IMG/VR virus record: IMGVR_UViG_2675903313_000009
Length of the DNA: 64,000 nt
Direction: 5' to 3' (one strand)
Source: a virus
Taxonomy: Duplodnaviria > Heunggongvirae > Uroviricota > Caudoviricetes
Shown here one piece after another: positions 1-64,000 of the stretch (positions within the stretch are counted from its first letter, which is position 1; each line of letters begins with the position of its first letter). The notes below the pieces were generated by a model. The model ran no database searches, was not told the origin of the DNA, and saw only the letters and a program-made list of their open reading frames with translations. The translations under genes and the position numbers were made by a program.

Positions 1-2
1 AC

Positions 3-248
3 TACGAGCAGCGACAGGCTCAAGGTCTTAATCGTATTAAAGAAGAATGGTCGTTAACCTTTACCAGATCATACAACGAAATTAATGCAATCGATGACTT
101 CCTGACTGAGCGATCAGGCGTTGAATCGTTCTATTGGGTTAATCCAAGAGGCAAGCAGATTGTAGTTGTATGTGACAGTCATACGGTCAAGCGATATCAG
201 GGGTACTGTGTCTTAACTGCTACATTCAGACAAGTATTTGAGGCTTAA
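3..248 (+). CDS. Minor tail protein M-like, C-terminal fragment (gene starts upstream of window)
   Basis: Frame-3 translation YEQRQAQGLNRIKEEWSLTFTRSYNEINAIDDFLTERSGVESFYWVNPRGKQIVVVCDSHTVKRYQGYCVLTATFRQVFEA* has no stop until 246-248 and sits directly upstream of the gpL-like gene, matching lambda tail gene order M-L-K-I-J. Confidence 0.6.
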   Translation, partial: YEQRQAQGLNRIKEEWSLTFTRSYNEINAIDDFLTERSGVESFYWVNPRGKQIVVVCDSHTVKRYQGYCVLTATFRQVFEA

Positions 249-297
249 GTATCTGGATAAGTAAGTACTAATTTACTATCATTGTGGCGCTGACAGG

Positions 298-1029
298 ATG
301 TTAGCGCCTACTTATTTCAAGGATGAAACAATGGGAATTAAAGCTGATATTCAGAGCTTATCTCCCTCTGCACTCATTGAGTTGTTCGTACTGGATATGT
401 CGAACACAACTTCAGGGGGGAAGCTATTCTTCCACGCCGGAACAAACGAACTGATGCAACCGGTCGTCTGGCAAGGAGTGACATACGAGCCGTGGCCAAT
501 CAAAGCATCAGGCTTTGACAAAACTGGCCAGGGAACGTTGCCACGTCCAAAAATTCAGGTATCGAACTTTGCCGGAACCGTCTCTGCGGAAGTTCAGGCG
601 AACGACGATCTTGTTGGCTGCCGCATTATTCGCAAGATGACGCTGGCTCGCTTCCTCGATGCCGTTAATTTTAAAGACGGCAACCCAACAGCAGATCCAA
701 ACCAACATTTCCCGGATGAAATGTGGTTTATCGAACAGAAAACTCTCGAAACTCATCAGGTTGTCGAGTTTGAATTGTCCAGTGTGTTCGATTTGATGGG
801 GGTGCAACTGCCGTATCGTCAGATCATTAAAAACACCTGCCCGTGGAAATACCGAGGGCCAGAATGCGGCTATACCGGTCCATATTTCGACAAAAATAAC
901 CAGCAGACGTCTATGTCTGGTGCTGATTACTGCACAAAACGTTATGACGCCTGTAATGCGCGTCGGAATTATTTTGCCAACGGAGTGATCCATTTTGGCG
1001 GGTTTATTGGAGCTACGCGATATGGGTAA
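298..1029 (+). CDS. Minor tail protein L (lambda gpL-like)
   Basis: Track ORF; motifs VVWQGVTYEPWPIKASGF and ARFLDAVNF plus a C-terminal Cys cluster (CPWKYRGPECGY...CTKRYDAC) match my memory of lambda gpL. True start may be the internal Met at 331. Confidence 0.85.
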   Translation: MLAPTYFKDETMGIKADIQSLSPSALIELFVLDMSNTTSGGKLFFHAGTNELMQPVVWQGVTYEPWPIKASGFDKTGQGTLPRPKIQVSNFAGTVSAEVQANDDLVGCRIIRKMTLARFLDAVNFKDGNPTADPNQHFPDEMWFIEQKTLETHQVVEFELSSVFDLMGVQLPYRQIIKNTCPWKYRGPECGYTGPYFDKNNQQTSMSGADYCTKRYDACNARRNYFANGVIHFGGFIGATRYG

Positions 1030-1819
1030 TAAAGCAATCCCTGAGCTTGGCTCTGATGTTATGCAGCAAATCTATCTCTGCGCCATAAATCGCTACCCTA
1101 ATGAAGCGTGTGGCTTTCTGGTGAGAACTAATGGCGACAAATATCGCTTTATGGAAGCGCGAAATGTTTCGGAGAACCCGCAGAACACTTTTGTAATGCA
1201 CGTTGACGACATTATGGCGGCAGAGGATGCGGGTGATGTTATCGCAATCTGGCATTCACATACTGATGAATCAGCAGAAGCATCTGATGCCGATCGTGCA
1301 GGCTGCGAAGCGACGGAAGTTCCGTGGATGATTCTGGCTATTCGCAAGAATGTTGAGGGAGATGCCCCTTTCCATTTTAGCGAGATGAATGTGATCACAC
1401 CTGATGGTTTCGAAATGCCATACCTGGGTAGACCGTATGTATTTGGCGTATTCGATTGCTGGATGTTGTGTCGGGACTATTTGAAGCGTGAGTTTAACGT
1501 CGAACTAAACCCGAACGCACACCTGCATATTCCATCGTGGTACACCGGCGATAACGACATTCTCGATCAGAACTACCGTAACGAGGGATTGGTGCGTCTT
1601 GCGCCCGGAACAGAGCCTCAACGTGGGGACATCTTCTTTATCCAATACGGGAAAATGCCTGACCACTGCGCGGTTTATATCGGCGATGGAATGATTCTTC
1701 ATCACCAGATCGACCGCCTTAGTTGTCGTGCTTATTACGGCGGGATGTATCAGAAACATACGACGCATCACTTGCGTCACAGAGACTTGCTCAAGGGAGA
1801 TGAGACGTGTCTGAGTTAG
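1022..1819 (+). CDS. Tail assembly protein K (gpK-like; MPN/JAMM plus NlpC/P60-like domains)
   Basis: ATG at 1022 overlaps the gpL stop (ATGGGTAA). JAMM-like HSHTDES...SDAD motif and a Cys/His motif (DCWMLCRDY ... H) later. Track ORF 995-1819 begins at an upstream alternative codon. Confidence 0.8.
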   Translation: MGNKAIPELGSDVMQQIYLCAINRYPNEACGFLVRTNGDKYRFMEARNVSENPQNTFVMHVDDIMAAEDAGDVIAIWHSHTDESAEASDADRAGCEATEVPWMILAIRKNVEGDAPFHFSEMNVITPDGFEMPYLGRPYVFGVFDCWMLCRDYLKREFNVELNPNAHLHIPSWYTGDNDILDQNYRNEGLVRLAPGTEPQRGDIFFIQYGKMPDHCAVYIGDGMILHHQIDRLSCRAYYGGMYQKHTTHHLRHRDLLKGDETCLS

Positions 1820-2400
1820 TTCATGTGCAGCTTGGCGGCCCTATGGCCAAACATTTTGGCCGCCACTGGCATCTAAAGGTGCGCAATACAAAACAGGCTC
1901 TGGATTTAATTGAGGCCAACAAGCCTGGGTTTAAAGCATGGATGAAGCGCAACATCAAAACCTATGACAGATACCACATCCAGATCACCAATAAACAGGG
2001 CCACAAGTGGTCTGTGGACGAGAGTGAATATCAGATGATGGGGCAGTCTGACAACATAGCCAAAATCCGCATTACCCCTGTTCCGCGAGGAAGCGGCGGT
2101 TCTGCTTTTGGGTGGTTTCAGACGGTAGTAGGAGCCGCTTTGTTGGTTGTATCGGCGGTAATGATGCCCGCTCTTGCGCCTCTCGGTTTGTCACTGATGA
2201 TGGGCGGTATAGCGCAAATCATATCTCCGCAAGCCACTAACGAAAGTGTGAGGCAGGCGGATAACTCGAACTCTTATTACTTTGATGGACCTCAAAACAC
2301 AACAAACCAGGGGAACCCTGTACAGCTTATCTATGGCGAGGAAATTTTAGTTGGCTCACAGGTCGTGAGTTCTTCTATCACCATCGATCAGCTTATGTAA
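1807..2400 (+). CDS. Tail assembly protein I (gpI-like)
   Basis: Position between K and J; 197 aa with a hydrophobic C-terminal half; overlaps the K stop. Confidence 0.7.
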   Translation: MSELVHVQLGGPMAKHFGRHWHLKVRNTKQALDLIEANKPGFKAWMKRNIKTYDRYHIQITNKQGHKWSVDESEYQMMGQSDNIAKIRITPVPRGSGGSAFGWFQTVVGAALLVVSAVMMPALAPLGLSLMMGGIAQIISPQATNESVRQADNSNSYYFDGPQNTTNQGNPVQLIYGEEILVGSQVVSSSITIDQLM

Positions 2401-2411
2401 TCAAGGATTTT

Positions 2412-5400
2412 TTGGACATGGAACAGTTCAAGAAGAAAAAATTACCGCTTCTTATTGCCGGTGCTGGTGGCAAGAAAAGTAAAAGCTCCAGCCGTACCCC
2501 GGTTGAAGCTGATGATACTGTCAATTCTCGTGCTATGGCAGCCATCCTCGACCTTCTTGGCGAGGGGGTTATCGGTGGCCTGGTAAATGGCGCAAAGTCG
2601 ATCTTCATCGACGATTTACCGATCTTGAATGAAGATGGCTCTTCCAACTTCAGCGGTATTACATGGGATTTTCGTGACGGCTCACAAGACCAGACGCCAA
2701 TGGCTGGTTTTGATTTTGTTGAAACGCCTAAGTCCGTAAATATTCAGCTTAAAAAAACACACGACGTTACGGTTTCAATCGATAACGATGAAGCTGATCG
2801 CGTTCGTGTCATCATGAAATTCCCCTCTTTACGTAGCGTTGATAAAAGCTCTGGCGATACAAATGGCACTACGGTGAAGTACAAATTCCAGATCGCCAAC
2901 GCAGACGCAACATTTTCTGATGTAGTGGCAGAAGGTGAGAAAAGCGTTGATATCACGCTAACGGCAAAGAAAACCGGCGTGTATTACCGTAGCCATGAGC
3001 TGAAACTGCCTAAGCCTGGTCGTGCATACAAGGTTAGGGTGATTCGTCTTACAGATGATAATAGTAGCCAGTACCTCTACAACGACACATGGGTTGATTC
3101 CATCGGTGAGATTGTCGACACGCCAATGAACTACCCTAACTCTGCTCTTGTTGGCTTGAAGGTCAATTCAGAGCAGTTTGGTAGCACAATGCCTTCCCGT
3201 TCGTATTTGGTGCGCGGTATCAAAATCCGAGTACCGTCAAACTACAACGAATACACCAATACTTATGTCGGCGTATGGGACGGTACTTTTAAGCTGTTGT
3301 CTTCTTCAAACCCTGCGTGGATTCTCTACGATTTGCTTACCAATACTCGGTATGGTCTTGGGCAATTTGTGTCGGAATCCATGATTGACCTCGGCCAGCT
3401 CTACCAGATTGGTCGATATTGTGACGAAGAGGTCGATGATGGCTTTGGGGGTAAAGAGAAACGCTTTGCAATCAATACGCAGATCACCAGTCGACAAGAC
3501 GCATACCGATTAATTCAGGATATTGCCGGTGCATTCCGCGGCATGGTGTTTTGGGCTGGTGGCATGGTTAACATCATGCAGGATAGCCCATCAGATCCGG
3601 TAATGATGTTTACCAACTCCAACGTCAAAGATGGACTGTTTACCTATAAAGGTTCTGCGCGTAAAGATCGCCCATCCGTTGCGCTCGTAACCTACAACAA
3701 CAAGGAGGACGGTTATAAGCAAAATATCGAGTACGTTGAAGATCAGGACGCAATGCGCCGTTATGGTGAGCGTAAAACAGAAGTCGTAGCATTTGGATGT
3801 ACAAGCCGAGGCCAGGCTCACCGAGTTGGTTTGTGGCTTTTGTATACCGCCAGAATGGAGTCGGATGTAATTACATTTACTGCCGGCTTAGACGCCTCAT
3901 TTCTGATGCCCGGTGAAACCGTTCTGATTCAGAACAAATATCGTGCAGGTAAACGTAACTCCGGTCGAATTGTGGAGTTTACCAAAAACAGCATCACTCT
4001 CGATGCGCCTGTGTCGTTAGCTAAAAGCGGCAGCTTTATTCGGATATTGAATCAGGAAGGCAAAATCGTTGAACGCGATGTTCTTGAAACTGGCGAAAAC
4101 ATAACAAAGGTTACGTTTTCAAAAGCCCTGTCGTCAGCGGAAACGCCTGTTTTGAACGGTGTCTGGACAATTACAGAACCAGATCTCGAACCTATGCGCG
4201 TTCGCATCGTTAACATCGCGCAGGGGGAAACGCCGGGTAGCTTTGACATCACCGCTGTTGAGAACAATCCGTCTAAATATGAGGCAATCGACAATGGTGC
4301 AACGCTGATCCCGCAGAATACGACGGTATTGGACCCAACTTACTCCAAGCCATCTAATCTGCAAATCACTGAAGGGACTTATCTCTCAAGCCCGGGCAAC
4401 CTGTCAGTAAAACTGACTGCAACATGGGAAGGAAAATCTCCAGAGTATTGGATCAGTTGGCGACGTTCTGATGAAAACAATGTATCGAACTGGCAATCGG
4501 CGCGTGTAACCGAAGAGCAATACGAAATCGTTAATGTCGCGGAGAATGGACGCTACGACTTCCAGCTGTATGCGGTTTCATTCAACGGTAAAAAAACAGA
4601 GATTATCAGTACCGTTTATCAGGTGTTGGGCACAATGACACCGCCGGATGCCCCAACGTCATTAACGGCCGTTGGAGACTATCGTAATGTGATACTGAAT
4701 TGGGTTAATCCAGATTCGGTAGACCTTGATCACATTAATGTTTACGCATCCCAGACCAACAATCTGGATACGGCGAAACTGATCGCAGAGTCTGCAAGCA
4801 CCACCTTTACACATGCTGGTCTTGGGGATAGCGAAACGTGGTATTACTGGGTTCGAGCATCGAACAAGCGAGGTATGTTAAGTCCTCCGAACTCAAACTT
4901 GGGTACAGAGGCGGCAACTCGCGATGTACTGTCGTTCCTGACTGGCAAAATTACATCTTCCGAGCTTGGTCAGGCTCTGCTTGAGGACATCAACAGCAAA
5001 GCCTCTCAAGAAGCAGTTGACGAGTTAAATGAGCATATCAACCAGAGCGTCGAATCTTTGGAGGGGGCGGTAAACGACGTTAAGGAAGATATAGCTGAAT
5101 TAGATAAGCAGTTCAGCGATAACCTCGCGAATTTTGAAATAAAATTCAACGAGCGTAGCGATGCTTTGGAGAACGCACAAACCGAGCTTAAAGGTGAGGT
5201 TTCGGCAACGATCGACAAGGTCAATGAAGCGTTTGAAAAAATTGATGCTACTGATGCTGCAATTGTTGAAATCGAAAACACCGTATCTGAACACGATAAA
5301 GCTCTCGCTAATACAGTCGAGGCAATAAAGGCTGCAAGAGATGAAGCGGCGGCTCTTATTGCTAAGGAAAGCGAGGCTCGTGTTGAAGGCGATGCTGCAA

Positions 5401-7142
5401 ACGCTAAACAACTGGAAGTGTTGCAGTCAACGGTAGAGGAAAGCTCCGCTGCCGTTGAAGAAATGAAAAAGACGGTTGCAGAGGTCGATCGTGCCAGTGC
5501 AGAACTGACTACGAACATTGAGGCGTTAGCCAAAACAAATATTGACTTGGCTCTTCGTCAAGATGAAGACCAGCACAAGCAGATGGTCAATAACGCGAAG
5601 ATCGCAACAACACAGAAAACCTTTGCTGATGATATGTCTGCAATGGCCACGAAGGTTGAGGAAATTCGCGTAGAAATTGGCGAAGACATTAAGGCCAGTA
5701 TTCTGGAAGAGTCCACCGCTCGTGCCGATGGCGATGAAGCGTTGGCAAAGCGTGTCACTCAGCTGCAATCTAAGTTTGAAGGAGATATCAGCGCGGCGAT
5801 TAGTACAGAGCAGGAGGCTCGTACATCTGCCGATGAAGCTCTGACGACACAGATCACTCAGCTTGAGTCGAAAGTAAGCAACGATATCGTCGCAGCTATT
5901 AAGGAAGAGCAAGAAGCCCGAGCAACGGAAGATTCGGCTCTGGCAAGCCAGATCACCCAACTTCAGGCAAAGGTTGATGATGATATTTCTGCTGCAATAC
6001 GTAGTGAGCAGGAGGCCCGAGCAAGCGGGGACTCTGCGTTAGCCAAACAAATAAACCAGCTTCAGTCAAAGGTTGACGGTGATATATCCGCTGCCATCAC
6101 TCAGGAGCAGGAGGCCAGAGCAAGTGCTGACCAGGCGCTCTCACGAGAAATTAACAGCCTGCGAGCACAAACCGGAACTGATATTGCCGCAGCGGTTGCT
6201 GTAGAGACAAAAGCAAGGACTGATGCCGATAGTGCATTGTCTACCCAGATTACGTCTCTTACAGCAAAAGCTAATGATCTCAAGGCGTCTCTTGCCAGAG
6301 AAACAACGGCTCGTGCAGATGGTGATACCGCTTTAACAAAAGAGGTTTCAAGTTTAAAAGCACAGACAGCGAAAGATATTAGTGCGGCCGTTGCAGTTGA
6401 AACGCAGGCTCGAACTGATGCTGACTCGGCGTTGTCGTCTCAGATCACCAAGCTGACCTCTCAATACAAAGAGGATATTAAAGCGGCTGTAGCAACCGAA
6501 ACGAAAACGCGTACAGAGCAAGATGCTGCATTGGCAACTCAAATCACAAACTTAGAGTCTCAAACGGCAGCCAACATTTCCGCGGCGGTCACAACTGAAA
6601 CGACAGCGAGAACGCAGGCAGATAATGCTCTGAGTGGGCGAATCGATACTCTGAAAGCAGAGGTGAATGGAAATACCGCGACAATTCAACAGCAGGCAAC
6701 AGCTATTGCTGATACCAACAAAAAAGTGTCAACCGCGTGGACGTTGAAAATGGAGACTTCAACGAGCGGAGGGCAGAAGTATGTTGCCGGTATTGCGCTT
6801 GGTATTGACACCACTGGGCTATCTCAGTTTTTGGTTCAGGCGGACAGGTTTGGTTTGGTCAACTCTGTTAACGGGAAGATCACAACGCCATTTGTTATCG
6901 AAAACAGTATCGCCTATATGAATGGAGCGTATATCAAGGATGGCACAATCACCAATGCAAAAGTAGGCGATCTGCAATCTACCAATTTTGTTAGCGGTAG
7001 ATCTGGATGGCGGTTCGGCAAAAATGGAACGCTTGAGATCAACGGTAATAGCGGCGGCAATGGGCGATTGGTTATAAATGGTCAGCGGATTGACGTTTAT
7101 GACGATAACAACGTCCTACGAGTAAGAATTGGCCGTCTGTGA
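2412..7142 (+). CDS. Host specificity / tail tip protein J (lambda gpJ-like) with a long central coiled-coil repeat insert
   Basis: 1576 aa; N-terminal and later blocks (FRDGSQDQTP, GCTSRGQAHR, KITSSELGQALLED, GQKYVAGIALGID..LSQFLVQADRF) match lambda J from memory; about 570 aa of heptad-rich tandem repeats lie in the middle. Confidence 0.9.
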   Translation: MDMEQFKKKKLPLLIAGAGGKKSKSSSRTPVEADDTVNSRAMAAILDLLGEGVIGGLVNGAKSIFIDDLPILNEDGSSNFSGITWDFRDGSQDQTPMAGFDFVETPKSVNIQLKKTHDVTVSIDNDEADRVRVIMKFPSLRSVDKSSGDTNGTTVKYKFQIANADATFSDVVAEGEKSVDITLTAKKTGVYYRSHELKLPKPGRAYKVRVIRLTDDNSSQYLYNDTWVDSIGEIVDTPMNYPNSALVGLKVNSEQFGSTMPSRSYLVRGIKIRVPSNYNEYTNTYVGVWDGTFKLLSSSNPAWILYDLLTNTRYGLGQFVSESMIDLGQLYQIGRYCDEEVDDGFGGKEKRFAINTQITSRQDAYRLIQDIAGAFRGMVFWAGGMVNIMQDSPSDPVMMFTNSNVKDGLFTYKGSARKDRPSVALVTYNNKEDGYKQNIEYVEDQDAMRRYGERKTEVVAFGCTSRGQAHRVGLWLLYTARMESDVITFTAGLDASFLMPGETVLIQNKYRAGKRNSGRIVEFTKNSITLDAPVSLAKSGSFIRILNQEGKIVERDVLETGENITKVTFSKALSSAETPVLNGVWTITEPDLEPMRVRIVNIAQGETPGSFDITAVENNPSKYEAIDNGATLIPQNTTVLDPTYSKPSNLQITEGTYLSSPGNLSVKLTATWEGKSPEYWISWRRSDENNVSNWQSARVTEEQYEIVNVAENGRYDFQLYAVSFNGKKTEIISTVYQVLGTMTPPDAPTSLTAVGDYRNVILNWVNPDSVDLDHINVYASQTNNLDTAKLIAESASTTFTHAGLGDSETWYYWVRASNKRGMLSPPNSNLGTEAATRDVLSFLTGKITSSELGQALLEDINSKASQEAVDELNEHINQSVESLEGAVNDVKEDIAELDKQFSDNLANFEIKFNERSDALENAQTELKGEVSATIDKVNEAFEKIDATDAAIVEIENTVSEHDKALANTVEAIKAARDEAAALIAKESEARVEGDAANAKQLEVLQSTVEESSAAVEEMKKTVAEVDRASAELTTNIEALAKTNIDLALRQDEDQHKQMVNNAKIATTQKTFADDMSAMATKVEEIRVEIGEDIKASILEESTARADGDEALAKRVTQLQSKFEGDISAAISTEQEARTSADEALTTQITQLESKVSNDIVAAIKEEQEARATEDSALASQITQLQAKVDDDISAAIRSEQEARASGDSALAKQINQLQSKVDGDISAAITQEQEARASADQALSREINSLRAQTGTDIAAAVAVETKARTDADSALSTQITSLTAKANDLKASLARETTARADGDTALTKEVSSLKAQTAKDISAAVAVETQARTDADSALSSQITKLTSQYKEDIKAAVATETKTRTEQDAALATQITNLESQTAANISAAVTTETTARTQADNALSGRIDTLKAEVNGNTATIQQQATAIADTNKKVSTAWTLKMETSTSGGQKYVAGIALGIDTTGLSQFLVQADRFGLVNSVNGKITTPFVIENSIAYMNGAYIKDGTITNAKVGDLQSTNFVSGRSGWRFGKNGTLEINGNSGGNGRLVINGQRIDVYDDNNVLRVRIGRL
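5000..6700 (+). repeat. Tandem coding repeats (units of about 33-36 codons) inside J: Q/E-rich coiled-coil modules (..QITQLQSKV.DDISAAI..EQEARA.AD.AL..)
   Basis: At least 12 consecutive similar units visible in the translation; antisense ORFs listed here by the track are artefacts of the repeat. Confidence 0.75.
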
Positions 7143-7235
7143 TGGTGGAAAAAAAAATTTATATCGGTAAAAATAGGTAAGTATTTACTTAATGGCGGGC
7201 AAGGTTGGCCCGCCAAATCAAGGAGCATATTCAAC

Positions 7236-10200
7236 ATGTGGTACAGGGAAGGTACTATCACATTTACACAGGGTAGCAATACTCTGGTTGGGGCAGGGAC
7301 AGCCTGGAATGTAACAGCTAATGGTGTGTTGCCGGGGATGATCGTCATTGGCCCCGACAATAAGCTGTATGAGATCAAGCGCGTAATAAGCGATACGAAT
7401 ATTGTTCTCTCAGAACCTTATACCGGCGAAACTCAGTCTGAGGTTCCGTGCCGAATCATTACGACCTATGAAGGCGACTTAACACAGTTTAGCGCGCGCT
7501 TTACTGCGCTAATGTCGCGTATGTCGGCTGATTCCAAGTCCATACGCAGTTGGTTGACTGCGCTGGATGAGGTGACAATCGAGCGTGAAGACGGTACAGA
7601 AGTGACCGTTAAGCCGCTAATGCAGATCGTCAACGAGCACAACGAAAACGTTGAGTGGTATAAAAATAACACTGACGCGATTGATGCTGCTGGCGACAAA
7701 GCTCGTGAGGCGGCGGCCAGTGCTGCCGCAGCAGCAAAAAGCGCCAATGTCGCTGGAGAAAAAGCCTCTCAAGCGTCTCAAAGTGCATCCGCTGCGGCAT
7801 CCTCACAAAGTGCCGCAAGTGCGAGTGCAACTGCTGCGAAAAAATCTGAAACGAATGCTGCAGCGTCACAAAAATCTGCAGCCACTTCTGCATCCACCGC
7901 GACCACGAAGGCGTCAGAAGCTGCCACCTCAGCCCGGGATGCGGCGGCCTCAAAAGAGGCAGCGAAATCATCAGAAACGAGCGCTGCCTCGAGCGCCGGC
8001 AGTGCAGCTTCCTCGGCAACGGCGGCAGGAAATTCCGCGAAGGCCGCAAAAACGTCTGAGACGAATGCGGATAACAGCGCACAGGCGGCAGCAGACTCAC
8101 AAACTGCATCGGCAAACTCCGCGACAGCAGCCAAAAAATCAGAAACCAACGCGAAAAATAGTGAGGCAGCAGCAAAGGTCAGCGAAACCAACGCTAAAGC
8201 GTCAGAGAACAAGGCGAAAGAATATCTCGACAAGGTCGGGGGACTCGTCAGCCCGATGACGCAATACGATTGGCCCGTTGTTACTGGTAATGAGTCTTTT
8301 TACATAAAGATCGCGAAACTTTCCGATCCCGGAAGCAACAATTGCCATGTAACGCTAATGGTTACTAACGGCGGTGACTACGGCTCCCCTTACGGAAACA
8401 TTGACTTTATCGAGATCTCGGCGCGCGGTCTGCCTTCTTCGCTTACTGCTGATAATGTATCTCGTTACCTGAGTATACGCCGTTTAGGGCCAACCGGGCT
8501 AATCAATAGCATGCAAATGCGTTACGGCCTGGTTAAAGGTGATGGCTTTATTGAGGTTTGGGCCTTCCAGCGTGCATTTATCAACGGCGCAAAGGTTGCG
8601 GTACTGGCGCAGACGGCACGCACGGAATTATACATTCCAGACGGATTTGTTAAGCAAACCGCCGCGCCTTCTGGATATGTTGAAGGCAACGTTGTAAGGA
8701 TTTACGACCAGGTAAACAAGCCGTCGAAATCGGATGTTGGACTTGGCAACGTAACGAACGATGCGCAGGTAAAAAAAACCGGCGATACAATGACCGGTGG
8801 GCTTACTTTTGCAAACGACTCAATCCTTGCCTGGATTCGGAATACTGACTGGGCGAAGATTGGATTTAAAAATGATGCCGATGGTGACACTGATTCATAC
8901 ATGTGGTTTGAAACAGGCGACAACGGCAATGAATATTTCAAATGGAGAAGCCGCCAGAGCACCACAACAAAAGACCTGATGAATCTTAAATGGGATGCTT
9001 TGTCTGTTCTTGTTAAAGCCCTTTTCAGCAGTGAAGTAAAAATATCGACAGTCAATGCACTGAGGATTTTTAATTCATCCTTTGGTGCTATTTTTCGCCG
9101 TTCTGAAGAAAGCCTGTATATCATCCCTACACGAGAAAATGAGGGTGAAAATGGAGATATTGGGCCATTAAGGCCATTCAACATCAACTTAAGAACAGGA
9201 GTTGTGTCTGTTGGTCATGGACTAAATGTTACTGGTGGCGTTAATGGTAGTTTGAACGGTAATGCTTCAACAGCTACGAAGTTGCAGACTGCGCGTACTA
9301 TTAATGGGGTGTCGTTTGACGGTTCTAAAAACATTGAGCTAACTCCAAGGTCTATAGGAACGATCAACTCAGCAACAATGTCTTTTAGTGGTGGTGCCGG
9401 ATGGTTCAAGCTGGCAACTGTAACCATGCCACAGGCCAGTTCCGTGGTTTACATAAGCCTGATTGGTGGTGCAGGGTATAACGTTGGCGCCCCGCAGCAA
9501 GCAGGCATCTCTGAGCTGGTTCTGCGTGCCGGAAATGGAAATCCAAAGGGTATTACTGGTGCATTATGGCGACGGACATCGGTTGGATTTACTAATTTTG
9601 CATGGGTGAATACATCCGGTGATACCTATGATGTTTATGTTGAAATAGGTAATTACGCCACAGGTGTTAATATTCAGTGGGATTATACCAGTAACGCCAG
9701 CGTAACGATTCATACATCACCAACTTATACAGCGAATAAACCAACTGGTCTTACTGATGGAACGGTATATGTCATTTACAGTTCGCACATTAAACCGACC
9801 GCCACGGATGTCGGCGCATTACCAATAACCGGAGGAAATCTCAACGGCGGTTTAACGGCTACTGGTGAGATCATTTCAAAATCGGCGAATGGTCTGCGCA
9901 TTGCCTATGGCAACTATGGATTCTTTATCCGTAATGACGGCGGCAGCACATATTTCATGCTAACAGCATCAGGAGATACATTAGGTTCATGGAACGGTTT
10001 GCGACCTATTACAATTAATAATACCAGCGGTGCTGTATCAATTGGTAATGGACTAAATGTGACTGGTGGCGTAAATGGTAGTTTGAACGGTAATGCTTCA
10101 ACAGCTACGAAGTTGCAAACAGCGAGAAACATCAATGGTGTTAAGTTTGATGGTTCAGGCGATATCAATATTAATACATTGGTATCTCGTGGCCGAGTTA

Positions 10201-11150
10201 CGGCGTTAAGCGGCTCTACTCAAGGCACTGCTGGCATTCAAATGTATGAGGCGTACAACAATAGCTACCCGACCACGTATGGCAACGTATTGCACATGAA
10301 AGGTGCGAGTGCTGCTGGTGAGAGCGAGTTGCTTATTGGCTGGAGTGGTACGAGCGGTGCACATGCGCCAGTTTTCATTCGCTCACGAAGAGATAACACA
10401 GGTGCAGCATGGTCAGCGTGGGCGCAGGTATATACCGCTAAGGATTCAATCCCTGGTGTGAATACAACTGGTAATCAGAACACTACTGGTAATGCCGCAA
10501 CCGCCACAAAATTGCAGACAGCAAGGAAAATTGCTGGTGTGGCGTTTGATGGCTCTGCCGATATAACTTTGACTGCGGCTAACCTTAATGCTTACACGAA
10601 AACAGAGGTAGCAAACCTTCTAAGTTCCTATGCAAGCAGATCATCACTGACAGGCTATAGTGGCAACCTGGATATTGTTGCTGAAACACTGGTTGTCAAA
10701 TCAGGCGGTAGTGGAGGGTTTGCTATATGGGATATTGGCACAACTACTAGCGGTGCCAATATGTACATTGATCCAAACCCAGGTATCAATACAGTTTGGC
10801 GTTCAACGTCTTCAAGGCGCTATAAAAAGGATATTGAAACATTACAAGATCGATATGCTGATGAACTTTTGTCATTAAGACCTGTTTGGTATCGTTCAAT
10901 TTGTCGAGGTGACCGAAAGAATTGGGGGTATTACGGCCTTATTGCTGAAGAGGTTGGTGAGATTGCCCCGCAATATGTCCATTGGCGTGAACCAACAAAT
11001 AATGATTCTCCAGAAGATATTTCCTCAAATGGTATGGTCGCTGAAGGAGTGATGTATGAGCGTTTGGTTGTACCACTCATTCATCATATTCAGCAATTGA
11101 CCAAAAGGGTTGAGGAGCTTGAAACGAAGTTAAATTCACCTAAAGAATAA
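7236..11150 (+). CDS. Side tail fibre protein with C-terminal intramolecular chaperone (S74-like autoproteolytic) domain
   Basis: 1304 aa; AGGAG RBS upstream; Ala/Ser-rich low-complexity stretch; motif [20 protein letters not shown] present three times; C-terminal block ([22 protein letters not shown]...GLIAEEV) resembles fibre chaperone domains. Confidence 0.8.
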
Positions 11151-11210
11151 ACAACTTCAATCGGGGCTGGAGCTAAACCAGCCCCTGCTTAAAAGTATAA
11201 GGATATATTT

Positions 11211-11465
11211 ATGAGCTATGGTGCACAGGTTTGGTCGCCATCAAGACAGGAGATGGTCAATGCGTTGGCCCCTGTTTATTACCTCGATTATTTTACTCCC
11301 TCTGGTTCAGGAAGTAGAACATATGAGGTTGAGGCGGGATTGGGAATCGACTATTACATAATGGACGTAACCAATGGAAAGTACACAAGTCTTACGGTTT
11401 CTGGAAATACCATTTCGTGGTCTGGAGCTAGTGGTAATTTAAACATATTGGTTTTTCAAAAATAA
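11211..11465 (+). CDS. Hypothetical protein (84 aa), tail-fibre-associated by position
   Basis: Track ORF with AAGGA-like RBS; no recognisable motif. Confidence 0.4.
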   Translation: MSYGAQVWSPSRQEMVNALAPVYYLDYFTPSGSGSRTYEVEAGLGIDYYIMDVTNGKYTSLTVSGNTISWSGASGNLNILVFQK

Positions 11466-12073
11466 TGTACGGAAGCAAGATATATCGATCTGACGGGAAG
11501 GTCTGGATGTCTCCTTCTTTGTCTCCTATCGTTTTTCAGAGAAAGCAGGTTGTTTCTTTGTCCGGCGGAACAGAGTTTAACACCAAAATATCTCCAGATC
11601 GTTCACCGATTATTTTTGTTGCCTATTCGAAAGCTGTTTCATTAATAGCCAACAGAATAGTGCGTAACAACCAGGTGATTTACAGTTTCGGAGGTCGGGG
11701 TAGCGACTCTAGTGCCACGATATACGTATTTTCGAAAGGTATAGCCAAAAAAGAAACTTGGGGCATGAGTTTTTTCAATGCACAAGGGGGGGAAATCTAT
11801 AATACGGCAAATATCCCACTTTCATTTACCTTTCTTAATAATACGGAGTGGAACAGCTCTGGAGGGCATGTTTTTGATTACCCTCCAGCGATAATCCCAA
11901 CATATGCGAATGTGTTCGCTGTTCCAGTACCGGGCGGAGCCATGACAATGGTTTATGGATATGCGGCGTATGGAAATACTGTTAGCTCGATATTCGTAAA
12001 CCAACTTAATGGCGGCCATAGTTTTAGCGTAAATGGCAGAGTACCGGTAATAAATAGAAATCTGTATAACTGA
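11465..12073 (+). CDS. Hypothetical protein (202 aa), Gly/Ser/Asn-rich; possible adhesin or fibre accessory
   Basis: Start overlaps previous stop; composition typical of beta-rich distal fibre proteins; no motif recognised. Confidence 0.45.
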   Translation: MYGSKIYRSDGKVWMSPSLSPIVFQRKQVVSLSGGTEFNTKISPDRSPIIFVAYSKAVSLIANRIVRNNQVIYSFGGRGSDSSATIYVFSKGIAKKETWGMSFFNAQGGEIYNTANIPLSFTFLNNTEWNSSGGHVFDYPPAIIPTYANVFAVPVPGGAMTMVYGYAAYGNTVSSIFVNQLNGGHSFSVNGRVPVINRNLYN

Positions 12074-12080
12074 TGAGTAA

Positions 12081-12314
12081 ATGATGAAAAGATTATTTCT
12101 AACAATAGCTGTTGTTCTCTCTCTTACTGGCTGCCAGAAATTGCCGACACCTATATGTTATGGTGAAGCTATCATTGGTGGACAGGAGACAGTCATACCC
12201 ATATATGCTGTTAAAAAAGTGAACGACTATACCTTATACAAAGCGGGTAGCATCTATAACTGGCGATGGGTTGGAGTAGGTGCTTTCTCATCAATCGGTT
12301 GCAATGCTGAATGA
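12081..12314 (+). CDS. Small lipoprotein (77 aa)
   Basis: N-terminus MMKRLFLTIAVVLSLTGCQ is a lipoprotein signal with lipobox LTGC; sits immediately after the fibre genes. Confidence 0.55.
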   Translation: MMKRLFLTIAVVLSLTGCQKLPTPICYGEAIIGGQETVIPIYAVKKVNDYTLYKAGSIYNWRWVGVGAFSSIGCNAE

Positions 12315-12383
12315 TAGGTAAGTACACACCTACAACAAAAGGGTGAAATGTGATATAAATCCGCCATCCCGATTTGACTTTTC

Positions 12384-12719
12384 ATGGAGGAAAACATGTC
12401 GAACGAGATGGCGGGCGTTACAACAGAGCAAGTTGAGCGTATTGCCGCGATCGTTGCTCGGGAGGTTGTTGGCAAATTAGGTAAAGAGCTACGTGAAGAA
12501 ATTGGCCAGGAGGTCAATGATCAGCTGAAAACCTACTTTGGTGATATGACCCCGGCGCAACATAGTATTCAACACTCCAATCTGGACAAACTCCTTAACC
12601 GGTTAGATTCCATCTCAAGTGGGTTCTTTGGCGGCATTGTTTCTAAAATAACGTCGTTCATTATTACCGCACTGCTTTTGGGGTTAGCCGCGTATGGCGT
12701 AAAAAGTGGACTGCAATAA
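12384..12719 (+). CDS. Putative holin (single C-terminal TM)
   Basis: 111 aa with hydrophobic helix ITSFIITALLLGLAAYGV near the C-terminus; directly precedes the putative endolysin. Confidence 0.4.
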   Translation: MEENMSNEMAGVTTEQVERIAAIVAREVVGKLGKELREEIGQEVNDQLKTYFGDMTPAQHSIQHSNLDKLLNRLDSISSGFFGGIVSKITSFIITALLLGLAAYGVKSGLQ

Positions 12720-12732
12720 CAGGAGATCAAGG

Positions 12733-13425
12733 ATGAAGACTCCGAGAGGCATTCGTAATAATAACCCCGGTAATCTTGATAAAGGATCACCGTGGCAAGG
12801 TCTGGTTGCGAATCCAGACGAACCGCGCTTTTGCACGTTTAAAGACCCTGTTTGGGGGATTCGTGCGCTGGCGGTGACTCTAATTACCTACCACGATAAA
12901 CGTCGCGCAAAAGACGGCTCAAGTATCGATACCATTCGTGAAGTTATTGAACGCTGGGCACCGCCGAATGAAAACAATACTGACGCCTACATTAATGAGG
13001 TGTCTAAAGCCGTTGGTGTAACCGCAGACATGATCATCGATCTGCATGATTACGACATCCTTCGACCTTTGGTTGAGGCAATCATTCGCCACGAGAATGG
13101 CCGAGGCCCGCTAAAAACGCTGAACACCTGGTATGCGGCAGAAGTTATTGAGGAAGGTCTGCGTCGAGCTGGCGTTGTTAAGCCGGTGAAAACCGTGAAG
13201 GCTGTTCCTGTAACTAAAGAAACCGCAGGCGCAACTGTTACAGCAGGTATTGGTCTGGCGCAGCTGGCCGATGTTATGCCGCAGGTTTCCGCTGCTATGG
13301 ATAAAGCACAAGGTCATATCTCTAGCGGGGATACAGTACGCATCATCTTCGGTATTGCCACTATTGTTGTGGCAGGATTCATTGCCTGGTCGCAGGTAAG
13401 AAAACACCAGAAAGGGATGGTCTAA
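12733..13425 (+). CDS. Putative endolysin / cell-wall hydrolase with C-terminal membrane helix
   Basis: ATG at 12733 preceded by AGGAG; conserved-looking N-terminal RGIRNNNPGNL block; assignment rests mainly on position between holin and spanin candidates. Confidence 0.4.
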   Translation: MKTPRGIRNNNPGNLDKGSPWQGLVANPDEPRFCTFKDPVWGIRALAVTLITYHDKRRAKDGSSIDTIREVIERWAPPNENNTDAYINEVSKAVGVTADMIIDLHDYDILRPLVEAIIRHENGRGPLKTLNTWYAAEVIEEGLRRAGVVKPVKTVKAVPVTKETAGATVTAGIGLAQLADVMPQVSAAMDKAQGHISSGDTVRIIFGIATIVVAGFIAWSQVRKHQKGMV

Positions 13426-13426
13426 T

Positions 13427-13678
13427 ATGCTAGGCAGCCTGATGACAAAGCTAAAAGTTGCTTTGATTACGCTGGCTGCCGTTCTTTTCGTTCTGGTCGG
13501 CGCTTACACGATGGGCGGAAATGCGGCGCGACGAGCAATGGAAGAGAAGGCAAAACAGGAAGACAGGAAACGACTTCAAAGCACAGTGGATGTCAAAAAT
13601 GAAACGGTTAATGAAGTGCGGCAAAAAGATGCCTCTGGTGTTCATCGCGAGCTGTTTGATAAATGGGTGCGTGATTAA
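13427..13678 (+). CDS. Putative i-spanin (Rz-like)
   Basis: 83 aa, N-terminal TM (LKVALITLAAVLFVLVGAY) followed by a charged helical region. Confidence 0.45.
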   Translation: MLGSLMTKLKVALITLAAVLFVLVGAYTMGGNAARRAMEEKAKQEDRKRLQSTVDVKNETVNEVRQKDASGVHRELFDKWVRD

Positions 13679-13826
13679 GACGCAGGCTCCAGGCGTGCTA
13701 TTCTGCGATGCTGCAAATCCTATCTATGTGAGTAGAGAGGATTTTATGACTGAGGAAACGGAGCGACAGTTGCTTATCCACAATACGATAGGTGAAAGGC
13801 TGTGTGAGTGGGGGCACCTGAACTGA
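13590..13826 (+). CDS. Putative o-spanin (Rz1-like lipoprotein) overlapping the i-spanin in another frame
   Basis: Internal start of track ORF 13521-13826; MSKMKRLMKCGKKMPLVFIASC carries a lipobox; the overlapping arrangement is typical of Rz/Rz1. Confidence 0.4.
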   Translation: MSKMKRLMKCGKKMPLVFIASCLINGCVIKTQAPGVLFCDAANPIYVSREDFMTEETERQLLIHNTIGERLCEWGHLN

Positions 13827-14050
13827 GTCGATGATTGATGAGTGGTCTCAGTTTACCTTTTATCCTAAAGATGGCATCTTCACTCATATACACGCCTGTT
13901 CACTCAAGCTCATGTTGAATCATTTAGTAATTTGATGTAGATTTATTAGGCATCCACGTAAGTGGGCACATACAGGCTACGCATCCTCGTAGCCTTCAAC
14001 CCCGAGAGGGGTGCCGCAATGACACTTGTGTTAACGGCTAAGGTGGATAT

Positions 14051-14470
14051 ATGCTAAATTATCATGACAATACGCGTTCTATGCAGACGATCCGCACCAA
14101 TACTGCGGTCATCGACAGCTTTCCTATGCGTATTCACAACAGTGAAGACGCAGTAGAAGTGCGACGTATGTTGTGCCGTGAATCAGCTAACCGCCAGCAC
14201 TTCATCGTCACTTTTAAGAGCGATGTGGCGCGTGCCGAAAAGATCTCTAATTCTACGTCACTGGTTAAACCGTTGGCCGAGGTTGTCGCTAACGGTAAAC
14301 GAACCTCTTTTGTTTTAGATGTTGCTGAACAATATCCTGACTTGAAGTGTTTAGATCGTGATATTTCTTCACGAATCAAACAAGTTGTAGAGTCTTTTAT
14401 GAAGAAATTCTGTAAAATCGATGATATGGAACCATCAACGGCACAGAATACTTCATGGCACCATCTCTAA
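14051..14470 (+). CDS. Hypothetical protein (139 aa)
   Basis: Track ORF; no motif recognised. Confidence 0.45.
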   Translation: MLNYHDNTRSMQTIRTNTAVIDSFPMRIHNSEDAVEVRRMLCRESANRQHFIVTFKSDVARAEKISNSTSLVKPLAEVVANGKRTSFVLDVAEQYPDLKCLDRDISSRIKQVVESFMKKFCKIDDMEPSTAQNTSWHHL

Positions 14471-15228
14471 TTGGTCAGGCGAACAGATTAATCCCTGAAA
14501 TAGAAGACTACAGCAAGGTCTTGTCTGAAATGCCGAGAGCGACGAGAATTATCGCTCTCGGTGAGTTCTATTTTATCTCCCGAGGTTTCGATCTAATTCG
14601 ATTTACCGAATACGAGCTTGTTGATTCGGCCTATGAACGCTGTATTGTTGGCGAGTGTCTTGAGTCATGTGATCCTGATTACCAAGAGCAGGAAGTTAAG
14701 CGACTCAAACGTGCTGGTTACACACCTCTTGAGATAGGAGCAGAAATTGAATCCTACAAGTTGCATGTGGGGCAGCCAGTCCAAACAGTCTTCCGCGTGG
14801 CCTACTGCGAGTTTCCAATCAAGGATAAATCTGGAGTAAAAGTCAGCGCCAAGCAGATTAGAGGGGTTTTTACTCATGCTGATTATATGGGATTAGGCAT
14901 CGCAAGTTTTGCTTACCTTTATCTCGTAGATAAGTATCAGTACTTGGTTTGCGATACGTTACAGACGGTAAAAGGCGCAACTCTTTGGGCTGTGAGTATG
15001 CGCAAACATGGACTGGTCGAAATTTACGATACGAAGAACGAAAATTTTATAGAGGAATTGGGTGAGGATGCCTGTGGCGTAAGTGGTTTTATTCCGTGGG
15101 ATATCGGTAAGTCTGACGGAGGCCAGATGCGAAGACGTGAAGAGTGGGGGACTAATAAAATCAATCTCACCCCAGGTGCTTGTACTCATATAGTGAACAT
15201 TCTGACTAAACGATCTATGAATCAATAA
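14455..15228 (+). CDS. Hypothetical protein (257 aa)
   Basis: Track ORF overlapping the previous gene; followed by a strong terminator. Confidence 0.5.
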   Translation: MAPSLIGQANRLIPEIEDYSKVLSEMPRATRIIALGEFYFISRGFDLIRFTEYELVDSAYERCIVGECLESCDPDYQEQEVKRLKRAGYTPLEIGAEIESYKLHVGQPVQTVFRVAYCEFPIKDKSGVKVSAKQIRGVFTHADYMGLGIASFAYLYLVDKYQYLVCDTLQTVKGATLWAVSMRKHGLVEIYDTKNENFIEELGEDACGVSGFIPWDIGKSDGGQMRRREEWGTNKINLTPGACTHIVNILTKRSMNQ

Positions 15229-15229
15229 A

Positions 15230-15250
15230 CCCGCTACGGCGGGTTTTTTG
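15230..15250 (+). terminator. Rho-independent terminator
   Basis: CCCGCTACGGCGGG hairpin followed by TTTTTTG. Confidence 0.75.
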
Positions 15251-15377
15251 TTATTAAGCCCCCCCTATGTACCTATCATTAAACCTTTACACCGCAGCCG
15301 TAGGCATTTAGGCTATATCACATATAAGAAAACAAGTTGTTTCAGACGATAATTATATACGCAAAGGGAACTCTCCA

Positions 15378-16046
15378 ATGACCAAGATCTTTGTGGTTGG
15401 CGGCACAAAGGGCGGGCCTGGCAAATCCACCGTTGCCCAGCAAATTGCCGTTTGCCTGAAAGTCAAAAAGAAGAAGAAGGTTTATATTACCGATATAGAT
15501 ATTCAGCGCACGACAACGAGCTGGTGTGAAGACCGTCGACAGAACGAAGACCTTGAGCTGATTCCTTTTGCATACGTTCAGGATGACATCATTAAGCACC
15601 TAAAATCGCTTCAGGGTAGAGCTGAGTTTGTAGTGGTAGATGCTGGTGGCTTCGACTCCGAAATTCAGCGACAAGCGATGCTGATGGCTGACGTTATCAT
15701 TATCCCGCTGCGTCCTAAGCGTCGTGATTTGAAATCTTTACGTGACATCGATCCTATTATCGACAATGTTCGCAATGTAAACGATAAAGTGAAGGTCCGC
15801 GCGGTCATGAACCAGTGCCCGGCTTTGCCATCACAAGTGTCTCGCATTCTGGCGGCTAAAGAGATTGTTGAGACGTTTGGCATCGAGTCTGCGCCAGTCA
15901 ATCTATATAACCGCAACGTCTATGATGATGCGGAAGAGTCTGGTCGTTCTATCTTTGAAATGACCGGTAGCGAGCGCGACAAAAAGGCGGAAGCCGAGTT
16001 TGAAGAATTTGTAGATTATCTGTTGAGTCTGGAGGAAGAAGAATAA
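15378..16046 (+). CDS. parA: ParA-like partition ATPase
   Basis: Deviant Walker A GGTKGGPGKST at the N-terminus; 222 aa, size of small type Ib ParA. Confidence 0.85.
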   Translation: MTKIFVVGGTKGGPGKSTVAQQIAVCLKVKKKKKVYITDIDIQRTTTSWCEDRRQNEDLELIPFAYVQDDIIKHLKSLQGRAEFVVVDAGGFDSEIQRQAMLMADVIIIPLRPKRRDLKSLRDIDPIIDNVRNVNDKVKVRAVMNQCPALPSQVSRILAAKEIVETFGIESAPVNLYNRNVYDDAEESGRSIFEMTGSERDKKAEAEFEEFVDYLLSLEEEE

Positions 16047-16405
16047 TGTCCATGAAAATGGGTGACCTAGCAAAGCGCAAAGAGCCTGATGCACCGGCTA
16101 AGAACACAACTCCTTTGCGCCAACCAGTCAGACCACAGGGACGCCCGACTCGTGGCAAAGAGAAAATTAAAAGCCGCACAATGTCACTGGAGGACGAATA
16201 CTTCGAACTGCTGGAGATGATGAAGTTCATCCCTCGCTTCGAGAAGTTCACTCGTTCTGACGTGATTCGTGCTGCTATTTTCCATCTTGCGGAGAAGACA
16301 CCGCAGGAAATCGAGGACATCGTGAAACTTAACGAGGCGATCACAGCTGCCGATGTCACGATGCGTACCGATGAAATCAAACGCGAGTTGATGAAGAAAG
16401 GTTAA
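16046..16405 (+). CDS. Small partition partner (ParG/ParB-like)
   Basis: 119 aa, basic N-terminus, overlaps the parA stop; fold assignment not verified. Confidence 0.5.
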   Translation: MSMKMGDLAKRKEPDAPAKNTTPLRQPVRPQGRPTRGKEKIKSRTMSLEDEYFELLEMMKFIPRFEKFTRSDVIRAAIFHLAEKTPQEIEDIVKLNEAITAADVTMRTDEIKRELMKKG

Positions 16406-16412
16406 TTTTATT

Positions 16413-16437
16413 GAGGTGCTGCTTGGCACCTCTTTCT
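16413..16437 (+). terminator. Rho-independent terminator after the partition operon
   Basis: GAGGTGC-TGCTTG-GCACCTC hairpin followed by TTTCT. Confidence 0.55.
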
Positions 16438-16449
16438 ATAGGTTCCCTA

Positions 16450-17169
16450 ATGCTCTACAAATATATTGGAAGTGAAGATTCGCAAAAAGTGTTACGTAAC
16501 CTCAAACGGTTTGTAGAGGACGGCACTATCTCTGCTAGCGCACCTTCTTCATTCAACGACCCATCAGAGTTCAAAGTTTCGATAACGATGGGAGGTACAG
16601 AAGTGGAGCACCGGAAACACTTTGAAGACAATGGATGTAAGGATTTTTCCTTTGAAGACTGGGATGCTGTAGCTCCTGAAGCTGCAAAATCGTTGGCTGT
16701 GGATTTGCGGAAAGAATCATTAGGGGCTTTTGGTGTGGTGTGCTTGTCACCAAACGAAGATAACATCTTGATGTGGTCACATTACTCAGTGTCGCATAAA
16801 GGTTTCTGCATAGGCTTTGATGATGATTTTGTTACCTCTATTGAGGGGTATCACAGCTTTGATAATGTGAAATATATACCTTCTGTTCCCGTGTTCGATG
16901 AAGTTACAGATGAGTTTAAGGTACTTTTTGATAAGCTCTTTTTCTACAAGCACGAATGCTGGAAATATGAGGAAGAACAAAGGGTTATTACTAAAAAAAT
17001 AGGCGCTCAGGCATTTGATAAGAAATATATTAGAGAGATCATTCTTGGACATAACGTTTCTCCTGAAGTAGAAGAATATGCCCGGACACAGCTAGACACG
17101 AGCATCGAGGTTTACAAAATGAGTACACCTGATGATGGTTATCTTCTTGTCAAAGAAAAGCTGAAGTAG
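16450..17169 (+). CDS. Hypothetical protein (DUF2971-like by motif memory)
   Basis: ATG at 16450 inside track ORF 16411-17169; begins MLYKY...; motifs FNDPSEF, MWSHYSVSHKGFCIGFD and ECWKYEEEQR resemble the DUF2971 pattern as I remember it (unverified). Confidence 0.5.
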   Translation: MLYKYIGSEDSQKVLRNLKRFVEDGTISASAPSSFNDPSEFKVSITMGGTEVEHRKHFEDNGCKDFSFEDWDAVAPEAAKSLAVDLRKESLGAFGVVCLSPNEDNILMWSHYSVSHKGFCIGFDDDFVTSIEGYHSFDNVKYIPSVPVFDEVTDEFKVLFDKLFFYKHECWKYEEEQRVITKKIGAQAFDKKYIREIILGHNVSPEVEEYARTQLDTSIEVYKMSTPDDGYLLVKEKLK

Positions 17170-17235
17170 CTCCAGACTTTCCTCAAATGATTATGTTGGG
17201 CGCTTTTCTTATTGAACTGGTTAGTGAGGCTAATA

Positions 17236-18408
17236 ATGGATTTGTTCTCAACCAAAATAGCAAAAAACAAGCTGCACGAATCTTTTAAACAGATTTATCA
17301 AGATAATACATATGCTCCAGTAAGAGAAGTGATACAGTCGTGGGGGCGTGGGTTACTGGAGCGTAGCGGTGAGCAGACTAAATTCGTTAAAGAGTTTCAG
17401 ACAACCTTCAATTCCGCCTTATGGGAATTGTATCTGAACGAAATGTTTATTCGTCTCGATTATTCTGTCGACTACACAAAAGACAGTCCCGATTTCTGTG
17501 TTACTACACCGTCAGGCTACCAGTTTAACGTCGAAGCTGTGATATCAGATCGGCCACATAATCCACCTGCAGGTGTTCTTTTTAGCGAATCAAAATTCAA
17601 ACATCAATCAACGCTAAAATTAATCGGAAAAATCAAAGACAAACATGATCTTTTTACAGGAGTTAATGGCAAAAAATTCCCGTACTCTACGATGTCTCAT
17701 GTAGTTAATAAGCCGTTTGTTCTGGCGCTTGCACCCTTTGACTCCGATTTATCATTGTCTCAAAATAACACAATCATCAATCGAGTGTTGTTTGGCATTG
17801 AGGAACCTACCACCAGAAATTTGGTGACTGGCAGCCAAACTAAAGTTACCTCAATCAAAAAGAATGAAGACGTTGAAATTCCATTAGGTATATTTACTAA
17901 CGACTCATATAAAGAAATAAGTGCGGTTATTTTCTCCACCACCGGCACTTTTGGAAAAGCCGTGGTTCAAAGCGGTATCGGTAGATATGTAAGGTCAACA
18001 CGATATCGAGCCATTGATGTGAATGATTTCATCGCCAATGAAGGGATGAAAAACGAGGGAAAGCACACACAAAGGATAGGACCTGATCATTTCATCACTA
18101 CATATCGGCATTTTTTAAATAACGAAGTCACTGGTGCGGATATTGTAGTTTGTCATTCCACTGCTCATGAAGAGACGCACTTTGACGGCCTTCATATTTA
18201 CTACAATCCTTTTGCGACAGTGCCACTGGACAGAAATATTTTCTTCCCCCCAGAGATAACTCATAATTTTTACGATATGGAAAAAGAACAGTCTGTTCAG
18301 AATCATCCTGATGGAGCGCTGGTATCTAGACAGGTTTTTGAACCAACTAGAGCACATTTTAGGTATATCATGAAACATTGGTTTCCAGGCTTTCTAAAAG
18401 ATGTTTAA
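17236..18408 (+). CDS. Hypothetical protein (about 390 aa), no recognisable domain
   Basis: Internal ATG of track ORF 17212-18408, preceded by a GAGG-like RBS; more AT-rich than the flanking modules; 66 nt downstream of the DUF2971-like gene, same strand. Confidence 0.5.
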   Translation: MDLFSTKIAKNKLHESFKQIYQDNTYAPVREVIQSWGRGLLERSGEQTKFVKEFQTTFNSALWELYLNEMFIRLDYSVDYTKDSPDFCVTTPSGYQFNVEAVISDRPHNPPAGVLFSESKFKHQSTLKLIGKIKDKHDLFTGVNGKKFPYSTMSHVVNKPFVLALAPFDSDLSLSQNNTIINRVLFGIEEPTTRNLVTGSQTKVTSIKKNEDVEIPLGIFTNDSYKEISAVIFSTTGTFGKAVVQSGIGRYVRSTRYRAIDVNDFIANEGMKNEGKHTQRIGPDHFITTYRHFLNNEVTGADIVVCHSTAHEETHFDGLHIYYNPFATVPLDRNIFFPPEITHNFYDMEKEQSVQNHPDGALVSRQVFEPTRAHFRYIMKHWFPGFLKDV

Positions 18409-18432
18409 GCATCCTGCTGGTTGAATTTGGAA

Positions 18433-18495
18433 CCTGCTTCTGTATATAAATACTAAGTTACTTATTATTATTTATACGGAAGCAGGTCTTTTTCT
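18433..18495 (+). terminator. Long AT-rich palindrome / terminator closing the cassette
   Basis: CCTGCTTCTGTATATAAATA ... TATTTATACGGAAGCAGG inverted repeat followed by TCTTTTTCT; loop contains TAAGTTACTTAT. Confidence 0.55.
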
Positions 18496-18596
18496 ATGCC
18501 AACTTCCCAGACACATTCCCTTCCGTTTCCACTTCCAAAAACTGCCACCAGTCGCTATCATCCGCTCATTGCAATAAGTAAGTAACTACCTATCTG

Positions 18597-19346
18597 GTGA
18601 GCCACATGAGCCAAATCTTTTTTGATACCATTGACAACGACCAGTACGACTTCATGACAGAGTGGAATACCGCTGTTATGGACAAGTGGGTCGCTGAAAA
18701 CATTGGTTTGTCGCGCTGCAAAGACGAGGCTGAACTCTTCGAGACGAAGTGGTTTGATTACCGCGATATGCATCCTCTCATGGCCACCTGTCTGTTTACG
18801 GAGGCGTACAAACGTCAGTACTCAAATATCATGCTGACGCACGGTCGCGAACACTTTGAAACAGCTCCGTTCACCACCGGGTTAAAACGCCTGCCTTATC
18901 AGGAGTTGTCGACTGCCAATAAAACGTCGCTATGGAAAGCACGCCAGTTTGCTGATCGCTATTGCTGTTCATACGACTACTTTATCTCCACGGTTCTTTC
19001 CGCAGCTGCACGGCGTCTGTGGGACAAGTTGCCGCGCCCACAGCATTTATGGCAGCCAGAACTGGTTGAGATATTCGAAGAGAAATTATCCAGACGCGCA
19101 ACAACCCGTCTGGATGACTCTCTGGTTAGCTTTAAGCATATGGGAGACATGCAGTTCAACCCGATTCAGGAAAGCTATTTTGAGTGGATTCTGGAGCGTT
19201 TGCGCATCATCCCCCGCAGCAAGCGCATACGCGCAATTTTCTCTGCTATCTGGCTAATGGAAATCGTTCCAGAGCGCCTTATTTCCGCCCACTTTCCAGA
19301 AGAACTGGAAGAAGCACGGCGGTTTATTGATCCCCTATCTAATTAA
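18597..19346 (+). CDS. Hypothetical protein (249 aa) preceding the helicase; possible replication accessory
   Basis: Track ORF (GTG start 18597 or ATG 18606); no motif recognised. Confidence 0.5.
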   Translation: MSHMSQIFFDTIDNDQYDFMTEWNTAVMDKWVAENIGLSRCKDEAELFETKWFDYRDMHPLMATCLFTEAYKRQYSNIMLTHGREHFETAPFTTGLKRLPYQELSTANKTSLWKARQFADRYCCSYDYFISTVLSAAARRLWDKLPRPQHLWQPELVEIFEEKLSRRATTRLDDSLVSFKHMGDMQFNPIQESYFEWILERLRIIPRSKRIRAIFSAIWLMEIVPERLISAHFPEELEEARRFIDPLSN

Positions 19347-19389
19347 CTAATACTAGAAAACAATTTGTTTAAAAAACAAAGGAAAGCAC

Positions 19390-20730
19390 ATGACCGAACT
19401 TTGCCATACAGGACGCGGGCTGTCCGAAGAGTTTGATGAAGATTTCCAGAACAGACTGACGGCATATTTTTGTCGTGATCACGAGTTTCTTACTCGTGCG
19501 GGAGATCTGGTTGTGCCTAGCCAATTTGCCAATGCGGCCAATGCCATATTGGTTAATATGGTTTCGGGCTATTACCGTATGTACAAGAGCGCGCCTTCTT
19601 CATCTGCGATTCTGGATATGCTTAAGCGCGCGAAACGCGATAAGACCATCCGTGAGGAACTCTTCCCGGATGTTGTTGCTGCGTTTAAGCGCATCCTTGC
19701 AGAAAAATTGTCTGATACCACGTACATGGTTGACCAGGTATCCACATTCGCAAAAAGTGTAGCGTTTGATGATGCTCTGATTAAAGCTGCTGAACTGAAA
19801 GAGAAGGGCGACTTTCAGGGGGCGATGGCAATCATGGCCAAGGTTCAGCAGATAGGCTCGAACGAAGCGACCGGAATCTATGACTACTACACCTCCGCAA
19901 GTGAGCGATTGAAAGCGCGTGAATATGAGGCTTCAGAGGAGTATGTGCCAAACAGCATTACAACTGGACTCCCTCTGCTCGATAGGTTGCTGTACCAAAA
20001 AGGCTGGGCGAAGCGTGAAATGGTGCTCTTCATGGGGTTCGCTAAATCCGGCAAATCGACCGCAATGGGTGAGTTTTCCATAAACGCAACGCTTGCTGGC
20101 TACAATGTTCTGTATCTCTCGCTGGAGGTTCACACCACCATTTTATCCGACCGTTTTGATGCAAGATTGTCGGAGACAGAAATGTCCAAGCTGGTGGAAC
20201 GGCGCGATGAGGTTCATCGTAAGTTGGCAGAGTTGGGAGCCACGAAGGGGATTGGTAGTTTGTGGGTGGTTGAGCGTCCGTCAGGAAGTATGTCACCGGC
20301 AGATCTGGACCGTATGCTTAACAGCATGAAAGCCAACGGCATGGTGCCTGACATGGTTGTTGTCGACTACGCAGATTTGATGCGTGCCAGTTATGACCTT
20401 CGTGATGATCGCGCCAACATTCGTAGTATCTACACCGATTTACGTGCTCTTTATGACAAGCATAACGTTGCTGGGATTACGGCATCGCAGACAAACCGTG
20501 AAGGTGGCGCGTCAGAAGTTGCCACAATGATGCACGCTGCCGACAACATCGAAAAAGTACGTATTGCTGACCTGGTAATAACGATCAACAAAACCGAAGA
20601 AGAAGAAGCGAAAGGAGAGGCTCGTCTCTACTTTGCTGGTTCACGTAACCAGCAGGGAGGGATCAGCATTCGCGTTAAACAAAACCTCGAACAAATGCGC
20701 TTCATTGAGCGAATCTTAGACGTTACCTAA
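19390..20730 (+). CDS. Replicative DNA helicase (DnaB family, RecA-like core)
   Basis: Walker A GFAKSGKST; 446 aa; conserved leader AAAGGAAAGCACATG upstream. Confidence 0.7.
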   Translation: MTELCHTGRGLSEEFDEDFQNRLTAYFCRDHEFLTRAGDLVVPSQFANAANAILVNMVSGYYRMYKSAPSSSAILDMLKRAKRDKTIREELFPDVVAAFKRILAEKLSDTTYMVDQVSTFAKSVAFDDALIKAAELKEKGDFQGAMAIMAKVQQIGSNEATGIYDYYTSASERLKAREYEASEEYVPNSITTGLPLLDRLLYQKGWAKREMVLFMGFAKSGKSTAMGEFSINATLAGYNVLYLSLEVHTTILSDRFDARLSETEMSKLVERRDEVHRKLAELGATKGIGSLWVVERPSGSMSPADLDRMLNSMKANGMVPDMVVVDYADLMRASYDLRDDRANIRSIYTDLRALYDKHNVAGITASQTNREGGASEVATMMHAADNIEKVRIADLVITINKTEEEEAKGEARLYFAGSRNQQGGISIRVKQNLEQMRFIERILDVT

Positions 20731-20811
20731 AAAATAAGCGTGGAGAACACCTCCACGCTTGATTCATTGGTGAAACAACTTTTCTTTTGCCAAACCACAA
20801 AAGAAAAACAC

Positions 20812-21993
20812 ATGAACCTTTATATTATATCAACATTTAGGTTGGTCACAATATTGCCTATTAAAAGTGGAATTATCGTGAGCGAGCTGAAAGAGCTAAT
20901 TACCGAATTAGATTTTGAACAATGGTTGGACACTGAAGGTATCGTTTATCGACGTGGAGGCGTGAGTGCTCGCGGTCGTGAAGTGAATATCAAGGAGTGT
21001 CCGGTATGTGGCAGCTCCAACTGGAAGGTATATTTCAATCTGACCAGTGGCGTCGGCAAATGCTTTGCTGGTGATCATCCCGAAGAGATTCAGTTCAATA
21101 AGCTGATCTTCCTCAAGCACTACAGCGGTAAATCACGACGACAGTTCGAGGAATATGTGCAGAACGCGCTGATCTCACAAGGATGGGCGCCGAAGAAGGA
21201 AGAGGTCGTGCTGGCCAGCAAGGTTGAACTCGAAGGGCCAGTAGCTCTCCCTCGACATTACGAACTCCCCATTGACGGTCGTCTTCCTGATTATCTGGTG
21301 GAGCGCCATATCTCCCCGGATCTGGCCAAATACTTTGATCTGCGTTACTGCGTCGAAGGCAAGCACGCATACGTCGATCCGTACACAGACCAGGTCAAAG
21401 GGCAGGTGTTTGATATGCGCATCCTGATACCGGTTTACGATCTGGATGGCGTGATGAAGACCTTCCAGGGGCGTGACATTACCGGTGCAGCAGAACGTCG
21501 CTACCTCTTTCCTATGCAGCTTCCAGCTTCAGGTAGGTTTCTCTACAACGGCCATAATGCAGTCGGCAAACAGACTGTAGTTGTCTGTGAGGGGGCGTTC
21601 GATGTTATGGGGGTCAAACGAGCTATTTTTGACGAAGAAACATTACGTGATTACGTGGAACCAATAGGAACGTTCGGGATGCATCTATCTGGTAACACCA
21701 CTCAGGATGCAGAAGATCAGCTGGGCGCGTTCCTGACGCTCAAGGCGCGTGGGCTACGTAATGTGATTATGATGTGGGATAGTGAAAAGCAGGCTATACG
21801 CAACACTATGGCCGCAGCCAGGCGACTGAGCAGTATTGGTCTTAATGTGAAAATTGCATGTTTGGGCGAGGAAGGACTCGACCCCGGCGATGCGACCCCG
21901 GGGCAGATTATCAAAGCCTACTATTGCGCAAAACCTTACTCACGACAGCTTGAACTTTTAAGCAAGGTAAAAGGCATAGCTGCATTAGTTTGA
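20812..21993 (+). CDS. DNA primase (zinc-binding plus TOPRIM)
   Basis: ATG at 20812 follows the conserved AAAAGAAAAACACATG leader; CPVCGSS..GKCF zinc motif and VVCEGAFDVMG TOPRIM-like block. Track ORF 20740 starts inside a hairpin after the helicase gene. Confidence 0.65.
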   Translation: MNLYIISTFRLVTILPIKSGIIVSELKELITELDFEQWLDTEGIVYRRGGVSARGREVNIKECPVCGSSNWKVYFNLTSGVGKCFAGDHPEEIQFNKLIFLKHYSGKSRRQFEEYVQNALISQGWAPKKEEVVLASKVELEGPVALPRHYELPIDGRLPDYLVERHISPDLAKYFDLRYCVEGKHAYVDPYTDQVKGQVFDMRILIPVYDLDGVMKTFQGRDITGAAERRYLFPMQLPASGRFLYNGHNAVGKQTVVVCEGAFDVMGVKRAIFDEETLRDYVEPIGTFGMHLSGNTTQDAEDQLGAFLTLKARGLRNVIMMWDSEKQAIRNTMAAARRLSSIGLNVKIACLGEEGLDPGDATPGQIIKAYYCAKPYSRQLELLSKVKGIAALV

Positions 21994-23130
21994 ACCAGTA
22001 TTAGTCACATACACATTGACCGAAAATGATTTAACTTCAGTATTGAAGTTGTCAGTCATTACCGCGAGGTAGGCATTTTTGGTATCTCTGAATTGCTTCA
22101 GGATGATTTGAACGTTATCTGTGCAAACAAACGAGGTAGCCAGATTGCCTCCTTTCTCTGAAAAATCCTTCAGGAATGTGCAGTCAACTTTGCCATCATT
22201 AGCGGTGAAGGTAGCATCATCACCCTGCCAGGTAAATGTAGCGTTAACGCCCTTATCAATGGATTTAGCAATAAGTCGCTGGGTGGCGGATTTTGTTTTG
22301 GCTTTGGAAGCCGGCGCTCGATATTTGCCGCTTTCTTTCAGTTCTGCAATGTAATCGCAGCCTCTTTTTTCTCCTTTATCGCAAGCAGTCTGATAAAGGT
22401 CGGCTGCTTTTTTATAGTCCTTTTTTACACCTTCCCCATTCTCATACATAATGCCAAGATTGGTTATGGCGTCGGCGTTTCCAAGTTCCGCTGCCTTTTT
22501 ATACCACTTAACTGCTTCTGCATCATTGCGTTTAACGCCTAACCCATCATCGTATAGTATTCCTAATCCTATCATAGCTTCTGAACTGCCTTGGTCTGCC
22601 GCCTTTTTGTAATAAGTAAAAGCCTTTTTATAATTCTTTTTAACGCCTTTACCATATTGGTAATACGCCCCAAGAACTGAAGTTGCTTTAACATACCCGG
22701 CATCAGAGGCTAGTTTGAAGTATTTAATGGCGAGTGCATGATCTACTTTACCAAGCAACCCCTTTTGATAAATAGCACCAAGATTGTTGTAGGCTCTACC
22801 TTCACGAGCATCCCCCGCAAGTTTGTAGTACTCAACAGCTTTATTTAGGTCTTTATCTACACCCTCGCCAAATGTGTACATAACCCCAAGTGCATAATAT
22901 GCTACTTTGTCTCCCTTTTCTGCAGCGAGATCAATCCACTTCTTGGCCTCAACTACATCCTTATCAAAACCATTGATACCATCAAAATAATTTGTCCCTA
23001 ACTCACTTTGTGCTGCGGTATCCCCTGCGGTAGCGGCTTCTATCAGCGTTTGTTTATTGTCTGCGTTAACGAATCCAGAGCTAAAAAGCAAAGTTAATGC
23101 CAGCAACGATGAAGATTTTATGTATTTCAT
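21985..23130 (-). CDS. Secreted Sel1-repeat (TPR-like) protein
   Basis: Start at internal Met (MKYIKSSSLLALTLLFSSGFVNA signal peptide) of track ORF 21985-23175; at least seven Sel1-like units (A..YY.LG..Y..G.GV.KD...A..WYKKAA). Confidence 0.75.
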   Translation of the reverse strand: MKYIKSSSLLALTLLFSSGFVNADNKQTLIEAATAGDTAAQSELGTNYFDGINGFDKDVVEAKKWIDLAAEKGDKVAYYALGVMYTFGEGVDKDLNKAVEYYKLAGDAREGRAYNNLGAIYQKGLLGKVDHALAIKYFKLASDAGYVKATSVLGAYYQYGKGVKKNYKKAFTYYKKAADQGSSEAMIGLGILYDDGLGVKRNDAEAVKWYKKAAELGNADAITNLGIMYENGEGVKKDYKKAADLYQTACDKGEKRGCDYIAELKESGKYRAPASKAKTKSATQRLIAKSIDKGVNATFTWQGDDATFTANDGKVDCTFLKDFSEKGGNLATSFVCTDNVQIILKQFRDTKNAYLAVMTDNFNTEVKSFSVNVYVTNTGSN

Positions 23131-23363
23131 ATTTTTTGTTCTGTTGATATAGGATGAACAGTTTAGACGCGGCAAGCGTCAAGTGTGCGAAAAAGGGTAC
23201 TTAAATTTAGTTAATATGTCAGCTTTGTTGATTTAGTTTATGGTCGGTAAAGTTACTAGGAAACTAATAACCATAAGAAATAGTACGCCATTTAATTATT
23301 GTGGCACTGCTCGTGTTTTGATTAACTAATACCTGCGATAAATATAAATAAAGGGAAGCCAAC

Positions 23364-23777
23364 ATGAGCAAAAATAAGCTGATTTTAACAGGAGCTTTAT
23401 TGTCTTTGTTTGCTTTAGTGGGGTGTAAGCCTACAGACGAGAAGGCTATTGCTCTGGGCCAACAAGCAATTGCGGATGATATGAAAGATCCCACGTCGGT
23501 GATGTTTAGGAAAGATAAGTTTGTCAGGACTGATCATGACGATGGGAGTGTGACAGGCTTTGTGTGCGGAGAATTGAACGCCAAAAATGGCTTTGGTGCA
23601 TACGTGGGCTATCACTCATATGTTGTTGAACTCGAAATGAAGCCAAAGGGCATGTTTTCGAAAGGGGTGGTATACAAAATCCTATCGAAGTCGTTGGCAC
23701 CTAATGATCCTCATGACTTACAGCGTTATAAGCAGGTCTACAGAAAGATGTGCAACAGTGAGGCTGTAGCTCATTAA
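23364..23777 (+). CDS. Lipoprotein (137 aa)
   Basis: Signal peptide with lipobox (LFALVGC). Confidence 0.55.
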   Translation: MSKNKLILTGALLSLFALVGCKPTDEKAIALGQQAIADDMKDPTSVMFRKDKFVRTDHDDGSVTGFVCGELNAKNGFGAYVGYHSYVVELEMKPKGMFSKGVVYKILSKSLAPNDPHDLQRYKQVYRKMCNSEAVAH

Positions 23778-23902
23778 TGGTGAATGCCGGGCAGACTATA
23801 AGCCCGGCATCTTCGTATAGGGAACTATTGCGCCTAAAATGATAAGTAGATACATACTTAGTTTTTTGTAAGAATACTTTCATCTGTTAGCTAGGAGTTG
23901 GT

Positions 23903-24679
23903 ATGAAAGACGAAATTCAGAAATTGGCCTGTGACATCATTGATAAAACAGGTTTAGAAATCAGCGAGGGCAGTCGACTAGACATCATTGGAAAGGCCGT
24001 CAATACAGCAATGAATCATATCGCTGCTCGTATGGACGAGATCCCGCTACCAGGGTTGCCTTATCTGAAAGTTGAGTTACACGTATGGGGCGAACCTTCT
24101 TGTGCACGGCGTTCTGCATTAGTTGTTTTTATTAGCAAAGAAAACCCGCTCAGTCTTAAAGTGCAGGTTGGAGCATGGCTTGATGGCAGAGTGATCTACA
24201 CAAATACCGTTTTTTGTCTTTCAAACGACGAAACTATTGAAGCGGCCATTCAAGAAGCAGTTCTAGCAATGCGCAGCAGCGGTTTGATGAAGAATAACTA
24301 CGAAGAGTACTTGCGTTCGATAAGTGGTGAAAAGACATTATCTCTGAAAGCAGATTTCGTTACCCCGAAAAATCTGTTGGAAGTTTTGATTAATAAAGGG
24401 GCTAATAGTGCCGTAAATGTAATCAGAGAGAGTGAATACGCGTCTCTTTGGGATATGTGCAAAAGCCAGTTGGATCTTGTGCATATCGTTGTAGATGCGG
24501 GGAAGGCTTGTGATGGCGTAATGGCGGAATTTACTGGGAAGATGGTCAGGATTGCTAACGAATTACCGATGATTAAACAAGAGGCTAAATCATACGCCAC
24601 CAATCATGTCACAGAGCTTCTTGCCCCTTATCGCTTAGAAAGCGATCAGCGCAAGATGATTAGCTGGGGAAGTTGGTAA
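23903..24679 (+). CDS. Hypothetical protein (258 aa)
   Basis: Track ORF; no motif recognised. Confidence 0.5.
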   Translation: MKDEIQKLACDIIDKTGLEISEGSRLDIIGKAVNTAMNHIAARMDEIPLPGLPYLKVELHVWGEPSCARRSALVVFISKENPLSLKVQVGAWLDGRVIYTNTVFCLSNDETIEAAIQEAVLAMRSSGLMKNNYEEYLRSISGEKTLSLKADFVTPKNLLEVLINKGANSAVNVIRESEYASLWDMCKSQLDLVHIVVDAGKACDGVMAEFTGKMVRIANELPMIKQEAKSYATNHVTELLAPYRLESDQRKMISWGSW

Positions 24680-24746
24680 GCTCTCTGTGTGTCGTTTTTT
24701 ACGCAAACAATGATAGGTAAGCACAAGATTATTTCTGGCGGTAATT

Positions 24747-25217
24747 GTGAAAGCTGATTTGTCAAAAATCCCTTCTATTTCAGGAAATAACGGTTATTCA
24801 CTTCGTTGTGAGGAAGTAAAGATAAACGGTGAGTCGGCATATTGCAGCTACTCCGTTTGCCAGCACACCATTCTTGCCTTCAAAGAAAACCGTCTTCCTC
24901 GAACTTCATTCCAGTCGTGCGCAACCGCTATCAAAGCAGGCAAATGCAAGGCGTTAAAAATGATGGTTGAAGAGATTCGTAAAGGAGAATCTCTGTATTT
25001 CGAAGATATGACCGCGCTCATTAAGGAGGTTGAAGAACGGAATAAACAAGCCAGAACTTTAAAACGAAAACGTGACAGTGTAACGATTAATAGCATGGTT
25101 AAGAAGAGCACCACATCACAAACAGCGATCACTGACGTGTATGCGGCGTTGCTTGAAGAAACAACAAAAGAAACACATGAGCAAATCGATCAACATATGG
25201 AGGTAAAACAACAATGA
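24747..25217 (+). CDS. Hypothetical protein (156 aa)
   Basis: Track ORF; its stop overlaps the ligase start. Confidence 0.45.
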   Translation: MKADLSKIPSISGNNGYSLRCEEVKINGESAYCSYSVCQHTILAFKENRLPRTSFQSCATAIKAGKCKALKMMVEEIRKGESLYFEDMTALIKEVEERNKQARTLKRKRDSVTINSMVKKSTTSQTAITDVYAALLEETTKETHEQIDQHMEVKQQ

Positions 25218-26536
25218 AAAAGTTGATCGCACTTAAGCATAAGCTGGACGAAATGAAAGCTATGGGAACCAATGCAAAAAAAGAGGCATTGGCCAACATG
25301 GATGACTTCGAGCAAAGCATGGTTTCATTGATGCTCAACCCTTTCATCCGTTTTGGGGTAAAGAAATACAAAGTGGCAGAGCCGCTTAGTGAGTCCATCC
25401 CAAGTGACGAAAAAGCCATTGATGTACTGAATAAGCTGGCCTCTCGCGAGCTAACGGGGAACGCAGCAATAGCTGCTGTTGAGTCTATCGTGGCGTCAAT
25501 GTGCGCCGATGGGCAGGACGTGTTCCGTCGTTTCCTCTTAAAAGACCCGAAAGCGGGTGTTGGGATTAGCCTATGCAACAAGGTTTTTGAAAATCCCATT
25601 CCGAAATTCGAGGTGCAGCTGGCGTCACCGTATAAAGAAAAAGGCGACAAATACCCCTTCAAGCCAAATCCTAAAGCAAAATGGCCGATGATTGGCAGCC
25701 TTAAGCTCGATGGTTTGCGAGTAATTTGCGAGGTTATTGTTGACGAAGAAGAGGTTAACTTCCTTTCTCGTACTGGTAATCCAATCACGTCTCTCGATCA
25801 CCTAAAGCCAGCCATGCTCGAATTAGGCAAACTTTCAGGCCACAAACACATCTTCTTCGATGGTGAAGGCACAGCCGGTTCATTTAACCAGTCCGTATCT
25901 GCATTGCGCAAAAAGAACGTGCAGGCAATTGGCGCTATTTATCATATTTTCGACTTCTTCCTACCGGAATGGCGAGCACAGGCTAAATCCAAAGAGTATG
26001 CAAAGACAGGTATGAAGCTGAAAGAGCGCCTGGCTATGCTGGTGGCGTTGTTCAAAAACGATCGCAGTGAAGGCTACACACAAGACATTCACCTGCATCC
26101 GTTCTATATCATCCATAGCCACGAAGACTTCATCGAACGCTTCATGAAACGCCTGGACGATAACGAAGAAGGGGAGATGGGCAAAGATCCGAACTCTGTT
26201 TACGAGTTTAAACGTACCCGCAGCTGGTGGAAGTTAAAAGACGAAGATTCAGAAGATGGTGAAATTATCGACTTTGAGCCGGGCGATCCGGACTCTGGTT
26301 TTGCCAACACGCTTGGAAAAATTGTTATTCGCCTTGAAAACGGTGTGATTGTTCGTGCGAGCGGCATTAAGCATAAATATCTGGACGAGATCTGGAACAA
26401 CAAAGAGAAGTACCGTGGTCGTATTGTCGAGGTTCATTGTCACGAGAAAACGCCGGATGGCAGCTTACGCCACCCACGACTGAAATGGCCGCGTTGCTTA
26501 CGCGATACAGAAGATCGAATCGGAGATAAAGAATGA
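25214..26536 (+). CDS. ATP-dependent DNA ligase
   Basis: Nucleotidyltransferase motif I KLDGLR (in IGSLKLDGLRVICEV); 440 aa. Confidence 0.85.
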   Translation: MKKLIALKHKLDEMKAMGTNAKKEALANMDDFEQSMVSLMLNPFIRFGVKKYKVAEPLSESIPSDEKAIDVLNKLASRELTGNAAIAAVESIVASMCADGQDVFRRFLLKDPKAGVGISLCNKVFENPIPKFEVQLASPYKEKGDKYPFKPNPKAKWPMIGSLKLDGLRVICEVIVDEEEVNFLSRTGNPITSLDHLKPAMLELGKLSGHKHIFFDGEGTAGSFNQSVSALRKKNVQAIGAIYHIFDFFLPEWRAQAKSKEYAKTGMKLKERLAMLVALFKNDRSEGYTQDIHLHPFYIIHSHEDFIERFMKRLDDNEEGEMGKDPNSVYEFKRTRSWWKLKDEDSEDGEIIDFEPGDPDSGFANTLGKIVIRLENGVIVRASGIKHKYLDEIWNNKEKYRGRIVEVHCHEKTPDGSLRHPRLKWPRCLRDTEDRIGDKE

Positions 26537-26712
26537 TGCTCGGTTGGATGATTGCATTTTTAGCAGTTGGTTTTTTCATAGGTATTGTGGTGATGTCCAG
26601 TTGCATCAATGACTACATTAAAAGCGGTGTTATAGAAAGACGCGGTCGTATTTATCGCATTGTAGAAATAACCAACACCGTGAAGGAGATTAAGGATGAT
26701 CGTATTAAGTAA
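26533..26712 (+). CDS. Small membrane protein (59 aa)
   Basis: Below track length cutoff; ATG overlaps the ligase stop (ATGA); TM helix then GRIYRIVEIT motif. Confidence 0.35.
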   Translation: MMLGWMIAFLAVGFFIGIVVMSSCINDYIKSGVIERRGRIYRIVEITNTVKEIKDDRIK

Positions 26713-26911
26713 ACGGGAGAAGGAAACGCTTCATGAAATCAGTAAGTGGCCGGAGTTCCCTGAGTACTGGAAGCCTAAAACGCGAGCTAAGTTAGAGCGT
26801 TTAGGGTTGGTTGCAAACGTTTCTGAAACGTGGTGTTCGGCCAACTACCAGTTAACTGATAAAGGGAAAGTATTGCTACAGCAATTAGTAGAATCAGGAG
26901 TGTTAAAATGA
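26696..26911 (+). CDS. Small hypothetical protein (71 aa)
   Basis: Track ORF with AAGGAG RBS. Confidence 0.4.
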   Translation: MIVLSKREKETLHEISKWPEFPEYWKPKTRAKLERLGLVANVSETWCSANYQLTDKGKVLLQQLVESGVLK

Positions 26912-27060
26912 TTCCATACATCTCATTAGCTTTTATGGGTGGCTTCCTTATCGGCTTCGGCATCTGTCGTGATTTAATTAAGCAGGAACTTAAAACCAAA
27001 ACACTGTGCATCGGAAAGCGTGTGTATCGGGTAGTTCATGAAACAAAGGTGAAAAAATGA
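26908..27060 (+). CDS. Small membrane protein (50 aa), paralog of 26533-26712
   Basis: ATGA overlap with previous gene; TM helix then GKRVYRVVHET motif. Confidence 0.35.
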   Translation: MIPYISLAFMGGFLIGFGICRDLIKQELKTKTLCIGKRVYRVVHETKVKK

Positions 27061-27347
27061 TCAATTTGACTTCTTGGAACTGGTGGTTGGCCACCTATTT
27101 CTTAGCGGCCGGAGTCGCATTCGCCTTTTACGTAGGTCAGTTAGTCGTAAAACTGTTGCTGATTAAATTTGCTAGTCATAAACGTATCGATGATGGTCTG
27201 TGGCGTCTTGGCACCCTGGTGGAAATTCGCTACGGGCAACTTAAGGAGAACGAAACCATTACTATCCAAGCGAAACGATTCACTGCCACCATTACAAGAA
27301 CACCTAGTCGTAGAGTGGCCTTGATCAAAAAAGTCACAACCGAATAA
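27057..27347 (+). CDS. Small membrane protein (96 aa)
   Basis: Track ORF; ATGA overlap with previous gene; N-terminal TM helix. Confidence 0.45.
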   Translation: MINLTSWNWWLATYFLAAGVAFAFYVGQLVVKLLLIKFASHKRIDDGLWRLGTLVEIRYGQLKENETITIQAKRFTATITRTPSRRVALIKKVTTE

Positions 27348-27737
27348 AAACATATTGATAAGTATTTACTTACTTATCTTTTGTGTATAAGATGACTTTG
27401 TTTTCGTTGAGACGCGACTGTTTGAACTTAAATACAAGTGCAAACGAAGAAGTCTATCTGGCAGTAGCCTAATAAGCCAAACACCAGCGAGGTCAGTTTC
27501 CAGCCTCGTTACCGAAATGGGACACACTGAGCGAGTGTGATTGCAGAACGCAGGAGGGAACATTCATGTTCCCTCCGATGAAGTAACAGAATGGGCGGTT
27601 GGTATATTTTCAACTCCATATGACTCCCGGATTCTTAGCCACTGACCGCCCATCCTGTTACGTCATTTTGTTCAATTATGTCGTTTATACTGGGTTAAAA
27701 AGCGGCGACGTAGCCCGGCTGGTATGGTTAGCCAGCA

Positions 27738-27859
27738 CACAACGTTGAGGCCATTACATTTTTATCAATTCTAAGGTTCTATTCACAGAGATACCGGCGA
27801 ACGTTGATATGTAACATGTTGGGCAAACATTCAATCGGAGTAGTGGCCTCAACGTTGTG
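27738..27859. repeat. Long inverted repeat (16-bp arms CACAACGTTGAGGCCA / TGGCCTCAACGTTGTG, about 90-nt loop)
   Basis: Perfect complementarity read directly; first of three related stems around the tRNA genes. Confidence 0.6.
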
Positions 27860-28125
27860 AAGACGGGATTGTTGTGTAGGTTTAACCACTGTTGCCATTG
27901 GTGCCTGTTTTCACAACAAATGATTCCATACATCACATAGTATAAATTACAAAGTAGGTGCTGTCCTCAGAAACATCATCTACTTAAAGATTTTGCCTTC
28001 TACTATTGAGCGAAGTCGAAAGCGTCTGGCACTAACGAAAAGTGCAAGTAGCGGTGCGTTTCCTGGCAGAAACTAAACCGTCGCGATTGGCACTGTTGAG
28101 TAATAAATACTGGCAGTGCTGAATT

Positions 28126-28200
28126 GATGGTGTAGCTCAGCGGTAGAGCAGTTGGCTGTTAACCAACTGGTCGGTGGTTCGAATCCACCCACCATCGCCA
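28126..28200 (+). tRNA. tRNA-Asn (anticodon GTT)
   Basis: Hand-folded cloverleaf: acceptor GATGGTG/CACCATC, anticodon loop CTGTTAA, T-loop TTCGAAT, encoded CCA. Confidence 0.8.
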
Positions 28201-28205
28201 ATTTA

Positions 28206-28292
28206 GGGGAGTTAGTCCGTAGAGGTAGCGGTGTAGACTGTAAATCTACTGTCATGGCGACTCGGGTGGTTCGACTCCATCACTCCCCACCA
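28206..28292 (+). tRNA. tRNA-Tyr (anticodon GTA), long variable arm
   Basis: Acceptor GGGGAGT/ACTCCCC, anticodon stem-loop GTAGA-CTGTAAA-TCTAC, T-loop TTCGACT, CCA end; D-arm not fully canonical in my fold. Confidence 0.65.
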
Positions 28293-28296
28293 AATT

Positions 28297-28372
28297 GCCG
28301 GTTTAGCTCAGTTGGTAGAGCAGTCGCTTTGTAAGCGAATGGCCAGCGGTTCAAGTCCGTTAACCGGCACCA
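28297..28372 (+). tRNA. tRNA-Thr (anticodon TGT)
   Basis: Acceptor GCCGGTT/AACCGGC, D-arm AGCTCAGTTGGTAGAGC, anticodon loop TTTGTAA, T-loop TTCAAGT, CCA end. Confidence 0.8.
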
Positions 28373-28373
28373 A

Positions 28374-28462
28374 CACAACAGGTAAGAGCATTGGGCGAAT
28401 CGGCGATACTGACCCACAAGGCCGTAAATCGATAGAGTCAGACCAGTGCTCTTACCGTTGTG
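28374..28462. repeat. Long inverted repeat (about 20-bp arms CACAACAGGTAAGAGCATTGG / CCAGTGCTCTTACCGTTGTG)
   Basis: Between tRNA-Thr and tRNA-Ser; one bulge and one mismatch. Confidence 0.6.
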
Positions 28463-28562
28463 ATGAATGCACAGGCTGATGTGCCGCAACTACAGTAGTG
28501 CGCGCTTTGCGGGGCTTGCTACAACCCTGTGTCGGAGTTCAGTACCGACCATCACAATAGCT

Positions 28563-28649
28563 GGAGAGTAGGGAGCATGGTGCTCAAGCGGTCTTGAAAA
28601 CCGTTCCATTGTGCAAACGATGATGGTTCGATTCCATTACTCTCCGCCA
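28563..28649 (+). tRNA. tRNA-Ser (anticodon TGA), long variable arm
   Basis: Acceptor GGAGAGT/ACTCTCC, anticodon stem-loop GCGGT-CTTGAAA-ACCGT, T-loop TTCGATT, CCA end. Confidence 0.7.
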
Positions 28650-28650
28650 G

Positions 28651-28729
28651 ACACAGCGTTGAGCGGTTTGGCCTTTTAATCAACTCGATTAAGACTCCGC
28701 TAACATAAACCAGACCGCTCAACGCTGTG
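28651..28729. repeat. Long inverted repeat (20-bp arms CACAGCGTTGAGCGGTTTGG / CCAGACCGCTCAACGCTGTG)
   Basis: Directly after tRNA-Ser; one mismatch; arm sequence related to the 27738 repeat. Confidence 0.6.
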
Positions 28730-28806
28730 ATAGATAATTACGGCAGACGTTCTTAACCATAGCTTGCTAACATCTTAGCAACACTTTTTTCAGCGCAAAA
28801 TTCAAA

Positions 28807-28826
28807 GGGGCTTCGGCCCCTTTTTT
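28807..28826. terminator. Bidirectional rho-independent terminator
   Basis: GGGGC-TTCG-GCCCC hairpin flanked by an A-run upstream and T-run downstream; lies between the tRNA cluster and the convergent gene 28842-30104. Confidence 0.7.
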
Positions 28827-28841
28827 GTTGAACAGTGCAAT

Positions 28842-30104
28842 TTACTTTACATAGTCGCCCAGTTTTAATATTTCGCGCTTATATTCTTTAACCATGCTAC
28901 TGGATTCAGTATAAATTCGATTTAAAAGATTATCGCTATCTTTATTCTCATTTATCTTAATGAGTGATAATTTAAATTCATAGTCATCAAATGCCACAAT
29001 CAAATGGTGGCCTGGGATTATATCTTCGTCACTCTTGAAGTATATATCTTCAAGTATGTAATCTAGTTGATTAGATTTTCTTTTCTCGATGTAATCTTCA
29101 GCCATAGCTATTACATCATTCCTGTCATTTAACCTGTTTTTTTCGGAAGGCACATCTTCGTAATGTTGCACGATTGAACAACCAATAAGGCGTGGGATGT
29201 AAACGTCAAAATGAGTAACTCTATCATTCGCGGTTTTAAGTTGTTCCTCAAAGTAGTTTCTTACATGTAAAGGCAACTTCTCAAAGTAATCATTAATTAT
29301 AGGAGAACAAGGAGTTTTATAATTCATAAGAACCGACGGTACGAGCTGTGGGCGTCGAAACATCCAGTCCCTTTTAACGTCCGATGGAACATAATAACTT
29401 TTAATGATATTATCAAAATAATTTATCATTCGAGATTTGAATATTTTATTGAATCTAAGGTTTATGAATGTATCCAGATAAGGCATATTTGAATAAGCAT
29501 CATCAAAAAATATTTCATCATTGAAAAAATCATATTTATTCAATAAACAACACAGTTTTTCCGAATTAATATGTTCACAATAATCGATTTTTAATCCAAA
29601 GATAGCAATGATCAACTTCATCTGAGGTGGGATTTTAAAAATTAATTGTGATACATACGCTCTTTTTTCCTTGAGACATTCCCCATCAATATAAAATGAA
29701 CTATCCACATACTCAAATATATTAATAATATGCTTCACATACTGTATTACCTCATGCTGTTTTACCAATGGGTAATAGAGTCTATGTAACTCATCGCTGT
29801 TTAAATTAATTTTGTGTTTATCGATAATTTGTTTTGCAAGAAGACATAACGCATCATGTTGATTTAATAAGGAATCAAACCATTGTTTAAATGCACTCTT
29901 TCGCATTTCGAACAATGATTCAGTTGTTAATTGAAGGGCTGAAAAAGCTGCTTTTGCACTTTTTCTCGCTTCGTAGGCATTCCATGCTGTTGCTATAAAA
30001 GCAAATGCTGTAGCCAATGTTCCAACAGTTTGACCATTTAAAACAACCCAATCCCAAAAAATAACGGTGAGCAGTAGTATAATAATGAAAATTAAAAAAG
30101 GCAT
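28842..30104 (-). CDS. Hypothetical membrane-anchored protein (420 aa), strongly AT-rich
   Basis: Only long ORF in a markedly AT-rich segment; N-terminal TM helix (MPFLIFIIILLLTVIFWDWVV...); Ile/Lys/Asn/Tyr/Phe-rich; no motif recognised. Confidence 0.6.
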   Translation of the reverse strand: MPFLIFIIILLLTVIFWDWVVLNGQTVGTLATAFAFIATAWNAYEARKSAKAAFSALQLTTESLFEMRKSAFKQWFDSLLNQHDALCLLAKQIIDKHKINLNSDELHRLYYPLVKQHEVIQYVKHIINIFEYVDSSFYIDGECLKEKRAYVSQLIFKIPPQMKLIIAIFGLKIDYCEHINSEKLCCLLNKYDFFNDEIFFDDAYSNMPYLDTFINLRFNKIFKSRMINYFDNIIKSYYVPSDVKRDWMFRRPQLVPSVLMNYKTPCSPIINDYFEKLPLHVRNYFEEQLKTANDRVTHFDVYIPRLIGCSIVQHYEDVPSEKNRLNDRNDVIAMAEDYIEKRKSNQLDYILEDIYFKSDEDIIPGHHLIVAFDDYEFKLSLIKINENKDSDNLLNRIYTESSSMVKEYKREILKLGDYVK

Positions 30105-30278
30105 GTATGTATTTCACTCTACTAACTATAAATTATTAGGCTAATGTTAACCAAACAATGCCTTAATTAATAGATTGATCGAGGCTTTAATAGCTTTATA
30201 ATGCAGACTGCAAAGATAAGTATGCACATACCTATCTTCTTTGTAAGTAAAGTTGCATATCAATTCTATGAGGTAACA

Positions 30279-30524
30279 ATGACGATCACTATCTACGGAC
30301 GAGATAACTGCTCATACTGCAAACGTGCGGTCGAGCTGGCGAAGCAACTAAAGGGACATGGCTACGGTGATTATGAGTACATCGACATCACCACTGCCGG
30401 TATCAACAAGGAAAAACTAAGTGAAATTGTTGGTAAACCGGTAGAGACTATCCCCCAGGTGCTGATCGATGGCCAGCCGATTGGCGGATACACAGAACTG
30501 GCTGCATACGTCAGCACCCTCTGA
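30279..30524 (+). CDS. Glutaredoxin (Grx1-like)
   Basis: Internal Met of track ORF 30201-30524; CSYC redox motif and GKPVETIPQVLIDGQPIGGYTELAAYV closely resemble E. coli glutaredoxin 1 from memory. Confidence 0.8.
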   Translation: MTITIYGRDNCSYCKRAVELAKQLKGHGYGDYEYIDITTAGINKEKLSEIVGKPVETIPQVLIDGQPIGGYTELAAYVSTL

Positions 30525-30530
30525 TTTTAA

Positions 30531-30554
30531 CGGCTCACAGGAGCCGTTTTTATT
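30531..30554 (+). terminator. Rho-independent terminator
   Basis: CGGCTC-ACAG-GAGCCG hairpin followed by TTTTTATT. Confidence 0.65.
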
Positions 30555-30734
30555 CCCACCAAACTCACTCCCATTTCCCTTAAAATTCAAAAAACAACGT
30601 CAAAATGATTCCATACCTACTATGTATGGAATCATTACTGAAAATGAGTTACTTTTACTCTTGATCCTATAAGAATCTATGCCTAATATACTGTTTACTT
30701 ATACAGTGAATCGGCGTAACTCGGTGATTGTCAT

Positions 30735-31838
30735 ATGAAAAATAGCTTTGACAGAGCACGCGCTGCGGAGAACACCTCAAAAGAGGCGATTGAGTATCTC
30801 GAAAGAGCATCTCAAATGCAGGCCGTTATGATCTCGCAGGTCAGCAATGACATGAGATTCTCGGACGCATTCATGTTATTCACTCGCTTATCTCTGCTGA
30901 TAACAAGACGTCGGCCAGAGATCGCTGTTCATTGTATTTTGATACATGTTTTGCCGCACATTGCCGATGTAAAAGTAAGTGACATTAATAGGTTCATGGT
31001 GAACCAACTGGTCAACCCACTAATACTGGATGGCAAAATTGTTATGGGCCGCCGCGTTTTCTCTCTGATGAAGCAGTTCCTTAGCTGGTGCGCCTTCCAG
31101 GGGATGATAGACGTGTCACCGTTAAACGATATGTCACTAAACAAAGTTGCCGGTGGCGCAAAGCCCACACCTCGCGAGCGGAAGCTGACCGACGCAGAGG
31201 TATGGGTGTTCTGGAATATATGGGACTACTTCAATGTGTGCGCTGGTACAAAATGGGCGGCCAGGCTGTGTCTTGTATCCGCAAGACGACCTGACGAAGT
31301 ACTGCGGGCTAAAAAAAGTGAGTTCAATCTTAAGCGTGGGGTTTGGAATCAAGGCAAGAGGAACAAATCTGCCCGTGAGCATTCGCTGCCTTTAAGCACA
31401 TTAATGCGCACATGTATTGAAGAGTTGTTCGAATACGGTAAAGGCAGCCAGTGGCTCGTGCCTTCGAATAAAAAAATCGGGAAAGACCTTCCTATGTCTA
31501 AAGTGGCAATAGCCCAGGCATTACGTCGTATCCTGGAACGACCAGAACTGATGGAGCTTGAGCCATTTACACCCCGAGACTTGCGCCGTACTGCGCGTAG
31601 TTACTTCCCAGCATTAGGCATAAGCCAGGAGGTATCACGCAAAATCATGAACCACAGTCTTGAGGGGATAGATCGAGTCTACGACCGGCACGATTATATG
31701 GACGAGATGCGAGACGCCTTAGAAAGTTTCTCGACGTACATCGCATCAATCGTAGAGCAACCGGATTTAGACGAAATTGACCACAAATTCAAGGGAGATC
31801 GTCTATCAACAGAGCTTATTCGTGTAAATTTTTCATAG
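30735..31838 (+). CDS. Tyrosine recombinase / integrase-like protein
   Basis: C-terminal half has catalytic-type blocks (..ARRPDEVL.., ..TPRDLRRTARSY.., ..NHSLEGIDRVYDRHDY..); the usual His of the H-x-x-R box appears as Arg; start uncertain. Confidence 0.6.
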   Translation: MKNSFDRARAAENTSKEAIEYLERASQMQAVMISQVSNDMRFSDAFMLFTRLSLLITRRRPEIAVHCILIHVLPHIADVKVSDINRFMVNQLVNPLILDGKIVMGRRVFSLMKQFLSWCAFQGMIDVSPLNDMSLNKVAGGAKPTPRERKLTDAEVWVFWNIWDYFNVCAGTKWAARLCLVSARRPDEVLRAKKSEFNLKRGVWNQGKRNKSAREHSLPLSTLMRTCIEELFEYGKGSQWLVPSNKKIGKDLPMSKVAIAQALRRILERPELMELEPFTPRDLRRTARSYFPALGISQEVSRKIMNHSLEGIDRVYDRHDYMDEMRDALESFSTYIASIVEQPDLDEIDHKFKGDRLSTELIRVNFS

Positions 31839-32219
31839 AGACTTTATGGCCTCAACAACCTTTTGTGATGCGCCTTTCTCTTTACCGAATCGCTCGTTAT
31901 ATGCAGCAAGAACCTGTTTTTCGTCCTCGTTAAGAGGAGCGGTGCCTTCTTTGTATAAAAATGCTGCGAGTTCAGGTTGGCGTTCTTCCAGCACCATCAT
32001 CATAAGACGACTTGGCTCAATACCCAGCGCCAGCGCCAACGGACGAACCTTATCGATAGGCAAAGGAATTTTGCCACTTTTAATTAAAGAAAGGTTGTTG
32101 GCATTTTTATAACCAATAAGTCTGGCTATTTGGGCCTGACTCATAGGTGAGGATTCAATCAGCCCTGCGATAAAAGCAGCATAGCGACTTTCTATAAATT
32201 CAATCTTGTTGTCAGACAT
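31833..32219 (-). CDS. HTH (XRE-family-like) transcriptional regulator, candidate repressor
   Basis: HTH-like segment MSQAQIARLIGYKNANNLSLIKSGK; divergent from a promoter region containing GGTAAGTGCTTACC palindromes. Confidence 0.65.
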   Translation of the reverse strand: MSDNKIEFIESRYAAFIAGLIESSPMSQAQIARLIGYKNANNLSLIKSGKIPLPIDKVRPLALALGIEPSRLMMMVLEERQPELAAFLYKEGTAPLNEDEKQVLAAYNERFGKEKGASQKVVEAIKSL

Positions 32220-32469
32220 TGTTACAACCTTTGCGCGTTCAATTCTCTCTGGTAAGTGCTTACCGATATTACATCAAAGGTTAGGGTTGTAAAGCTATTA
32301 TCATTTTTTCGATAGGCACTTAAAAGACCGGTTAAAGGCCATTGCACGGAGAAAAATTAGCCCAAAACAGGTAAGAAAATTAACTTGCATATGATATGAA
32401 TGTATTCAGTATTGATATAAATTTTAGTAGTATTCCTTACCATAGTATAAGTTAGAATGGATTGATTGA

Positions 32470-32682
32470 ATGAACACCACTATTTCCAGCCTAATCGCTC
32501 TTGAGATCGGACACGTACAGAAATTAGCTGATGAGTGTGTAGCTGACATCCTCACCGATCTACCGAATGAGCAGATTCAGGTTGGTGTGAATGACACAAC
32601 TGGCTTTATATTCGAACTTAACAACAAACGCTTCACGCTTCTCAATATCGGCTCCGGGTCTTTAGCCGTCAGAATCTGTTAA
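32470..32682 (+). CDS. Small hypothetical protein (70 aa)
   Basis: Track ORF divergent from the HTH gene; weak support. Confidence 0.3.
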   Translation: MNTTISSLIALEIGHVQKLADECVADILTDLPNEQIQVGVNDTTGFIFELNNKRFTLLNIGSGSLAVRIC

Positions 32683-32780
32683 CCCCTCTTCTCCCTGCGC
32701 GAATGGCTTAGTTCCCTGTTCGCGCAGTGCTACATTAAACACACTAGTAAATAATTTGTTTTCATAACAAAGGATTAGCC

Positions 32781-34889
32781 ATGTCTAAAAAACGTTCCAT
32801 CAAAGAGGTTCAGGACTTCCGTGACAGTGTAAAACGAGTAGTCGCTCTCCTTTCAGGTAAAAACATCCCTGTTGCAGAACGAGGGGACGACGCTTATGTA
32901 CGCTATAACGATGATGGAGAGCCAATTCTCGTAAACATCCCATCAATCCCGGATAACGCAACACCGGCATTGATGAATGCTGTGCGCGGATTTCTCGATC
33001 ATGAGGTTGCTCACATTTTGTTTACCGATATTCGTGTGTCCAACAAAATGAGAGAAAAAGGACGCGTTCCTTCCTGGTCGCTATGGAATGCCTTAGAAGA
33101 CGTGTTCATCGAGCGAAAAATGGGTCAGGTCTTTAACGGAACAAGACGTAATCTGATGGCAACTCAGCGCCTTATAATCGAAAAAGTCTTTAAACCAAAG
33201 GCTTCAGAGGCTATTGCTTATTGTGGCAAAGATCAGCGCGCGCTTTTTCTAAACTTCTTTCTCTGTCCGGTTGTAAGAGCCTGGGATGGCCAAGCACCGT
33301 TCGTAGATTTCATGGATGAACATTGGCCTGTCATTGAGAAACCAATTTCATTATTAAAAGAACATGGTATCGATGTGGCCGTGCGTAACATGTCTTGCAC
33401 CGAGGATTGTGTAAAGGTGGCTGCGACCATAGCTAAGATCCTCAAAGACACTGAAAGTGAAAGCAAAGGTAAGGAGTCAGCTCCGGGAAAAACTTCCGAT
33501 CCTTCAGACGCTGACCAGACGGATGCCTCTGGAGAAAACAATGAAGACAACGAAGATCATGAGACTCCCTCAGTGTTAGATAATTACAAATCTATCAAAT
33601 CAGAATCACATAGTAAGTACAAACATGATAATAACGACAGTGATGATTCAGATAATTCTGAATCATCAGAAACAATATTCGATGATACAGAAAATGATAA
33701 AGAGGTATCAGATTCTGATGCTTCTGATAACGCGGCGTCAGAATCATTAACCGCTGACCACGAAAAAAGAAAAACGACAGAAGACGGCTCTTCAGATATC
33801 CCAACTCCGTCAAAAATGAGTCTGGAAGAGGCTTTAGAGGAGTTGGATAGCATGGAAGATGAAGTCGGAGGCATGACAGAAGATGCGCTATCCGAAACGA
33901 TTAAAAGCGAGTTAACAGAAAGCTCGAAAAGCGAATACAGGCCATACAATCGCTCATACGACTTCATCGGCTCGATTGATCAGGCAGAAGCCCATATCAA
34001 ACGGCTTATTAAAACATTCTCCGATATTGATTTGGGAGGATATCCAATCAGCCGCTATCGCATCGTTCCTGAAGGCAACCAGCTCTTCGACAAATATATT
34101 GAAAAGCATCTTTCGTCAGGTGTTTCGTCGACGCTGGCAAAAGACCTGGAGCGAGCAATAGCAAGCAGAAACAGAGTTCAGTTTATACCGGGCCAGCGTC
34201 GGGGGCGCATTCATGGTTCTAGTATCTACAGATTAGCAATGAATGATGCTCGCGTGTTTCGTAAAAAAGAAGAATCTAAAGCCGTTAACGCCTGTGTTCA
34301 ACAAGTGATTGATTTATCAGGTTCAATGAGTGGTATAACGATTAAACTGGCTCTTGCAAGTGCATATACCATCGCCGATGCCCTTGATCGAATAAATGTT
34401 CCCAACATTATCACCGGCTTCACTACATTTGGTAGTCATATGGCGGCAGGAGAACTTAAGGCTGTCAAGTATGAGTTCTCTCGCTTTGAATCTTTAATGC
34501 TACCTATCATCAAAAATTGGAATGAAAAGGTAAATTCTCGCGAAGTTCGCTCACGTATGGGGTGCGTAGGCTACACATTCCCACTTCTTAATAACGTGGA
34601 TGGTGAAAGCATAGCCAGCCTTGCATCGTTATTTTCCGGTCGCATGGAGGACAGGAAGATCATGCTTGTTCTGAGTGATGGCGCGCCGTGGGCTGTTGGG
34701 AGAGGTTTTGACGCTCATTTGCGTTCAGTTGCGAAGCAAATTGAAACGCAGACTGATATTGATTTGATGGCAATTGGCATCATGACTGACGCACCGGAGA
34801 GATTTTACTCAAATCATGCCCTGGTAACGAGCGTTGATAGTCTTGGTTCATCTGTAGTTACTGAACTATCTCGTATCATTTTAAAGTGA
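32781..34889 (+). CDS. CobT-like von Willebrand factor A domain protein with acidic Ser/Asp-rich linker
   Basis: MIDAS-type motif DLSGSMSG in the C-terminal half; long disordered acidic region (DSDDSDNSESSE...); partner AAA+ gene follows. Confidence 0.65.
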   Translation: MSKKRSIKEVQDFRDSVKRVVALLSGKNIPVAERGDDAYVRYNDDGEPILVNIPSIPDNATPALMNAVRGFLDHEVAHILFTDIRVSNKMREKGRVPSWSLWNALEDVFIERKMGQVFNGTRRNLMATQRLIIEKVFKPKASEAIAYCGKDQRALFLNFFLCPVVRAWDGQAPFVDFMDEHWPVIEKPISLLKEHGIDVAVRNMSCTEDCVKVAATIAKILKDTESESKGKESAPGKTSDPSDADQTDASGENNEDNEDHETPSVLDNYKSIKSESHSKYKHDNNDSDDSDNSESSETIFDDTENDKEVSDSDASDNAASESLTADHEKRKTTEDGSSDIPTPSKMSLEEALEELDSMEDEVGGMTEDALSETIKSELTESSKSEYRPYNRSYDFIGSIDQAEAHIKRLIKTFSDIDLGGYPISRYRIVPEGNQLFDKYIEKHLSSGVSSTLAKDLERAIASRNRVQFIPGQRRGRIHGSSIYRLAMNDARVFRKKEESKAVNACVQQVIDLSGSMSGITIKLALASAYTIADALDRINVPNIITGFTTFGSHMAAGELKAVKYEFSRFESLMLPIIKNWNEKVNSREVRSRMGCVGYTFPLLNNVDGESIASLASLFSGRMEDRKIMLVLSDGAPWAVGRGFDAHLRSVAKQIETQTDIDLMAIGIMTDAPERFYSNHALVTSVDSLGSSVVTELSRIILK

Positions 34890-34984
34890 ACAAAACAGCC
34901 TTAACGATAAGTAACCACTTACGATATATAATGATATATTTATATAAGAAGTTGAACGCTCATTAGAGAACAAAGGAAAAACGC

Positions 34985-36220
34985 ATGACGACTACTGCAC
35001 TGCAAAATGAAAAAAATCCTTCTGATTACCTTGTTTGCAAGTGGTGCGGCAAATCATTTCACTATTTTAAGTCCCATGTAGCCAATGGTAATTGCGAGGG
35101 CATTCCTGAGTCAGTAAAAGATGCCGATCCTGACACCGTACTGAAAATGTACACAACGCAGTTTCCAGATGAACCAACGCTATCGAAAAAGGCACTTGAT
35201 GCAATTCAAGCTAAACGTGCCGAGCAAAAAAGCGAAATGGCCAAATCTTCTGGCTTGACCAGTAGCCCTGGCTACACAGGCACAGTTGAGTACAAGACAG
35301 ATCTGGTCGCAGCTCACGAACTGCTAAACGTAACGGTGGAAGAACTCGGAACAAAACGTGGGACGCCGCTCATGGTTAGCGTCAACGTCAATACGCCGTA
35401 TCCAGAGTTCGTTCCCGAAGTGAAGAAAGGCTACGTATATGGCGACTTCGAACTGATCAAAGATATTTTCATGATGCTTGAACTTGGCATACCTGGCTAT
35501 TTGTGGGGTCATGCAGGAACAGGCAAATCGTCATTGCCTACACAGCTATGTGCTTTGCTCAATCGTCCGTTGATCCGTGCCCAACATACAGCATCAATGG
35601 AAGAGGCACATGTTACGGGGCAAATTCTGGCGCGTGATGGCTCTACGTATTTCGAACCTGGCTTGCTTGCGCTCGCAATGAAGCATGGCTGGGTTTACCT
35701 CGCGGATGAATACGACTTTGCGTTTCCACAAATTCTTGGCGTGTATCAGCCAGTGCTGGAAGGTGAAGCGTTGGTCATCAAAGAGGCAACTCCAGAATGG
35801 CGTCGCATTACTCCGCATGAACGGTTTGCTTTCATTGGCACTGGCAACACGAACGGATCTGGTGATGAAACCGGCTTGTACCAGGGTACAAACATCCAGA
35901 ACGCCGCGAACTTTTCGCGTTTTGGCATCGTTTCGAATGTGAAATACATGAGCAAAGACGCAGAGATCAACATGTTGACAAATGCAGGCATCGTGGATGA
36001 ATACGCTGAAAAGATGGTTAAGTTTGCCGGTATCGTTCGCGATGGATACGAAGAACACCTCATTAGTCAGCCAATTGGCCCTCGTGAACTTTTGTTGTCG
36101 GCCAAGATTGGAATGATGCGAGGCGACTTTGTGACAGGTATTGAGCGTTCTTTCATTAACAAACTCCCTTCAGCTTCTGCACAAGCGGCTCGTGAAGTTG
36201 TTCAAAAAATATTTGGTTAA
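34985..36220 (+). CDS. CobS/MoxR-like AAA+ ATPase
   Basis: Walker A GHAGTGKSSL, Walker B-like VYLADEYD; N-terminal Cys/His cluster (CKWCGKSF..H..C). Confidence 0.7.
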   Translation: MTTTALQNEKNPSDYLVCKWCGKSFHYFKSHVANGNCEGIPESVKDADPDTVLKMYTTQFPDEPTLSKKALDAIQAKRAEQKSEMAKSSGLTSSPGYTGTVEYKTDLVAAHELLNVTVEELGTKRGTPLMVSVNVNTPYPEFVPEVKKGYVYGDFELIKDIFMMLELGIPGYLWGHAGTGKSSLPTQLCALLNRPLIRAQHTASMEEAHVTGQILARDGSTYFEPGLLALAMKHGWVYLADEYDFAFPQILGVYQPVLEGEALVIKEATPEWRRITPHERFAFIGTGNTNGSGDETGLYQGTNIQNAANFSRFGIVSNVKYMSKDAEINMLTNAGIVDEYAEKMVKFAGIVRDGYEEHLISQPIGPRELLLSAKIGMMRGDFVTGIERSFINKLPSASAQAAREVVQKIFG

Positions 36221-36222
36221 TC

Positions 36223-36426
36223 GTGCGTAAAGGATGTTTCGGCTCTCTTATCGCTGCTTCTGAAACTGGTAAGGCTTGTCTGGTGTGTCCAGACAAGCCC
36301 GATTGTCACCAATCAGCAAAAGAAGTTGCGATTTCGATGCATGGGAAGTTCGTAGGCTTCCCCAATGACAAAATCAAAAAAACCAGAAAGGTAAAAACAC
36401 ATGAAGGCACTGATGGTTCGAACTGA
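36223..36426 (+). CDS. Small Cys-rich protein (67 aa)
   Basis: CLVCPDKPDCH motif; overlaps the polymerase start; weak. Confidence 0.3.
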   Translation: MRKGCFGSLIAASETGKACLVCPDKPDCHQSAKEVAISMHGKFVGFPNDKIKKTRKVKTHEGTDGSN

Positions 36427-39400
36427 CTTCTCACTTGGGGAGTCGGCTCTAAAAGCAGAAAACGCGGTGAAGATTGCCAGAGAAGCTGGCTACACCGCTG
36501 TAATTTCAGCAGATAGCATGAATATTGCGAGCGTTATTCCACTACAACGTGCCGCTGGTGACGACATGGCGGTTATTTGTGGTGTGAAACTAAACATTGT
36601 TGATGATCCCACATACGAGCACCGGGCTAAACTTGCTAAAGAATCTATGAGATGTATGGAATCATTAGAGCGGGGACGTAACTACTCGTTTACCGCTCTA
36701 ATTAAAAATGAGCAAGGATATCGCGACATCTGCGAACTAATGACGGTGGCCAACACACGAGAACAGTTCTACTTTGTACCGCGTCTCTCGCTCGAAAAGT
36801 TGGTTTCTACATATGCCAAAGGCAACATCATCCTGCTCACTTCCGACATCGGTAGCGTGTTCCAACGCAACGATTTTGCAAAAATCATAAGCTCACTGAT
36901 TACAGCGGGCGGGAAAGACAACTTCTATAGTGTGGTTTATCCGCACCCTACCCCATTCTACGACCAGATTAACGTCCGAGCGATGAAAGTCGCCAGCGCA
37001 CTGAAAATAGAGCCAGTAGCGTTCTATCCCGCTTATTACGAATCGATCGACGATGCAGACATTAAAGACATTGCGCACATGGTTACGAACAACATAAAAA
37101 TCGACCAGCCGCATCGTCTGCGTATCCCCCACCAGCGAGATAACGCCATCAATGGTCGTCGCCATCTCCTTGAGGCGCTTAAAGCCTTCTCCGTTCGCAT
37201 GGATGTGCCGGTAACAGCTGCAATGGCCTCAACAACGCAGGACTCCATTATCGATGCCTGCACATGGCGCTGGCATGAATTGCCACCAGCACTGCCCAAG
37301 ATGGCAGACGACGAACCTGCAACGCTGATGAAACTGGCTGTTGCAGGGCTGCGTAAACGTCTTACCACAAAAGAGTTTGGATACACACCACCTGCTTCTG
37401 AGAACAGGGTTTATGTTGAGCGGCTAAAGTACGAAATGGACACGCTGACTCGCCTGGGATTCTGTGGTTACTTCCTGATGGTACGCGATCTGATGAATCA
37501 CAGCCGTGAAACTGGCATTCCTGTCGGGCCTGGTCGTGGTTCCTCTGCCGGTTCTCTGGTGGCGTGGTGCATAGGCATAACCAACGTCGACCCAATCCGT
37601 CACGGTCTTCTGTTTGAGCGTTTCATCAACCCTGAGCGTCTCGACTTGCCGGATGCGGACTTGGACTTCAGCCAGGCACGTCGCCATGAGGTGATCGAGT
37701 ATCTGAATGAACGCTACGGCGAAGATTACGTTGCAGGCATTCCGAACTTCACCTACCTGGGCGCAGCCTCTGCACTACGTGACACCGCTCGTATTTATGG
37801 TGTGGAGTCCGCAGATATGGCGGTATCAAAAGAACTGAAGAACGTCGAGGATGATAGCCTTCCATTGGAAGAGCTGCGCGAACAACTGGCAAGTCTCGAC
37901 AAATACGCAACAAAATATCCTGATGCATTCAATGCAGCCTGCAAGTTACAAAGCCTTATGCGTGGCTTTGGTAGACATGCGGCAGGGATGATCGTAGCAG
38001 GTGTTCCTCTAACAGAACGTACACCGGTTGAGCGCCGTGGTGACGCGCGTTGTATCGCATTTGACAAGCGTTACTGCGAGGCTATGGGCCTAATTAAGCT
38101 GGACGTACTTGGTCTGGCAACTCTCGATTTGCTCGATAGTGCAAAACGCTACATAAAAGAGAACACAGGTGAAGATATCAATCTTGATGCCATTTCTCTT
38201 GAAGATCGCAAGGTGCTGGATGGTTTTGCTGCTGGGTACACTCAAGGTGTTTTCCAGCTTGAATCAGGCCCAATGCGCAAGCTGCTTAAAGATTTAGGTG
38301 GTGGAATTGAGCCAATGAGCTTTAAAACGGTTGTTGCTACGACTGCGCTCTTCCGGCCGGGGCCAATTCAGTCAGGCATGTTGGATGACTATGTTTCTGT
38401 AGCCAAAGGCTTTATGACGCCGGAATCATTACACCCCGTTCTTGATGAACTTACCGCAGAAACAAATGGCGTGATTCTCTATCAGGAACAGACGATGAAC
38501 GCGACTCGATTGCTTGCTGGCTTCACAATGGCTGAAGCTGACGGCGTTCGTAAAGCGATCGGTAAAAAAGACATGGAAAAAATGAAGAGCATGGGCGAGA
38601 AGTTCATCGTTCAGGCTCAAGCTGGCTGGATAGACGTTGAGCTGGAAGATGGCACTACACAGCGCATTCACCGTGCGGAACATTTTAAATGCGAAGACGG
38701 AACTCTGAAAACTGTCGAAGAGGCACTTGAGTACGGCGCAAAACTACCTATAAACGCAGTACGCGTTACAGCGTCACATCCAGGGCTATCAGAGATGAAA
38801 GCGAAGGAGATCTGGACCGCATTCGAAAAGAATGGTGCCTACCAGTTCAACAAATCACACTCTGTTGCTTACTCCTTAATCAGTTATCAATCTATGTGGT
38901 TGAAAACTCATTATCCCGCGGAGTTCTTCGCTGCTGCTCTCACTATTCTTGGCGAAGATAAACACCAGGGGCTGGTTAAAGATGCGCTGACCTATGGTAT
39001 TCGCGTATTGCCACCAGACGTTAACGTGTCATCTAACCGAATCGAGATCCGCACGCTTGAAGATGGCAGCCAGGTGCTGTATGCGCCCTTCTCTGCTGTG
39101 AAAGGGTGTTCTGAGAATGGCTGCCAAGCCATCATGAGAGCGCGAGAAAAAGTTGGCGGCAAATTCGAGTCACTGGCGCAATTCGAAGAAGCTGTCGAGA
39201 AACGTGCCTGTAATAGTCGAGTGCGCGAATCGCTGCAAAAAGTAGGGGCGTTTGCATCCATCGAGCCAGGCAGTCTGCCAGCAACTGATCCAGAGCGCCT
39301 ACGCGACCAGGCTGAATTGATGGGAAACCTTGTCATAGACGCAGTTAAAGCCTCACGTCCGTTTGAGATGAACCCCAAACGTTCGGCTGAAATTAACGTA

Positions 39401-39919
39401 CTCATGACGCGGATGGCGGCTGAAATGGGCTTAGGTGATGAACTAATCCGCCCCAGCATTGGTATTAAGCCGAAAATCATGATCATTCTGGACAATGCGA
39501 ACGGCAATGATGCTCGAACCGGTTACTTTATGGAGAACGGATACGACGACTTTAAGGCCAAGCTATTGACGGCTGGAGATTTACGCATGGGCGATCTCTA
39601 TGTCACAGGTGTTTGCAAGAAGGTTAAAGACAAAGAAAAAGACTACACCAAAGACGAGATCGGCCAGTTCACCGACTTTATGCGTGAAGAGATCAATCTG
39701 GTGCGTCCGACCTATGTGCTGACGTGTGGCAGCCGGGCAACTTCATTGTTTAACAACAAAAACAAGCCATCCGATTTGGTCGGCAGGAAGGAGTATCTTC
39801 CAGACCTTGACGTTACTGTCTTTTACGGGTTTAACCCCAACATTCTTTACTTCAGACCTGAAGAGGGAGAACGACTAGAAGCGATATTAGCCGACGTAGC
39901 AGAAACCATTAAGACGTGA
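36401..39919 (+). CDS. DNA polymerase III alpha-like replicative polymerase (DnaE family, N-terminal PHP domain)
   Basis: 1172 aa; N-terminus MKALMVRTDFSLGESALKAENAVKIAREAGYTAV is PHP-like; blocks GPGRGSSAGSLVAWCIGIT and FERFINPER..LPDADLDF are typical of the pol III alpha core. Confidence 0.85.
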   Translation: MKALMVRTDFSLGESALKAENAVKIAREAGYTAVISADSMNIASVIPLQRAAGDDMAVICGVKLNIVDDPTYEHRAKLAKESMRCMESLERGRNYSFTALIKNEQGYRDICELMTVANTREQFYFVPRLSLEKLVSTYAKGNIILLTSDIGSVFQRNDFAKIISSLITAGGKDNFYSVVYPHPTPFYDQINVRAMKVASALKIEPVAFYPAYYESIDDADIKDIAHMVTNNIKIDQPHRLRIPHQRDNAINGRRHLLEALKAFSVRMDVPVTAAMASTTQDSIIDACTWRWHELPPALPKMADDEPATLMKLAVAGLRKRLTTKEFGYTPPASENRVYVERLKYEMDTLTRLGFCGYFLMVRDLMNHSRETGIPVGPGRGSSAGSLVAWCIGITNVDPIRHGLLFERFINPERLDLPDADLDFSQARRHEVIEYLNERYGEDYVAGIPNFTYLGAASALRDTARIYGVESADMAVSKELKNVEDDSLPLEELREQLASLDKYATKYPDAFNAACKLQSLMRGFGRHAAGMIVAGVPLTERTPVERRGDARCIAFDKRYCEAMGLIKLDVLGLATLDLLDSAKRYIKENTGEDINLDAISLEDRKVLDGFAAGYTQGVFQLESGPMRKLLKDLGGGIEPMSFKTVVATTALFRPGPIQSGMLDDYVSVAKGFMTPESLHPVLDELTAETNGVILYQEQTMNATRLLAGFTMAEADGVRKAIGKKDMEKMKSMGEKFIVQAQAGWIDVELEDGTTQRIHRAEHFKCEDGTLKTVEEALEYGAKLPINAVRVTASHPGLSEMKAKEIWTAFEKNGAYQFNKSHSVAYSLISYQSMWLKTHYPAEFFAAALTILGEDKHQGLVKDALTYGIRVLPPDVNVSSNRIEIRTLEDGSQVLYAPFSAVKGCSENGCQAIMRAREKVGGKFESLAQFEEAVEKRACNSRVRESLQKVGAFASIEPGSLPATDPERLRDQAELMGNLVIDAVKASRPFEMNPKRSAEINVLMTRMAAEMGLGDELIRPSIGIKPKIMIILDNANGNDARTGYFMENGYDDFKAKLLTAGDLRMGDLYVTGVCKKVKDKEKDYTKDEIGQFTDFMREEINLVRPTYVLTCGSRATSLFNNKNKPSDLVGRKEYLPDLDVTVFYGFNPNILYFRPEEGERLEAILADVAETIKT

Positions 39920-40044
39920 TCCCATAAACATGGCCTCTATGGCCATGTTTTCTCTTATCCCCTCATATCCCCTATCCTCGAACTCCTTGCCTTATCATCA
40001 CAATGATATAATCAATATAAGATGATAAGTAAAAAGGAAAGCAC

Positions 40045-40476
40045 ATGATCACCGATATTTACGAGAAAATAATGTCTGATCTCGAGTTTGACCGAGACAA
40101 TCTGGAGGAAGTCTGGCGTAGACAACCCCGCCTTTTAATGGAGTATGGCTCAAAACTCGCTCATGCAGAAAGAAGTGTCGCAGAGGCAAAACTTAACCTT
40201 GAAGCTGTTGAAGCAAAGCTATACGACACAGAGCGTAAGAACTTGAGTATGAACGGCATTAAGTTCAACGAATCTGTACTGGACGCTAAGGTTAAAACAA
40301 ACCCACAGTATCTGTCTAAACGGCAGAAGTTGGATGAAGCACGGCACATCGCAGACATATACAAACATGCTGTCGCCGCCTTTTCGCATCGCCGAGACAT
40401 GATCGTTCAGGCGTCAAAGATGGCCATCGTTGAATTAGAGCGATTAGGCTCTGAACGCTTTATTACTCCCCGTTGA
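40045..40476 (+). CDS. Hypothetical helical protein (143 aa)
   Basis: Track ORF with the conserved AAAGGAAAGCACATG leader. Confidence 0.5.
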   Translation: MITDIYEKIMSDLEFDRDNLEEVWRRQPRLLMEYGSKLAHAERSVAEAKLNLEAVEAKLYDTERKNLSMNGIKFNESVLDAKVKTNPQYLSKRQKLDEARHIADIYKHAVAAFSHRRDMIVQASKMAIVELERLGSERFITPR

Positions 40477-40593
40477 TTTTTGATAGATAATAAGTATGTA
40501 CTGATCTATTATTTAACAGCTCGAAAGAGCCACGAATGAACGAAAGCCCAACGCGCATAGCGCCATCGGCCAAATCACAACAAGGAGAAACAC

Positions 40594-41622
40594 ATGTCTA
40601 AGACATTACTTGATTTGCTTAACAAAACTCGTGAAGACATTGCCGCCAAACGTGGTAACAACGTTGATCTGACTCGCTTAAAAGACGGCGTCAACTATAT
40701 CCGCATCTTCCCGAATAAAGACGACCCAAACGGTAAGTTCTTCCAGACTTTCGGTATGCACTACGTTAAGTATCAGAACGAGGAAGGTAAAGAAGCAACC
40801 AACGCTTATATTTGTGAGCAACATACTCACGGTCGCGCTTGTCAGCTATGCGAAATGGTGATGGAAGGTCGCGCTCGTCACAAGGGTAACAAAGCAATGG
40901 AAGAACGCATCGGTCAAATGCGTGCCACTCCTCGCTACCTGGTCAACGGCATTCTTTCTGCTCGTGAGGATTTCGCAGATGCTGAGAAATGCCAGTTAAT
41001 CGAGCTGCCGTCTACTGTATTCGATGATATCTGCAAAGCAATCACCGAAGACATCGCTGATGATATCGGCAATCCACTGAGCAAAGAGGAAGGCTACGCA
41101 TTCCTGATTAAACGTACTGGCTCTGGTCGCGATACCAAATATGACGTCTCGCCTAAGCGTAAAGTCTACAAAGGCGATATCGAAGATAAATTCTGGAACA
41201 CCCAGCATGATCTGATCGCATACGCAAATCAGGCTGATGAAACTCGTCTTCTGTCGACAGTTCGCACTATGGGTCGTCTGATTGGCATCGCTGCACCAAC
41301 TGCCGCAGCATCTGCACCAGCAATTTCCTCAACCGCGAAAACATCGGCTGCGGCACTACCTGGATTTGGCTCTGTCACTGGTCATACAGAAGGAGCGACT
41401 GCTGTAGCAACCGCTCACACCCCAGCTTCTGAACCAACCAGTCTGGTTGATGAAGAAATCCTCCGTGCCGTTGAAACTGAATTTAAACCAGAGGCAAGTT
41501 CCGCTGCCGTTGCCGTATCAGTCAAAGAGTCTGAAGCAGTCGCAGCGACATCTGTAGCAACCGCATCTGCGACGGAAGATGAAGGTCTGGATGACCTACT
41601 GAGAGAGCTGGACTCTCTGTAA
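40594..41622 (+). CDS. Putative ssDNA-binding protein (gp32-like: zinc site plus acidic C-terminal tail)
   Basis: Cys/His cluster CEQHTHGRACQLC and strongly acidic C-terminus (EDEGLDDLLRELDSL); sits with FEN and RecA genes. Confidence 0.5.
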   Translation: MSKTLLDLLNKTREDIAAKRGNNVDLTRLKDGVNYIRIFPNKDDPNGKFFQTFGMHYVKYQNEEGKEATNAYICEQHTHGRACQLCEMVMEGRARHKGNKAMEERIGQMRATPRYLVNGILSAREDFADAEKCQLIELPSTVFDDICKAITEDIADDIGNPLSKEEGYAFLIKRTGSGRDTKYDVSPKRKVYKGDIEDKFWNTQHDLIAYANQADETRLLSTVRTMGRLIGIAAPTAAASAPAISSTAKTSAAALPGFGSVTGHTEGATAVATAHTPASEPTSLVDEEILRAVETEFKPEASSAAVAVSVKESEAVAATSVATASATEDEGLDDLLRELDSL

Positions 41623-41641
41623 TCCCATTACGTGACCAGTA

Positions 41642-41667
41642 AGGCGTCTACGGACGCCTTACTTTTT
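41642..41667 (+). terminator. Rho-independent terminator (GGCGTC...GACGCC family)
   Basis: AGGCGTC-TACG-GACGCCT followed by TACTTTTT. Confidence 0.6.
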
Positions 41668-41682
41668 GGAAGGAATGTACCG

Positions 41683-42627
41683 GTGAATTATCTCTTCGTA
41701 GATGGCAATAGCCTGGGTTATTACCACCAACAATCTGACAAATTGCACAACGGCGAAATGGAAGTACAGGCTGCTTTCGGCTTTGTTAAGAACGTCCGTC
41801 GTTATGCCTCCATCCTCCATGCCCGACCTATGATTCTTTGGGATGGATTTAGTGACAAGCGTCGCGACTTTTACCCGGACTACAAAGCAAATCGCGACGA
41901 CGATCCTGATATGAAAAAGATGAAGGAAGGCTTTGCTATCCAGAAGCCATACATCCTCAAAATGATGACCGCGCTTGGAGTTACCCAACTCATTGCAAAA
42001 GATGCAGAAGCGGATGATCTGGCCGGGCTGCTGGTAGCCAGCATTGCACCGCAGCCAATCGTTGAACACATCTATCTGTTAACAGGCGATAGCGACTGGC
42101 TTCAGTTAGTTCGCGAAAACGTAAGCTGGGTAAGCCTGCGCGAAGACGCCAAAAACAAGCAGGTTAATTTTGAGCAATTTGCGGAGCTGACAGGATTCGC
42201 TACTCCTCGCGCATTTTTGGAAGCAAAAGCATTACAAGGCGATAAATCGGACAACATTAGCGGTGTTGGTGGCATTGGTGCTGGCGGTGCGAAAGAGCTG
42301 CTGCATGAATGGGGAAGTGTCGCAACGATGGTACGCGGCATCAACGACGGCTCAATCGTGGTTGACAAAGGACGCCATAAGACCGCCTTCAACAAACTAG
42401 CGAAGAATGCCTTCAACGAGAAAACAGGCTGTCGAATGCTCGAAGCGTTCAAGAGAAACATCACGCTAATGAACCTGATTGAGACGAAGTTTCCGCCTAC
42501 CGAAATCGAAACAATCAAAGGCAATCGTGACGTGAAAGCATTCGAGCAACTGTGCTACGAGCTGAATTTCCGTTCGTTCCTTGAAGACCTTGAAGTGTTT
42601 GTTCTTCCATTCGAAAGGTATTGCTAA
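41683..42627 (+). CDS. 5'-3' exonuclease / flap endonuclease (FEN, PIN-like)
   Basis: GTG at 41683 preceded by GGAAGGA; N-terminus NYLFVDGNSLGYY and later acidic clusters typical of FEN-family nucleases; the track ORF start at 41632 lies inside the terminator hairpin. Confidence 0.8.
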   Translation: MNYLFVDGNSLGYYHQQSDKLHNGEMEVQAAFGFVKNVRRYASILHARPMILWDGFSDKRRDFYPDYKANRDDDPDMKKMKEGFAIQKPYILKMMTALGVTQLIAKDAEADDLAGLLVASIAPQPIVEHIYLLTGDSDWLQLVRENVSWVSLREDAKNKQVNFEQFAELTGFATPRAFLEAKALQGDKSDNISGVGGIGAGGAKELLHEWGSVATMVRGINDGSIVVDKGRHKTAFNKLAKNAFNEKTGCRMLEAFKRNITLMNLIETKFPPTEIETIKGNRDVKAFEQLCYELNFRSFLEDLEVFVLPFERYC

Positions 42628-42893
42628 TGCTTAAATCGATTATCAATGGCGCTACAACCACCCCTGCCCAACTGGCAAAAGAGATTGTCTTTTATCACGG
42701 TGAGTACGCTGTCATCGCACTGCCGTCAATTCTAGGCGCTGCCGGAATGAAAGCGACAGATCGCGAGTTTGGATTAGTCAGCGAGCAGGTCGTAAAAATC
42801 CTCGCTCGTGTATCCAGACTCCTTAACCACGATGCGATTGTATTCGATGAATCCGCCGCTTTAAAACGAATCAACGAAACAAAAGGAGCCTGA
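42621..42893 (+). CDS. Small hypothetical protein (90 aa)
   Basis: Track ORF overlapping the FEN stop; weak. Confidence 0.35.
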   Translation: MLMLKSIINGATTTPAQLAKEIVFYHGEYAVIALPSILGAAGMKATDREFGLVSEQVVKILARVSRLLNHDAIVFDESAALKRINETKGA

Positions 42894-42895
42894 TC

Positions 42896-43969
42896 ATGGC
42901 AAAAGGAAAATCCGCACTGGCACTTGCTCTGAAAAAGAAAATCGGTAGCAACGACGAAATTCAGAAAGTAACTCATTGGATTGATACAGGCTTTCCACCG
43001 TTAAACAAAGCTATTTCTGGTCGTTACGATGGCGGCTTCCCATGTGGTCGTATCGTCGAAGTATTCGGTCCTCCAAGTGCAGGGAAAACGTTCCTTGCAA
43101 CAGCAGCGATGATCTCCGCTCAAAAACAAGATGGTCTGGCGGTATTCCTCGATCATGAAAACAGTTTTGACGTTGGCCTGGCTGTAGCCAATGGCCTGAA
43201 CGCAGATGAGGATGACGGTCAGTGGGTATACAAGCAGCCTGACACCTTCGAAGACTCTGTAGAGTTGATCGGCACAATACTTAAATTGGTACGTGATGAA
43301 GAGCTTATCCCTGAATCAGCACCTATCTGTATCGTGGCTGACTCACTTGCGTCTATGGTTCCGAACTCCAAAGCCGAGAAGTTCGAAAAGATGGCTGAAG
43401 GCACTGCCAAAGACAAAGATCAGCTAAACATGAACGACAATACGGCACTGGCTCGTGCGACAAGTGCGAACTTCCCTACTCTGGCTTTGTGGGCACGCAA
43501 ATACAACGCCTGCATCATCTTCTTGAATCAGGTTCGCACAAAAATCGGTGTAATGTTTGGCGACCCTACTACGTCGCCAGGTGGAGATTCACCGAAGTTC
43601 TACGCTTCTGTACGTATCCGTCTTGGTGCATCGGTGATGAAGGATGGTAAAGAGAAGATCGGCCAGGACGTAGGCGCAGAATGCATCAAAAACAAAGTTG
43701 CACCACCGTATGGCAAATGCACCTGGAAATTCTACTTCGATCCTACTCGTGGCCTCGACGTTATCGAATCGCTCGTCGAGTACATGCTGGAAGAAGGATA
43801 CCTGCCAAAGAACGCCAGCGGGCGAGTTGAAATTGGTGACAAGAAATACACCAAATCGCAGATCGTCGAGATGTATCGGGAGAAGCCACTGGCTGAAATC
43901 ATTGCGGCTTTGCAGGCAATCGACGACCGAAGAGCAAAAGACAACCCCACCGAGTCAGTAGAAGAGTAA
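42896..43969 (+). CDS. RecA/UvsX-family recombinase
   Basis: Walker A GPPSAGKTFLA in a RecA-like context; 357 aa. Confidence 0.75.
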   Translation: MAKGKSALALALKKKIGSNDEIQKVTHWIDTGFPPLNKAISGRYDGGFPCGRIVEVFGPPSAGKTFLATAAMISAQKQDGLAVFLDHENSFDVGLAVANGLNADEDDGQWVYKQPDTFEDSVELIGTILKLVRDEELIPESAPICIVADSLASMVPNSKAEKFEKMAEGTAKDKDQLNMNDNTALARATSANFPTLALWARKYNACIIFLNQVRTKIGVMFGDPTTSPGGDSPKFYASVRIRLGASVMKDGKEKIGQDVGAECIKNKVAPPYGKCTWKFYFDPTRGLDVIESLVEYMLEEGYLPKNASGRVEIGDKKYTKSQIVEMYREKPLAEIIAALQAIDDRRAKDNPTESVEE

Positions 43970-43975
43970 ACACAA

Positions 43976-43998
43976 GGCGTCCACAGGACGCCTTTTTT
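43976..43998 (+). terminator. Rho-independent terminator (GGCGTCC...GGACGCC family)
   Basis: GGCGTCC-ACA-GGACGCC followed by TTTTTT. Confidence 0.75.
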
Positions 43999-44061
43999 AT
44001 CTCTTGAAAATATATAAGTACTTACTTATTATTTTCGCATAACAACCACATAGGAAAACAC

Positions 44062-44262
44062 ATGATCAAAATCTATCTATTGGCAGTAGCCACAGGCGTT
44101 TCAGTGGCTCTCATCTACGGTTTACTGGTTCCGTCGCTGATTTCTACCAAGAGTGATTTAGCCGTCATGTTTGGAGTTATCGTTGGTTTTGGTGCTCCTG
44201 TAATCGGTCTTATTGCTGGTCGTAAGTTTATCAACTCATTAATCAAAGCAAAGGGGAAATAA
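44062..44262 (+). CDS. Small two-helix membrane protein (66 aa)
   Basis: Two hydrophobic segments; conserved GGAAAACACATG leader; immediately upstream of the SPFH gene. Confidence 0.5.
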   Translation: MIKIYLLAVATGVSVALIYGLLVPSLISTKSDLAVMFGVIVGFGAPVIGLIAGRKFINSLIKAKGK

Positions 44263-44265
44263 GTA

Positions 44266-45096
44266 ATGAAGAAAGGTTTACTTGCAGTTGCTCTGGCGGC
44301 TATTTGCACAATGGGTCTTACTGGCTGTGATCGCGTGGAGCCTGGATACGTTGGCATCAAAGTAAACAAATTAGGTGAAGACAAAGGGATCGGTGAAGTG
44401 GTTGGCGTTGGTCGCCAATGGACAGGTCTTAACACCGAACTTTACGTATTCCCGACCTTCAAACAAATGAAGACCTACGACGAGCCGTTCACATTCCAGA
44501 TGAGTGACGGTACTGCTATTGGTCACAAAATTGGCGTTGCGTATCTGGTTAATCGTGACAAGGTAACGACGGTGTTCCAGACCTATCGCAAAGGCGTAGA
44601 CGATATCACCGAATCAGATCTGCGTCAGAAAATTGCCGACTCTCTAAACCGTTTGGCCAGCCGTATGACCACTGACTCATTTATCGACGGTGGTAAGGCG
44701 CAATTGCTGGACAACGCACTGAAAGACATTCAGAAAGAGATGTCTCCGGTTGGTATTGAGGTACTGAGCCTGTCATGGGTTGGAAAGCCTGATTACCCAA
44801 AAACCGTCATTGAATCTATCAACGCCAAAGTAACGGCTAACCAGCGTACTCTGCAACGCCAGCAGGAAGTTGAACAGCGTAAAGCTGAGGCGAATATGCT
44901 ACGTGAACAGGCTAATGGTGAAGCTGATGCTATCCGTGCTCGTGCGCAAGCAGAAGCAGACGCCATTCGTCTGCGCGGTGAAGCTCTGCGTCAAAACCCG
45001 AACGTTATGGAGCTGGAAGCCATCAATAAATGGAATGGCCAGTTACCGCAGTACATGACTCAAGGGGCTAACACTCCTTTCATTACAGTGAAATAA
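44266..45096 (+). CDS. SPFH/band-7 domain lipoprotein
   Basis: Lipoprotein signal (AICTMGLTGC); central SPFH-like region; C-terminal Ala/Glu/Arg/Gln-rich coiled coil typical of the family. Confidence 0.7.
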   Translation: MKKGLLAVALAAICTMGLTGCDRVEPGYVGIKVNKLGEDKGIGEVVGVGRQWTGLNTELYVFPTFKQMKTYDEPFTFQMSDGTAIGHKIGVAYLVNRDKVTTVFQTYRKGVDDITESDLRQKIADSLNRLASRMTTDSFIDGGKAQLLDNALKDIQKEMSPVGIEVLSLSWVGKPDYPKTVIESINAKVTANQRTLQRQQEVEQRKAEANMLREQANGEADAIRARAQAEADAIRLRGEALRQNPNVMELEAINKWNGQLPQYMTQGANTPFITVK

Positions 45097-45113
45097 CTCC
45101 CCTTAAAAGTTCA

Positions 45114-45138
45114 GGCGTCCAGTTGGACGCCTTTTTTA
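45114..45138 (+). terminator. Rho-independent terminator (GGCGTCC...GGACGCC family)
   Basis: GGCGTCC-AGTT-GGACGCC followed by TTTTTT. Confidence 0.75.
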
Positions 45139-45187
45139 TCGCAATTATCTTATTAAGAAAACAATTTGTTTAAAAGGATAAGAAAAC

Positions 45188-45613
45188 ATGACAGTTATTA
45201 AGAAACTCTACGATGCCGCAAACGTGGCTCTGGATGTTATTGATGATGAAGTAGCAAAAGGCTTTCCTGAACCTGATTGGGCGCATCAGCTACGAAACGC
45301 TATCGCAGAAATGACCCCACCAGATCCAACCCCCGACGAGACAGACTGGCAGCGATTCATCCGTATGTACGCTCAGGAAATAGGTCCAACGCCAACGGCA
45401 GAGCAGGCAATGCTGCTGAAATACTTCAAAGAGGCGGGAGAGGATTTACCAATTGATGACTCAGCATATTGGTTCCACTGCGCATGGCGTAAGTATGACG
45501 TGATATTCACACAAGGCATGGGAAGCAAAGATATGGTTGTGTGGCATCTACTCCATATAGACACAGCCGTTGACAGAGTTATTGAACAGTTTTTCCCTAA
45601 CCAAGAAGATTGA
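45188..45613 (+). CDS. Hypothetical protein (141 aa)
   Basis: Track ORF preceded by the AAACAATTTGTTT palindrome and RBS. Confidence 0.5.
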   Translation: MTVIKKLYDAANVALDVIDDEVAKGFPEPDWAHQLRNAIAEMTPPDPTPDETDWQRFIRMYAQEIGPTPTAEQAMLLKYFKEAGEDLPIDDSAYWFHCAWRKYDVIFTQGMGSKDMVVWHLLHIDTAVDRVIEQFFPNQED

Positions 45614-45668
45614 TCGCCTATTCATAACTAACAAAATAAGTAAACACTAACCACAAAAGGAAAAACAC

Positions 45669-45944
45669 ATGAGAGTTTTAGTTCGAATCGTTACCAGCAC
45701 TGTCTATGACGTGTTTCCGCTTTTTATGGTCAAAGTCGATGGCCTTAACGATGAAGAAACTGACGCGCTGATCCAGCGTACTCTTGTTGAATATACAGGT
45801 CATGACGCTGATTCAGTGATGGTTGATGATGATGGTGTTTGTTGGCATAACGGCAACTGTTGGTACGTAGAAGAGACTCAACAAATCAGTAATGAAGATG
45901 CTGAACATCTTGAGCGTATTTTAAGCATCAGCACTTTTGAGTGA
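45669..45944 (+). CDS. Hypothetical protein (91 aa)
   Basis: Track ORF with the conserved AAAGGAAAAACACATG leader. Confidence 0.45.
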   Translation: MRVLVRIVTSTVYDVFPLFMVKVDGLNDEETDALIQRTLVEYTGHDADSVMVDDDGVCWHNGNCWYVEETQQISNEDAEHLERILSISTFE

Positions 45945-46159
45945 GTTTACAGTAAAGTTTATATAAGTTAGTATCTACCTATCATGAAGATTTTTATTGA
46001 ATACTTGTTACTCATCGTTTCAATAGCTTTTGTCATCGACTGCATTTTCACTGGTGTCATTCGTAAAGTCTTTTCCCCGGTGCACGACGTAGTCATAAAC
46101 GCTTTGGCTATCGTGCTCGTATTTAATTCAGCATTTGATGTAATCAAAGAGGTGGCAGC

Positions 46160-46495
46160 ATGAAGACCATCCCATTCGCGCTGTTGTTTCTTTCTTCGAT
46201 CGTTGTGGCCGACACCACTGTTTATCAGTGTGAAATGTCTGTAGCCGACGTTAAGAATGGCGCTCTTACCGACGTCATAAAAGCACCATATGGAGCGATG
46301 GTCGTAGACAGCGGCGACCAGTTCTATATTGTGCGTGACGATCGAGTGTTGTCATCCCCATATCTCACAAATCGTAATGGCAAATTAACCGGCGTCGGAG
46401 AAGACCACTTCGTATACAACAAATACAAGGGCTTTTATGGCGTTCACGCTTCTCAGCAAAGCTACCTTTTCGATGACTGCAAGGAGGTTGGGTAA
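46160..46495 (+). CDS. Secreted hypothetical protein (111 aa)
   Basis: N-terminal signal peptide (MKTIPFALLFLSSIVVA). Confidence 0.5.
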   Translation: MKTIPFALLFLSSIVVADTTVYQCEMSVADVKNGALTDVIKAPYGAMVVDSGDQFYIVRDDRVLSSPYLTNRNGKLTGVGEDHFVYNKYKGFYGVHASQQSYLFDDCKEVG

Positions 46496-46707
46496 TGGCA
46501 TTAACACTGGCAGGTCTGGAAATCGAGAAAACAAGCGGCTACTGGCGTGCTAAGGGTTTCAAGCAGCCTGGCATTCTTGAGCGTCTGGAACGTGAAGATG
46601 GGTATATCGTCCACCAGCGGCGTGAATGGCGTATGTACGATCCAGAAACAGGAAAACTGACTACAAAAGCCGGAACACTTTGGGGTCTGTTAAAGAAAAT
46701 ACACTAA
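46495..46707 (+). CDS. Hypothetical protein (70 aa)
   Basis: Track ORF overlapping the previous stop. Confidence 0.4.
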   Translation: MALTLAGLEIEKTSGYWRAKGFKQPGILERLEREDGYIVHQRREWRMYDPETGKLTTKAGTLWGLLKKIH

Positions 46708-46753
46708 ATGCAAACTGACTGCGGCTCGTTCCGCAGTCATATTTCATAGTCGT

Positions 46754-47289
46754 CACCGCTGACAGCATACACAATCAACTACCGCTGATAGCATATCGAG
46801 AGTCTATATCACCGCTCACAGCATACTTTACTCGATTTTTTACCGCTGGCAGCATACTTAAGACATTGCATGAATAATGTGTACCGGTATGGGTATAACC
46901 AGAACAAAATTACCGCTGGCAGCATACGAAGGTCTGACATATACCATTAATTACCGCTGATAGCATATCCAAACAAAAATTCCTCAATAAAACACCGCTG
47001 ACAGCATACGTTCTATCAGGGAGCAGCAGGCAATAAATGCCTTTCACTACAAGCAATCAGCGCAATAGCAATAGAATGTTAGTGAGCGCAAACCTATATG
47101 GAATGCACTCTTCGAGGTTAGTAACCACTGGGGAGGTATGACAGAGCATTGAGTGGTGATAGATGATTTACCGCTCACAGCATACGTTTATCTCACTATA
47201 CCGCTGGTAGCATATCTTTAACCGTTCACAGCATACTTTTCAGAAAAATAGCCGCTGATAGCATACATTTCACCGCTGACAGCATATCA
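46754..47289. repeat. Iteron array (about 12 copies of ACCGCTG-R-Y-AGCATAY) downstream of repA, incA-like
   Basis: Copies read at roughly 46754, 46781, 46811, 46842, 46912, 46953, 46994, 47170, 47200, 47221, 47251, 47272, in both orientations and irregularly spaced. Confidence 0.85.
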
Positions 47290-48381
47290 AAGCAGTTTGA
47301 GACTATTGGAAAGGATCTCAATCATCTTGATATTTTCAGGCGTCAAATTCTGCGAAAGTTCGGTTATCTTGTTGATAATGTTCTGTTTGGCATCAATTTC
47401 CCCAGCTTTCTCATCTGGTTTTTTGGGTTCGATGTCTTCAGGTTTTGGCGGTGCGACTTTGAGTTTTGGATTGCGGCTGTGAATCTGGATATAGATCGAC
47501 CGCCCTCGCTTAATCTCGCTGTATTCGAGATAGCCCAAATCTTGGAGAGCTTTTAAGCCGTTACGTATAGTCTGATTCTGCGAGCTGACATTCCTGCTAC
47601 TCAAATTGAGTCGCGCACGTAATCGAGCAAGCGATACCGGCGCAGGCTTGGTTGGAAGACTTTCGATGAAGGTGTACAGAGCCTGTGCTGTTTCTTTGCG
47701 TGGTAGCTTATTGATAACCTTTAACTGCAAAAGAACCTTATGGTCAAAGCGATATAGTTCGGCCAGCTTCGGTTCTGCATAGAACACCACCGTATCTTTC
47801 TGCTCGTTGTAGTCCACGCTATTGATGAGGTGCACCATCAGAAGCGAGATCTTGTTAGAGCCGTCGACATTCTTTTCTTCATACGTTCTCTGAAAAGACA
47901 GAGTTGTACGCATGATCTTCAAAAGACTGTTTGTAAGCCGGTCGCGGAGTGTTTTGCGGATCTGTGACGATGGATAGCCACAAAACTTCGCAAATTTCGT
48001 GATGCTTAACTCGACACGACCGTTAGGTTCGCCGTATTCTGCCAGCGAACGCACAACGCCCACCCACGTTTTGAAATCATGATCCATGTCGAGACGAGGA
48101 CCGGTTATCTTGATATCGGAATAACCTTCAGAACGGGCTACTTCGAGCTGAACAAGCTCCTTTGAAGCATCGATCTCATTTGGCTTATTACGCTTGCTGT
48201 ATTTTGTCCCCTTGAGCGTGGGCACGAACAACCCCAGCCGCATCAACGCAATTGGTTGGACTGTATTGTTGCTATTAGGGACAAGTTCCCCTGTGTACAA
48301 TTCAAGGGAACCTTCTTCAAAGTTGTCGAGATTATCTTCTACTTCTTTGTTATTTTTACCTTTTTTATTTTTTGTGGACAT
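47287..48381 (-). CDS. repA: Iteron-binding plasmid replication initiator (RepA-like)
   Basis: Start taken at internal Met (MSTKNKKGKNNKE...) of track ORF 47287-48501, because the upstream extension is encoded by the iteron DNA; flanked on both sides by iterons. Confidence 0.7.
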   Translation of the reverse strand: MSTKNKKGKNNKEVEDNLDNFEEGSLELYTGELVPNSNNTVQPIALMRLGLFVPTLKGTKYSKRNKPNEIDASKELVQLEVARSEGYSDIKITGPRLDMDHDFKTWVGVVRSLAEYGEPNGRVELSITKFAKFCGYPSSQIRKTLRDRLTNSLLKIMRTTLSFQRTYEEKNVDGSNKISLLMVHLINSVDYNEQKDTVVFYAEPKLAELYRFDHKVLLQLKVINKLPRKETAQALYTFIESLPTKPAPVSLARLRARLNLSSRNVSSQNQTIRNGLKALQDLGYLEYSEIKRGRSIYIQIHSRNPKLKVAPPKPEDIEPKKPDEKAGEIDAKQNIINKITELSQNLTPENIKMIEILSNSLKLL

Positions 48382-48400
48382 GTGGACACCTTTGTCATTC

Positions 48401-48503
48401 AACCGCTGACAGCATACTTGATTTGCCGCTGGCAGCATACCAAAAACAGTTGGCAGCATACGGCGAACCGTTGACAGACTATCAATTACCGCTGGTAGCA
48501 TAC
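48401..48503. repeat. Upstream iteron cluster (4-5 copies of ACCGCTG..AGCATAC), origin iterons
   Basis: Copies at roughly 48401, 48425, 48449 (partial), 48467 (degenerate), 48488. Confidence 0.8.
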
Positions 48504-48539
48504 ATGAACATGGCTTCAGACCAGTCGTGGCGCGGCTTA

Positions 48540-48620
48540 CAGCGATCGGGGATCTTATTTGATCTATACAAGGATCTATCTATGGATCTCTTTATTAGGA
48601 TCTATCCTGTGGATATGTGA
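48540..48620. promoter_or_regulatory. Putative origin core: six GATC sites in about 60 bp within GGATCTAT-type repeats, then a DnaA-box-like TGTGGATAT
   Basis: GATC at about 48544, 48551, 48561, 48573, 48585, 48599; CTGTGGATATG at about 48605-48615; immediately beside the upstream iterons. Confidence 0.6.
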
Positions 48621-48702
48621 ATAATTAAAACAGGCATTTACTACCTTCGGCGCACCTGGTGGGTTATCGTTGCCTCGGCTAACAATCACAGAAAAATGAC
48701 AT

Positions 48703-49356
48703 ATGGATCTAAAACGCACGCGCTGGGTTCGTCGTCTTGAAGACGGCTCCTACACTATCGAATCAAATTCCAACCTGAATAAGCAGAAGTTGCTTTGTGA
48801 CATCTGCGGTATAGCGGCGAAGTGCCCGATCTACGAAACCAGAATTAAACTTGATAAGGCTGGTGTGAATTTTCATTTAAACAGTTGCATCAGGTACGTT
48901 CCATTGCTCGCATTTCGTAAACCGATCATCGGATTGGATGCCCCCTACTTCAACACACTCCGTTCAGGTGTGACGTGGCGAGATCGTTTATCACCAGACA
49001 AGCTGATTTGCCTTGTATCCGCAGACACAGGGAAAATCATCCGTTTTGGGAAAGTAGACAAGGTTTACTCAGGTCCAGTAGACGAAATGTTGCGAAAACA
49101 CAGCCGGTTTAATCATCTCTGTATGGGGGGTGAGAAAATCGAGAAGGTAGAAGAAGTGATCCGCAAATCCTACGGACACTTCCTAACCAAAGATAGCCTG
49201 CTCACCGCAATCTACATCAGACATGTAAAACGTGAGTTCGACCTCGAATACCACAGTGAAGAAGAGCTTAACCTTGTTGACCCACGTCCAAAAGCTGGCG
49301 TCATAAGCATAAACGCAGCGCGTAACGCGCGTAAAAAGCCCTCCGACACGATTTAA
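48703..49356 (+). CDS. Hypothetical protein (217 aa)
   Basis: Track ORF; Cys pair CDICGIAAKC near the N-terminus; no motif recognised. Confidence 0.5.
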   Translation: MDLKRTRWVRRLEDGSYTIESNSNLNKQKLLCDICGIAAKCPIYETRIKLDKAGVNFHLNSCIRYVPLLAFRKPIIGLDAPYFNTLRSGVTWRDRLSPDKLICLVSADTGKIIRFGKVDKVYSGPVDEMLRKHSRFNHLCMGGEKIEKVEEVIRKSYGHFLTKDSLLTAIYIRHVKREFDLEYHSEEELNLVDPRPKAGVISINAARNARKKPSDTI

Positions 49357-49503
49357 ATGGTTTAGTAGGCCCATCCACAAACAAAAAAAGAGCGCTCGTT
49401 ACATAGGCGCTCATTGGCTTTTAGAACTTTTCCTGTTTAAAATTTACTCATCCAAGTAATGGTAATCCTTTAAGAGACAAACCCTCAAAACTAATACAAC
49501 TAT

Positions 49504-49761
49504 TTAAATAAGTTTTCTATCCACAAATAGTTGTCGAATTTTATTAAATTCATCGGAGGGTAAATCTTTAATTTTTTCTGAACATGCTCCTGCAAATGTG
49601 ATCAATTTGGCTTTTTGCATATGGTCAAATTTATTTTCTACATTTCCACCTCGAGGAGCGTATTTCACTTCATCATCTTTTATTTCTAGAACGACCCGTT
49701 CTTGATTCGTATGGGTCTTGTACAATCCACCAACAACAATATTTCTTTCATCAATAGCCAT
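49504..49761 (-). CDS. Hypothetical protein (85 aa)
   Basis: Track ORF in an AT-rich intergenic island, convergent with the previous gene. Confidence 0.4.
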   Translation of the reverse strand: MAIDERNIVVGGLYKTHTNQERVVLEIKDDEVKYAPRGGNVENKFDHMQKAKLITFAGACSEKIKDLPSDEFNKIRQLFVDRKLI

Positions 49762-50052
49762 TGATAATCAATCCTTTTTCAATTTGGAAAATTCCTCTTA
49801 TACGGTAATTGTTGATAATAAAAATATCAAATGATACATGACCCATGAGATAGTTCATTCATATGTAACGATGAGACTTTTGCCTACCATATACATCTAA
49901 GCACTTCAATGAAACTCTAGCCGCCTTGTAAGCAATCCATTCAACAATTTTGGTAGGTATTCACTTACCTATTTATTTTGTAATACTATGCCTGTTGATG
50001 TTCTTCTGTGCCGTGCTGTGTTGGTTGCTCACCTCTCGAGCAAGCTTAAGAT

Positions 50053-51168
50053 TTGTATCAAATAACCACAAAGGAAAAACACATGACTTTGCCATACGGC
50101 GTCATTTCTGACTGCCACTACCACAAATGGGATGCGTTCTCCACGACGAACGCTGAGGGGCTTAACTCCAGACTTGAAATACAGTTGGAAGCAACGAAAG
50201 AAGCAGCCATCGCCATGAAGAAGGCCGGTTGTAAGTACATGTTGGTTGCCGGTGATACATTTCACGTCCGAGGAACTGTGTCCCCTTCTGTTTTGCATTA
50301 CGTAACTGAAACGTACAAGTGGATTATCAACGAGCTTGATCTGACAGTAGTAATGCTGGCCGGTAATCACGATCTTGAAACCAACGATTCATTATATAGC
50401 GCCAACGCAGCAGCATCGCTGAGTTCTATCGGCGTGGTAATCGTATGTGGCAAGCGCCCACACTCAATAAAAATTGGTGATGTGACTGTCCACCTGATTA
50501 GCTGGCGTAACAATCATGCAGAGCTTATCAGCGATCTGAAAGCATTACGTAAGAGCGTAGAAGGTGATAATCATGATGTTGTTATCCATACATCCATTAA
50601 CAAAGCCATTCCAACAATGCCTGACGTCGGTATCGATGCGCAGGAGTTAAAGGATATCGGCTTTCGTCTCGTGCTTAGTGGGCATTACCACAACCATAAA
50701 GAGGTCATTCCTGGAGTTATCAGTGTCGGTGCGCTGACCCATCAAAATTGGGGAGATGTTGGATCTCTGGCTGGTTACATGATCGTAAACCCGGACGGCA
50801 GTTTCAGTCACTACGAAACCAGTGCGCCTAAATTCATTAACCTGGAAGATTATGTTGCCGATGACCAAATTCGCGGCAACTACGTGCGTTTCCGCGCCGT
50901 AATTGAGAACGATGAAGAAGGCATTAAGTACCAGAACATCCTCAAAACAATGGGTGCAAAAGGTGTCGTGTGCAACTTCATCCGTAAGTCATCAATGATG
51001 GAAGGGACAGCAAGCACAACGGAAACCAGCAAAATCGATAGCCTGGGAGAGTCGGTATCTGCTTATTGCAAGATTGTCCACGATACTGACGGCGGATTTG
51101 ATCTAAGCAAGTTGGATATTTTGTGTCAGGAAATCCTCACCGAAGCGGAGAGTTCGGAGGCTGTGTGA
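50053..51168 (+). CDS. SbcD/Mre11-like nuclease (calcineurin-like phosphoesterase)
   Basis: Motifs GDTFHVRG, AGNHD and GHYH; the likely true start is the ATG 30 nt into the ORF, which follows the conserved AAAGGAAAAACACATG leader. Confidence 0.8.
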   Translation: MYQITTKEKHMTLPYGVISDCHYHKWDAFSTTNAEGLNSRLEIQLEATKEAAIAMKKAGCKYMLVAGDTFHVRGTVSPSVLHYVTETYKWIINELDLTVVMLAGNHDLETNDSLYSANAAASLSSIGVVIVCGKRPHSIKIGDVTVHLISWRNNHAELISDLKALRKSVEGDNHDVVIHTSINKAIPTMPDVGIDAQELKDIGFRLVLSGHYHNHKEVIPGVISVGALTHQNWGDVGSLAGYMIVNPDGSFSHYETSAPKFINLEDYVADDQIRGNYVRFRAVIENDEEGIKYQNILKTMGAKGVVCNFIRKSSMMEGTASTTETSKIDSLGESVSAYCKIVHDTDGGFDLSKLDILCQEILTEAESSEAV

Positions 51169-51209
51169 GGCAAAGTCGTTATGGGAGCTTTCGAGACTTT
51201 GCCATCACG

Positions 51210-51401
51210 ATGAAAAGACTTGAACGAGGCCAGACGGTGATGTTTCACAAGCCCTACCCGCCACAAGGAAATCCCGTAGCGTTTTATCTTGGAAGGTTAA
51301 CCAGAAAAGGCGTATTGAGGCGCAGATCCTTCCCGGCGCATACGGAGTTCAGATTGAAAGAAGGTCAAAAGCTAACACACGGTATCAAAGGTGTTATATG
51401 A
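51210..51401 (+). CDS. Small basic protein (63 aa) between the SbcD-like and SbcC-like genes
   Basis: Internal Met of track ORF 51123-51401; its stop overlaps the SbcC-like start (ATGA); weak RBS. Confidence 0.3.
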   Translation: MKRLERGQTVMFHKPYPPQGNPVAFYLGRLTRKGVLRRRSFPAHTEFRLKEGQKLTHGIKGVI

Positions 51402-53314
51402 AGTTTTTAAAGCTCCAGGTTGAGAATTTTATGGCTATCGCCAGCGCGGAGGTCGAGTTAGATCAGCGTGGTTTAGTGCTCATTCAGGGTGTTAATAGTG
51501 ATGATAGTTCCGCATCAAGTAATGGCTCTGGAAAGTCAACGCTAATGAATAGCCTGATGTGGTGTCTTTATGGCGAAACAGCTCATGGTGTGAAGGGTGA
51601 CGATGTGTTGTCTACCGACCATGAAAAGAACTGTCGTGTTGCAGTAACCATCGAGGATGAAGGCAAGAGATATGCGATCATTCGTCACCGTAAACACAAA
51701 GAGTTCAAAAATCGGCTTATCGTTCGTGGTGAAGACGGCGATATGACGAAAGGCAAAGATGCGCTGACGCAAGAGTTCGTCGAGCGTCTGATCGGTGCAT
51801 CTAAAGAGGTTTTCATGGCTTCCATCTATGCGAGCCAAGAAGCTATGCCAGATTTACCTGGAATGTCCGACAAAAACCTCAAAACCATCGTAGAAGAAGC
51901 CGCTGGCGTTGACAGACTGACACGCGCCTACGCTATTGCTCGTGAGCGAGCTAATGCAGCTGCCGCACGTATGGATGTGGTTAAAACCAAATTGGAGTCG
52001 ACAATCTCGACCATTGAGGCAACACAGTCAGAAATTGAGTCAGCGAAAGCCTCCTCTGAATCATGGGAGCAAGAGCGTTCTAAACGTTATGACGATGCCC
52101 TGGCTGGGCTGGCCAGTGCCGAAGTTGAGTTAACGGAAGTTGAACTTGAGATCCGCACTCTTCCCGAACAGATCCGTGATACCGAGAAGGCAATCGAAAG
52201 TGAGCGCAAAAAGTTAGCCTCAAAAGAAGAACATGACGCCAAGTTGCTCAAAGTTCGTGGTGCGATAACTGATATTCGGGCAAGCATCAAAGCTACAGAA
52301 AATAGTCAGGCTGATGCAATGAACCGCGCGCGTAATTTTAAGACCAAAGCAGAAGAGGTTGGTACTAAAGTGGGATCACCATGCCCTACTTGTGGCAAAG
52401 CCTACTGCGAAGAAGATCTATCAACGGTGAAGGAGAATTTCATTGAACAAGCACGTCAGGAAATTGGTCAGGCGAAGACACTTGCAGAGGCAATGGCTAA
52501 ACACAAAACGAATCTTGAGAAAGCGTTAAGCATTGAGTCTGCCCTTGTTAAAACGACACCTGATGTAACGGCTATCATTGCCCGGATTGAAGAGCTTACG
52601 AAACAACTCTCATCTTTGCGTCATCGTGAGAAGGAGGTTGTTGCTATTGAGTCTCTTGTGACTCGTGCTCGTACTGAGGTCGATCGTATATCAAAAGAGA
52701 TTAATCCGTTTATTGCTCTTATCGCCAGACACGAAGATAACCTGGTATCCAGTAAGTCTACCTTCAAGTCCTTAAAAGATGAGTTGAAGGCTATTCAGGA
52801 ACAAACGTTGCTATTGGAAAAAGCTCGTCAGGTCTACTCTCCTGCCGGGGTGCGTTCTCATATTTTGACGTCTGTTACGCCTTTCCTGAATACACGCACT
52901 GCCGAGTATCTCAATACGTTGTCTGACGGGAATATTACTGCTGAGTGGTCGACGATGGATGTCACTAAAAAAGGTGAGTATCGCGACAAATTCAACATTA
53001 GTGTGCAGAAGAAAGGTTCAAGTAAGTCGTTCCAGACCCTCTCTGGTGGTGAGAAGCGGAAGGTTCGCATTGCGTGTTCTTTGGCATTGCAGGATCTGGT
53101 TAGCAACCGGGCGAGTAAAAACATCGATTTGTTTATCGGCGACGAAATTGACGATGCACTCGATACAGCCGGTCTTGAACGCCTCATGGGTATTCTGGAG
53201 TCCAAAGCTCGCGAGCGAGGTACTGTGCTGATTATCTCCCATAAAGAGATGAAGTCATGGTTCCGGGAAACTATTACGCTGGAAGTTAAAGAGGGGCGCA
53301 GCTATGTCGTTTAA
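51398..53314 (+). CDS. SbcC/Rad50-like SMC-family ATPase
   Basis: Walker A GSGKST, zinc-hook-like CPTCGK within a long coiled coil, signature LSGGEKRKV, Walker B LFIGDEIDDALD. Confidence 0.85.
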   Translation: MKFLKLQVENFMAIASAEVELDQRGLVLIQGVNSDDSSASSNGSGKSTLMNSLMWCLYGETAHGVKGDDVLSTDHEKNCRVAVTIEDEGKRYAIIRHRKHKEFKNRLIVRGEDGDMTKGKDALTQEFVERLIGASKEVFMASIYASQEAMPDLPGMSDKNLKTIVEEAAGVDRLTRAYAIARERANAAAARMDVVKTKLESTISTIEATQSEIESAKASSESWEQERSKRYDDALAGLASAEVELTEVELEIRTLPEQIRDTEKAIESERKKLASKEEHDAKLLKVRGAITDIRASIKATENSQADAMNRARNFKTKAEEVGTKVGSPCPTCGKAYCEEDLSTVKENFIEQARQEIGQAKTLAEAMAKHKTNLEKALSIESALVKTTPDVTAIIARIEELTKQLSSLRHREKEVVAIESLVTRARTEVDRISKEINPFIALIARHEDNLVSSKSTFKSLKDELKAIQEQTLLLEKARQVYSPAGVRSHILTSVTPFLNTRTAEYLNTLSDGNITAEWSTMDVTKKGEYRDKFNISVQKKGSSKSFQTLSGGEKRKVRIACSLALQDLVSNRASKNIDLFIGDEIDDALDTAGLERLMGILESKARERGTVLIISHKEMKSWFRETITLEVKEGRSYVV

Positions 53315-54047
53315 ATTAAGTCGCTCGCAGTTTTTGCAGGTATTTGCAGTGATGCAGTCGATAAAACTGATCAATGGGCATACTTCCAATGGTGCGGCTC
53401 CACGTATTCTGTGGGGCAGCAACAATATTGACGGAGTACAATTCGCCGCGTTGCTTGGTCTAATATCCGAGACGCCATTGATGCAAAGTTTGAAATCACT
53501 ACCACCTGGATGTATTGCGCCGATCCTGATTAATCCTTTTGTTGAGGGGGGATATCTTCCCAACGTCGGGCCTGGGTTTATTGCATCCCATGAAACTGAA
53601 GATCTTAACATTAATAGCGAAGGGTTCTTTGGGGGAATGGGTGCGCATCACTGTATGGCTTTCACGAACCTTATTCGACTTGCCAATAAGCGGGTGGATA
53701 GTTTGGCATCGCCAGGTGATGCTTTTACTGGTTTCCTTATCCAAAGGAGGGATAAAAAGTACAGTGCGGACAAACTACAGTTTGTTGGTAAGTATGGAGA
53801 AATGGTAGAAATCGAACTTCAGCTCCCTCATGTTTTAGCAAACGATAGTGCAGACAGTCGGAGGCTGTTGGGCATCATGCGTCATTTCATAGCAAGTGGT
53901 GTTAAACATGCCGCAGATAAACGTGTCACGCAGGAAAATGAGTATTCAGACTTTGCAAACTATCCCCAACCAACGTTGCAAACGGCAATAGTAGCCAATT
54001 CGTTGGAGGCGAGATTATTGGAAAACCCTATATGGGGAACATGGTAA
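53304..54047 (+). CDS. Hypothetical protein (247 aa)
   Basis: Track ORF overlapping the SbcC-like stop. Confidence 0.5.
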   Translation: MSFKLSRSQFLQVFAVMQSIKLINGHTSNGAAPRILWGSNNIDGVQFAALLGLISETPLMQSLKSLPPGCIAPILINPFVEGGYLPNVGPGFIASHETEDLNINSEGFFGGMGAHHCMAFTNLIRLANKRVDSLASPGDAFTGFLIQRRDKKYSADKLQFVGKYGEMVEIELQLPHVLANDSADSRRLLGIMRHFIASGVKHAADKRVTQENEYSDFANYPQPTLQTAIVANSLEARLLENPIWGTW

Positions 54048-54056
54048 GGAGACTAT

Positions 54057-54626
54057 ATGAGTAAAAAAATCAGCGTAGTTGGTGTTGATCCCTCAATGAG
54101 CAACTTTGGGCTTGCTGTGGGCACTTTAGACCTTGAGACGGACGAACTTGAGATTCACGGCCTTACTCTTGTTGAGACTAAAGCGGGGAGTAACAAAAAG
54201 ACCGTTCGTGTGAACAGTGACGATCTGCGCCGAGCCAGTGAAATATGGCGTGTTGCGAAGCCAATCATTGATAAGGCAAATATGGTTTTTTGTGAGCTAC
54301 CGGTTGGGAGCCAAAACTCTCGTTCGCAGACGTCTTACGGTATTTGTATCGGTGTACTTGCGTGTGTGGATAAGCCATTGATCCAGGTTACTCCAAACGA
54401 AATCAAGCATTTTGTCGGCAATAAACTTACTACATCGAAAGAAGAGATTATCCAGTGGGCTACGAAAAAACACCCTAAAGCACCGTGGCTGCGTCGTAAG
54501 CAATCTGGACAGGATGTTCTCGTGAACAAAAACGAACATTTGGCTGATGCGGTGGCTGCCATCCATACCGGTATGCAAACAGATCAGTTCCGCCAGGTGC
54601 GCGATGTTCTTAAGTCTCTCATTTGA
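54057..54626 (+). CDS. Putative RuvC-like Holliday junction resolvase (RNase H fold)
   Basis: N-terminus KISVVGVDPSMSNFGLAVG resembles the first catalytic strand of RuvC-like resolvases; later acidic residues; not verified. Confidence 0.5.
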   Translation: MSKKISVVGVDPSMSNFGLAVGTLDLETDELEIHGLTLVETKAGSNKKTVRVNSDDLRRASEIWRVAKPIIDKANMVFCELPVGSQNSRSQTSYGICIGVLACVDKPLIQVTPNEIKHFVGNKLTTSKEEIIQWATKKHPKAPWLRRKQSGQDVLVNKNEHLADAVAAIHTGMQTDQFRQVRDVLKSLI

Positions 54627-54660
54627 TTTCATTGATAGGTAAGTGCTTATCTATTAACAT

Positions 54661-54692
54661 GGGCCACTATATTTAGTGGCCCTCTTTATTTG
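54661..54692 (+). terminator. Rho-independent terminator
   Basis: GGGCCACTA-N-TAGTGGCCC hairpin followed by a T-rich tract. Confidence 0.6.
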
Positions 54693-54699
54693 GTGATAC

Positions 54700-57015
54700 A
54701 TGATAAGCATCGTAAAACGTAACGGCCAAACAGAGCCGTTATCCGAAGAAAAATACAACCGCGTCGTAATGTATGGCGTAGAAGGCATTCGTGGTGTAAG
54801 CGCATCCGCTGTAGCAATGGGAGCTGCGGCCAGCATTTTTGATGGGATTACCACCAGCCAGTTGCATGAGGCTTTGGTTAAATCTGCCGCTGATTTGATC
54901 TCACCAGAAGCACCAAATTACTCACAGGTGGCTGCCCGCCTGAACATTTTTAAAATCCGCAAAGATGCCTTCGGTCGTTACGACTATCCGAACTTCTACC
55001 AACACATTGTCAAGAACGTTAACAAGGGCGTTTATGACAAGGATTTGCTGACACATTATTCGTTTGAAGAGATCGAAGAACTCGGCAATTACATTAAGCC
55101 GAAACGTGACGATCTTTTTGGCTATGCAGCTACGGTGCAGTTGCAAAGCAAATACCTCGTTCAAAACCGTGTTACTGGTGAGATTCATGAGGGGCCGCAA
55201 CATATCTATATGCTGGTAGGCATGTGTCTGTTCCAGAATTGGGAAGACGACTGCGCTGGCAAAACACGTATGGAGATGGTCAAAGGTTTCTATGACGTTA
55301 CAAGTACGTTCAAACTGTCTCTGCCCACACCAATCATGGCCGGCGTCCGTACTCCAACCCGTCAGTTCTCCAGTTGTGTGCTGATTGAGTCTGGCGATAG
55401 TCTGAAAGGGATTAGTGCAGCTTCAGCCGCAATTATCGACTACGTTTCACGTCGTGCTGGAATTGGTATTGGTTTTGGCCGTATCCGTGCGCTGGGCAGC
55501 GAGATCCGCAATGGTGAAGCCACCCATACCGGAGTTATTCCATTCCTGAAGCATTTCCAGACGGCTGTTAAATCTTGTTCGCAAGGTGGTGTTCGTGGTG
55601 GCGCAGCAACAGCGTTTTACCCGATCTGGCATCTTGAAGTTGAAAGTCTGCTGGTGGTGAAAAATAACCGTGGTATTGATGAAAACCGCGTTCGCCATCT
55701 TGATTACGGCGTCATGAGTAACCGTCTAATGTACCGTCGACTCGTCAGAAGCGAGAACATCACTCTGTTCAGCCCGCATGATGTGCCTGATATGTACGAA
55801 GCCTTCTTCACAGACCAGGAGCTGTTTGAAAAGCTGTACCATAAATACGAAGCCGATGATTCAATTCGCAAGAAGTCAGTACCTGCCATTGAGCTGTTCT
55901 CATCTCTGATGCAGGAACGAGCGTCCACGGGCCGAATTTATATTGCGAACGTCGATCATATTAATGAGCATGGCGCTTTCATTCCTGCTCTTGCACCTGT
56001 CCGCCAGTCAAACCTGTGTATGGAGATCACCCTACCCACCCGTCCACTGGCATTTACCGACGACCCGAACGGTGAGATCGCGCTATGCACTTTATCCGCT
56101 TTTAACCTCGGAGCCATCCGTTCACTGGAGTCTCTTAAAGAGGTGGCGTTCTATGCCGTTGCTGCACTGGATTCGTTACTGGATTATCAAGACTATCCGA
56201 TGGAGGCAGCCGAAGTGCCTGCCAAAGCTCGTCGTAGCTTGGGAATTGGTGTAACCAACTTTGCTTATTACCTGGCAAAGAATGGCGTTCGTTATTCTGA
56301 TACCGCTGGCAATAAACTGGTGCATGAAACGTTCGAAGCTATCCAGTATTACCTTCTTGATGCCAGCTGCCGACTTGCCGAAGCAAAAGGTGAGTGTGAC
56401 TGGTTTGAGCAGACCAAATACGCAATTGGTCAGTTGCCGATCGACCATTACCGTTCTTCATTAGACGAAAGTGGCGAAACAAACTTTGAGTTAAAGATGC
56501 CGTGGGAAGAACTGCGTGAACGTATTGCAAAATACGGCCTTCGCAACTCCACACTGACGGCACAAATGCCATGCGAGACTTCCAGCCAGATCACTAATTC
56601 CACCAACGGCATCGAACCGCCTCGTGGCCCGGTGTCAGTGAAATCTTCTAAGGACGGCATCGTCAAGATGGTCGTGCCTGAGTTTGAAAAACTGAAGGAA
56701 CAGTATGAATACCTGTGGGATATGCCGGACAACCGCGGCTATCTGACAAAGGTGGCGATCATCCAGAAGTTCTTTGACCAGGCTATTTCGGCCAATACCA
56801 ACTATGACCCTTCTCGCTTTGAAGGCGATAAAGTCCCAATGATGACGCTACTGTCAGATTTGCTTCTCGCCTACAAGATGGGAGTTAAAACGCTTTACTA
56901 CCACAACACCAGAGATGGTGCAGGAAAGCGTGATGACGACGAACCGCAGAATCCACTGGCGCAAGCTGTAGCCGTCGAGCCAGAAGATGAGTGCGACGGA
57001 GCCTGCAAAATCTGA
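54700..57015 (+). CDS. nrdA: Ribonucleoside-diphosphate reductase class Ia, alpha subunit
   Basis: 771 aa; N-terminal ATP-cone, long blocks matching E. coli NrdA from memory (YLVQNRVTGEI, PTPIMAGVRTPTRQFSSCVLIE, SQGGVRGGAAT, SNLCMEI) and C-terminal CDGACKI. Confidence 0.95.
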   Translation: MISIVKRNGQTEPLSEEKYNRVVMYGVEGIRGVSASAVAMGAAASIFDGITTSQLHEALVKSAADLISPEAPNYSQVAARLNIFKIRKDAFGRYDYPNFYQHIVKNVNKGVYDKDLLTHYSFEEIEELGNYIKPKRDDLFGYAATVQLQSKYLVQNRVTGEIHEGPQHIYMLVGMCLFQNWEDDCAGKTRMEMVKGFYDVTSTFKLSLPTPIMAGVRTPTRQFSSCVLIESGDSLKGISAASAAIIDYVSRRAGIGIGFGRIRALGSEIRNGEATHTGVIPFLKHFQTAVKSCSQGGVRGGAATAFYPIWHLEVESLLVVKNNRGIDENRVRHLDYGVMSNRLMYRRLVRSENITLFSPHDVPDMYEAFFTDQELFEKLYHKYEADDSIRKKSVPAIELFSSLMQERASTGRIYIANVDHINEHGAFIPALAPVRQSNLCMEITLPTRPLAFTDDPNGEIALCTLSAFNLGAIRSLESLKEVAFYAVAALDSLLDYQDYPMEAAEVPAKARRSLGIGVTNFAYYLAKNGVRYSDTAGNKLVHETFEAIQYYLLDASCRLAEAKGECDWFEQTKYAIGQLPIDHYRSSLDESGETNFELKMPWEELRERIAKYGLRNSTLTAQMPCETSSQITNSTNGIEPPRGPVSVKSSKDGIVKMVVPEFEKLKEQYEYLWDMPDNRGYLTKVAIIQKFFDQAISANTNYDPSRFEGDKVPMMTLLSDLLLAYKMGVKTLYYHNTRDGAGKRDDDEPQNPLAQAVAVEPEDECDGACKI

Positions 57016-57020
57016 CATAT

Positions 57021-57050
57021 GGTGGGGGATATCCCCACCTTCTCTTTGAT
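57021..57050 (+). terminator. Hairpin/terminator after nrdA
   Basis: GGTGGGGGA-TAT-CCCCACC hairpin followed by a T-rich tract. Confidence 0.5.
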
Positions 57051-57121
57051 TTGTAAGCCTTGTTTAAACACATAAGATAACAACTTGTTTAAACGCACCA
57101 AAAAAGAAAAAGGAAAAACAC

Positions 57122-58264
57122 ATGTCATATTCAACGTTCCGTTTGGGTGCTAATGATGCAACCAAAGAGCCTATGTTCCTCGGACAATCTGTCAACGTGG
57201 CACGTTACGATCAGCAAAAATACCGTGATTTTGAAAAGTTGATTGAACGTCAATTGTCTTTCTTCTGGCGGCCGGAAGAAGTTGATATTTCGAGCGATCG
57301 TATCGACTTCAACACGAAGCTGCGGGACCACGAACGTCACATTTTTCTGAGCAATCTCCGTTATCAAACGTTACTCGATTCAGTTCAGGGACGTAGCCCA
57401 AATGCAACGCTGCTGCCGCTTATCTCTATTCCTGAACTGGAAACGTGGGTTGAAACGTGGTCTTTCTCTGAGACTATCCATAGCCGCAGCTACACCCACA
57501 TTATTCGTGGCATGGTGGACGATCCGAGCATTGTTTTTGACGGTATTGTTACGGATGAAGAAATCATCAACCGAGCGATCAGTATCTCTGCTGAATATGA
57601 CAGGCTTTATGGGATGACCTGCGAGCGCCAGTCGTTAGGTGAGAAGGAATTTGAGCGTCTGTACGTAAATGAATATGGCTGGGAGCCATACCCTTTGCAC
57701 CGTCAGCTTTTCCGCACATTGGTGTCCATTAATGCGCTTGAGGCGATCCGTTTCTATGTAAGTTTTGCATGTACTTTTGCCTTTGGCGAACGGAAGTTGC
57801 TTGAGGGTAACACCAAAATTATGCGCTTTATTGCCCGTGATGAAGCTCTGCATTGCGAAGGAACTGAACGCATGATCCGCTTCATGCGTACCGGTCGCGA
57901 AGGTTTATTGTGGAAAGAGATTGCTGCTGATGAAGAAAACGTCATTTACGACACCATGAAATCAGTCGCCGAACAAGAAATGAACTGGGCAGACTATCTC
58001 TTCAAAGATGGTTCGATGATTGGTTTAAACGCGGATATTCTCAAAACGTATGTAAAATACCGCACCAATCTGGCTATGAATCGTCTTGGCCTGAAGGCTT
58101 TATTTCCAGAAGTTACCACTGATCCGCTGGTCTGGATGAACAAGTGGTTGTTAACCGACACACTGCAAATTGCACCACAAGAGGCAGAGCAAAGCACATA
58201 TCTGGTAGGTCAGATCGATTCTACCGTGGATAAGGCTTCTCTAAGCCAGTTTGCAGACCTGTAA
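57122..58264 (+). CDS. nrdB: Ribonucleoside-diphosphate reductase class Ia, beta subunit
   Basis: 380 aa; long blocks matching E. coli NrdB from memory ([83 protein letters not shown]). Confidence 0.95.
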
Positions 58265-58341
58265 ACCGATACAAAGCATTATGTGGCCTGGCAACGCTGG
58301 GCCACAATGGATCACAAGAATTAAGAAGGAACAAAACTAGC

Positions 58342-59211
58342 ATGAACTTTACCAAACTGACTGACCACCTGAAACTTGCCACCGATCGACTCATTGGATT
58401 TAAGCCAGAACCATATGAGTTGCATGAAGGCCATGGTGTAGCCACTGAAAGTATTTACAAGATGGTCGATCAGTTTCATGAACTCTTCCAGCATCCGAGA
58501 CGCGTTATGCCGACACCAGAGCTGCTTCGTCTCCGTGCAAGCCTGATTCATGAAGAAGCTGTAGTGGAAGGTATTCCAGCCGCAATGAATGGGGATATTG
58601 AGCAACTGCTGGATGCAATGGCCGACTTTTTATACGTTGGTGTTGGTACGATGGTCGCCATCAAAGGTGGTATTTCTACCGGCATGACTTATTACACGCA
58701 GGAACAGAGCATTGATCGCTTTATGCAGACAATTTTTGTGCCTGGTAACACTGTTTTCGATGATATGGCAATGCCATTTCAGGAAGCTCGTGAGGCGTCA
58801 TGTATGCTCGAAGAGCTGGCAGATAAACTTGAGAACAAGACTGTTAAGGATTCTGAGCTGATTCAGGAACTGCGCCGTGTAATGAACAAAATCTATGTGG
58901 CGTGCATGATGACCTATCGACTGGCTGATTTCCTCGGTATCAATGTCGTCGAGCTGGTTGGCGAAATTCATCGGTCCAACATGACAAAATTATGGCCTGC
59001 AGATGCCAAAGAGCGTCGCCATGCTGTGGCCAACTGCAAATACGACTCTTCTGACCTGGGATTTCGCCATGCTGATGGCACCGATAAGATGATCGGTTTT
59101 CGAATTTCCGATGGAAAGATTCTGAAGTCTCCAACCTATAGTGATGTCGATTTATCCTCCTTTGTTGAGCAAGCTAAAGCCTCAGCAATGTACGGAATGA
59201 TCAAAAAATAA
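58342..59211 (+). CDS. Hypothetical protein (289 aa); N-terminal region with MazG/HisE-like acidic pattern
   Basis: E-rich helices (LIHEEAVVEGIPAAMNGDIEQLLDAMADFLYV) resemble all-alpha NTP pyrophosphohydrolases; tentative. Confidence 0.35.
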   Translation: MNFTKLTDHLKLATDRLIGFKPEPYELHEGHGVATESIYKMVDQFHELFQHPRRVMPTPELLRLRASLIHEEAVVEGIPAAMNGDIEQLLDAMADFLYVGVGTMVAIKGGISTGMTYYTQEQSIDRFMQTIFVPGNTVFDDMAMPFQEAREASCMLEELADKLENKTVKDSELIQELRRVMNKIYVACMMTYRLADFLGINVVELVGEIHRSNMTKLWPADAKERRHAVANCKYDSSDLGFRHADGTDKMIGFRISDGKILKSPTYSDVDLSSFVEQAKASAMYGMIKK

Positions 59212-59355
59212 TTGTAGGTAGTTATCTATCTGTGTATATTGCGTTGGCGCGTTAAATTTCTGAAACAACTATTCGTTTTTGGTGGCCTGTGGCCACCATT
59301 TTTTTATCTATCTGGTCTTGTTCTCTCAATAAATGTAAACTCACACAATGAATAA

Positions 59356-60486
59356 GTGATTACTTATCTTTGTGAGGTTTTTGTGTCACTCCTTTTGAAT
59401 CGTGAGCATACGAACGGTCAGGTAACAAACGCATCGTATGCAAAAGTTATTGAGACGGTGCTTAAAAGCGGCGTGCAGGCTGATGATCGCACAGGCACTG
59501 GTACTTTAAGCACCTGCTACGTTCCCTCTTACTACATGCTTACTGGTGGGACTGTGCCGCTTATTTCTGGAAAGGCGGTAAATCTTAAGCCACTACTTGT
59601 CGAACTTGAGTGGTATCTGAAAGGCACGGGCAACATCCAATTTCTCAAGGATAACGGCGTTAAGATTTGGGATGCATGGGCCGATGAGAATGGCGATTTG
59701 GGGCCGGTTTACGGTAAGCAGTGGCGTCGATGGGAAGATACCCGCATCGTGAGCCATAGTGAATATCTGAGCAAGATCGATACTTTCCGTGAACGCGGGT
59801 ACAAAGTCGAGGGATACCTGGGTATCAGTGAAGATCGCGTAGTGCTGTCCCGTGAAATCGATCAGCTACAGCGTATTGTCGATACACTGCGCACGAACCC
59901 TACCGATCGTCGCATCATGCTTAACGCATGGAACGTAGGCGAGCTTGAGGATATGAAACTGCCACCTTGCCACTTTGTCTTCTCTTTGTGGAGTCGTGAG
60001 CTTGATTTTGAAACCCGTTTAACGATGGCAACTGACATTGGTCTTCAACACAGTCGCCTCGGTTATGAGTCTATCTACACCAAGATGCTATACGATCTGG
60101 AGATGGACGGCAGTGTTACTGAAACTGAACTGGATGAACTTGGAATCCCCAAACGCATCCTCAACTCCTGCCTCGTACAGCGTAGCGTAGACACTTTTGT
60201 TGGTATGCCATTCAATATTGCTGGCTATGGCATTCTCACTCATTTTCTCGCGAAGATTACGGGTCACATGGCCGGTGCATTTGTGCATTTTGGCTTTGAC
60301 GTGCATTTGTACAACAACCACATGGAAGGTGTGTGTGAGCTAATGCAACGACAGGCTCCAGAGCATTCAGATCCGGTCGTTATATTCCCTAATGAATGGT
60401 CTGAGCTGGATGATTTCAAATGGGACGAGATTCTTATTCTTGGCTATGCCCCTCTACCGTGGATCAAGGTTCCAGTGGCGGTGTGA
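59356..60486 (+). CDS. thyA: Thymidylate synthase family enzyme with two insertions
   Basis: Blocks DRTGTGTLS, WDAWADENGDLGPVYGKQWRRW, NAWNVGELEDMKLPPCHFVF, GMPFNIAGYGILTHF match ThyA; 376 aa versus about 264 aa; GTG at 59383 after a GAGG RBS is a likelier start. Confidence 0.8.
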   Translation: MITYLCEVFVSLLLNREHTNGQVTNASYAKVIETVLKSGVQADDRTGTGTLSTCYVPSYYMLTGGTVPLISGKAVNLKPLLVELEWYLKGTGNIQFLKDNGVKIWDAWADENGDLGPVYGKQWRRWEDTRIVSHSEYLSKIDTFRERGYKVEGYLGISEDRVVLSREIDQLQRIVDTLRTNPTDRRIMLNAWNVGELEDMKLPPCHFVFSLWSRELDFETRLTMATDIGLQHSRLGYESIYTKMLYDLEMDGSVTETELDELGIPKRILNSCLVQRSVDTFVGMPFNIAGYGILTHFLAKITGHMAGAFVHFGFDVHLYNNHMEGVCELMQRQAPEHSDPVVIFPNEWSELDDFKWDEILILGYAPLPWIKVPVAV

Positions 60487-60487
60487 T

Positions 60488-60901
60488 ATGGCAAGAGGTA
60501 TGTATGTCTTATGCGAAATTGAAGGTGTGCTGGCAAATACCAGCCATCGTAAATCTGTATCTGACTCGGATGCAGGCCAATTCATTGCCGGTGATGAACT
60601 CATTTTCCCCACCAGCCGTATGTTGCGTGGTTTTGCTCGCTCAGGGGCTGAAGTGGTGCTTATCAGTAGCCGCTCTGAAACTCTTGAAGCGCCCACTAAA
60701 CGATGGCTGAAAGATTTTGGTGTTGATTACGACTGGCTTCATCTCGTACCGAATAGCACTAGTTATGAGAAGCATATTAAGCGCACATTAGCGGAGCATA
60801 AAGGCGATCTGCTTATCGCTGCGCTGGTGCACGATCCTCGACTCCGTGCCGCTTTAGCTGACTCTCATCATAGACCGGTCATCTATGAGGTGAGCATATG
60901 A
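60488..60901 (+). CDS. Hypothetical protein (137 aa)
   Basis: Internal ATG of track ORF 60392-60901, immediately after the thyA stop; no motif recognised. Confidence 0.45.
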   Translation: MARGMYVLCEIEGVLANTSHRKSVSDSDAGQFIAGDELIFPTSRMLRGFARSGAEVVLISSRSETLEAPTKRWLKDFGVDYDWLHLVPNSTSYEKHIKRTLAEHKGDLLIAALVHDPRLRAALADSHHRPVIYEVSI

Positions 60902-61374
60902 AGATGATAGCTGCTGTTGGCCGTAACTATGAGATCGGCATAGCGAACGAACTGCCCTGGCGTTGTTCTACCGATCTGAAGCTATTTAAGAGACTCACCA
61001 AAAACGCCACTGTCGTTATGGGGCGTAAAACGATGGAAAGTCTCAAACGCCCTCTTCCAGAGCGTCATAACCTCGTTTTGACGCGCTCGCATGGCTTTGT
61101 ACCAAATGGATTCTACCCTGCTGGTGTGGATGATGTGCTACGATTACCAGAGCCTGTGTGGGTGATTGGCGGGGAACAAATTTACTCGCTATTCATGCCG
61201 CATGTTGAAGAGATTTGGCTCTCTCACATCGGCGTTGATGTACCAAACGCCGATGCATTCTTCCCGACAAGCATGATGCGTAACTTAGGCTTTGTGCCTG
61301 TTGAAACAGTTTTTACCCAACGAGCCAGCGAGGAAGAGCCTGGCTTTTCGCAGATCGTATACAGAAGGTCGTAA
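60898..61374 (+). CDS. Dihydrofolate reductase
   Basis: 158 aa; N-terminus MIAAVGRNYEIGIANELPWR and size typical of DHFR; sits beside thyA. Confidence 0.85.
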   Translation: MKMIAAVGRNYEIGIANELPWRCSTDLKLFKRLTKNATVVMGRKTMESLKRPLPERHNLVLTRSHGFVPNGFYPAGVDDVLRLPEPVWVIGGEQIYSLFMPHVEEIWLSHIGVDVPNADAFFPTSMMRNLGFVPVETVFTQRASEEEPGFSQIVYRRS

Positions 61375-62018
61375 TGGATTACCGGATTGGGATCACTGGT
61401 GCTCAGGGCAGTGGGAAAACAACCCTGGCAAAATATATCGACAAACATTACGGAATCCCTTACGTGGATGCTGGGGTCGGAAGTTTGATGAGCCGACTCG
61501 GTGTTCGAGTAGGTGAGTCTATGCCTCTATATGAGCGGCTTCAGATTCAAATGGAAATAGCAAAGCATATAGAGCTACTTACGCGTGGTGTTGAAGGCTT
61601 TGTTATCGATCGCACACCTGCTGATGTTATGGCCTACACGTTGGATTTGGTCGGCCATACCAATGAAGATCGATGTATTGAGTTAGCCCTCGATATCGAA
61701 AAGTTTTGCCACAAAACTGCTATTTCAAATTTTAACGCCATTGCTGGCCTACGCCCGGGGGTCGCTCTCTCAGAGCGAGATTACTTGCGGTCACAACGAG
61801 CATCATTAGACCGTCTGTATGTCGCTCGTATTGATGCGTTGATGTGCGGGGAACTGACAAAAATTCACCTGCATCCGCAAAGGGGAGATCTGCAAACCTT
61901 CGTCGTTTCCAACCGGTATCGCACAGTTGAAGCAAGAGCCAGATCAGTAATGAGAATGCTCGATAACGCGGTAGAAAAGATAGAAAACCGCTTCTGTGGC
62001 CGAGTAACCGTTCATTAG
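61374..62018 (+). CDS. P-loop nucleotide/nucleoside kinase-like protein
   Basis: Walker A GITGAQGSGKTTLAKYI at the N-terminus; 214 aa; context of nucleotide metabolism genes. Confidence 0.5.
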   Translation: MDYRIGITGAQGSGKTTLAKYIDKHYGIPYVDAGVGSLMSRLGVRVGESMPLYERLQIQMEIAKHIELLTRGVEGFVIDRTPADVMAYTLDLVGHTNEDRCIELALDIEKFCHKTAISNFNAIAGLRPGVALSERDYLRSQRASLDRLYVARIDALMCGELTKIHLHPQRGDLQTFVVSNRYRTVEARARSVMRMLDNAVEKIENRFCGRVTVH

Positions 62019-62079
62019 AAATTGTTCGCCTCTTCGACATTGCGACAATAAAACTCTCAAAATGGGTTAAGGATAAAAA

Positions 62080-62499
62080 ATGTTTAGTGAACTGTTGCTT
62101 GAAGATGAACTGGATCGGAAAACAACAGAGGCTTTGATTCGTGTAGCGGACGAACATTCCCGGTCGCTTATGAGCGATCGAGAGGCTCGTCTGGCTATTC
62201 GTGCCATATTCGAAACTGCGCAGGGGCTTGTTGGTACACAAGTGGGTGAAGCCATTAACATCGCCATGTCTCAGTTCAGTGAAGGCAGTAAAAAGCCTCT
62301 GTTTCCTATGCATTTGATGCTGGCTGGTGGCACGGTGCTTTATATCTCTGTTTGTCTGGATAGCAACCAAATCAATATTCTCAACACTGTGTCAGGTAAG
62401 TGGAAAGATCCGATTGTCTGTGAAACCAGTGAAGAAACTTTGAAAAAAGCGGCTCAATTTGTACGTAGCGCACTACTTAAGGGCGCTAAGAAGTTGTAA
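62080..62499 (+). CDS. Hypothetical protein (139 aa)
   Basis: Track ORF with a GGA-rich RBS. Confidence 0.45.
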   Translation: MFSELLLEDELDRKTTEALIRVADEHSRSLMSDREARLAIRAIFETAQGLVGTQVGEAINIAMSQFSEGSKKPLFPMHLMLAGGTVLYISVCLDSNQINILNTVSGKWKDPIVCETSEETLKKAAQFVRSALLKGAKKL

Positions 62500-62508
62500 G
62501 GAGTTCTG

Positions 62509-63066
62509 ATGACAACGATTGTTGCAGGCATCGATATCGAGTCTACGGGACTGGATTTCCTTGCTGGTCATAAAATTATTGAAATCGCAATTACCCGCTA
62601 TGAACTGGAGACACAGAGACATATTGATAGTCTGGAGATGCGTTTTAACCCTCGCAGAAACATAGATCCGAAAGCTCAAGCCGTTCATGGCATTTCATTG
62701 GAACAGCTCGCAGCTGAACCTTTGTTGTCAAATCATGCCAGCGAAATTGGCGCTTATATGGGGGCATGTAGTGTGTGGGTTGCTCATAACGGCGAAGCAT
62801 TTGATATACCATTTATTCGACACGAGTTTTCAGGGTATGGAGTAAGACTGCCAGAAGTTCCTGTTATAGATACTATGTTATCGGGATTGTGGGCCACAGA
62901 AGACGGTAAACGTCCCCGCCTTGAAGAGTTGGCCTTCTCTCTTGGCTTTATATACGATCATGCCAAAGCACATAGTGCCTTATATGACACAAACTTAATG
63001 ATGCAATGCTTCTTTAAGGCACGTAATAAGTACGGATTTTTTAAATTACCCTCTGAAATTGTGTAA
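62509..63066 (+). CDS. DnaQ-like 3'-5' exonuclease (DEDDh family)
   Basis: Exo I IVAGIDIESTGLD, Exo II WVAHNGEAFDIPFI, Exo III HSALYDT. Confidence 0.75.
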   Translation: MTTIVAGIDIESTGLDFLAGHKIIEIAITRYELETQRHIDSLEMRFNPRRNIDPKAQAVHGISLEQLAAEPLLSNHASEIGAYMGACSVWVAHNGEAFDIPFIRHEFSGYGVRLPEVPVIDTMLSGLWATEDGKRPRLEELAFSLGFIYDHAKAHSALYDTNLMMQCFFKARNKYGFFKLPSEIV

Positions 63067-63074
63067 AACAAAAG

Positions 63075-63115
63075 CCTGCTTTAAAGAGAGTTTGAAGCAG
63101 GCTTTCTTTTAAAGA
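63075..63115 (+). terminator. Rho-independent terminator
   Basis: GCCTGCTT-loop-AAGCAGGC hairpin followed by TTTCTTTT. Confidence 0.6.
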
Positions 63116-63226
63116 ACAGTCGCCTTTCAATCATTTCCTGCCTGTATTTAATACTTTTCCGCCTGATAGGTTTAGTCAAAATGCAGCCATCGAAACGCAA
63201 ATGTAACCAAACAGAAGGAGACTTAC

Positions 63227-64000
63227 ATGAGTTCGGTTGAAAATGTAATGACAAATGATGATCTGGACGAGCTGACAGCCATGTTGCAATCACTTGATGA
63301 ACCAGTAAAAAAAGCTGCACAGGTTGAAAATACTGATGATATTGACGATCTGCTGCTCGGCCTAGATGCTGGCGTAGCCATGAGTTCTGATGATGTTGCC
63401 GAAGAACTGTTCAATGAAGAAAAAGCAGGTGATTTCAGCTCTACTTTAAATGAGTTGGAGTTAGCGCATGAGCCTATAAACGTAATTAACGCTGAAAGTG
63501 TTGAAGCTGCCGAAAACGAGCCAGAACAATTGGGATTTATTGAGGTTGAAGAGTGTGTTGAGGTTAATGATGAATTAAAAGTTCAACAGTCAAATGATAG
63601 CAATACAAATAAAAAAGCTCGTACTGCAAGAGGTCCTCGTTTTACTTTAAGTGATAAAGATGATTCGTTTTTCAATAAAGCGGGCTTAGAAAAAGATATT
63701 TTCTTAGACGCTTACGATAACGCGCCTGTCAAAGCAAAGGATAAGATATTAAACCTTCTTAATTGGTTTAGCGGAGGTCCAGATATTAGTGTTTACACGG
63801 TAATTTCCATGAGACACCTTCTCACAGAAAAGAAGGCTACAAGTAATAGTATTAAGATTGCTTTAATGAGCAATCCAGAAAAACCGTATCCGCTTAACAC
63901 TGCGTCAACTCAGGCTGGGCAAATGATGGCTGTATTTCCAGCGACAGGAATTGCCGTTAGAGACGGTGGAAATCTAACATTGAACGAAGAATCACCGATC
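63227..64000 (+). CDS. Hypothetical acidic protein, 5' part (runs off the window end)
   Basis: AAGGAG RBS then ATG at about 63227; open frame to the window end (at least 257 codons); very acidic N-terminal 110 aa; not in the track because no stop lies in the window. Confidence 0.5.
   Translation, partial: MSSVENVMTNDDLDELTAMLQSLDEPVKKAAQVENTDDIDDLLLGLDAGVAMSSDDVAEELFNEEKAGDFSSTLNELELAHEPINVINAESVEAAENEPEQLGFIEVEECVEVNDELKVQQSNDSNTNKKARTARGPRFTLSDKDDSFFNKAGLEKDIFLDAYDNAPVKAKDKILNLLNWFSGGPDISVYTVISMRHLLTEKKATSNSIKIALMSNPEKPYPLNTASTQAGQMMAVFPATGIAVRDGGNLTLNEESPI

What the first reader, a model, noticed from the sequence alone, without database searches (positions are those of the whole stretch)
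30279..32700. Glutaredoxin - tyrosine integrase - HTH repressor module beside the tRNA island on a plasmid-type element
An integrase next to tRNA genes suggests either that the element can also integrate, or that a separate integrative island with cargo (the AT-rich gene and glutaredoxin) inserted into the phage-plasmid. The integrase-like protein has an Arg where the His of the H-x-x-R box is expected, so it may be a specialised recombinase (resolvase-like or inactive). The divergent HTH gene faces a promoter region with GGTAAGTGCTTACC-type palindromes.
Basis: partly seen in the sequence, partly recalled or inferred. Interest (0 to 1): 0.45.

Follow-up and report, generated by a model that had tools for sequence, protein, structure and literature searches.

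The report
Phage-plasmid recombinase with its own lox-like site
The "integrase" is not the mark of an inserted island: it is a conserved backbone gene of an SSU5-type E. coli phage-plasmid, and it always travels with a previously unremarked 13-7-13 inverted-repeat target site, so it most likely works like Cre/lox to keep the plasmid monomeric.

Summary
The three genes exist as described: a GrxA-type glutaredoxin (30279-30524), a tyrosine recombinase (30735-31838) and an XRE-type HTH regulator (31833-32219, minus strand). The Arg-for-His change in the HxxR box is real, and so is one GGTAAGTGCTTACC palindrome.

The island and integration reading is not supported.
- No tRNA-derived repeats occur anywhere in the window.
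- Int-HTH-orf70-CobT-CobS-DnaE synteny is kept in SSU5-type phage-plasmids from Escherichia to Xenorhabdus and Morganella.
- All 255 occurrences in 5,426 complete E. coli genomes are on plasmids.

New finding: a perfect inverted repeat, AATGATTCCATAC-CTACTAT-GTATGGAATCATT (30604-30636), lies 99 bp upstream of int.
- An equivalent site with a 7-bp spacer sits upstream of int in 68 of 71 related loci, including lone int genes on Pantoea and Rahnella megaplasmids.
- Two arm types track the Int clade.
- The protein lacks the arm-binding domain of its P4-type relatives.

Best reading: a self-contained, Cre/lox-like recombination module, probably for multimer resolution or cyclisation. Next to it sits the lysogeny-type repressor, whose palindrome recurs in the nrdAB promoter.

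Unexplained: three to four isolated copies of the arm, TGATTCCATACATC. They point toward the site, and some are embedded in coding sequence (in relatives also within int itself).

The parts
26907..26919 (+). Isolated copy of the recombinase arm (AATGATTCCATAC, extended ...ATC), overlapping the start codon of a 50-aa ORF
   Evidence: Exact 13-mer. The orthologous copy is kept in Klebsiella pJN2-26, Cyrano and Kluyvera.
27919..27931 (+). Isolated arm copy in non-coding DNA, about 200 bp upstream of the tRNA array
   Evidence: Exact 13-mer. It is orthologous in Klebsiella, Kluyvera and Buttiauxella, and forms a 15-nt invariant run.
28126..28649 (+). tRNA array (Asn, Tyr, Thr, Ser). Its composition varies among relatives.
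   Evidence: ARAGORN and Rfam. Cyrano has Asn/Thr/Ser, and pJN2-26 has only Asn.
28842..30104 (-). AT-rich 420-aa accessory gene with a hydrophobic N-terminus and unknown function, lying in a variable cargo slot
   Evidence: GC 0.32. It matches phrog_18168 only and has no Pfam or PADLOC hit. The slot is replaced by other genes in Cyrano and by an AbiGi-annotated pair in pR7-S2K78-1.
30175..30236 (+). Glutaredoxin promoter-like site (TTGATC-16-TATAAT) followed by the imperfect palindrome GATAAGTATGCACATACCTATC
   Evidence: Promoter scan scores 10/12. The palindrome pairs with GATAAGTATTTACTTACTTATC at 27357 (D3/I1). No function has been tested.
30279..30524 (+). GrxA-family glutaredoxin (CSYC), the likely reductant for the element's own NrdAB
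   Evidence: NF008401 at 107.7 bits, above the 84 cut-off. nrdA and nrdB lie at 54700-58264. A terminator lies at 30529-30548.
30585..30594 (.). Conserved A-tract box (ATTCAAAAAA), 10 bp left of the core site
   Evidence: A similar box, (AG)ATTTCAAAAAA, sits at the same distance in most relatives even though the DNA further left differs. No role has been tested.
30604..30636 (.). Candidate recombination core site: 13-bp perfect inverted arms around an asymmetric 7-bp spacer (AATGATTCCATAC CTACTAT GTATGGAATCATT)
   Evidence: One such site lies upstream of int in 68 of 71 related loci, with two arm types that track the Int clade.
30661..30689 (+). Probable int promoter (TTGATC-17-TAATAT)
   Evidence: Read from the sequence. 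ATGCCTAATATACTG is the longest invariant run upstream of int in 5 genera. It scores 8/12, below the scan's threshold.
30735..31838 (+). Tyrosine recombinase (367 aa): R185, K211, R281 (in place of His), R284, H307, Y316. It has no arm-binding domain.
31341..31351 (-). Near copy of the arm inside int (TGATTCCAAAC, one mismatch). The copy is exact in Klebsiella, Yersinia and Kluyvera.
   Evidence: It overlaps the conserved V-W-N-Q codons, so it may be partly a by-product of the coding sequence.
31833..32219 (-). XRE-type HTH regulator (128 aa), convergent with int and overlapping it by 6 bp. It is the probable lysogeny repressor.
   Evidence: The 98%-identical CYRAN_45 is expressed 10-fold above background in lysogens (PMC9928086).
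32251..32293 (-). HTH promoter (TTTACA-16-TAATAT), with the GGTAAGTGCTTACC palindrome (32251-32264) just downstream of the -10
   Evidence: The palindrome is conserved in Klebsiella, Yersinia, Kluyvera and Buttiauxella.
32470..32682 (+). Conserved 70-aa ORF of unknown function, the first gene of the rightward cobT-cobS-dnaE operon
   Evidence: phrog_2627 at E 5e-40. It is syntenic in relatives.
36654..36666 (-). Isolated arm copy inside dnaE (codons about 85-89), on the antisense strand
   Evidence: Exact 13-mer. It lies at the same offset (+253) in Klebsiella, Yersinia and Kluyvera. It is part of a 16-nt invariant run, the second longest in the gene, inside a variable protein segment.
54638..54651 (+). 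Second copy of the operator-like palindrome (GGTAAGTGCTTATC), between TTGATA and TAACAT upstream of nrdA
   Evidence: It is conserved upstream of nrdA in Klebsiella pJN2-26 and Salmonella phage SSU5.

Best explanation
The segment is backbone of an SSU5-type (Cyrano/pLF82-like) E. coli phage-plasmid, not an inserted island. It juxtaposes three functionally separate things.

(1) A GrxA-type glutaredoxin. This shell gene belongs with the element's own class Ia ribonucleotide reductase. It sits in an accessory-gene hot spot.

(2) A self-contained site-specific recombination module.
- The recombinase comes from a distinct lambda/P4-like lineage that has lost the arm-binding domain and carries RxxR instead of HxxR.
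- Its target is a 13-7-13 inverted-repeat core site (30604-30636) about 100 bp upstream of the gene.
- The inferred mechanism: one Int monomer binds each 13-bp arm, two sites synapse, and strands are exchanged across the 7-bp asymmetric spacer.
- Most probably this resolves plasmid multimers and/or circularises infecting DNA, as Cre/loxP does for P1.

(3) An XRE-type repressor, convergent with int and divergent from the orf70-cobT-cobS-dnaE operon.
- It probably binds the GGTAAGTGCTTAYC palindrome at its own promoter, giving autoregulation.
- It probably also binds the copy in the nrdAB promoter, which would keep replication and nucleotide-metabolism genes quiet in the plasmid state.

Shown here: the gene identities, conservation, synteny, site-recombinase co-inheritance and covariation, and exclusively plasmid location in E. 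coli.

Inferred: DNA binding by Int and by the HTH protein, catalytic activity, and the biological role (resolution rather than integration).
For: Core status and synteny: searches show Int-HTH-CobT-CobS-DnaE in Escherichia, Klebsiella, Y. pestis, Kluyvera, Buttiauxella, Citrobacter, Xenorhabdus and Morganella. Pfeifer 2021 (PMC7969092) lists tyrosine recombinases among the persistent genes of the SSU5 supergroup.

No integration signature:
- 0 of 255 int-HTH places are chromosomal in 5,426 E. coli genomes.
- The 49-bp site has no chromosomal match even at E<=10.
- No tRNA 3'-end repeats exist.

Site:
- The palindrome is a perfect 13-7-13.
- Exactly one equivalent site lies 47-254 bp upstream of int in 68 of 71 loci. 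The three exceptions are two distant (31-34% identical) outgroups and one fragment.
- Arms are TGATTCCATAC with the Int clade that is at least 57% identical to ours, and TGACTCCAGAC with the 45-52% clade. Both arms change together.
- One Chimaeribacter genome carries both types on different contigs, which rules out a host factor as the binder.
- The spacer is always 7 bp but varies in sequence and occurs in both orientations.
- Lone int-plus-site modules sit among ordinary genes on Pantoea plasmids pPANA1, pC3_1 and pA, with the site intact.

Protein:
- R185, K211, R284, H307 and Y316 are conserved across 43-87% identity.
- No PF13356 arm-binding domain is present, unlike the P4-type outgroups.
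- The model (pLDDT 81) best matches lambda Int bound to its core site, at E 5e-7.

Precedent: target sites predicted as inverted repeats next to recombinase genes were validated for Nigri and Panto, and for 8 of 17 further candidates (PMC4957104 and PMC10250229).

Repressor:
- XRE fold.
- The palindrome lies just after the -10 of its own promoter.
- A second copy lies in the nrdA promoter.
- In Klebsiella both copies carry the same central G-to-A change.
- CYRAN_45 is expressed in lysogens, and Cyrano is induced by ciprofloxacin.
Against: - No experiment shows recombination by this protein.
- In Cre, His289-to-Arg is one of only five substitutions at that position that abolish recombination (PMC2943603). 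Arg at this position is therefore not obviously benign.
- Multimer resolution rather than another role is inferred only from plasmid location and the analogy with P1.
- The site lies upstream of int and could serve purely, or also, as an autoregulatory operator.
- The isolated arm copies at 26907, 27919, (31341) and 36654 have no place in a plain Cre/lox model.
- The HTH hits to Pfam are below the curated cut-offs, and its C-terminal third is modelled with low confidence (pLDDT about 55-60).
- Binding of the HTH protein to the palindrome is untested.
- Integration in hosts other than E. coli was not excluded.
Confidence: 0.68

Rival explanations
1. The integrase lets the element, or a separate tRNA-associated island carrying the AT-rich gene and glutaredoxin, integrate into a chromosome. 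The palindrome would then be an attP core.
For: - The protein is nearest to P4/CP4-57-type integrases that target tRNA and tmRNA genes; one source names a family member 'Prophage CP4-57 integrase'.
- tRNA genes and a tmRNA-tag-like sequence lie 2-3 kb away.
- The cargo next to the site is variable.
- Some family members lie on contigs of 0.5-0.9 Mb.
Against: - No tRNA-end repeats exist.
- No chromosomal copy of int-HTH or of the site exists in 5,426 E. coli genomes.
- Int and HTH are core and syntenic across genera.
- The arm-binding domain that directional integrases use is absent.
- On large replicons the site is intact beside int rather than split into hybrid sites.
- The long records whose titles say so are plasmids (pPANA1, pC3_1, pA). 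The neighbours looked at in three loci are ordinary metabolic genes, not prophage ends.
Confidence: 0.07
2. The Int-like protein is mainly, or additionally, a sequence-specific DNA-binding regulator or organiser rather than a recombinase. Precedents are the recombinase-fold phage repressors MrpR and SroF. In this reading the palindrome is its operator, and the scattered arm copies are further binding sites.
For: - Five exact 13-mers lie within 9.8 kb, and none elsewhere in about 114 kb of the element. About 0.002 exact copies are expected per 64 kb.
- The copies are kept at orthologous positions in Klebsiella, Yersinia and Kluyvera, including inside dnaE and int.
- Arg at the His position inactivates Cre.
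- The fold search also returns MrpR (8a0a) and SroF (9rgl, 9rd5). MrpR binds a repeated 15-bp element at about ten promoters (PMC10516654).
- The site lies upstream of int's promoter.
Against: - All other catalytic residues, including Tyr316 and both Args, are invariant across the family, whereas MrpR 'lacks crucial amino acid residues'.
- A basic residue at this position is natural in the active SSV1-type integrases (KxxR; PMC8371274).
- The isolated copies are absent from the Xenorhabdus and Morganella phage-plasmids and from all lone modules, which still keep the full site.
- Two of the isolated copies lie inside genes, not at promoters.
- The distance from site to int varies from 47 to 254 bp, which is unlike a fixed operator.
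Confidence: 0.2
3. The palindrome is only a transcription terminator or RNA hairpin for the upstream gene, or a chance inverted repeat. The recombinase would then be a decaying relic.
For: The palindrome follows the glutaredoxin gene and could form a hairpin with a 13-bp stem.
Against: - Glutaredoxin already has a GC-rich terminator with a T-run at 30529-30548, and the palindrome has no T-run.
- The palindrome accompanies int whatever gene lies upstream, in 68 of 71 loci.
- The arm sequence, not merely the pairing, is fixed within each clade.
- 107 of 107 family representatives keep RDLRR and full length.
Confidence: 0.03

Closest known systems
Cre/loxP of phage-plasmid P1, and the engineered relatives Dre/rox, Vika/vox, Nigri/nox and Panto/pox
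   Same: - A phage-plasmid-borne tyrosine recombinase without an arm-binding domain.
- A target made of two 13-bp inverted arms around a short asymmetric spacer, placed next to the gene.
- The expected role is keeping the plasmid monomeric or circularising incoming DNA (PMC2409434 abstract; PMC7969092; PMC4957104).
   Different: - There is no detectable sequence relationship to Cre. Sequence searches of the PDB find nothing, and Foldseek scores Cre at only E 0.06, against 5e-7 for lambda Int.
- The spacer is 7 bp, not 8.
- The active site reads RxxR where Cre has HxxR, and H289R is inactive in Cre.
- Extra isolated arm copies flank the site.
- Activity is untested.
P4/CP4-57/SXT-type ('complex') integrases, with the domain order DUF4102 - Phage_int_M - Phage_integrase
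   Same: - They are the nearest sequence relatives outside the family, at 24-34% identity. They share the central and catalytic domains and motifs such as xDLRRT and VYDRHDY.
- Lambda Int, the best structural match, also exchanges strands across a 7-bp overlap region (this last point is from my own knowledge, not a tool result).
   Different: - The N-terminal arm-binding domain PF13356 is missing.
- There is no tRNA or tmRNA attachment site.
- The gene is found on plasmids, not at prophage or island ends.
- The His of HxxR is replaced by Arg.
MrpR (YopR) of SPbeta and SroF of phi3T: master repressors with a tyrosine-recombinase fold
   Same: - They have the same fold and belong to temperate phages.
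- Their short DNA element is repeated at several places in the element (PMC10516654; PDB hits).
   Different: - MrpR has lost catalytic residues and recombinase function, whereas here Tyr, both Args, Lys and the second His are invariant.
- A separate XRE-type repressor is encoded next door.
- The repeated copies here are few, polar, and partly inside genes.
Small phage and SaPI XRE-type repressors without a peptidase domain (Stl, SPC32H-type Rep, 434/P22 Cro-CI DNA-binding domains, R-M C-proteins)
   Same: - A five-helix HTH domain with a short helical tail.
- The gene is divergent from an early operon.
- A palindromic operator sits at its own promoter.
- The gene is expressed in lysogens.
   Different: - Family membership is weak by sequence: below the Pfam cut-offs, and the best PDB sequence hit has E 0.08.
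- Homologues are confined to SSU5-type phage-plasmids.
- Neither the operator nor the induction route has been tested.

Membership tests
Tyrosine recombinase (Pfam PF00589) | Profile match above the curated cut-off, and the recombinase fold | tested here: met
   PF00589 scores 39.4 bits against a cut-off of 27.1. The AlphaFold model (pLDDT 81) matches lambda Int 1z1b at E 5e-7 and probability 1.00.
Tyrosine recombinase (Pfam PF00589) | Catalytic Arg I, Lys, Arg II, His/Trp III and the Tyr nucleophile | tested here: met
   R185, K211, R284, H307 and Y316 align with the outgroups and are invariant or nearly so in 17-23 sequences.
Tyrosine recombinase (Pfam PF00589) | His II of the HxxR box | tested here: not met
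   R281 is present in 107 of 107 full-length family representatives. His II is only about 87% conserved family-wide and is K or Y in archaeal subfamilies. However, H289R inactivates Cre.
Tyrosine recombinase (Pfam PF00589) | Catalyses site-specific strand exchange | not testable with these tools
   This needs a two-site deletion or inversion assay with a Y316F control.
P4/CP4-57-type arm-binding integrases | N-terminal arm-type DNA-binding domain (PF13356/DUF4102) | tested here: not met
   The query has no PF13356 hit, and none is precomputed for any of the 113 family hits, whereas the outgroups P0114-P0120 have it. The alignment shows that the domain is missing.
P4/CP4-57-type arm-binding integrases | Attachment site derived from the 3' end of a tRNA or tmRNA gene, giving flanking direct repeats | tested here: not met
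   No second copy of any of the four tRNA 3' ends (16-25 nt, mismatches allowed) exists in the 64-kb window.
Integrative island or prophage | Occurs integrated in chromosomes | tested here: not met
   All 255 places are on plasmids in 5,426 complete E. coli genomes, and the site has no chromosomal match. Other genera were not scanned systematically.
Integrative island or prophage | Sporadic presence relative to the host element's backbone | tested here: not met
   Int and HTH are present in conserved synteny in phage-plasmids of at least 8 genera. Only the DNA between tRNA-Asn and the site varies.
Cre/lox-like simple recombinase-site systems (functional class) | Inverted arms of about 13 bp around a 6-8 bp asymmetric spacer, next to the recombinase gene | tested here: met
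   The site at 30604-30636 is a perfect 13-7-13, 99 bp from the int ATG. The same holds in 68 of 71 related loci.
Cre/lox-like simple recombinase-site systems (functional class) | Arm sequence co-varies with the recombinase | tested here: met
   Two arm types (TGATTCCATAC and TGACTCCAGAC) follow the two Int clades, and both arms change together.
Cre family (sequence membership) | Detectable homology to Cre | tested here: not met
   phmmer and a profile search of PDB sequences find no hit. Foldseek scores Cre at E 0.058.
XRE/Cro-CI HTH regulators | Helix-turn-helix domain of the XRE type | tested here: inconclusive
   - Pfam HTH_19 scores 18.9 bits (cut-off 30.2) and HTH_37 scores 16.4 bits (cut-off 27).
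- phrog_8 matches at E 7e-12.
- The model (pLDDT 73) matches Stl, C.BclI, SinR and P22 c2/434 Cro domains at probability 1.00, but with E >= 0.007.
- Public sources name the homologues XRE family.
XRE/Cro-CI HTH regulators | Palindromic operator at a regulated promoter | tested here: met
   GGTAAGTGCTTACC lies directly after the -10 of its own promoter, and a second copy lies between the -35 and -10 of nrdA. Both are conserved in other genera. Binding itself was not tested.
LexA/CI-type self-cleaving repressors | C-terminal S24 peptidase domain | tested here: not met
   The protein has 128 aa and no peptidase hit.
GrxA glutaredoxin | Equivalog profile above the cut-off, and a CxxC active site | tested here: met
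   NF008401 scores 107.7 bits against 84. The sequence contains CSYC.
MrpR/SroF recombinase-fold repressors | Loss of catalytic residues | tested here: not met
   The catalytic Tyr, Args, Lys and His III are all retained. MrpR lacks them.

The most novel reading that the evidence does not exclude
Besides recombining at its palindromic site, the RxxR recombinase binds as a monomer to isolated 14-bp arm copies (TGATTCCATACATC).

- These copies are kept at fixed positions over about 10 kb, on both sides of the site and all pointing toward it.
- They are written into three different reading frames or strands (the orf50 start, int, dnaE) and one non-coding spot.

This would make it a recombinase that also organises or polarises its neighbourhood. 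Possibilities include a resolution-selectivity or topological filter acting at kilobase range, a fork-trap-like arrangement around the resolution site, or regulation of the kind MrpR carries out. None of these has been described for a catalytically intact tyrosine recombinase on a plasmid.
Probability: 0.2. Interest if true: 0.7.

Novelty: new variant of a known kind. Interest (0 to 1): 0.42.

Why it matters
SSU5-type phage-plasmids are common in clinical Enterobacterales; here they occur in 252 of 5,426 complete E. coli genomes. Recent phage-plasmid papers describe these elements as typically lacking integrases.

- **Annotation.** Showing that their conserved 'integrase' comes with its own lox-like site explains why a non-integrating element keeps such a gene. 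It also corrects a misleading annotation and gives a directly testable maintenance function.
- **A possible tool.** The family offers two natural recombinase/site specificities. Its architecture (7-bp spacer, RxxR active site, lambda-like fold without arm binding) would not have been picked up by the Cre-type, 8-bp-spacer discovery pipelines. It could therefore yield orthogonal genome-engineering tools.
- **Catalysis.** It is a natural test of how Arg can substitute for the general-acid/base His.
- **Regulation.** The operator shared by the repressor gene and nrdAB gives a first handle on how this group controls its replication and nucleotide-metabolism genes.

Tried and rejected
- **tRNA-derived att repeats.** I searched the window for the 16-, 20- and 25-nt 3' ends of all four tRNAs, allowing mismatches. 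Only the tRNAs themselves matched.
- **Chromosomal integration in E. coli.** Neither the genes nor the site has a chromosomal copy.
- **An Int cluster with members on contigs up to 0.9 Mb.** The look-up showed only phage-plasmid-sized places. The larger ones were collapsed as having the same neighbours, so no junction was seen.
- **Sequence searches of the PDB.** Int alone and as a profile found nothing. The HTH profile gave only a marginal LexA-DBD hit.
- **PADLOC.** There was no defence-system hit for the AT-rich gene, Int or orf70.
- **Int-mediated cassette insertion as the source of cargo.** I rejected this as unproven. Homology with Cyrano resumes 18 bp left of the site. A conserved A-tract box, not the spacer, marks the boundary.
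- **Isolated arm copies as scars of old recombination events.** This is unlikely. They share an ATC extension that no present spacer has, and two lie inside core genes.
- **Full tmRNA around the tag-like sequence at 27440.** ARAGORN finds none. Rfam hits are far below threshold. A search for an acceptor stem, T-arm and CCA end found nothing convincing.
- **Literature.** Searches for the site sequences and for an SSU5/pHCM2/pMT1 resolution system found no description. The library holds open-access papers only.

Full report
**What the window is.** The 5.5 kb around the finding is 99.9% identical to E. coli plasmid pTW10722_119. It is 93-99% identical to many non-mobilizable E. coli plasmids of about 105-120 kb, and 97.7% identical to phage Cyrano (pLF82), a phage-plasmid that makes virions. 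The flanking genes are typical of the SSU5 supergroup: DNA ligase, CobT/CobS-like proteins, DnaE, and NrdAB further on.

- The glutaredoxin (30279-30524) passes the GrxA equivalog cut-off, at 107.7 bits against 84.
- The recombinase (30735-31838) passes PF00589.
- The 128-aa minus-strand gene (31833-32219) gives only sub-threshold HTH hits by Pfam. It does match the phage regulator family phrog_8. Its homologues carry the name XRE family in public sources, and its predicted structure has an XRE-type five-helix domain.
- Aligned with P4-type outgroups, the recombinase has R185, K211, R284, H307 and Y316 in place, and R281 where the His of HxxR is expected. Arg occupies that position in 107 of 107 full-length family representatives.
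- GGTAAGTGCTTACC occurs exactly once, at 32251.

**The island and integration reading fails its own tests.**
- No second copy of any tRNA 3' end exists in the window.
- The order Int, HTH (convergent, with overlapping ends), a 70-aa ORF, CobT, CobS, DnaE is kept in Klebsiella pJN2-26, Yersinia pestis pMT1-type DNA, Kluyvera, Buttiauxella and Citrobacter. It is also kept, with Int only about 46% identical, in Xenorhabdus and Morganella phage-plasmids.
- In 5,426 complete E. coli genomes, 252 carry int-HTH. All 255 places are on plasmids.
- The literature agrees that tyrosine recombinases are among the persistent genes of the SSU5 supergroup (PMC7969092).
- What does vary is the DNA between tRNA-Asn and a point about 20-30 bp left of the palindrome described below.
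  - The tRNA set differs among relatives.
  - The AT-rich 420-aa gene of this window is replaced by other genes in Cyrano, and by an AbiGi-annotated pair in pR7-S2K78-1.
  - Extra genes can sit between Grx and int.
  - Grx itself is missing from several relatives.
- The three genes are therefore neighbours, not a module. Grx, a GrxA type, fits best with the element's own class Ia ribonucleotide reductase. That link is an inference.

**A target site travels with the recombinase.** Ninety-nine bp upstream of the int ATG lies a perfect inverted repeat, AATGATTCCATAC CTACTAT GTATGGAATCATT (30604-30636).
- I fetched 65 genomic loci encoding relatives of Int and added phage and plasmid records. Exactly one site of the form arm-N7-arm lies 47-254 bp upstream of int in 68 of 71 loci. 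The exceptions are two 31-34% identical outgroups and one fragment.
- The arms come in two types. TGATTCCATAC accompanies the Escherichia, Klebsiella, Yersinia, Kluyvera, Buttiauxella, Citrobacter and Chimaeribacter clade, where Int is at least 57% identical to ours. TGACTCCAGAC accompanies the Pantoea, Rahnella, Erwinia, Ewingella, Xenorhabdus, Photorhabdus, Morganella and Hafnia clade (45-52% identical).
- The two differing positions change in both arms together.
- One Chimaeribacter genome carries both types on different contigs, so the binder is not a host protein.
- The spacer is always 7 bp, but it varies in sequence and occurs in either orientation relative to int (for example CTATTAA and TTAATAG).
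- Conserved arms around a free, asymmetric spacer is what a tyrosine-recombinase core site looks like. It is not what a terminator looks like: Grx has its own terminator at 30529-30548.
- Most clade-B loci carry none of the phage-plasmid genes, and several are titled plasmids (pPANA1, pC3_1, pA). In the three such loci inspected (pPANA1, plus a Chimaeribacter and a Biostraticola contig) int and the site are set among ordinary metabolic and regulatory genes. The site is intact beside int in all of them. This is the arrangement of a replicon-maintenance system, not of a prophage end.

**The protein fits a simple recombinase.**
- Its nearest relatives outside the family are P4/CP4-57-type integrases carrying the DUF4102 arm-binding domain. 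The whole SSU5-type family lacks that domain.
- The model (pLDDT 81) is closest to lambda Int bound to its core site and to Tn1549 Int. Cre is far weaker.
- Sequence searches of the PDB find nothing, so this is a distinct lineage.
- The Arg at the His II position deserves attention. In Cre, H289R is one of only five substitutions at that position that abolish recombination (PMC2943603).
- Three points argue that RxxR is a working variant here. His II is the least conserved catalytic residue, at about 87%. Active archaeal SSV1-type integrases use KxxR (PMC8371274). And the Arg here is fixed alongside otherwise invariant catalytic residues and a conserved target.
- Activity remains unshown.

**Most likely role.** The evidence consists of exclusively plasmid location in E. 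coli, an intact site next to the gene, no arm-binding domain, and the P1 Cre/loxP precedent. On that basis I infer multimer resolution and/or circularisation of incoming DNA. Earlier work validated target sites predicted in the same way for Cre-type enzymes, at roughly a 50% success rate (PMC4957104 and PMC10250229). Those searches required 8-bp spacers and Cre-type proteins, so they would not have caught this family. I found no description of this site in the searchable literature.

**An unexplained feature.**
- The 13-mer arm occurs five times exactly in the window: 26907 (+), 27919 (+), the two arms of the site, and 36654 (-). A one-mismatch copy lies at 31341 (-) inside int.
- About 0.002 exact copies are expected by chance. 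None occurs in the other 50 kb of the closest plasmid.
- The isolated copies share a further ATC, giving TGATTCCATACATC.
- All copies on the left are on the plus strand and all on the right are on the minus strand.
- They sit at orthologous positions in Klebsiella, Yersinia and Kluyvera although the flanks have diverged.
- The dnaE copy is part of a 16-nt invariant run, the second longest in the 3.5-kb gene, within a variable stretch of the protein.
- The motif is embedded in different frames and strands, so the constraint acts on the DNA.
- Xenorhabdus and Morganella phage-plasmids and all lone modules lack such copies. They are therefore an add-on of one phage-plasmid clade.
- The fold search also returned MrpR and SroF, recombinase-fold phage repressors that bind repeated elements. 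A regulatory or organising second role for Int is therefore a live alternative, although MrpR has lost the catalytic residues that Int keeps.

**The repressor.**
- The HTH gene has a good promoter (TTTACA-16-TAATAT). The palindrome lies immediately downstream of the -10, which suggests autoregulation.
- A second copy, GGTAAGTGCTTATC, lies between TTGATA and TAACAT just upstream of nrdA.
- Both positions keep the palindrome in Klebsiella (GGTAAGTACTTACC and GGTAAGTACTTATT), and SSU5 keeps it at nrdA. The same central base change in both Klebsiella copies hints at one binding protein.
- Homologues are confined to SSU5-type phage-plasmids.
- The 98%-identical Cyrano gene is annotated as a putative repressor and is transcribed 10-fold above background in lysogens. 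Cyrano is induced by ciprofloxacin (PMC9928086).
- The protein has no peptidase domain. Induction presumably goes through another factor, which is an inference.

**Verdict.** The integration and island interpretation is not supported. The 'specialised recombinase' hint is supported and made concrete by the discovery of the cognate site. The segment is ordinary backbone for this known group of elements. The recombinase-site pair, however, is an uncharacterised variant of the Cre/lox kind with an unusual active site, and the polar isolated arm copies are odd.

Noticed in passing
window 27350-27900 (tag-like sequence at 27440-27475): A strongly conserved non-coding stretch lies between a small ORF and the tRNA array, with invariant runs of 30-36 nt across three genera. 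It contains GCA AAC GAA GAA GTC TAT CTG GCA GTA GCC TAA TAA, which reads ANEEVYLAVA** and closely resembles a tmRNA tag (E. coli ANDENYALAA). Two Rfam tmRNA models align exactly there, but far below threshold. ARAGORN finds no tmRNA, and I found no acceptor stem or T-arm. It may be a tmRNA-derived RNA or a novel one.
   Followed up: partly
window 26907-26919, 27919-27931, 31341-31351, 36654-36666: Isolated copies of the recombinase arm, extended to TGATTCCATACATC, all point toward the palindromic site. They are conserved at orthologous positions in other genera and partly lie inside coding sequence (the orf50 start, int, dnaE). Their function is unknown.
   Followed up: partly
window 54638-54651, upstream of nrdA (54700-57015) and nrdB (57122-58264): A second copy of the palindrome found at the HTH gene's promoter sits between -35-like and -10-like hexamers of the ribonucleotide reductase operon. 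It is conserved in Klebsiella pJN2-26 and Salmonella phage SSU5.
   Followed up: partly
window 27357-27378 and 30215-30236: A second class of palindrome (GATAAGTATTTACTTACTTATC, and the imperfect GATAAGTATGCACATACCTATC) shares the half-site TAAGT with the HTH operator but has wider spacing. One copy precedes the tmRNA-tag-like region and the other follows the glutaredoxin promoter. A TAAGT-N4-ACTTA motif also lies upstream of the HTH gene in Morganella and Photorhabdus relatives, with a looser variant in Xenorhabdus.
   Followed up: no
window 28842-30104 (minus strand), and the equivalent slot in relatives: An AT-rich (GC 0.32) 420-aa gene with a hydrophobic N-terminus has no Pfam or PADLOC match. 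The same slot holds an AbiGi-annotated pair in plasmid pR7-S2K78-1 (L075). A different gene, between Grx and the site, is transcribed 723-fold above background in Cyrano (CYRAN_43). The region is an accessory or defence gene hot spot.
   Followed up: partly
window 30585-30594: A conserved A-tract box (ATTCAAAAAA) lies about 10 bp left of the core site and is kept in most relatives although the DNA beyond it differs. It may be a bend or an accessory-factor site.
   Followed up: no
L003 (NZ_CP035843.1) 16144-19435, outside the window: The closest complete plasmid carries chromosomal-type apbC (mrp) and metG genes next to a small S24-peptidase gene and near an IS66 element. This suggests capture of host DNA by this phage-plasmid.
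   Followed up: no
L008 and L055 (Chimaeribacter californicus, two contigs): One genome carries two int-plus-site modules with different arm sequences: TGATTCCATAC, and the hybrid TGACGCCAGAC/GTATGGAGTCA. This fits replicon-specific, non-cross-reacting systems.
   Followed up: no

Follow-up and report, generated by a model that had tools for sequence, protein, structure and literature searches.

A CobS/CobT-related ATPase-adaptor gene pair in the DnaE-type replication operon of an SSU5-like phage-plasmid

The DNA analysed (hereafter the window) is a 64,000-nt stretch of a tailed virus, IMG/VR record IMGVR_UViG_2675903313_000009. It is an SSU5-like phage-plasmid with 100% identity to deposited E. 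coli plasmids, on which the same annotation is already present. Four ORFs follow in a row on the + strand and encode proteins of 702, 411, 67 and 1172 aa (Table 1). The ORF list and Pfam confirm the initial annotation, i.e., a CobT-like VWA protein, a CobS-like AAA+ protein and a small Cys-rich ORF, all co-oriented, lie directly upstream of a DnaE-like polymerase gene. cobT and cobS come first among the large genes of their operon, which adjoins a repressor-like HTH gene and ends with that polymerase gene; the counterpart of the HTH gene in phage Cyrano is named "putative repressor". The 70-aa ORF opening the operon (phrog_2627) was seen in SSU5-like loci only. The final hairpin is the sole + strand terminator-like site within 32076-39950, and none is found between cobT and dnaE. 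The 1172-aa protein matches PHP, DNA_pol3_alpha, finger and HHH_6 in Pfam; no relative of its first 300 aa was found in the PDB.

Table 1. Position of the genes, domains and motifs of the operon in the window.
Feature	Coordinates	Strand	Evidence or remark
HTH repressor-like gene	31833..32219	-	Divergent from cobT/cobS operon; weak HTH_19/HTH_37 matches
70-aa ORF, first in operon, function unassigned	32470..32682	+	phrog_2627, E 4.9e-40
CobT-like adaptor, 702 aa	32781..34889	+	Pfam CobT, CobT_C; phrog_1576, E 6e-301
N-domain, residues 1-228, predicted zincin, M48-like fold	32781..33464	+	
HEVAH zinc-peptidase motif (H74, E75, H78)	33000..33014	+	Invariant in family alignment
Acidic Ser/Asp/Glu-rich disordered linker, residues ~222-386	33444..33938	+	Composition
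CobT "shaft"-equivalent segment, residues ~459-503	34155..34289	+	Alignment to 9uka_G
VWA domain, complete MIDAS	34254..34883	+	CobT_C, E 3.3e-82
CobS-like AAA+ ATPase, 411 aa, MoxR/chelatase clade	34985..36220	+	AAA_5; phrog_249, E 1e-106
Cys/His knuckle C18-x2-C21-x4-H26-x4-H31...C37, in ~140-aa N-terminal extension	35036..35095	+	Orthologue alignment
Cys-rich ORF, 67 aa, GTG start	36223..36426	+	phrog_6337, E 3e-45; phrog_3616, E 4e-5
DnaE-like polymerase, 1172 aa, C-terminal UDG-family-4-like domain	36401..39919	+	Pfam, NCBIfam
Terminator-like hairpin at operon end	39926..39950	+	10-bp stem

The AAA_5 match of the 411-aa protein has an E-value of 2.1e-15. The AAA+ module comprises a Walker A motif GHAGTGKS (residues 175-182, nt 35507-35530), together with Walker B (D241/E242) and an Arg finger (R312) that are conserved in the CobS-like family. 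The best solved relative is the cobaltochelatase subunit CobS (PDB 9ujv_A, E 1e-25, residues 142-411); midasin, CbbQ and NorQ rank behind it (E 1e-11 to 2e-3). The alignment with the solved CobS begins at query residue 142, i.e., residue 39 of the 328 of the chain. The N-terminal extension that precedes it gives no Pfam match at E up to 10. It carries a Cys/His knuckle overlooked in the initial annotation: C18 and H26 are conserved in at least 90% of 66 orthologues, C21 (otherwise Asp) and H31 in 70-90%. The score against the NCBIfam PD_CobS equivalog (TIGR01650) is 86.6 bits, for a cut-off of 558.55.

The 702-aa protein has the domain architecture of CobT, i.e., N-domain, acidic linker, shaft and VWA/MIDAS. 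Pfam recognizes CobT at residues 9-294 (E 1.5e-26) and the CobT_C VWA domain at residues 492-701; the protein passes the gathering thresholds of both PF06213 (94 bits for 26.1) and PF11775 (275.8 bits for 21). It reaches 66.2 bits against the NCBIfam CobT equivalog (TIGR01651), whose cut-off is 759, and NCBI's own name for the protein cluster is "CobT-related". The best solved relative is the cobaltochelatase subunit CobT (PDB 9uka_G, E 2e-13), aligned over residues 295-697 including shaft and VWA. Since CobS 9ujv_A and CobT 9uka_G come ahead of midasin, CbbQ and NorQ, the pair belongs to the CobS/CobT branch and not to generic MoxR/VWA; the earlier family call was right. As judged from these sequence comparisons, the two proteins are homologues, and not equivalogs, of cobaltochelatase CobS and CobT.

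The shaft-equivalent segment contains conserved residues (E457, R458, G471, G475, F493 and others); in cobaltochelatase the CobT shaft enters the pore of the CobS ring (preprint 10.64898/2026.07.21.739949). The MIDAS residues D511-x-S513-x-S515 (nt 34311-34325), T548/T549 and D633 are at least 90% conserved. The linker is made of 31% Asp plus Glu and 27% Ser plus Thr, with a net charge of about -36. It had been taken as the hint of a special role. This idea was dropped, since such a linker occurs throughout the family, with a negative net charge in 128/128 representatives and also in genuine CobT.

The predicted zincin domain at the N-terminus and its HExxH motif had likewise escaped the first reading. 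The long helix that follows carries N103, E106, D107 and E111, which are as invariant in the family alignment as the motif itself. HExxH is found in 139/139 representatives of 50%-identity clusters of the CobT-like family. It is kept in the "peptidase" of cyanophage P-RSM4, in Vibrio phage ICP2, a Cobavirinae phage, Roseobacter phage CRP-810 and a Salmonella genomic island, as well as in the Zobellviridae homologues. On the contrary, genuine CobT has SMAL[RK] in place of HExxH (SMALR in the solved protein; 66 Hyphomicrobiales genomes). The motif is absent in Pseudomonas phage nickie (SEISK) and Stenotrophomonas phage BUCTxx99 (REVST), both of which retain synteny; proteolysis is thus not the indispensable core activity. 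No peptidase family was matched on the N-domain in Pfam at E up to 10, and a Foldseek search of its model against the PDB gave no match with E <2.9. The M48/M56 zinc metallopeptidases (Ste24, HtpX, BlaR1) are counted among the closest known systems.

The 67-aa ORF contains four Cys (C5, C19, C22 and C28). Its start lies 2 nt past the cobS stop and its last 26 nt overlap the beginning of dnaE; it is translationally coupled to both neighbours. It proves to be a genuine conserved gene, found in all SSU5-like loci (phrog_6337), and has no Pfam match at E up to 10. A motif GCFG-x13-C-x2-C-x5-C is common to this ORF and to the 180-198-aa proteins upstream of dnaE in nickie, RHph_X66 and BUCTxx99. 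On this sequence basis, the ORF is a short form of the phrog_3616 protein, the constant gene before dnaE.

The tight linkage to the replicative polymerase put forward in the initial annotation is borne out, and is stronger than stated there. The order cobT, cobS, dnaE (after 0.5-2.3 kb) and uvsY-like is kept in all 71 loci reaching far enough downstream, with a gp32-like gene also in this order where detected. This count adds fetched loci and reference phages; Xanthomonas phage JGB6 was left out because its record is fragmented by frameshifts. Identity across the cobT-cobS-dnaE loci is 32-55%. It must be noted that the scan of viral contigs returned close SSU5 relatives only with the first query, and was repeated starting from a distant sequence. 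A T4-like cyanophage also has the pair in its replication cluster, between gp46 and the gp45 clamp gene; in Zobellviridae, the primase and polymerase genes come downstream of it. Three kinds of replicase are thus represented in the replication clusters that hold it: DnaE-type, T4-type and that of the Zobellviridae podoviruses (annotated just "DNA polymerase"). In Roseobacter phage CRP-810 the pair does not adjoin replication genes, and in the Salmonella genomic island a related pair lies beside ssb and bet. For the 100-120-kb DnaE phages, the synteny could be inherited gene order and not functional coupling, and host-takeover genes too are found in early and middle gene clusters.

Three groups of known systems can be compared with the pair: (i) CobNST (PDB 9ujv, 9uka; preprint 10.64898/2026.07.21.739949) provides the best sequence relatives of both proteins. 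Its CobT has the domain order of the phage adaptor (M48-like N-domain, acidic disordered linker, shaft, VWA/MIDAS), and its CobS belongs to the AAA+ clade of the phage ATPase, whose motifs are intact. The phage pair differs by its scores far under the equivalog cut-offs, the lack of a CobN partner and of a corrin pathway, the HExxH retained where genuine CobT has SMALR, the additional ~140-aa extension with its knuckle on the ATPase, and its location within a phage replication operon. (ii) The tailed-virus pairs in Iyer et al. 2021 (PMC7824862) and in the cobST cluster of Liu et al. 2021 (PMC8651126) have the architecture found here. As in the Iyer-type pairs, a MoxR-clade ATPase gene adjoins that of a vWA protein with an N-terminal HExxH; for the jumbo-phage proteins (ASV44728/ASV44729) the comparison is with their published architecture. 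The cyanophage "peptidase" and cobS pair is a demonstrable homologue of the present one. Whereas virion assembly or CobN hijacking was proposed in those works, here the pair lies in a DnaE replication operon and the enterobacterial host is presumably CobN-less. (iii) The MoxR-vWA pairs RavA-ViaA, CbbQ-CbbO, NorQ-NorD and CoxD-CoxE, and midasin, likewise act on a protein client through an AAA_5 ATPase and a VWA adaptor containing a MIDAS; in midasin, too, a D/E-rich linker precedes the MIDAS domain. However, these are more distant in sequence than CobS, and for none of them is a zincin domain reported on the adaptor.

Since the architecture was described computationally before, the gene pair is an already known entity. 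Literature searches returned hypotheses only and no functional studies of the viral cobS/cobT pair, nor functional work on its SSU5, pHCM2 or ICE copies, which agrees with the earlier statement that the function of phage AAA+/VWA pairs is not established.

The pair is kin to the motor that serves the cobalt chelatase of vitamin-B12 synthesis, but its own role is almost certainly another one. This role is probably the ATP-driven remodelling or cutting of a protein in phage DNA replication. The explanation preferred here, tentatively and at a little less than even likelihood, is a CobN-less, phage-type CobS/CobT motor-adaptor complex acting in phage replication on a protein client and not on a corrin. 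Homology to the solved cobaltochelatase suggests a hexameric ring of the CobS-like ATPase, whose pore would be entered by the conserved segment immediately ahead of the VWA domain, acting as the "shaft"; the N-domain would dock onto the ATPase lid. The client would be gripped by the N-domain on one side and by the MIDAS face of the VWA on the other, i.e., in the place of CobN in the real enzyme. It is probably cleaved or processed besides being remodelled, because the N-domain keeps zinc-peptidase residues lost in genuine CobT. It may be a part of the phage replication machinery, or an obstacle to it, since the pair forms the first large genes of the repressor-adjacent operon ending with dnaE. 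On the phage side, the candidate clients are the polymerase and its Cys-rich partner; on the host side, a protein of the replisome or the nucleoid; a protein roadblock on DNA is a further candidate. The role in replisome assembly suggested in the initial annotation is likewise hypothetical.

Host takeover or counter-defence is an unlikely alternative: a host protein would be captured by the MIDAS, then unfolded or cleaved, early in infection or after DNA entry. The targets envisaged are a defence factor, a nucleoid protein or a part of the host replisome. The early, repressor-adjacent operon, the related pair beside ssb and bet in the Salmonella genomic island and an intact peptidase motif suited to a destructive role are consistent with it. 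However, HExxH is lost in two lineages, and the family shows a strong conservation and synteny that are not typical of anti-defence genes, which tend to evolve fast. Moreover, PADLOC, whose models cover defence and not anti-defence, gave no meaningful match: none for four proteins and a marginal one to DrmE (E 9e-4, 15.9 bits) for the CobT-like protein.

A bolder form of the replication reading, which we regard as rather unlikely, is that the viral CobT-like protein is the catalytically active form of a domain of which the B12 and chlorophyll chelatases retain just an inactive docking module. Together, this protein and the CobS-like ring would make a zinc protease that is driven by ATP, finds its targets through the MIDAS and acts at the phage replication fork, serving at least three kinds of replicase. 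Its task might be to process the replicase or to clear protein roadblocks, a function comparable to that of Cdc48 with Wss1/SPRTN.

A virion-assembly chaperone or protease, i.e., a MoxR-vWA pair that assembles or proteolytically matures structural proteins, is quite improbable. Iyer et al. 2021 (PMC7824862) put forward this role for jumbo phages, by analogy with the tail system of Acidianus two-tailed virus, the architecture being likewise a MoxR ATPase and a vWA protein that bears a metallopeptidase at its N-terminus. The present pair is, on the contrary, ~20 kb away from the tail and lysis genes and shares its operon with dnaE; in T4-type and Zobellviridae phages, as in DnaE-type ones, it lies in a replication cluster.

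Vitamin-B12 metabolism is the usual reading for viral cobS/cobT. The phage proteins would stand in for the chelatase motor of the host or add to it, and their action with host CobN (or a ChlH-like protein) would raise cobalamin synthesis. The clear CobS/CobT homology of both proteins, the "porphyrin/cobalamin biosynthesis" names in databases and the proposal of Liu et al. 2021 (PMC8651126) that viruses use their CobST to hijack the CobN of the host point to it. Nevertheless it is very unlikely here, and the earlier rejection of cobalamin synthesis is well supported: (i) both equivalog scores are far under their cut-offs; (ii) the other parts of a CobNST holoenzyme, i.e., CobN and the hydrogenobyrinic acid a,c-diamide pathway, are apparently missing, no CobN being found among the window ORFs of at least 250 aa, and E. 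coli biology not providing them; (iii) E. coli has no de novo B12 synthesis, and its production there takes heterologous cobN/S/T plus about 30 other genes (PMC6249242); (iv) no cobalamin riboswitch was found, the element has no B12-dependent enzyme and its RNR is of class I; (v) the N-domain retains a peptidase motif absent from genuine CobT; (vi) the pair sits in replication operons, not in metabolic ones. Salmonella makes B12 by the anaerobic route.

Finally, a metallochaperone loading metal into the PHP domain of the phage polymerase by analogy with CoxD/CoxE and NorQ/NorD, close to the metal insertion evoked in the initial annotation, is hardly credible: several MoxR-vWA pairs do insert metal cofactors (according to a review), NorQ and CbbQ are detectable relatives and dnaE is adjacent, but the PHP domain of this phage DnaE family, as judged from the family alignment and the E. 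coli DnaE sequence, is without N-terminal HxH ligands and has few conserved His, Asp and Glu, and the pair is also found in T4-type and Zobellviridae clusters whose polymerases are not annotated as PHP/DnaE-type.

cobS is among the most-cited viral "auxiliary metabolic genes" and virome surveys habitually assign it to vitamin-B12 metabolism; matches to it were found in 494 cultured phage records, mostly from cyanophages. Should the pair turn out to be a protein remodeller or protease linked to replication, a large number of annotations would be mistaken, and a replication step of phages and phage-plasmids that is conserved and possibly targetable would have gone unrecognised. Were the fork protease real, the viral "cobS" so often tallied as an auxiliary metabolic gene would be unrelated to vitamin B12. 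SSU5-like phage-plasmids with the pair are common in clinical and animal Enterobacteriaceae: the pair matches 465 PLSDB plasmids, and the protein cluster comprises 3307 sequences. The E. coli K-12 phages Cyrano and PhiR41_1 carry the pair, which makes the question experimentally tractable.

The four ORFs of the initial annotation are all present as described. Pfam finds CobT (E 1.5e-26) and CobT_C/VWA (E 3.3e-82) in the 702-aa protein and AAA_5 (E 2.1e-15) in the 411-aa protein, and it identifies the 1172-aa protein as a DnaE-type polymerase; the CobT-like VWA and AAA+ calls are upheld. Concerning the choice between CobS/CobT and MoxR/VWA, the best solved relatives are CobS (E 1e-25) and CobT (E 2e-13), with midasin, CbbQ and NorQ ranking behind. 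The 67-aa ORF contains four cysteines, matches phrog_6337 (E 3e-45) and is wedged between the cobS stop (2-nt gap) and the dnaE start (26-nt overlap). No terminator-like site is found on the + strand from the divergent HTH repressor gene to the hairpin after dnaE. The operon unit is orf70, cobT-like, cobS-like, orf67 and dnaE.

Coordinates of the features considered in the window
Feature	Coordinates	Strand	Remark
Four tRNA genes	28126-28649		Asn-GTT, Tyr-GTA, Thr-TGT, Ser-TGA
420-aa ORF	28842-30104	-	between tRNA cluster and glutaredoxin-like gene
Glutaredoxin-like gene	30201-30524		
HTH repressor gene	31833-32219	-	divergent from operon
cobT-like gene	32781-34889	+	702 aa
cobS-like gene	34985-36220	+	411 aa
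Cys-rich ORF	36223-36426	+	67 aa
dnaE-like polymerase gene	36401-39919	+	1172 aa
UDG family-4-like domain	39557-39904	+	DnaE residues ~1053-1168
Hairpin, 10-bp	39926-39950	+	directly 3' of dnaE
Class I ribonucleotide reductase	54700-58264		large subunit with ATP cone, then likely small subunit

The 4.1-kb stretch shares 100% identity with an E. coli O169:H41 plasmid, 98.5% with Escherichia phage Cyrano and ~75% with Salmonella phage SSU5; 465 plasmids of PLSDB match it, from Escherichia, Enterobacter, Yersinia, Salmonella and other genera. Judging by these matches, the window is an SSU5-like phage-plasmid. In public records the genes are named «cobalamin biosynthesis protein CobT», «AAA family ATPase» or «porphyrin biosynthesis protein». 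In Cyrano (20382-23821) the pair is labelled «dimethylbenzimidazole phosphoribosyltransferase» and «cobalamin synthetase», which we take to be an annotation error, i.e., a confusion with the unrelated CobT/CobS enzymes of the Salmonella nomenclature. Between dnaE and uvsY, Cyrano also carries a hicAB pair, which the window does not have. Earlier publications or databases already cover the genes, the families they belong to, the viral cobST cluster and the architecture described as «MoxR plus vWA with N-terminal metallopeptidase». The present analysis adds: (i) an intact HExxH in mobile-element proteins versus a dead site in genuine CobT; (ii) a recurring placement in replication clusters with different replicase types; (iii) a partner gene upstream of dnaE that is Cys-rich and conserved.

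The pair is very probably not a cobaltochelatase. The NCBIfam equivalog models give 66 bits for CobT (cut-off 759) and 87 bits for CobS (cut-off 559). CobN is found in none of the window's 27 ORFs of at least 250 aa, the two largest being tail proteins. Rfam gives no cobalamin riboswitch in the whole window and no match of any kind (E up to 1) in 31800-36500. The view that the pair does not serve cobalamin synthesis thus finds good support in the low scores and the lack of CobN (among those ORFs) and of a riboswitch. The element's ribonucleotide reductase is of class I, with an ATP cone. Since class I enzymes are B12-independent, the argument «B12 for a class II reductase» does not hold for this element.

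Residues 74-78 of the CobT-like protein are HEVAH. When residues 1-225 were searched against 1.84 billion cluster representatives (E up to 1e-3), 1120 clusters were obtained; HExxH is present in 139/139 near-full-length (≥300 aa) proteins within the best 150 of these 1120. In a 22-sequence alignment (30-52% identity), D73, H74, E75, H78, N103, E106, D107, E111, G120 and N124 are invariant. The AlphaFold model (pLDDT 90.9) displays a backing helix, beta-strands, the HExxH helix (62-81) and an NxxEDxxxE helix (98-117); Foldseek finds no match for it in PDB. Very distant viral homologues retain the motif: it reads HEVGH in the «peptidase» of cyanophage P-RSM4, HECYH in Vibrio phage ICP2, HEAGH both in a Cobavirinae phage and in Roseobacter phage CRP-810, and HEAAH in a Salmonella genomic-island protein. 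Genuine CobT has SMALR at this position in the solved protein and SMAL[RK] in 66 Hyphomicrobiales genomes, with HExxH in none of these; by its sequence, the phage-type protein thus retains a catalytic signature lost by genuine CobT. HExxH is also lost in Pseudomonas phage nickie (SEISK, L082 8974-11058) and Stenotrophomonas phage BUCTxx99 (REVST, L166 8992-10977), so the predicted proteolysis is probably important but dispensable. Both phages keep the cobT-cobS-dnaE order despite this loss, which parallels that in genuine CobT.

The only PDB sequence match of the N-domain profile is the anti-CRISPR AcrIIA26 (9zq6_B, E 8e-4), whose «LNFVEDNFIEQ...G...N» aligns with invariant N103, E106, D107, E111, G120 and N124 (window 33087-33152, residues ~103-124). 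E106/D107 are aligned with E49/D50 of AcrIIA26, two residues without which the Cas9 PAM site is not blocked. This likeness, which has no fold-level support, is probably a coincidence.

The MIDAS residues (D511, S513, S515, T548/T549, D633) are conserved, as is the segment aligned to the CobT «shaft» (residues ~459-503); E457, R458, G471, G475 and F493 are conserved too. In cobaltochelatase itself, the CobS ring takes up the shaft in its pore, the small subdomain of CobS is the docking site for CobT_N, and the two CobT domains grip CobN between them near the MIDAS (preprint 10.64898/2026.07.21.739949). The CobS-like ATPase retains Walker A/B and conserved arginines. It differs from the 328-aa solved CobS by an extra N-terminal extension of ~140 aa, which carries a conserved C-x2-[C/D]-x4-H-x4-H knuckle; the alignment starts at solved-CobS residue 39. 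The acidic Ser/Asp-rich segment is real (residues ~222-386, 31% D+E, 27% S+T, net charge ~-36). It does not point to a special role, as had been suggested: a net-negative linker is a family trait, seen in 128/128 representatives (median -56) and also in genuine CobT.

The tight linkage to the replicative polymerase extends beyond the window. The sample comprised 78 diverse IMG/VR loci, in which the CobT N-domain shares 32-58% identity with the seed, and phages nickie and RHph_X66. All 71 loci reaching far enough downstream have cobT, cobS, a 0.5-2.3-kb gap, dnaE and a uvsY-like gene on one strand, followed on the same strand by a gp32-like gene where detected; BUCTxx99 likewise has cobT, cobS, gap, dnaE. 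Most of these contigs measure 100-120 kb. The gene immediately 5' of dnaE always encodes a phrog_3616 protein (N-terminal GCFG-x13-C-x2-C-x5-C), the 67-aa ORF of the window being its short form. In the T4-like cyanophage P-RSM4, gp46 is on one side of the pair and the gp45 sliding clamp plus gp44/62 clamp loader on the other; in Zobellviridae (ICP2, a Cobavirinae phage), the pair lies just 5' of the primase/helicase and of genes that carry the annotation «DNA polymerase». Replication clusters around three different replicase kinds thus contain the pair, CRP-810 being an exception to this placement.

Homologous to CobS/CobT, with motifs intact, chelatase context absent and position in replication clusters conserved, the pair may be a CobN-less AAA+/MIDAS/zincin machine for remodelling, and in most lineages probably also for cleaving, a replication-linked protein client; of the readings considered this has the best support, but we hold it tentatively, at somewhat under an even chance. 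The CobS-like ring would work with the shaft and docking geometry of cobaltochelatase, and the machine would capture a protein client, probably cleaved by the zincin N-domain in most lineages and linked to phage DNA replication. A role in host takeover or counter-defence seems unlikely. Virion assembly, proposed for jumbo phages (Iyer et al. 2021, PMC7824862), is quite improbable here. Hijacking of CobN for B12, as proposed by Liu et al. (2021, PMC8651126), is very doubtful; to produce B12, E. coli must be given ~30 heterologous genes, cobN, cobS and cobT among them, and Salmonella synthesizes B12 by the anaerobic route (PMC6249242). Loading of metal into the PHP domain of the polymerase, i.e., the metal insertion of the initial annotation, is hardly credible because the phage DnaE family (window 36401-36500 and orthologues from loci L082-L162) lacks the N-terminal HxH ligands; its PHP start consensus is L-x-x-R-[ST]-[DNH]-F-S, with R7 conserved.

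The UDG-like domain at the polymerase C-terminus matches TIGR00758 (E 2.8e-7), phrog_13175 and phrog_4335 («unknown function»), and presumably lies roughly where the tau-binding region sits in E. coli DnaE. No dnaQ-like proofreader is seen within the annotated parts of the window.

An ORF annotated as sigma-70-like lies between cobS and the Cys-rich gene in Rhizobium phage RHph_X66 (L083 12734-13378), and BUCTxx99 has an ORF at the same position (L166 12190-12897); the window has no sigma-70-like ORF there. The Salmonella Typhimurium genomic island AB571791 encodes a CobS-like 322-aa ATPase (2804-3772) and a CobT-like 598-aa protein (9001-10797; HEAAH, DMSSS), a few genes apart on either side of ssb and bet; members of the family thus also occur outside phages. 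Rfam marginally reads the window's last tRNA as tRNA-Sec (47.3 bits vs 47), ARAGORN as tRNA-Ser. The 420-aa ORF, with no match in Pfam or PADLOC, has a hydrophobic N-terminus, is located in a low-GC stretch (0.39) and may be accessory cargo.

Follow-up and report, generated by a model that had tools for sequence, protein, structure and literature searches.

A P1-like plasmid origin and a T4-like replication module around an unusual DnaE polymerase in an SSU5/pHCM2-type phage-plasmid

Phage-plasmids of the SSU5/pHCM2 type are well-known siphoviruses, and one of them, Cyrano, produces virions and is maintained at ~5.5 copies per cell (PMC9928086). The 64,000-nucleotide stretch analysed here (the window; IMG/VR record IMGVR_UViG_2675903313_000009) is part of such an element, with 98.6% identity to Escherichia phage CMS-2020a, 95% to Cyrano and 81% to Salmonella phage SSU5. 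The list of its replication genes is already known and annotated, the plasmid type of its relatives is IncFIB, and no experiment on the replication of SSU5-type elements was found in the accessible literature. Among 5,426 complete E. coli genomes, 244 carry a dnaE of the window's type on plasmids, where it is annotated as dnaE, and ~820 plasmid records hold a dnaE at least 60% identical to it. C-family polymerases are rare in viruses according to a global survey (PMC4889955), which fits the original prediction that DnaE-type enzymes are uncommon in siphoviruses, although within the SSU5/pHCM2-type lineage it is the rule.

The window carries a P1-like plasmid origin and a T4-like replication and recombination set arranged around an unusual DnaE polymerase. 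We read it as part of a phage-plasmid with two separable replication systems, a plasmid replicon and a phage lytic module, and give this reading a probability of about 0.6. Coordinates are those of the window, and features lie on its plus strand unless stated otherwise.

The plasmid replicon occupies 46.7-48.7 kb. Its initiator gene, repA (47287-48381, minus strand), runs opposite to the surrounding genes and encodes a Rep_3-family iteron-binding protein (Pfam Rep3_N 5.3e-9; phrog_775 6e-133). The open reading frame extends to 48501, but translation probably begins with the ATG at 48381; the phrog_775 match begins at residue 51, and the first 40 codons of the frame are iteron read-through. Twelve iterons with the core ACCGCTGACAGCATA lie downstream of repA (46755-47286) and five lie upstream (48402-48502), so that the window holds 17 copies at no more than 3 mismatches against 1.35 expected, a number reached in 0 of 100 shuffles; with the Rep_3 match, this bears out the iteron/RepA system predicted between 36401 and 63066. 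A direct sequence scan shows a cluster at 48544-48624 (no strand assigned) of six GATC sites within 56 bp, a DnaA box (minus strand, 48624-48616; TTATTCACA) and an adjoining near-consensus box, and a GATC-bearing repeat family, D4, was also recognised. The succession of GATC cluster, DnaA box, five iterons, repA on the opposite strand and then 12 iterons is like that of P1 oriR. By analogy with P1, the five-iteron array is a candidate origin and autoregulation site, like incC, and the 12-iteron array a candidate copy-control array, like incA. In lysogeny, low-copy theta replication would depend on the replisome of the host, brought in by iteron-bound RepA and host DnaA as in P1 and F, and the downstream array would keep the copy number in check. 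Partition would be served by the product of a ParA-type ATPase gene for plasmid maintenance at 15378-16046 (Pfam MipZ 7e-14, AAA_31 9e-14, CbiA, ParA), which is annotated ParA in Cyrano; ParB lies outside the window and is known from another record's annotation.

The polymerase of the phage module (36401-39919, 1172 aa) is a DnaE-type C-family enzyme with a C-terminal UDG-like domain. Profile searches uphold the DnaE assignment: Pfam DNA_pol3_alpha matches at 1.2e-73, the finger domain at 2.6e-44, HHH_6 at 1.7e-16 and PHP at 7.8e-13, phrog_405 covers the full length (1211 bits), and the closest solved relative is Taq Pol III alpha (9e-122). The catalytic residues D418, D420 and D555 align with D401, D403 and D555 of the E. 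coli enzyme. The predicted PHP domain is there (aa 6-175; 36416-36925) but degenerate, with a Pfam score far from the 2.2e-42 of E. coli DnaE and no HxH motif; no His occurs among the first 20 residues (MKALMVRTDFSLGESALKAE), and E. coli H12 falls opposite a gap and H14 opposite R7. Neither an OB fold nor a tau-binding domain was detected in the window DnaE, whereas the same scan of E. coli DnaE as a control gave PF01336 and PF20914. They are replaced by a degenerate family-4 UDG-like domain at about aa 1010-1172 (39428-39916; TIGR00758 2.8e-7, and Pfam UDG 1.5e-3 with the isolated C-terminus), whose family profile matches family-4 UDG structures in the PDB (4zbx 3e-21, 1vk2 2e-20, 1ui0 4e-16) and for which Foldseek, given a low-confidence model, returns UdgX and family-4 UDG as best matches. 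Motif A reads LDNANG, not GE[AG]PG, motif B reads FNPN, not HPS, and the Fe-S cysteines are missing. The architecture, with a UDG-like domain instead of the OB fold and tau-binding domain, was published in 2014, and DnaE proteins of this type appear among the 'additional' polymerases of bacterial genomes, under the name DnaEX (PMC3919608).

All eight replication functions that had been predicted are encoded in the window with significant profile support, but only the polymerase, SSB, FEN, RecA and DnaQ-like exonuclease lie within 36401-63066, the helicase, primase and ligase being found elsewhere. The helicase (19390-20730) is a replicative hexameric enzyme of the DnaB family (Pfam DnaB_C 3.9e-13; phrog_19 2e-87) that stays below the cutoff of TIGR03600 phage_DnaB (1e-13). 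Its best PDB match is 8due/8dtp (2e-11), a 475-aa 'DnaB-like replicative helicase' that we take to be T4 gp41, with bacterial DnaB at ~1e-3, and as judged from its sequence it is closest to T4 gp41. Directly upstream lies a gene for a conserved all-alpha protein with no assigned function (18597-19346), for which identity as a clamp was considered and rejected. The primase (20740-21993) is of a divergent Toprim/DnaG type, matched by phrog_47 (1e-60), by TIGR01391 (1e-7), weakly by Pfam (DNAG_N 9.5e-5, Toprim_2 1.7e-4) and, in the PDB, by 5guj (3e-5) and the primase chain of 8dvf (4e-3), presumably T4 gp61. The ligase (25214-26536) is ATP-dependent (Pfam DNA_ligase_A_M 1.2e-12; phrog_114 2e-125).

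Downstream of dnaE come genes for a weakly assigned UvsY-like recombination mediator (40045-40476; phrog_2058 3e-69, phrog_231 'UvsY-like' 1e-4), whose Cyrano counterpart is annotated UvsY, a T4 gp32-type single-strand DNA-binding protein (40594-41622; Pfam gp32 1.7e-66), a 5'-3' exonuclease or flap endonuclease (FEN; 41632-42627; Pfam 5_3_exonuc_N 1e-23, 5_3_exonuc 5e-12) that matches the N-terminal region of Pol I at 9e-35 in a frame without a polymerase domain, and a RecA-family recombinase (42896-43969; Pfam RecA 2.2e-42, phrog_97 'UvsX-like' 1e-91) that matches bacterial RecA structures at about 1e-34 and T4 UvsX at 2e-9. Beyond the replicon lie an SbcD/Mre11 (T4 gp47)-like nuclease subunit (50053-51168; Pfam Metallophos 1.2e-9; phrog_100 3.5e-93), an SbcC/Rad50 (T4 gp46)-like ATPase subunit (51398-53314; Pfam AAA_23 8e-17, SMC_N 6e-14; phrog_77 4.5e-165), which T4 gp46 finds by tblastn at 1.7e-12, and a RuvC-like Holliday junction resolvase (54057-54626; phrog_159 3e-57). 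A deoxynucleotide supply block follows at 54700-62018, comprising NrdA, NrdB, a MazG-like protein, ThyA, a HAD phosphatase, DHFR and a P-loop kinase (Pfam Ribonuc_red_lgC 3e-131, Ribonuc_red_sm 4.5e-46, PRA-PH 1.3e-8, Thymidylat_synt 2.8e-78, DHFR_1 3e-34, AAA_28 2e-9). The UvsY-, SbcD/SbcC- and RuvC-like genes and those for NrdA/NrdB, MazG, ThyA, DHFR and the P-loop kinase lie in 36401-63066 and were not part of the original prediction. The gene at 62509-63066 encodes a DEDDh 3'-5' exonuclease of 185 aa, an epsilon-like catalytic core without the alpha-binding tail (Pfam RNase_T 6e-22; phrog_192 'DNA polymerase exonuclease subunit' 4e-51); its aa 8-169 give 1e-19 with epsilon models, none of which reaches its cutoff, the closest solved relative is E. 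coli epsilon186 (8e-11), and the DxE, FD and HxxxxD motifs are present.

Most of this accessory replication set has T4 counterparts, and the presence of UvsY-like, SbcCD (gp46/47)-like and RuvC-like genes points to recombination-dependent replication in the manner of T4. In other parts of the Cyrano genome, the annotation lists RNase H and also UvsW, which lies outside the window and is likewise known from another record. The description of the set as a near-complete bacterial-type replisome was overstated. In the window, a beta clamp, a clamp loader or tau, theta, an OB-type SSB and an NAD ligase are all absent, the SSB is of gp32 type, the ligase is ATP-dependent and the helicase gp41-like, and a set that lacks both sliding clamp and loader cannot be called bacterial-type or near-complete. 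Taken as a whole, the original prediction is partly confirmed as an observation and partly supported in its interpretation. We suggest that lytic DNA synthesis would be carried out by a conserved same-strand module, which comprises the genes from the helicase to the epsilon-like exonuclease described above together with a CobT/CobS-like pair, and which may be a chimera of a T4-style recombination-dependent toolkit with a C-family polymerase in place of gp43.

Because the polymerase has neither an OB fold nor a tau-binding domain, it presumably cannot enter a tau-organised holoenzyme. Pfam and PHROGs scans of the window's open reading frames gave no clamp, clamp loader or tau, and tblastn with E. 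coli DnaN and DnaX and T4 gp45, gp44 and gp62 found nothing below E = 2.6 in the window or the whole 109-kb CMS-2020a; sequence searches easily miss sliding clamps, so the phage may still encode a divergent one. Since no phage clamp or loader is detectable, the beta clamp that the polymerase uses is most likely that of the host. A candidate beta-clamp-binding motif is the conserved linker R966-LRD-Q970-AELMGNL (39296-39331), which immediately follows (HhH)2, at the place where C-family enzymes have their clamp motif (PMC3919608). In an alignment of 29 diverse DnaE homologues (24-60% identity), R966 and Q970 are each kept in 27 and the pattern Q-x-x-hydrophobic-hydrophobic in 24. The linker (966-977) falls in a low-confidence segment of the DnaE model and is probably flexible. 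The motif ends in M or L, not F, and MAFFT pairs it with the E. coli helix HRAALMNSL, not QADMF, so it could instead be a structural element. In the mechanism we favor, the host clamp loader would load the host beta clamp, the polymerase would most likely bind it through Q970-x-E-L-M after the HhH domain, and the epsilon-like core would supply proofreading in trans.

The polymerase might instead work independently of a clamp, with DNA tethered or loaded by the UDG-like domain, possibly helped by the CobS/CobT-like AAA+/VWA pair, in place of the OB fold, tau, clamp and clamp loader, a possibility that we consider unlikely but the strongest of the alternatives. In the window, a CobT-like VWA protein (32781-34889; Pfam CobT_C 3e-82, CobT 1.5e-26) and, immediately upstream of dnaE, a CobS-like MoxR-type AAA+ ATPase (34985-36220; Pfam AAA_5 2e-15; PDB CobS 9ujv 1e-25) precede the polymerase. 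We compared 160 distant IMG/VR viral loci with a related phage dnaE (median identity 36%; 10 kb covered on each side), which by DnaE C-terminus divide into 133 of UDG type (130 degenerate or non-canonical as in the window, 3 canonical) and 27 without a UDG. A CobS-like gene lies upstream on the same strand in 102 of the 130 same-type loci and in 0 of the 30 with other phage DnaE types, and a CobT-like gene does so in 91 of the 130. Conversely, a DnaX-like or DnaN-like gene occurs within 10 kb in none of the 130, whereas a DnaX-like gene is present in 3/3 canonical-UDG-fusion and 9/27 no-UDG loci, none of which has CobS. With the loci divided 130/30 as in the first pass, Fisher tests yield p = 2e-10 (DnaX) and p = 1e-16 (CobS), although the loci are largely one clade and the counts are therefore not independent. 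The UDG-like domain is conserved even though its catalytic motifs and Fe-S ligands are lost in the window protein, and poxviruses offer a precedent in which D4 (a UDG) and A20 form the processivity factor of the E9 polymerase (PMC4889955). Against this, clamp binding accounts better for the near-invariant Q-x-x-L-[LM] motif, and many phages with a different polymerase also have CobS/CobT-like pairs, which are generally regarded as metabolic genes.

The same loci bear on whether the two systems are separable. The order CobT-CobS-dnaE-UvsY-gp32-FEN-RecA-SbcD-SbcC, on one strand, is kept in the 130-locus set wherever the genes are seen, with the UvsY-like gene directly downstream of dnaE in 104, and homologues of RepA and SPFH are found in 0 of the 160 loci. 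A conserved module that occurs without RepA supports two separable replication systems. We therefore doubt that there is one system only, in which iteron-bound RepA would bring in the phage helicase, primase and DnaE while the element is a plasmid as well, so that maintenance would need little from the host replisome. The replicon is embedded within the replication gene cluster, and about 5.5 copies per cell is above P1 (PMC9928086), as such a system might predict; its repA, however, is on the opposite strand, and an HTH repressor gene at 31833-32219 (a weak Pfam match; 'putative repressor' in the Cyrano annotation) also argues against it. A DnaA box and a cluster of Dam sites beside iterons, moreover, are a hallmark of host-dependent P1/F-type origins. 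From these host-type features and the RepA-free distant loci we infer two replication modes, as originally proposed, and regard two separable systems as the reasonable reading. It is improbable that host Pol III replicates the phage genome and that the DnaE-UDG protein is an accessory enzyme active in repair or uracil handling: its missing OB and tau-binding domains, degenerate PHP, UDG-like domain and 'additional' DnaEX class (PMC3919608) would suit such a role, but no other DNA polymerase was found in the window, a T4 gp43 query matches nothing in the complete relative, the FEN frame has no polymerase domain, dnaE holds a strictly conserved place among SSB, FEN, recombinase and nuclease genes in the 130 viral loci, and phage-encoded helicase, primase, ligase and dNTP synthesis make sense only for large-scale phage-directed synthesis.

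Two features are possibly new: the near-invariant clamp-motif-like peptide after the HhH domain of DnaE, and the CobS/CobT-like pair beside this DnaE-UDG polymerase type, at loci without a clamp loader. A ~50-aa insertion after the fingers domain (aa 741-791; 38621-38773), absent from Taq and E. coli DnaE, marks the site at which dnaE of relatives is split by an HNH homing endonuclease; in Klebsiella p2 a 787-aa N part, a 233-aa HNH frame and a 389-aa C part follow one another, and Acinetobacter pB84_2 is laid out in the same way. The recA allele of the window is intein-free, the coding sequence in Cyrano being 2340 nt, and the gap from RecA to SbcD spans 6.1 kb in the window against roughly 2 kb in the distant loci, as estimated from median offsets.

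The gene content that had been read as a near-complete bacterial-type replisome encoded beside a plasmid replicon at 36401-63066 is real but mis-bounded, and the interpretation placed on it is partly right. All eight of the replication functions named in the original prediction are found in the window, each with significant profile support. The DnaE-type polymerase (36401-39919, profile match), the gp32-type SSB (40594-41622; gp32, 1.7e-66), the 5'-3' exonuclease/FEN (41632-42627, profile match), RecA (42896-43969; 2.2e-42), the Rep_3 initiator (47287-48501, minus strand; Rep3_N, 5.3e-9) and the DEDDh exonuclease (62509-63066; RNase_T, 6e-22) lie within that interval, but the helicase (19390-20730), the primase (20740-21993) and the ATP-dependent ligase (25214-26536) are encoded upstream of it. 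The interval also contains genes that the original prediction does not list: UvsY-like, SbcD-/SbcC-like and RuvC-like resolvase genes, along with NrdA/NrdB, MazG, ThyA, DHFR and a kinase. The corrected picture is of a T4-like toolkit assembled around an atypical C-family polymerase that has no clamp system of its own, with the plasmid replicon as a separate, lineage-specific insert.

The description of these genes as a bacterial-type replisome does not hold. Beta clamp, tau/gamma, delta, delta' and theta are all absent from Pfam and PHROGs scans of the window ORFs. Searches by tblastn with E. coli DnaN and DnaX and T4 gp45, gp44 and gp62 against the window and the complete 109-kb relative CMS-2020a gave E values of 2.6 or greater throughout, in a test where T4 gp46, as positive control, picked up the SbcC-like gene (1.7e-12) and where, as in any clamp test made on sequence only, a divergent clamp may be overlooked. 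Neither a bacterial-type OB-fold homotetrameric SSB nor an NAD-dependent ligase was found in the window, where a gp32-family SSB and an ATP-dependent ligase are present instead, and the best solved relative of the helicase is T4 gp41 (2e-11, compared with about 1e-3 for bacterial DnaB). The most fitting description of the gene set is a T4-like toolkit for replication, recombination and nucleotide supply, with a C-family polymerase in the place of gp43, the B-family polymerase of T4. The T4 counterparts comprise gp41, a Toprim primase, gp32, the recombinase, a UvsY-like protein, gp46/47, the ATP ligase, the FEN-type nuclease, NrdAB, thymidylate synthase and DHFR. The recombination functions are represented by the recombinase, a mediator (the UvsY-like match being weak, at 1e-4), gp32, a gp46/47-type nuclease (SbcD/SbcC-like) and a junction resolvase (RuvC-like, 3e-57); an RNase H and a UvsW helicase lie outside the window, according to the annotation of the relative Cyrano (pLF82). 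In contrast to T4, the window has no gp45 clamp or gp44/62 loader and no detectable gp59, its recombinase resembles bacterial RecA more closely than UvsX, and the element is temperate, with a plasmid replicon.

The assignment of the polymerase itself is upheld by profile searches. It is a genuine C-family DnaE (TIGR00594, 633 bits against a cutoff of 434), with a Pol3 core that matches the Pfam DNA_pol3_alpha (1.2e-73) and finger (2.6e-44) models and catalytic aspartates D418, D420 and D555 that align with D401, D403 and D555 of E. coli. Its solved relatives include Taq Pol III alpha (9e-122), M. tuberculosis DnaE1 (1e-114) and the E. coli enzyme (5e-109), with which it shares 33% identity overall and homologous palm, fingers and (HhH)2 regions; with E values down to about 1e-122, an artefactual call is ruled out. 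Pfam also detects a helix-hairpin-helix match (HHH_6, 1.7e-16) and a PHP domain (7.8e-13), the latter with a weak score (49.5 bits against a cutoff of 26.4). The HxH metal ligands of the PHP domain are gone, since the first 20 residues contain no His and the HxH positions are occupied by a gap and an Arg. Active PHP proofreading of the M. tuberculosis/Taq type is therefore ruled out by the missing HxH motif and incomplete metal site, a defect shared with E. coli Pol III alpha. The C-terminal portion differs from that of E. coli DnaE, which has both an OB fold and a tau-binding domain. Pfam finds neither in the window protein, where PF01336 and PF20914 give no match (E. coli controls, 1.6e-11 at aa 1000-1072 and 9e-29, respectively), and all of the DnaE equivalog models score under their cutoffs (for example NF004226, 679 versus 1002).

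The place of the OB fold and tau-binding domain is occupied by a UDG-superfamily domain (TIGR00758, 2.8e-7), and we refer to the polymerase as DnaE-UDG. A profile of the 29-sequence family, compared with the PDB, matched the family-4 UDGs 4zbx (3e-21), 1vk2 (2e-20) and 1ui0 (4e-16). A word-indexed homologue search with the C-terminus returned 6 close fragments only, and an exhaustive search of representatives was used to obtain 147 clusters, many of them of 1080-1140-aa proteins with the match at the extreme C-terminus; the more distant of these UDG fusion partners exceed the Pfam UDG cutoff. UDG family 4 and UdgX were also the top Foldseek matches of an AF2 model of the C-terminus, which lends weak support at a pLDDT of 53.5 from a 5-sequence alignment, the assignment resting on the profiles. 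The family-4 motifs A (GE[AG]PG) and B (HP[SA]) are absent from the window DnaE, which has LDNANG and FNPN instead. The His of motif B is replaced by Asn, Ser or Thr throughout the 29-sequence alignment, and a canonical motif A or B occurs in 0 of 130 related viral loci. The four Cys ligands of the 4Fe-4S cluster are likewise not present in the window DnaE; a CxxC and later Cys residues are present in many distant fusions. Because the catalytic motifs are degenerate and the Fe-S cysteines are missing, glycosylase activity of the window domain is doubtful.

The combination of DnaE with a UDG domain is not new, having been described as a DnaEX variant (Timinskas et al., 2014, NAR 42:1393; PMC3919608). 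The passages of that paper that deal with the variant draw no link to phages, a word missing from its main text, and do not discuss the clamp motif, catalytic residues or gene neighbourhood, which are added by the present analysis. In the literature searched, no biochemical study of a DnaE-UDG polymerase turned up, and the phage-plasmid surveys do not discuss it.

We looked for a clamp-binding region in the window DnaE and found that the segment R966-LRD-Q970-AELMGNL directly follows (HhH)2, the same position at which C-family polymerases carry their clamp motif (PMC3919608). Although identity among the 29 homologues is just 24-60%, R966 and Q970 are each kept in 27 of them, and both belong to the ten columns of highest conservation in the entire C-terminal region of the 29-sequence alignment; the family consensus Q-x-E-L-[LM]-P-G resembles the QL[SD]LF clamp motif. 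The Q970 segment ends in M or L where the clamp motif has F, and in a pairwise alignment its partner is a helix of E. coli DnaE, not QADMF. We consider the segment a putative beta-clamp-binding motif, as a candidate only, and suggest that DnaE-UDG most likely gains processivity from the host beta clamp by way of this candidate.

The DnaQ-like proofreading exonuclease of the original prediction is confirmed as an epsilon-like catalytic core. The 185-aa protein has the DxE, FD and HxxxxD motifs of a DEDDh enzyme and matches the E. coli epsilon core at 8e-11. It stops where the clamp- and alpha-binding tail of epsilon starts, the match covering aa 8-169 against 234-aa models, so that it lacks both the beta-binding motif and the C-terminal segment through which epsilon contacts the PHP domain of alpha. 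E. coli epsilon, by comparison, has 243 aa, including the alpha-binding tail. The protein falls under the cutoff of every epsilon equivalog model (for example 71 bits versus 196), and a full epsilon subunit is ruled out by the missing tail. If this exonuclease proofreads for DnaE-UDG, the lack of a tail implies that its docking must differ.

We considered how the surroundings of DnaE-UDG compare in distant viruses, using 160 IMG/VR loci (many on contigs of 100-120 kb) that were retrieved with two distant DnaE-UDG proteins and sorted by local tblastn and HMM into three DnaE types, with 10 kb covered on either side. The 130 loci with a non-canonical UDG-like DnaE, the type found in the window, have no DnaX-like or DnaN-like gene within 10 kb, and a CobS-like gene in 102 cases. 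DnaX-like genes accompany all three DnaEs with a canonical family-4 UDG (loci L062, L063 and L081), with DnaN-like and CobS-like genes in none, and the 27 loci with a no-UDG DnaE have DnaX-like genes in 9, DnaN-like genes in 4 and CobS-like genes in 0. In the window, a CobT-like VWA gene and a CobS-like AAA+ gene (32781-36220) lie directly upstream of dnaE, with no CobN, and the nearest match of the CobS-like protein is cobaltochelatase CobS (1e-25). CobT-like and CobS-like genes are upstream and on the same strand in 91/130 and 102/130 loci of the window type; the pair occurs in 0/30 loci with the other phage DnaE types, which have DnaX-like clamp loaders in its stead. When the first-pass groups of 130 and 30 loci, which are phylogenetically non-independent, were compared by Fisher tests, the p values were 2e-10 for DnaX and 1e-16 for CobS. 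Given the DnaX and CobS counts by DnaE type, a phage clamp loader and a CobS/CobT-like pair next to a phage dnaE look mutually exclusive.

This pattern bears on the main rival to host-clamp recruitment, which is clamp-independent synthesis aided either by CobS/CobT or by the UDG-like domain, for which poxvirus D4/A20 offers a precedent of UDG-aided processivity (PMC4889955). A broader proposal, which we think improbable, is that DnaE-UDG, present on at least 130 viral contigs, might form a distinct replicase class in which a catalytically dead UDG-like domain and an obligatorily linked CobS/CobT-like AAA+/VWA pair take over from the OB fold, from tau and from a clamp loader of the phage. If that were true, the CobS/CobT-like proteins would be replicase accessory factors and not cobalamin-related metabolic genes.

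Many of the no-UDG DnaEs are about 900 aa long and end just after HhH with a ...LFIF tail; they make up a separate class in IMG/VR (loci L064-L074 and L083) whose conserved tail, of the form ...K(S/Q/H)(L/F/Y)F(I/D)F, looks like a terminal clamp-binding peptide. DnaX-like and DnaN-like genes are often nearby. These tails were read directly from the ORFs; the HhH segment is too divergent for tblastn alignment.

The same comparison argues that the phage replication genes and the plasmid replicon are separable. Wherever seen in the 130 loci, the order CobT (91 loci), CobS (102), dnaE, UvsY-like (104), gp32 (88), FEN (108), RecA (99), SbcD (77), SbcC (67) is colinear and on one strand, and a RepA or SPFH homologue is found in 0/160 loci. 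Judged from median offsets, the RecA-to-SbcD gap is roughly 2 kb in the distant loci, compared with 6.1 kb in the window. Since RepA is absent from distant loci that conserve the operon order, the opposite-strand RepA/iteron block is, on this comparison, a lineage-specific insert in an old phage operon. Of the two replication modes originally implied, plasmid replication in lysogeny and phage-driven replication in the lytic cycle, the existence of two separable systems is thus supported, but their timing is not yet.

In the inserted replicon, RepA is a Rep_3-type initiator flanked by directly repeated iterons, ACCGCTGACAGCATA, of which there are 17 copies with up to 3 mismatches (1.35 expected by chance), all on a single strand: 12 downstream of repA (46755-47286) and 5 just upstream (48402-48502). 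As called, the 404-aa repA ORF begins too early: codons 1-40 (MLPAVIDSLSTVRRMLPTVFGMLPAANQ...; 48381-48501) are translated upstream iterons, and the likely start is the ATG at 48381. Beyond the five upstream iterons are six GATC sites in 56 bp (48544-48602) and a DnaA box, TTATTCACA, at 48624-48616, with a near-consensus second box also present. The P1 oriR is laid out as DnaA boxes, GATC repeats, incC iterons, repA and incA iterons, and the parts follow one another likewise in the window (GATC cluster with DnaA box, then five iterons, repA and a larger second array), a likeness drawn from what is established about P1 and not from a sequence test. The P1 iteron sequence differs, and the window RepA is just a Rep_3-family member (5e-9). 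Such a layout points to host-dependent theta replication in which the iterons control copy number. The pairing of a ParA-type partition system with separate lytic functions in one phage is also P1-like. The lytic replicon of P1, however, is a dedicated repL/oriL that relies on host enzymes, whereas the window element has its own helicase, primase and polymerase.

From the gene identities and origin anatomy we infer, as the most likely course, each functional step of a two-phase cycle. RepA, the iterons and host DnaA would together bring in the host replisome during lysogeny, and ParA would see to partition. After induction, the genome would be copied by the phage helicase-primase, gp32, DnaE-UDG, FEN and ligase, and, in the T4 style, recombination intermediates made with the recombinase, the mediator and the SbcCD-like set would serve to prime replication. 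Branches would be resolved by the RuvC-like enzyme and dNTPs supplied by the Nrd/ThyA/DHFR block.

By nucleotide identity and gene content, the window is an SSU5/pHCM2-type siphovirus phage-plasmid. Over 36401-46400 it is 98.6% identical to CMS-2020a, 97.8% to PhiR41_1, 95% to Cyrano and 81% to Salmonella phage SSU5; across this 81-98.6% range the gene order is shared and the differences are allelic only. The replicon of these elements is typed IncFIB, and Cyrano makes virions and has a copy number of about 5.5 per cell (PMC9928086). Among 5,426 complete E. coli genomes, 244 (4.5%) carry the window dnaE, every copy plasmid-borne and labelled "dnaE", and the family is also carried by hundreds of Klebsiella, Salmonella and Yersinia plasmids. 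About 820 PLSDB plasmids (Klebsiella, Escherichia, Enterobacter, Yersinia, Salmonella) encode a protein at least 60% identical to the window DnaE, and copies on Y. pestis and S. enterica plasmids have 94% protein identity to it. Public annotations of SSU5/pHCM2-type elements already name DNA polymerase III alpha, helicase, primase, ligase, RecA, gp32-like SSB, exonuclease, RepA, SbcCD, RNR and a 'PolIII subunit epsilon'. The replication gene content is thus already annotated and the polymerase architecture already published, and the finding as first stated changes little by itself because the public records of this common phage-plasmid family already say as much. SSU5-type elements bear resistance genes and are widespread in clinical Enterobacteriaceae (PMC9600943; 10.1101/2025.09.12.675607), and for this reason the division between host-dependent and phage-owned replication functions matters for their copy-number control and host range.

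Several allelic differences concern intervening elements. Both dnaE and recA are uninterrupted in the window. The window DnaE has an insertion of about 50 residues behind the fingers domain (aa 741-791; 38621-38773), and at this site the dnaE of relatives is split in two ORFs (L004, 301-4553; L005, 5989-10232), a part of about 787 aa from PHP to fingers and a part of about 389-421 aa with HhH plus the UDG-like domain, the halves being separated by a NUMOD4/HNH homing-endonuclease ORF; it is an HNH endonuclease that splits dnaE in Klebsiella relatives. The second half is often annotated 'uracil-DNA glycosylase', C-terminal halves of about 390 aa are common among the representative clusters, and the pieces fall into different PHROGs families. 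Near the same site, a LAGLIDADG intein is found in one metagenomic relative. The window recA (42896-43969) is 1074 nt, compared with a CDS of 2340 nt in Cyrano (L001, 31066-33405) and about 2200 nt in an Acinetobacter homologue, and phrog_9666 (779 aa) matches recA in two stretches; the recA of relatives probably carries an intein, the window having an intein-free allele. In Cyrano, a HicA/HicB toxin-antitoxin pair also separates dnaE from the UvsY-like gene (L001, 26265-28241), and the window is without it (39920-40045).

A 249-aa conserved protein encoded directly upstream of the helicase (18597-19346) has a confident all-helical model (pLDDT 86), with which a structural-neighbour search found nothing significant; a role as helicase loader is possible but unsupported. 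The window segment 30735-32219 encodes a tyrosine recombinase ('integrase') followed by a small HTH repressor-like gene on the opposite strand, whose 3' end overlaps the recombinase gene. By analogy with P1 Cre, the recombinase of a plasmid prophage may serve dimer resolution instead of integration. The thymidylate synthase (59356-60486) is of the ThyA family (Pfam Thymidylat_synt, 2.8e-78, in two stretches), its homologue being called 'ThyX' in the Cyrano record, and about 95 nt of its ORF are shared with the next gene (60392-60901). Four tRNA genes are found at 28126-28649 (Asn-GTT, Tyr-GTA, Thr-TGT and Ser-TGA), of which the Cyrano annotation has three, without Tyr.
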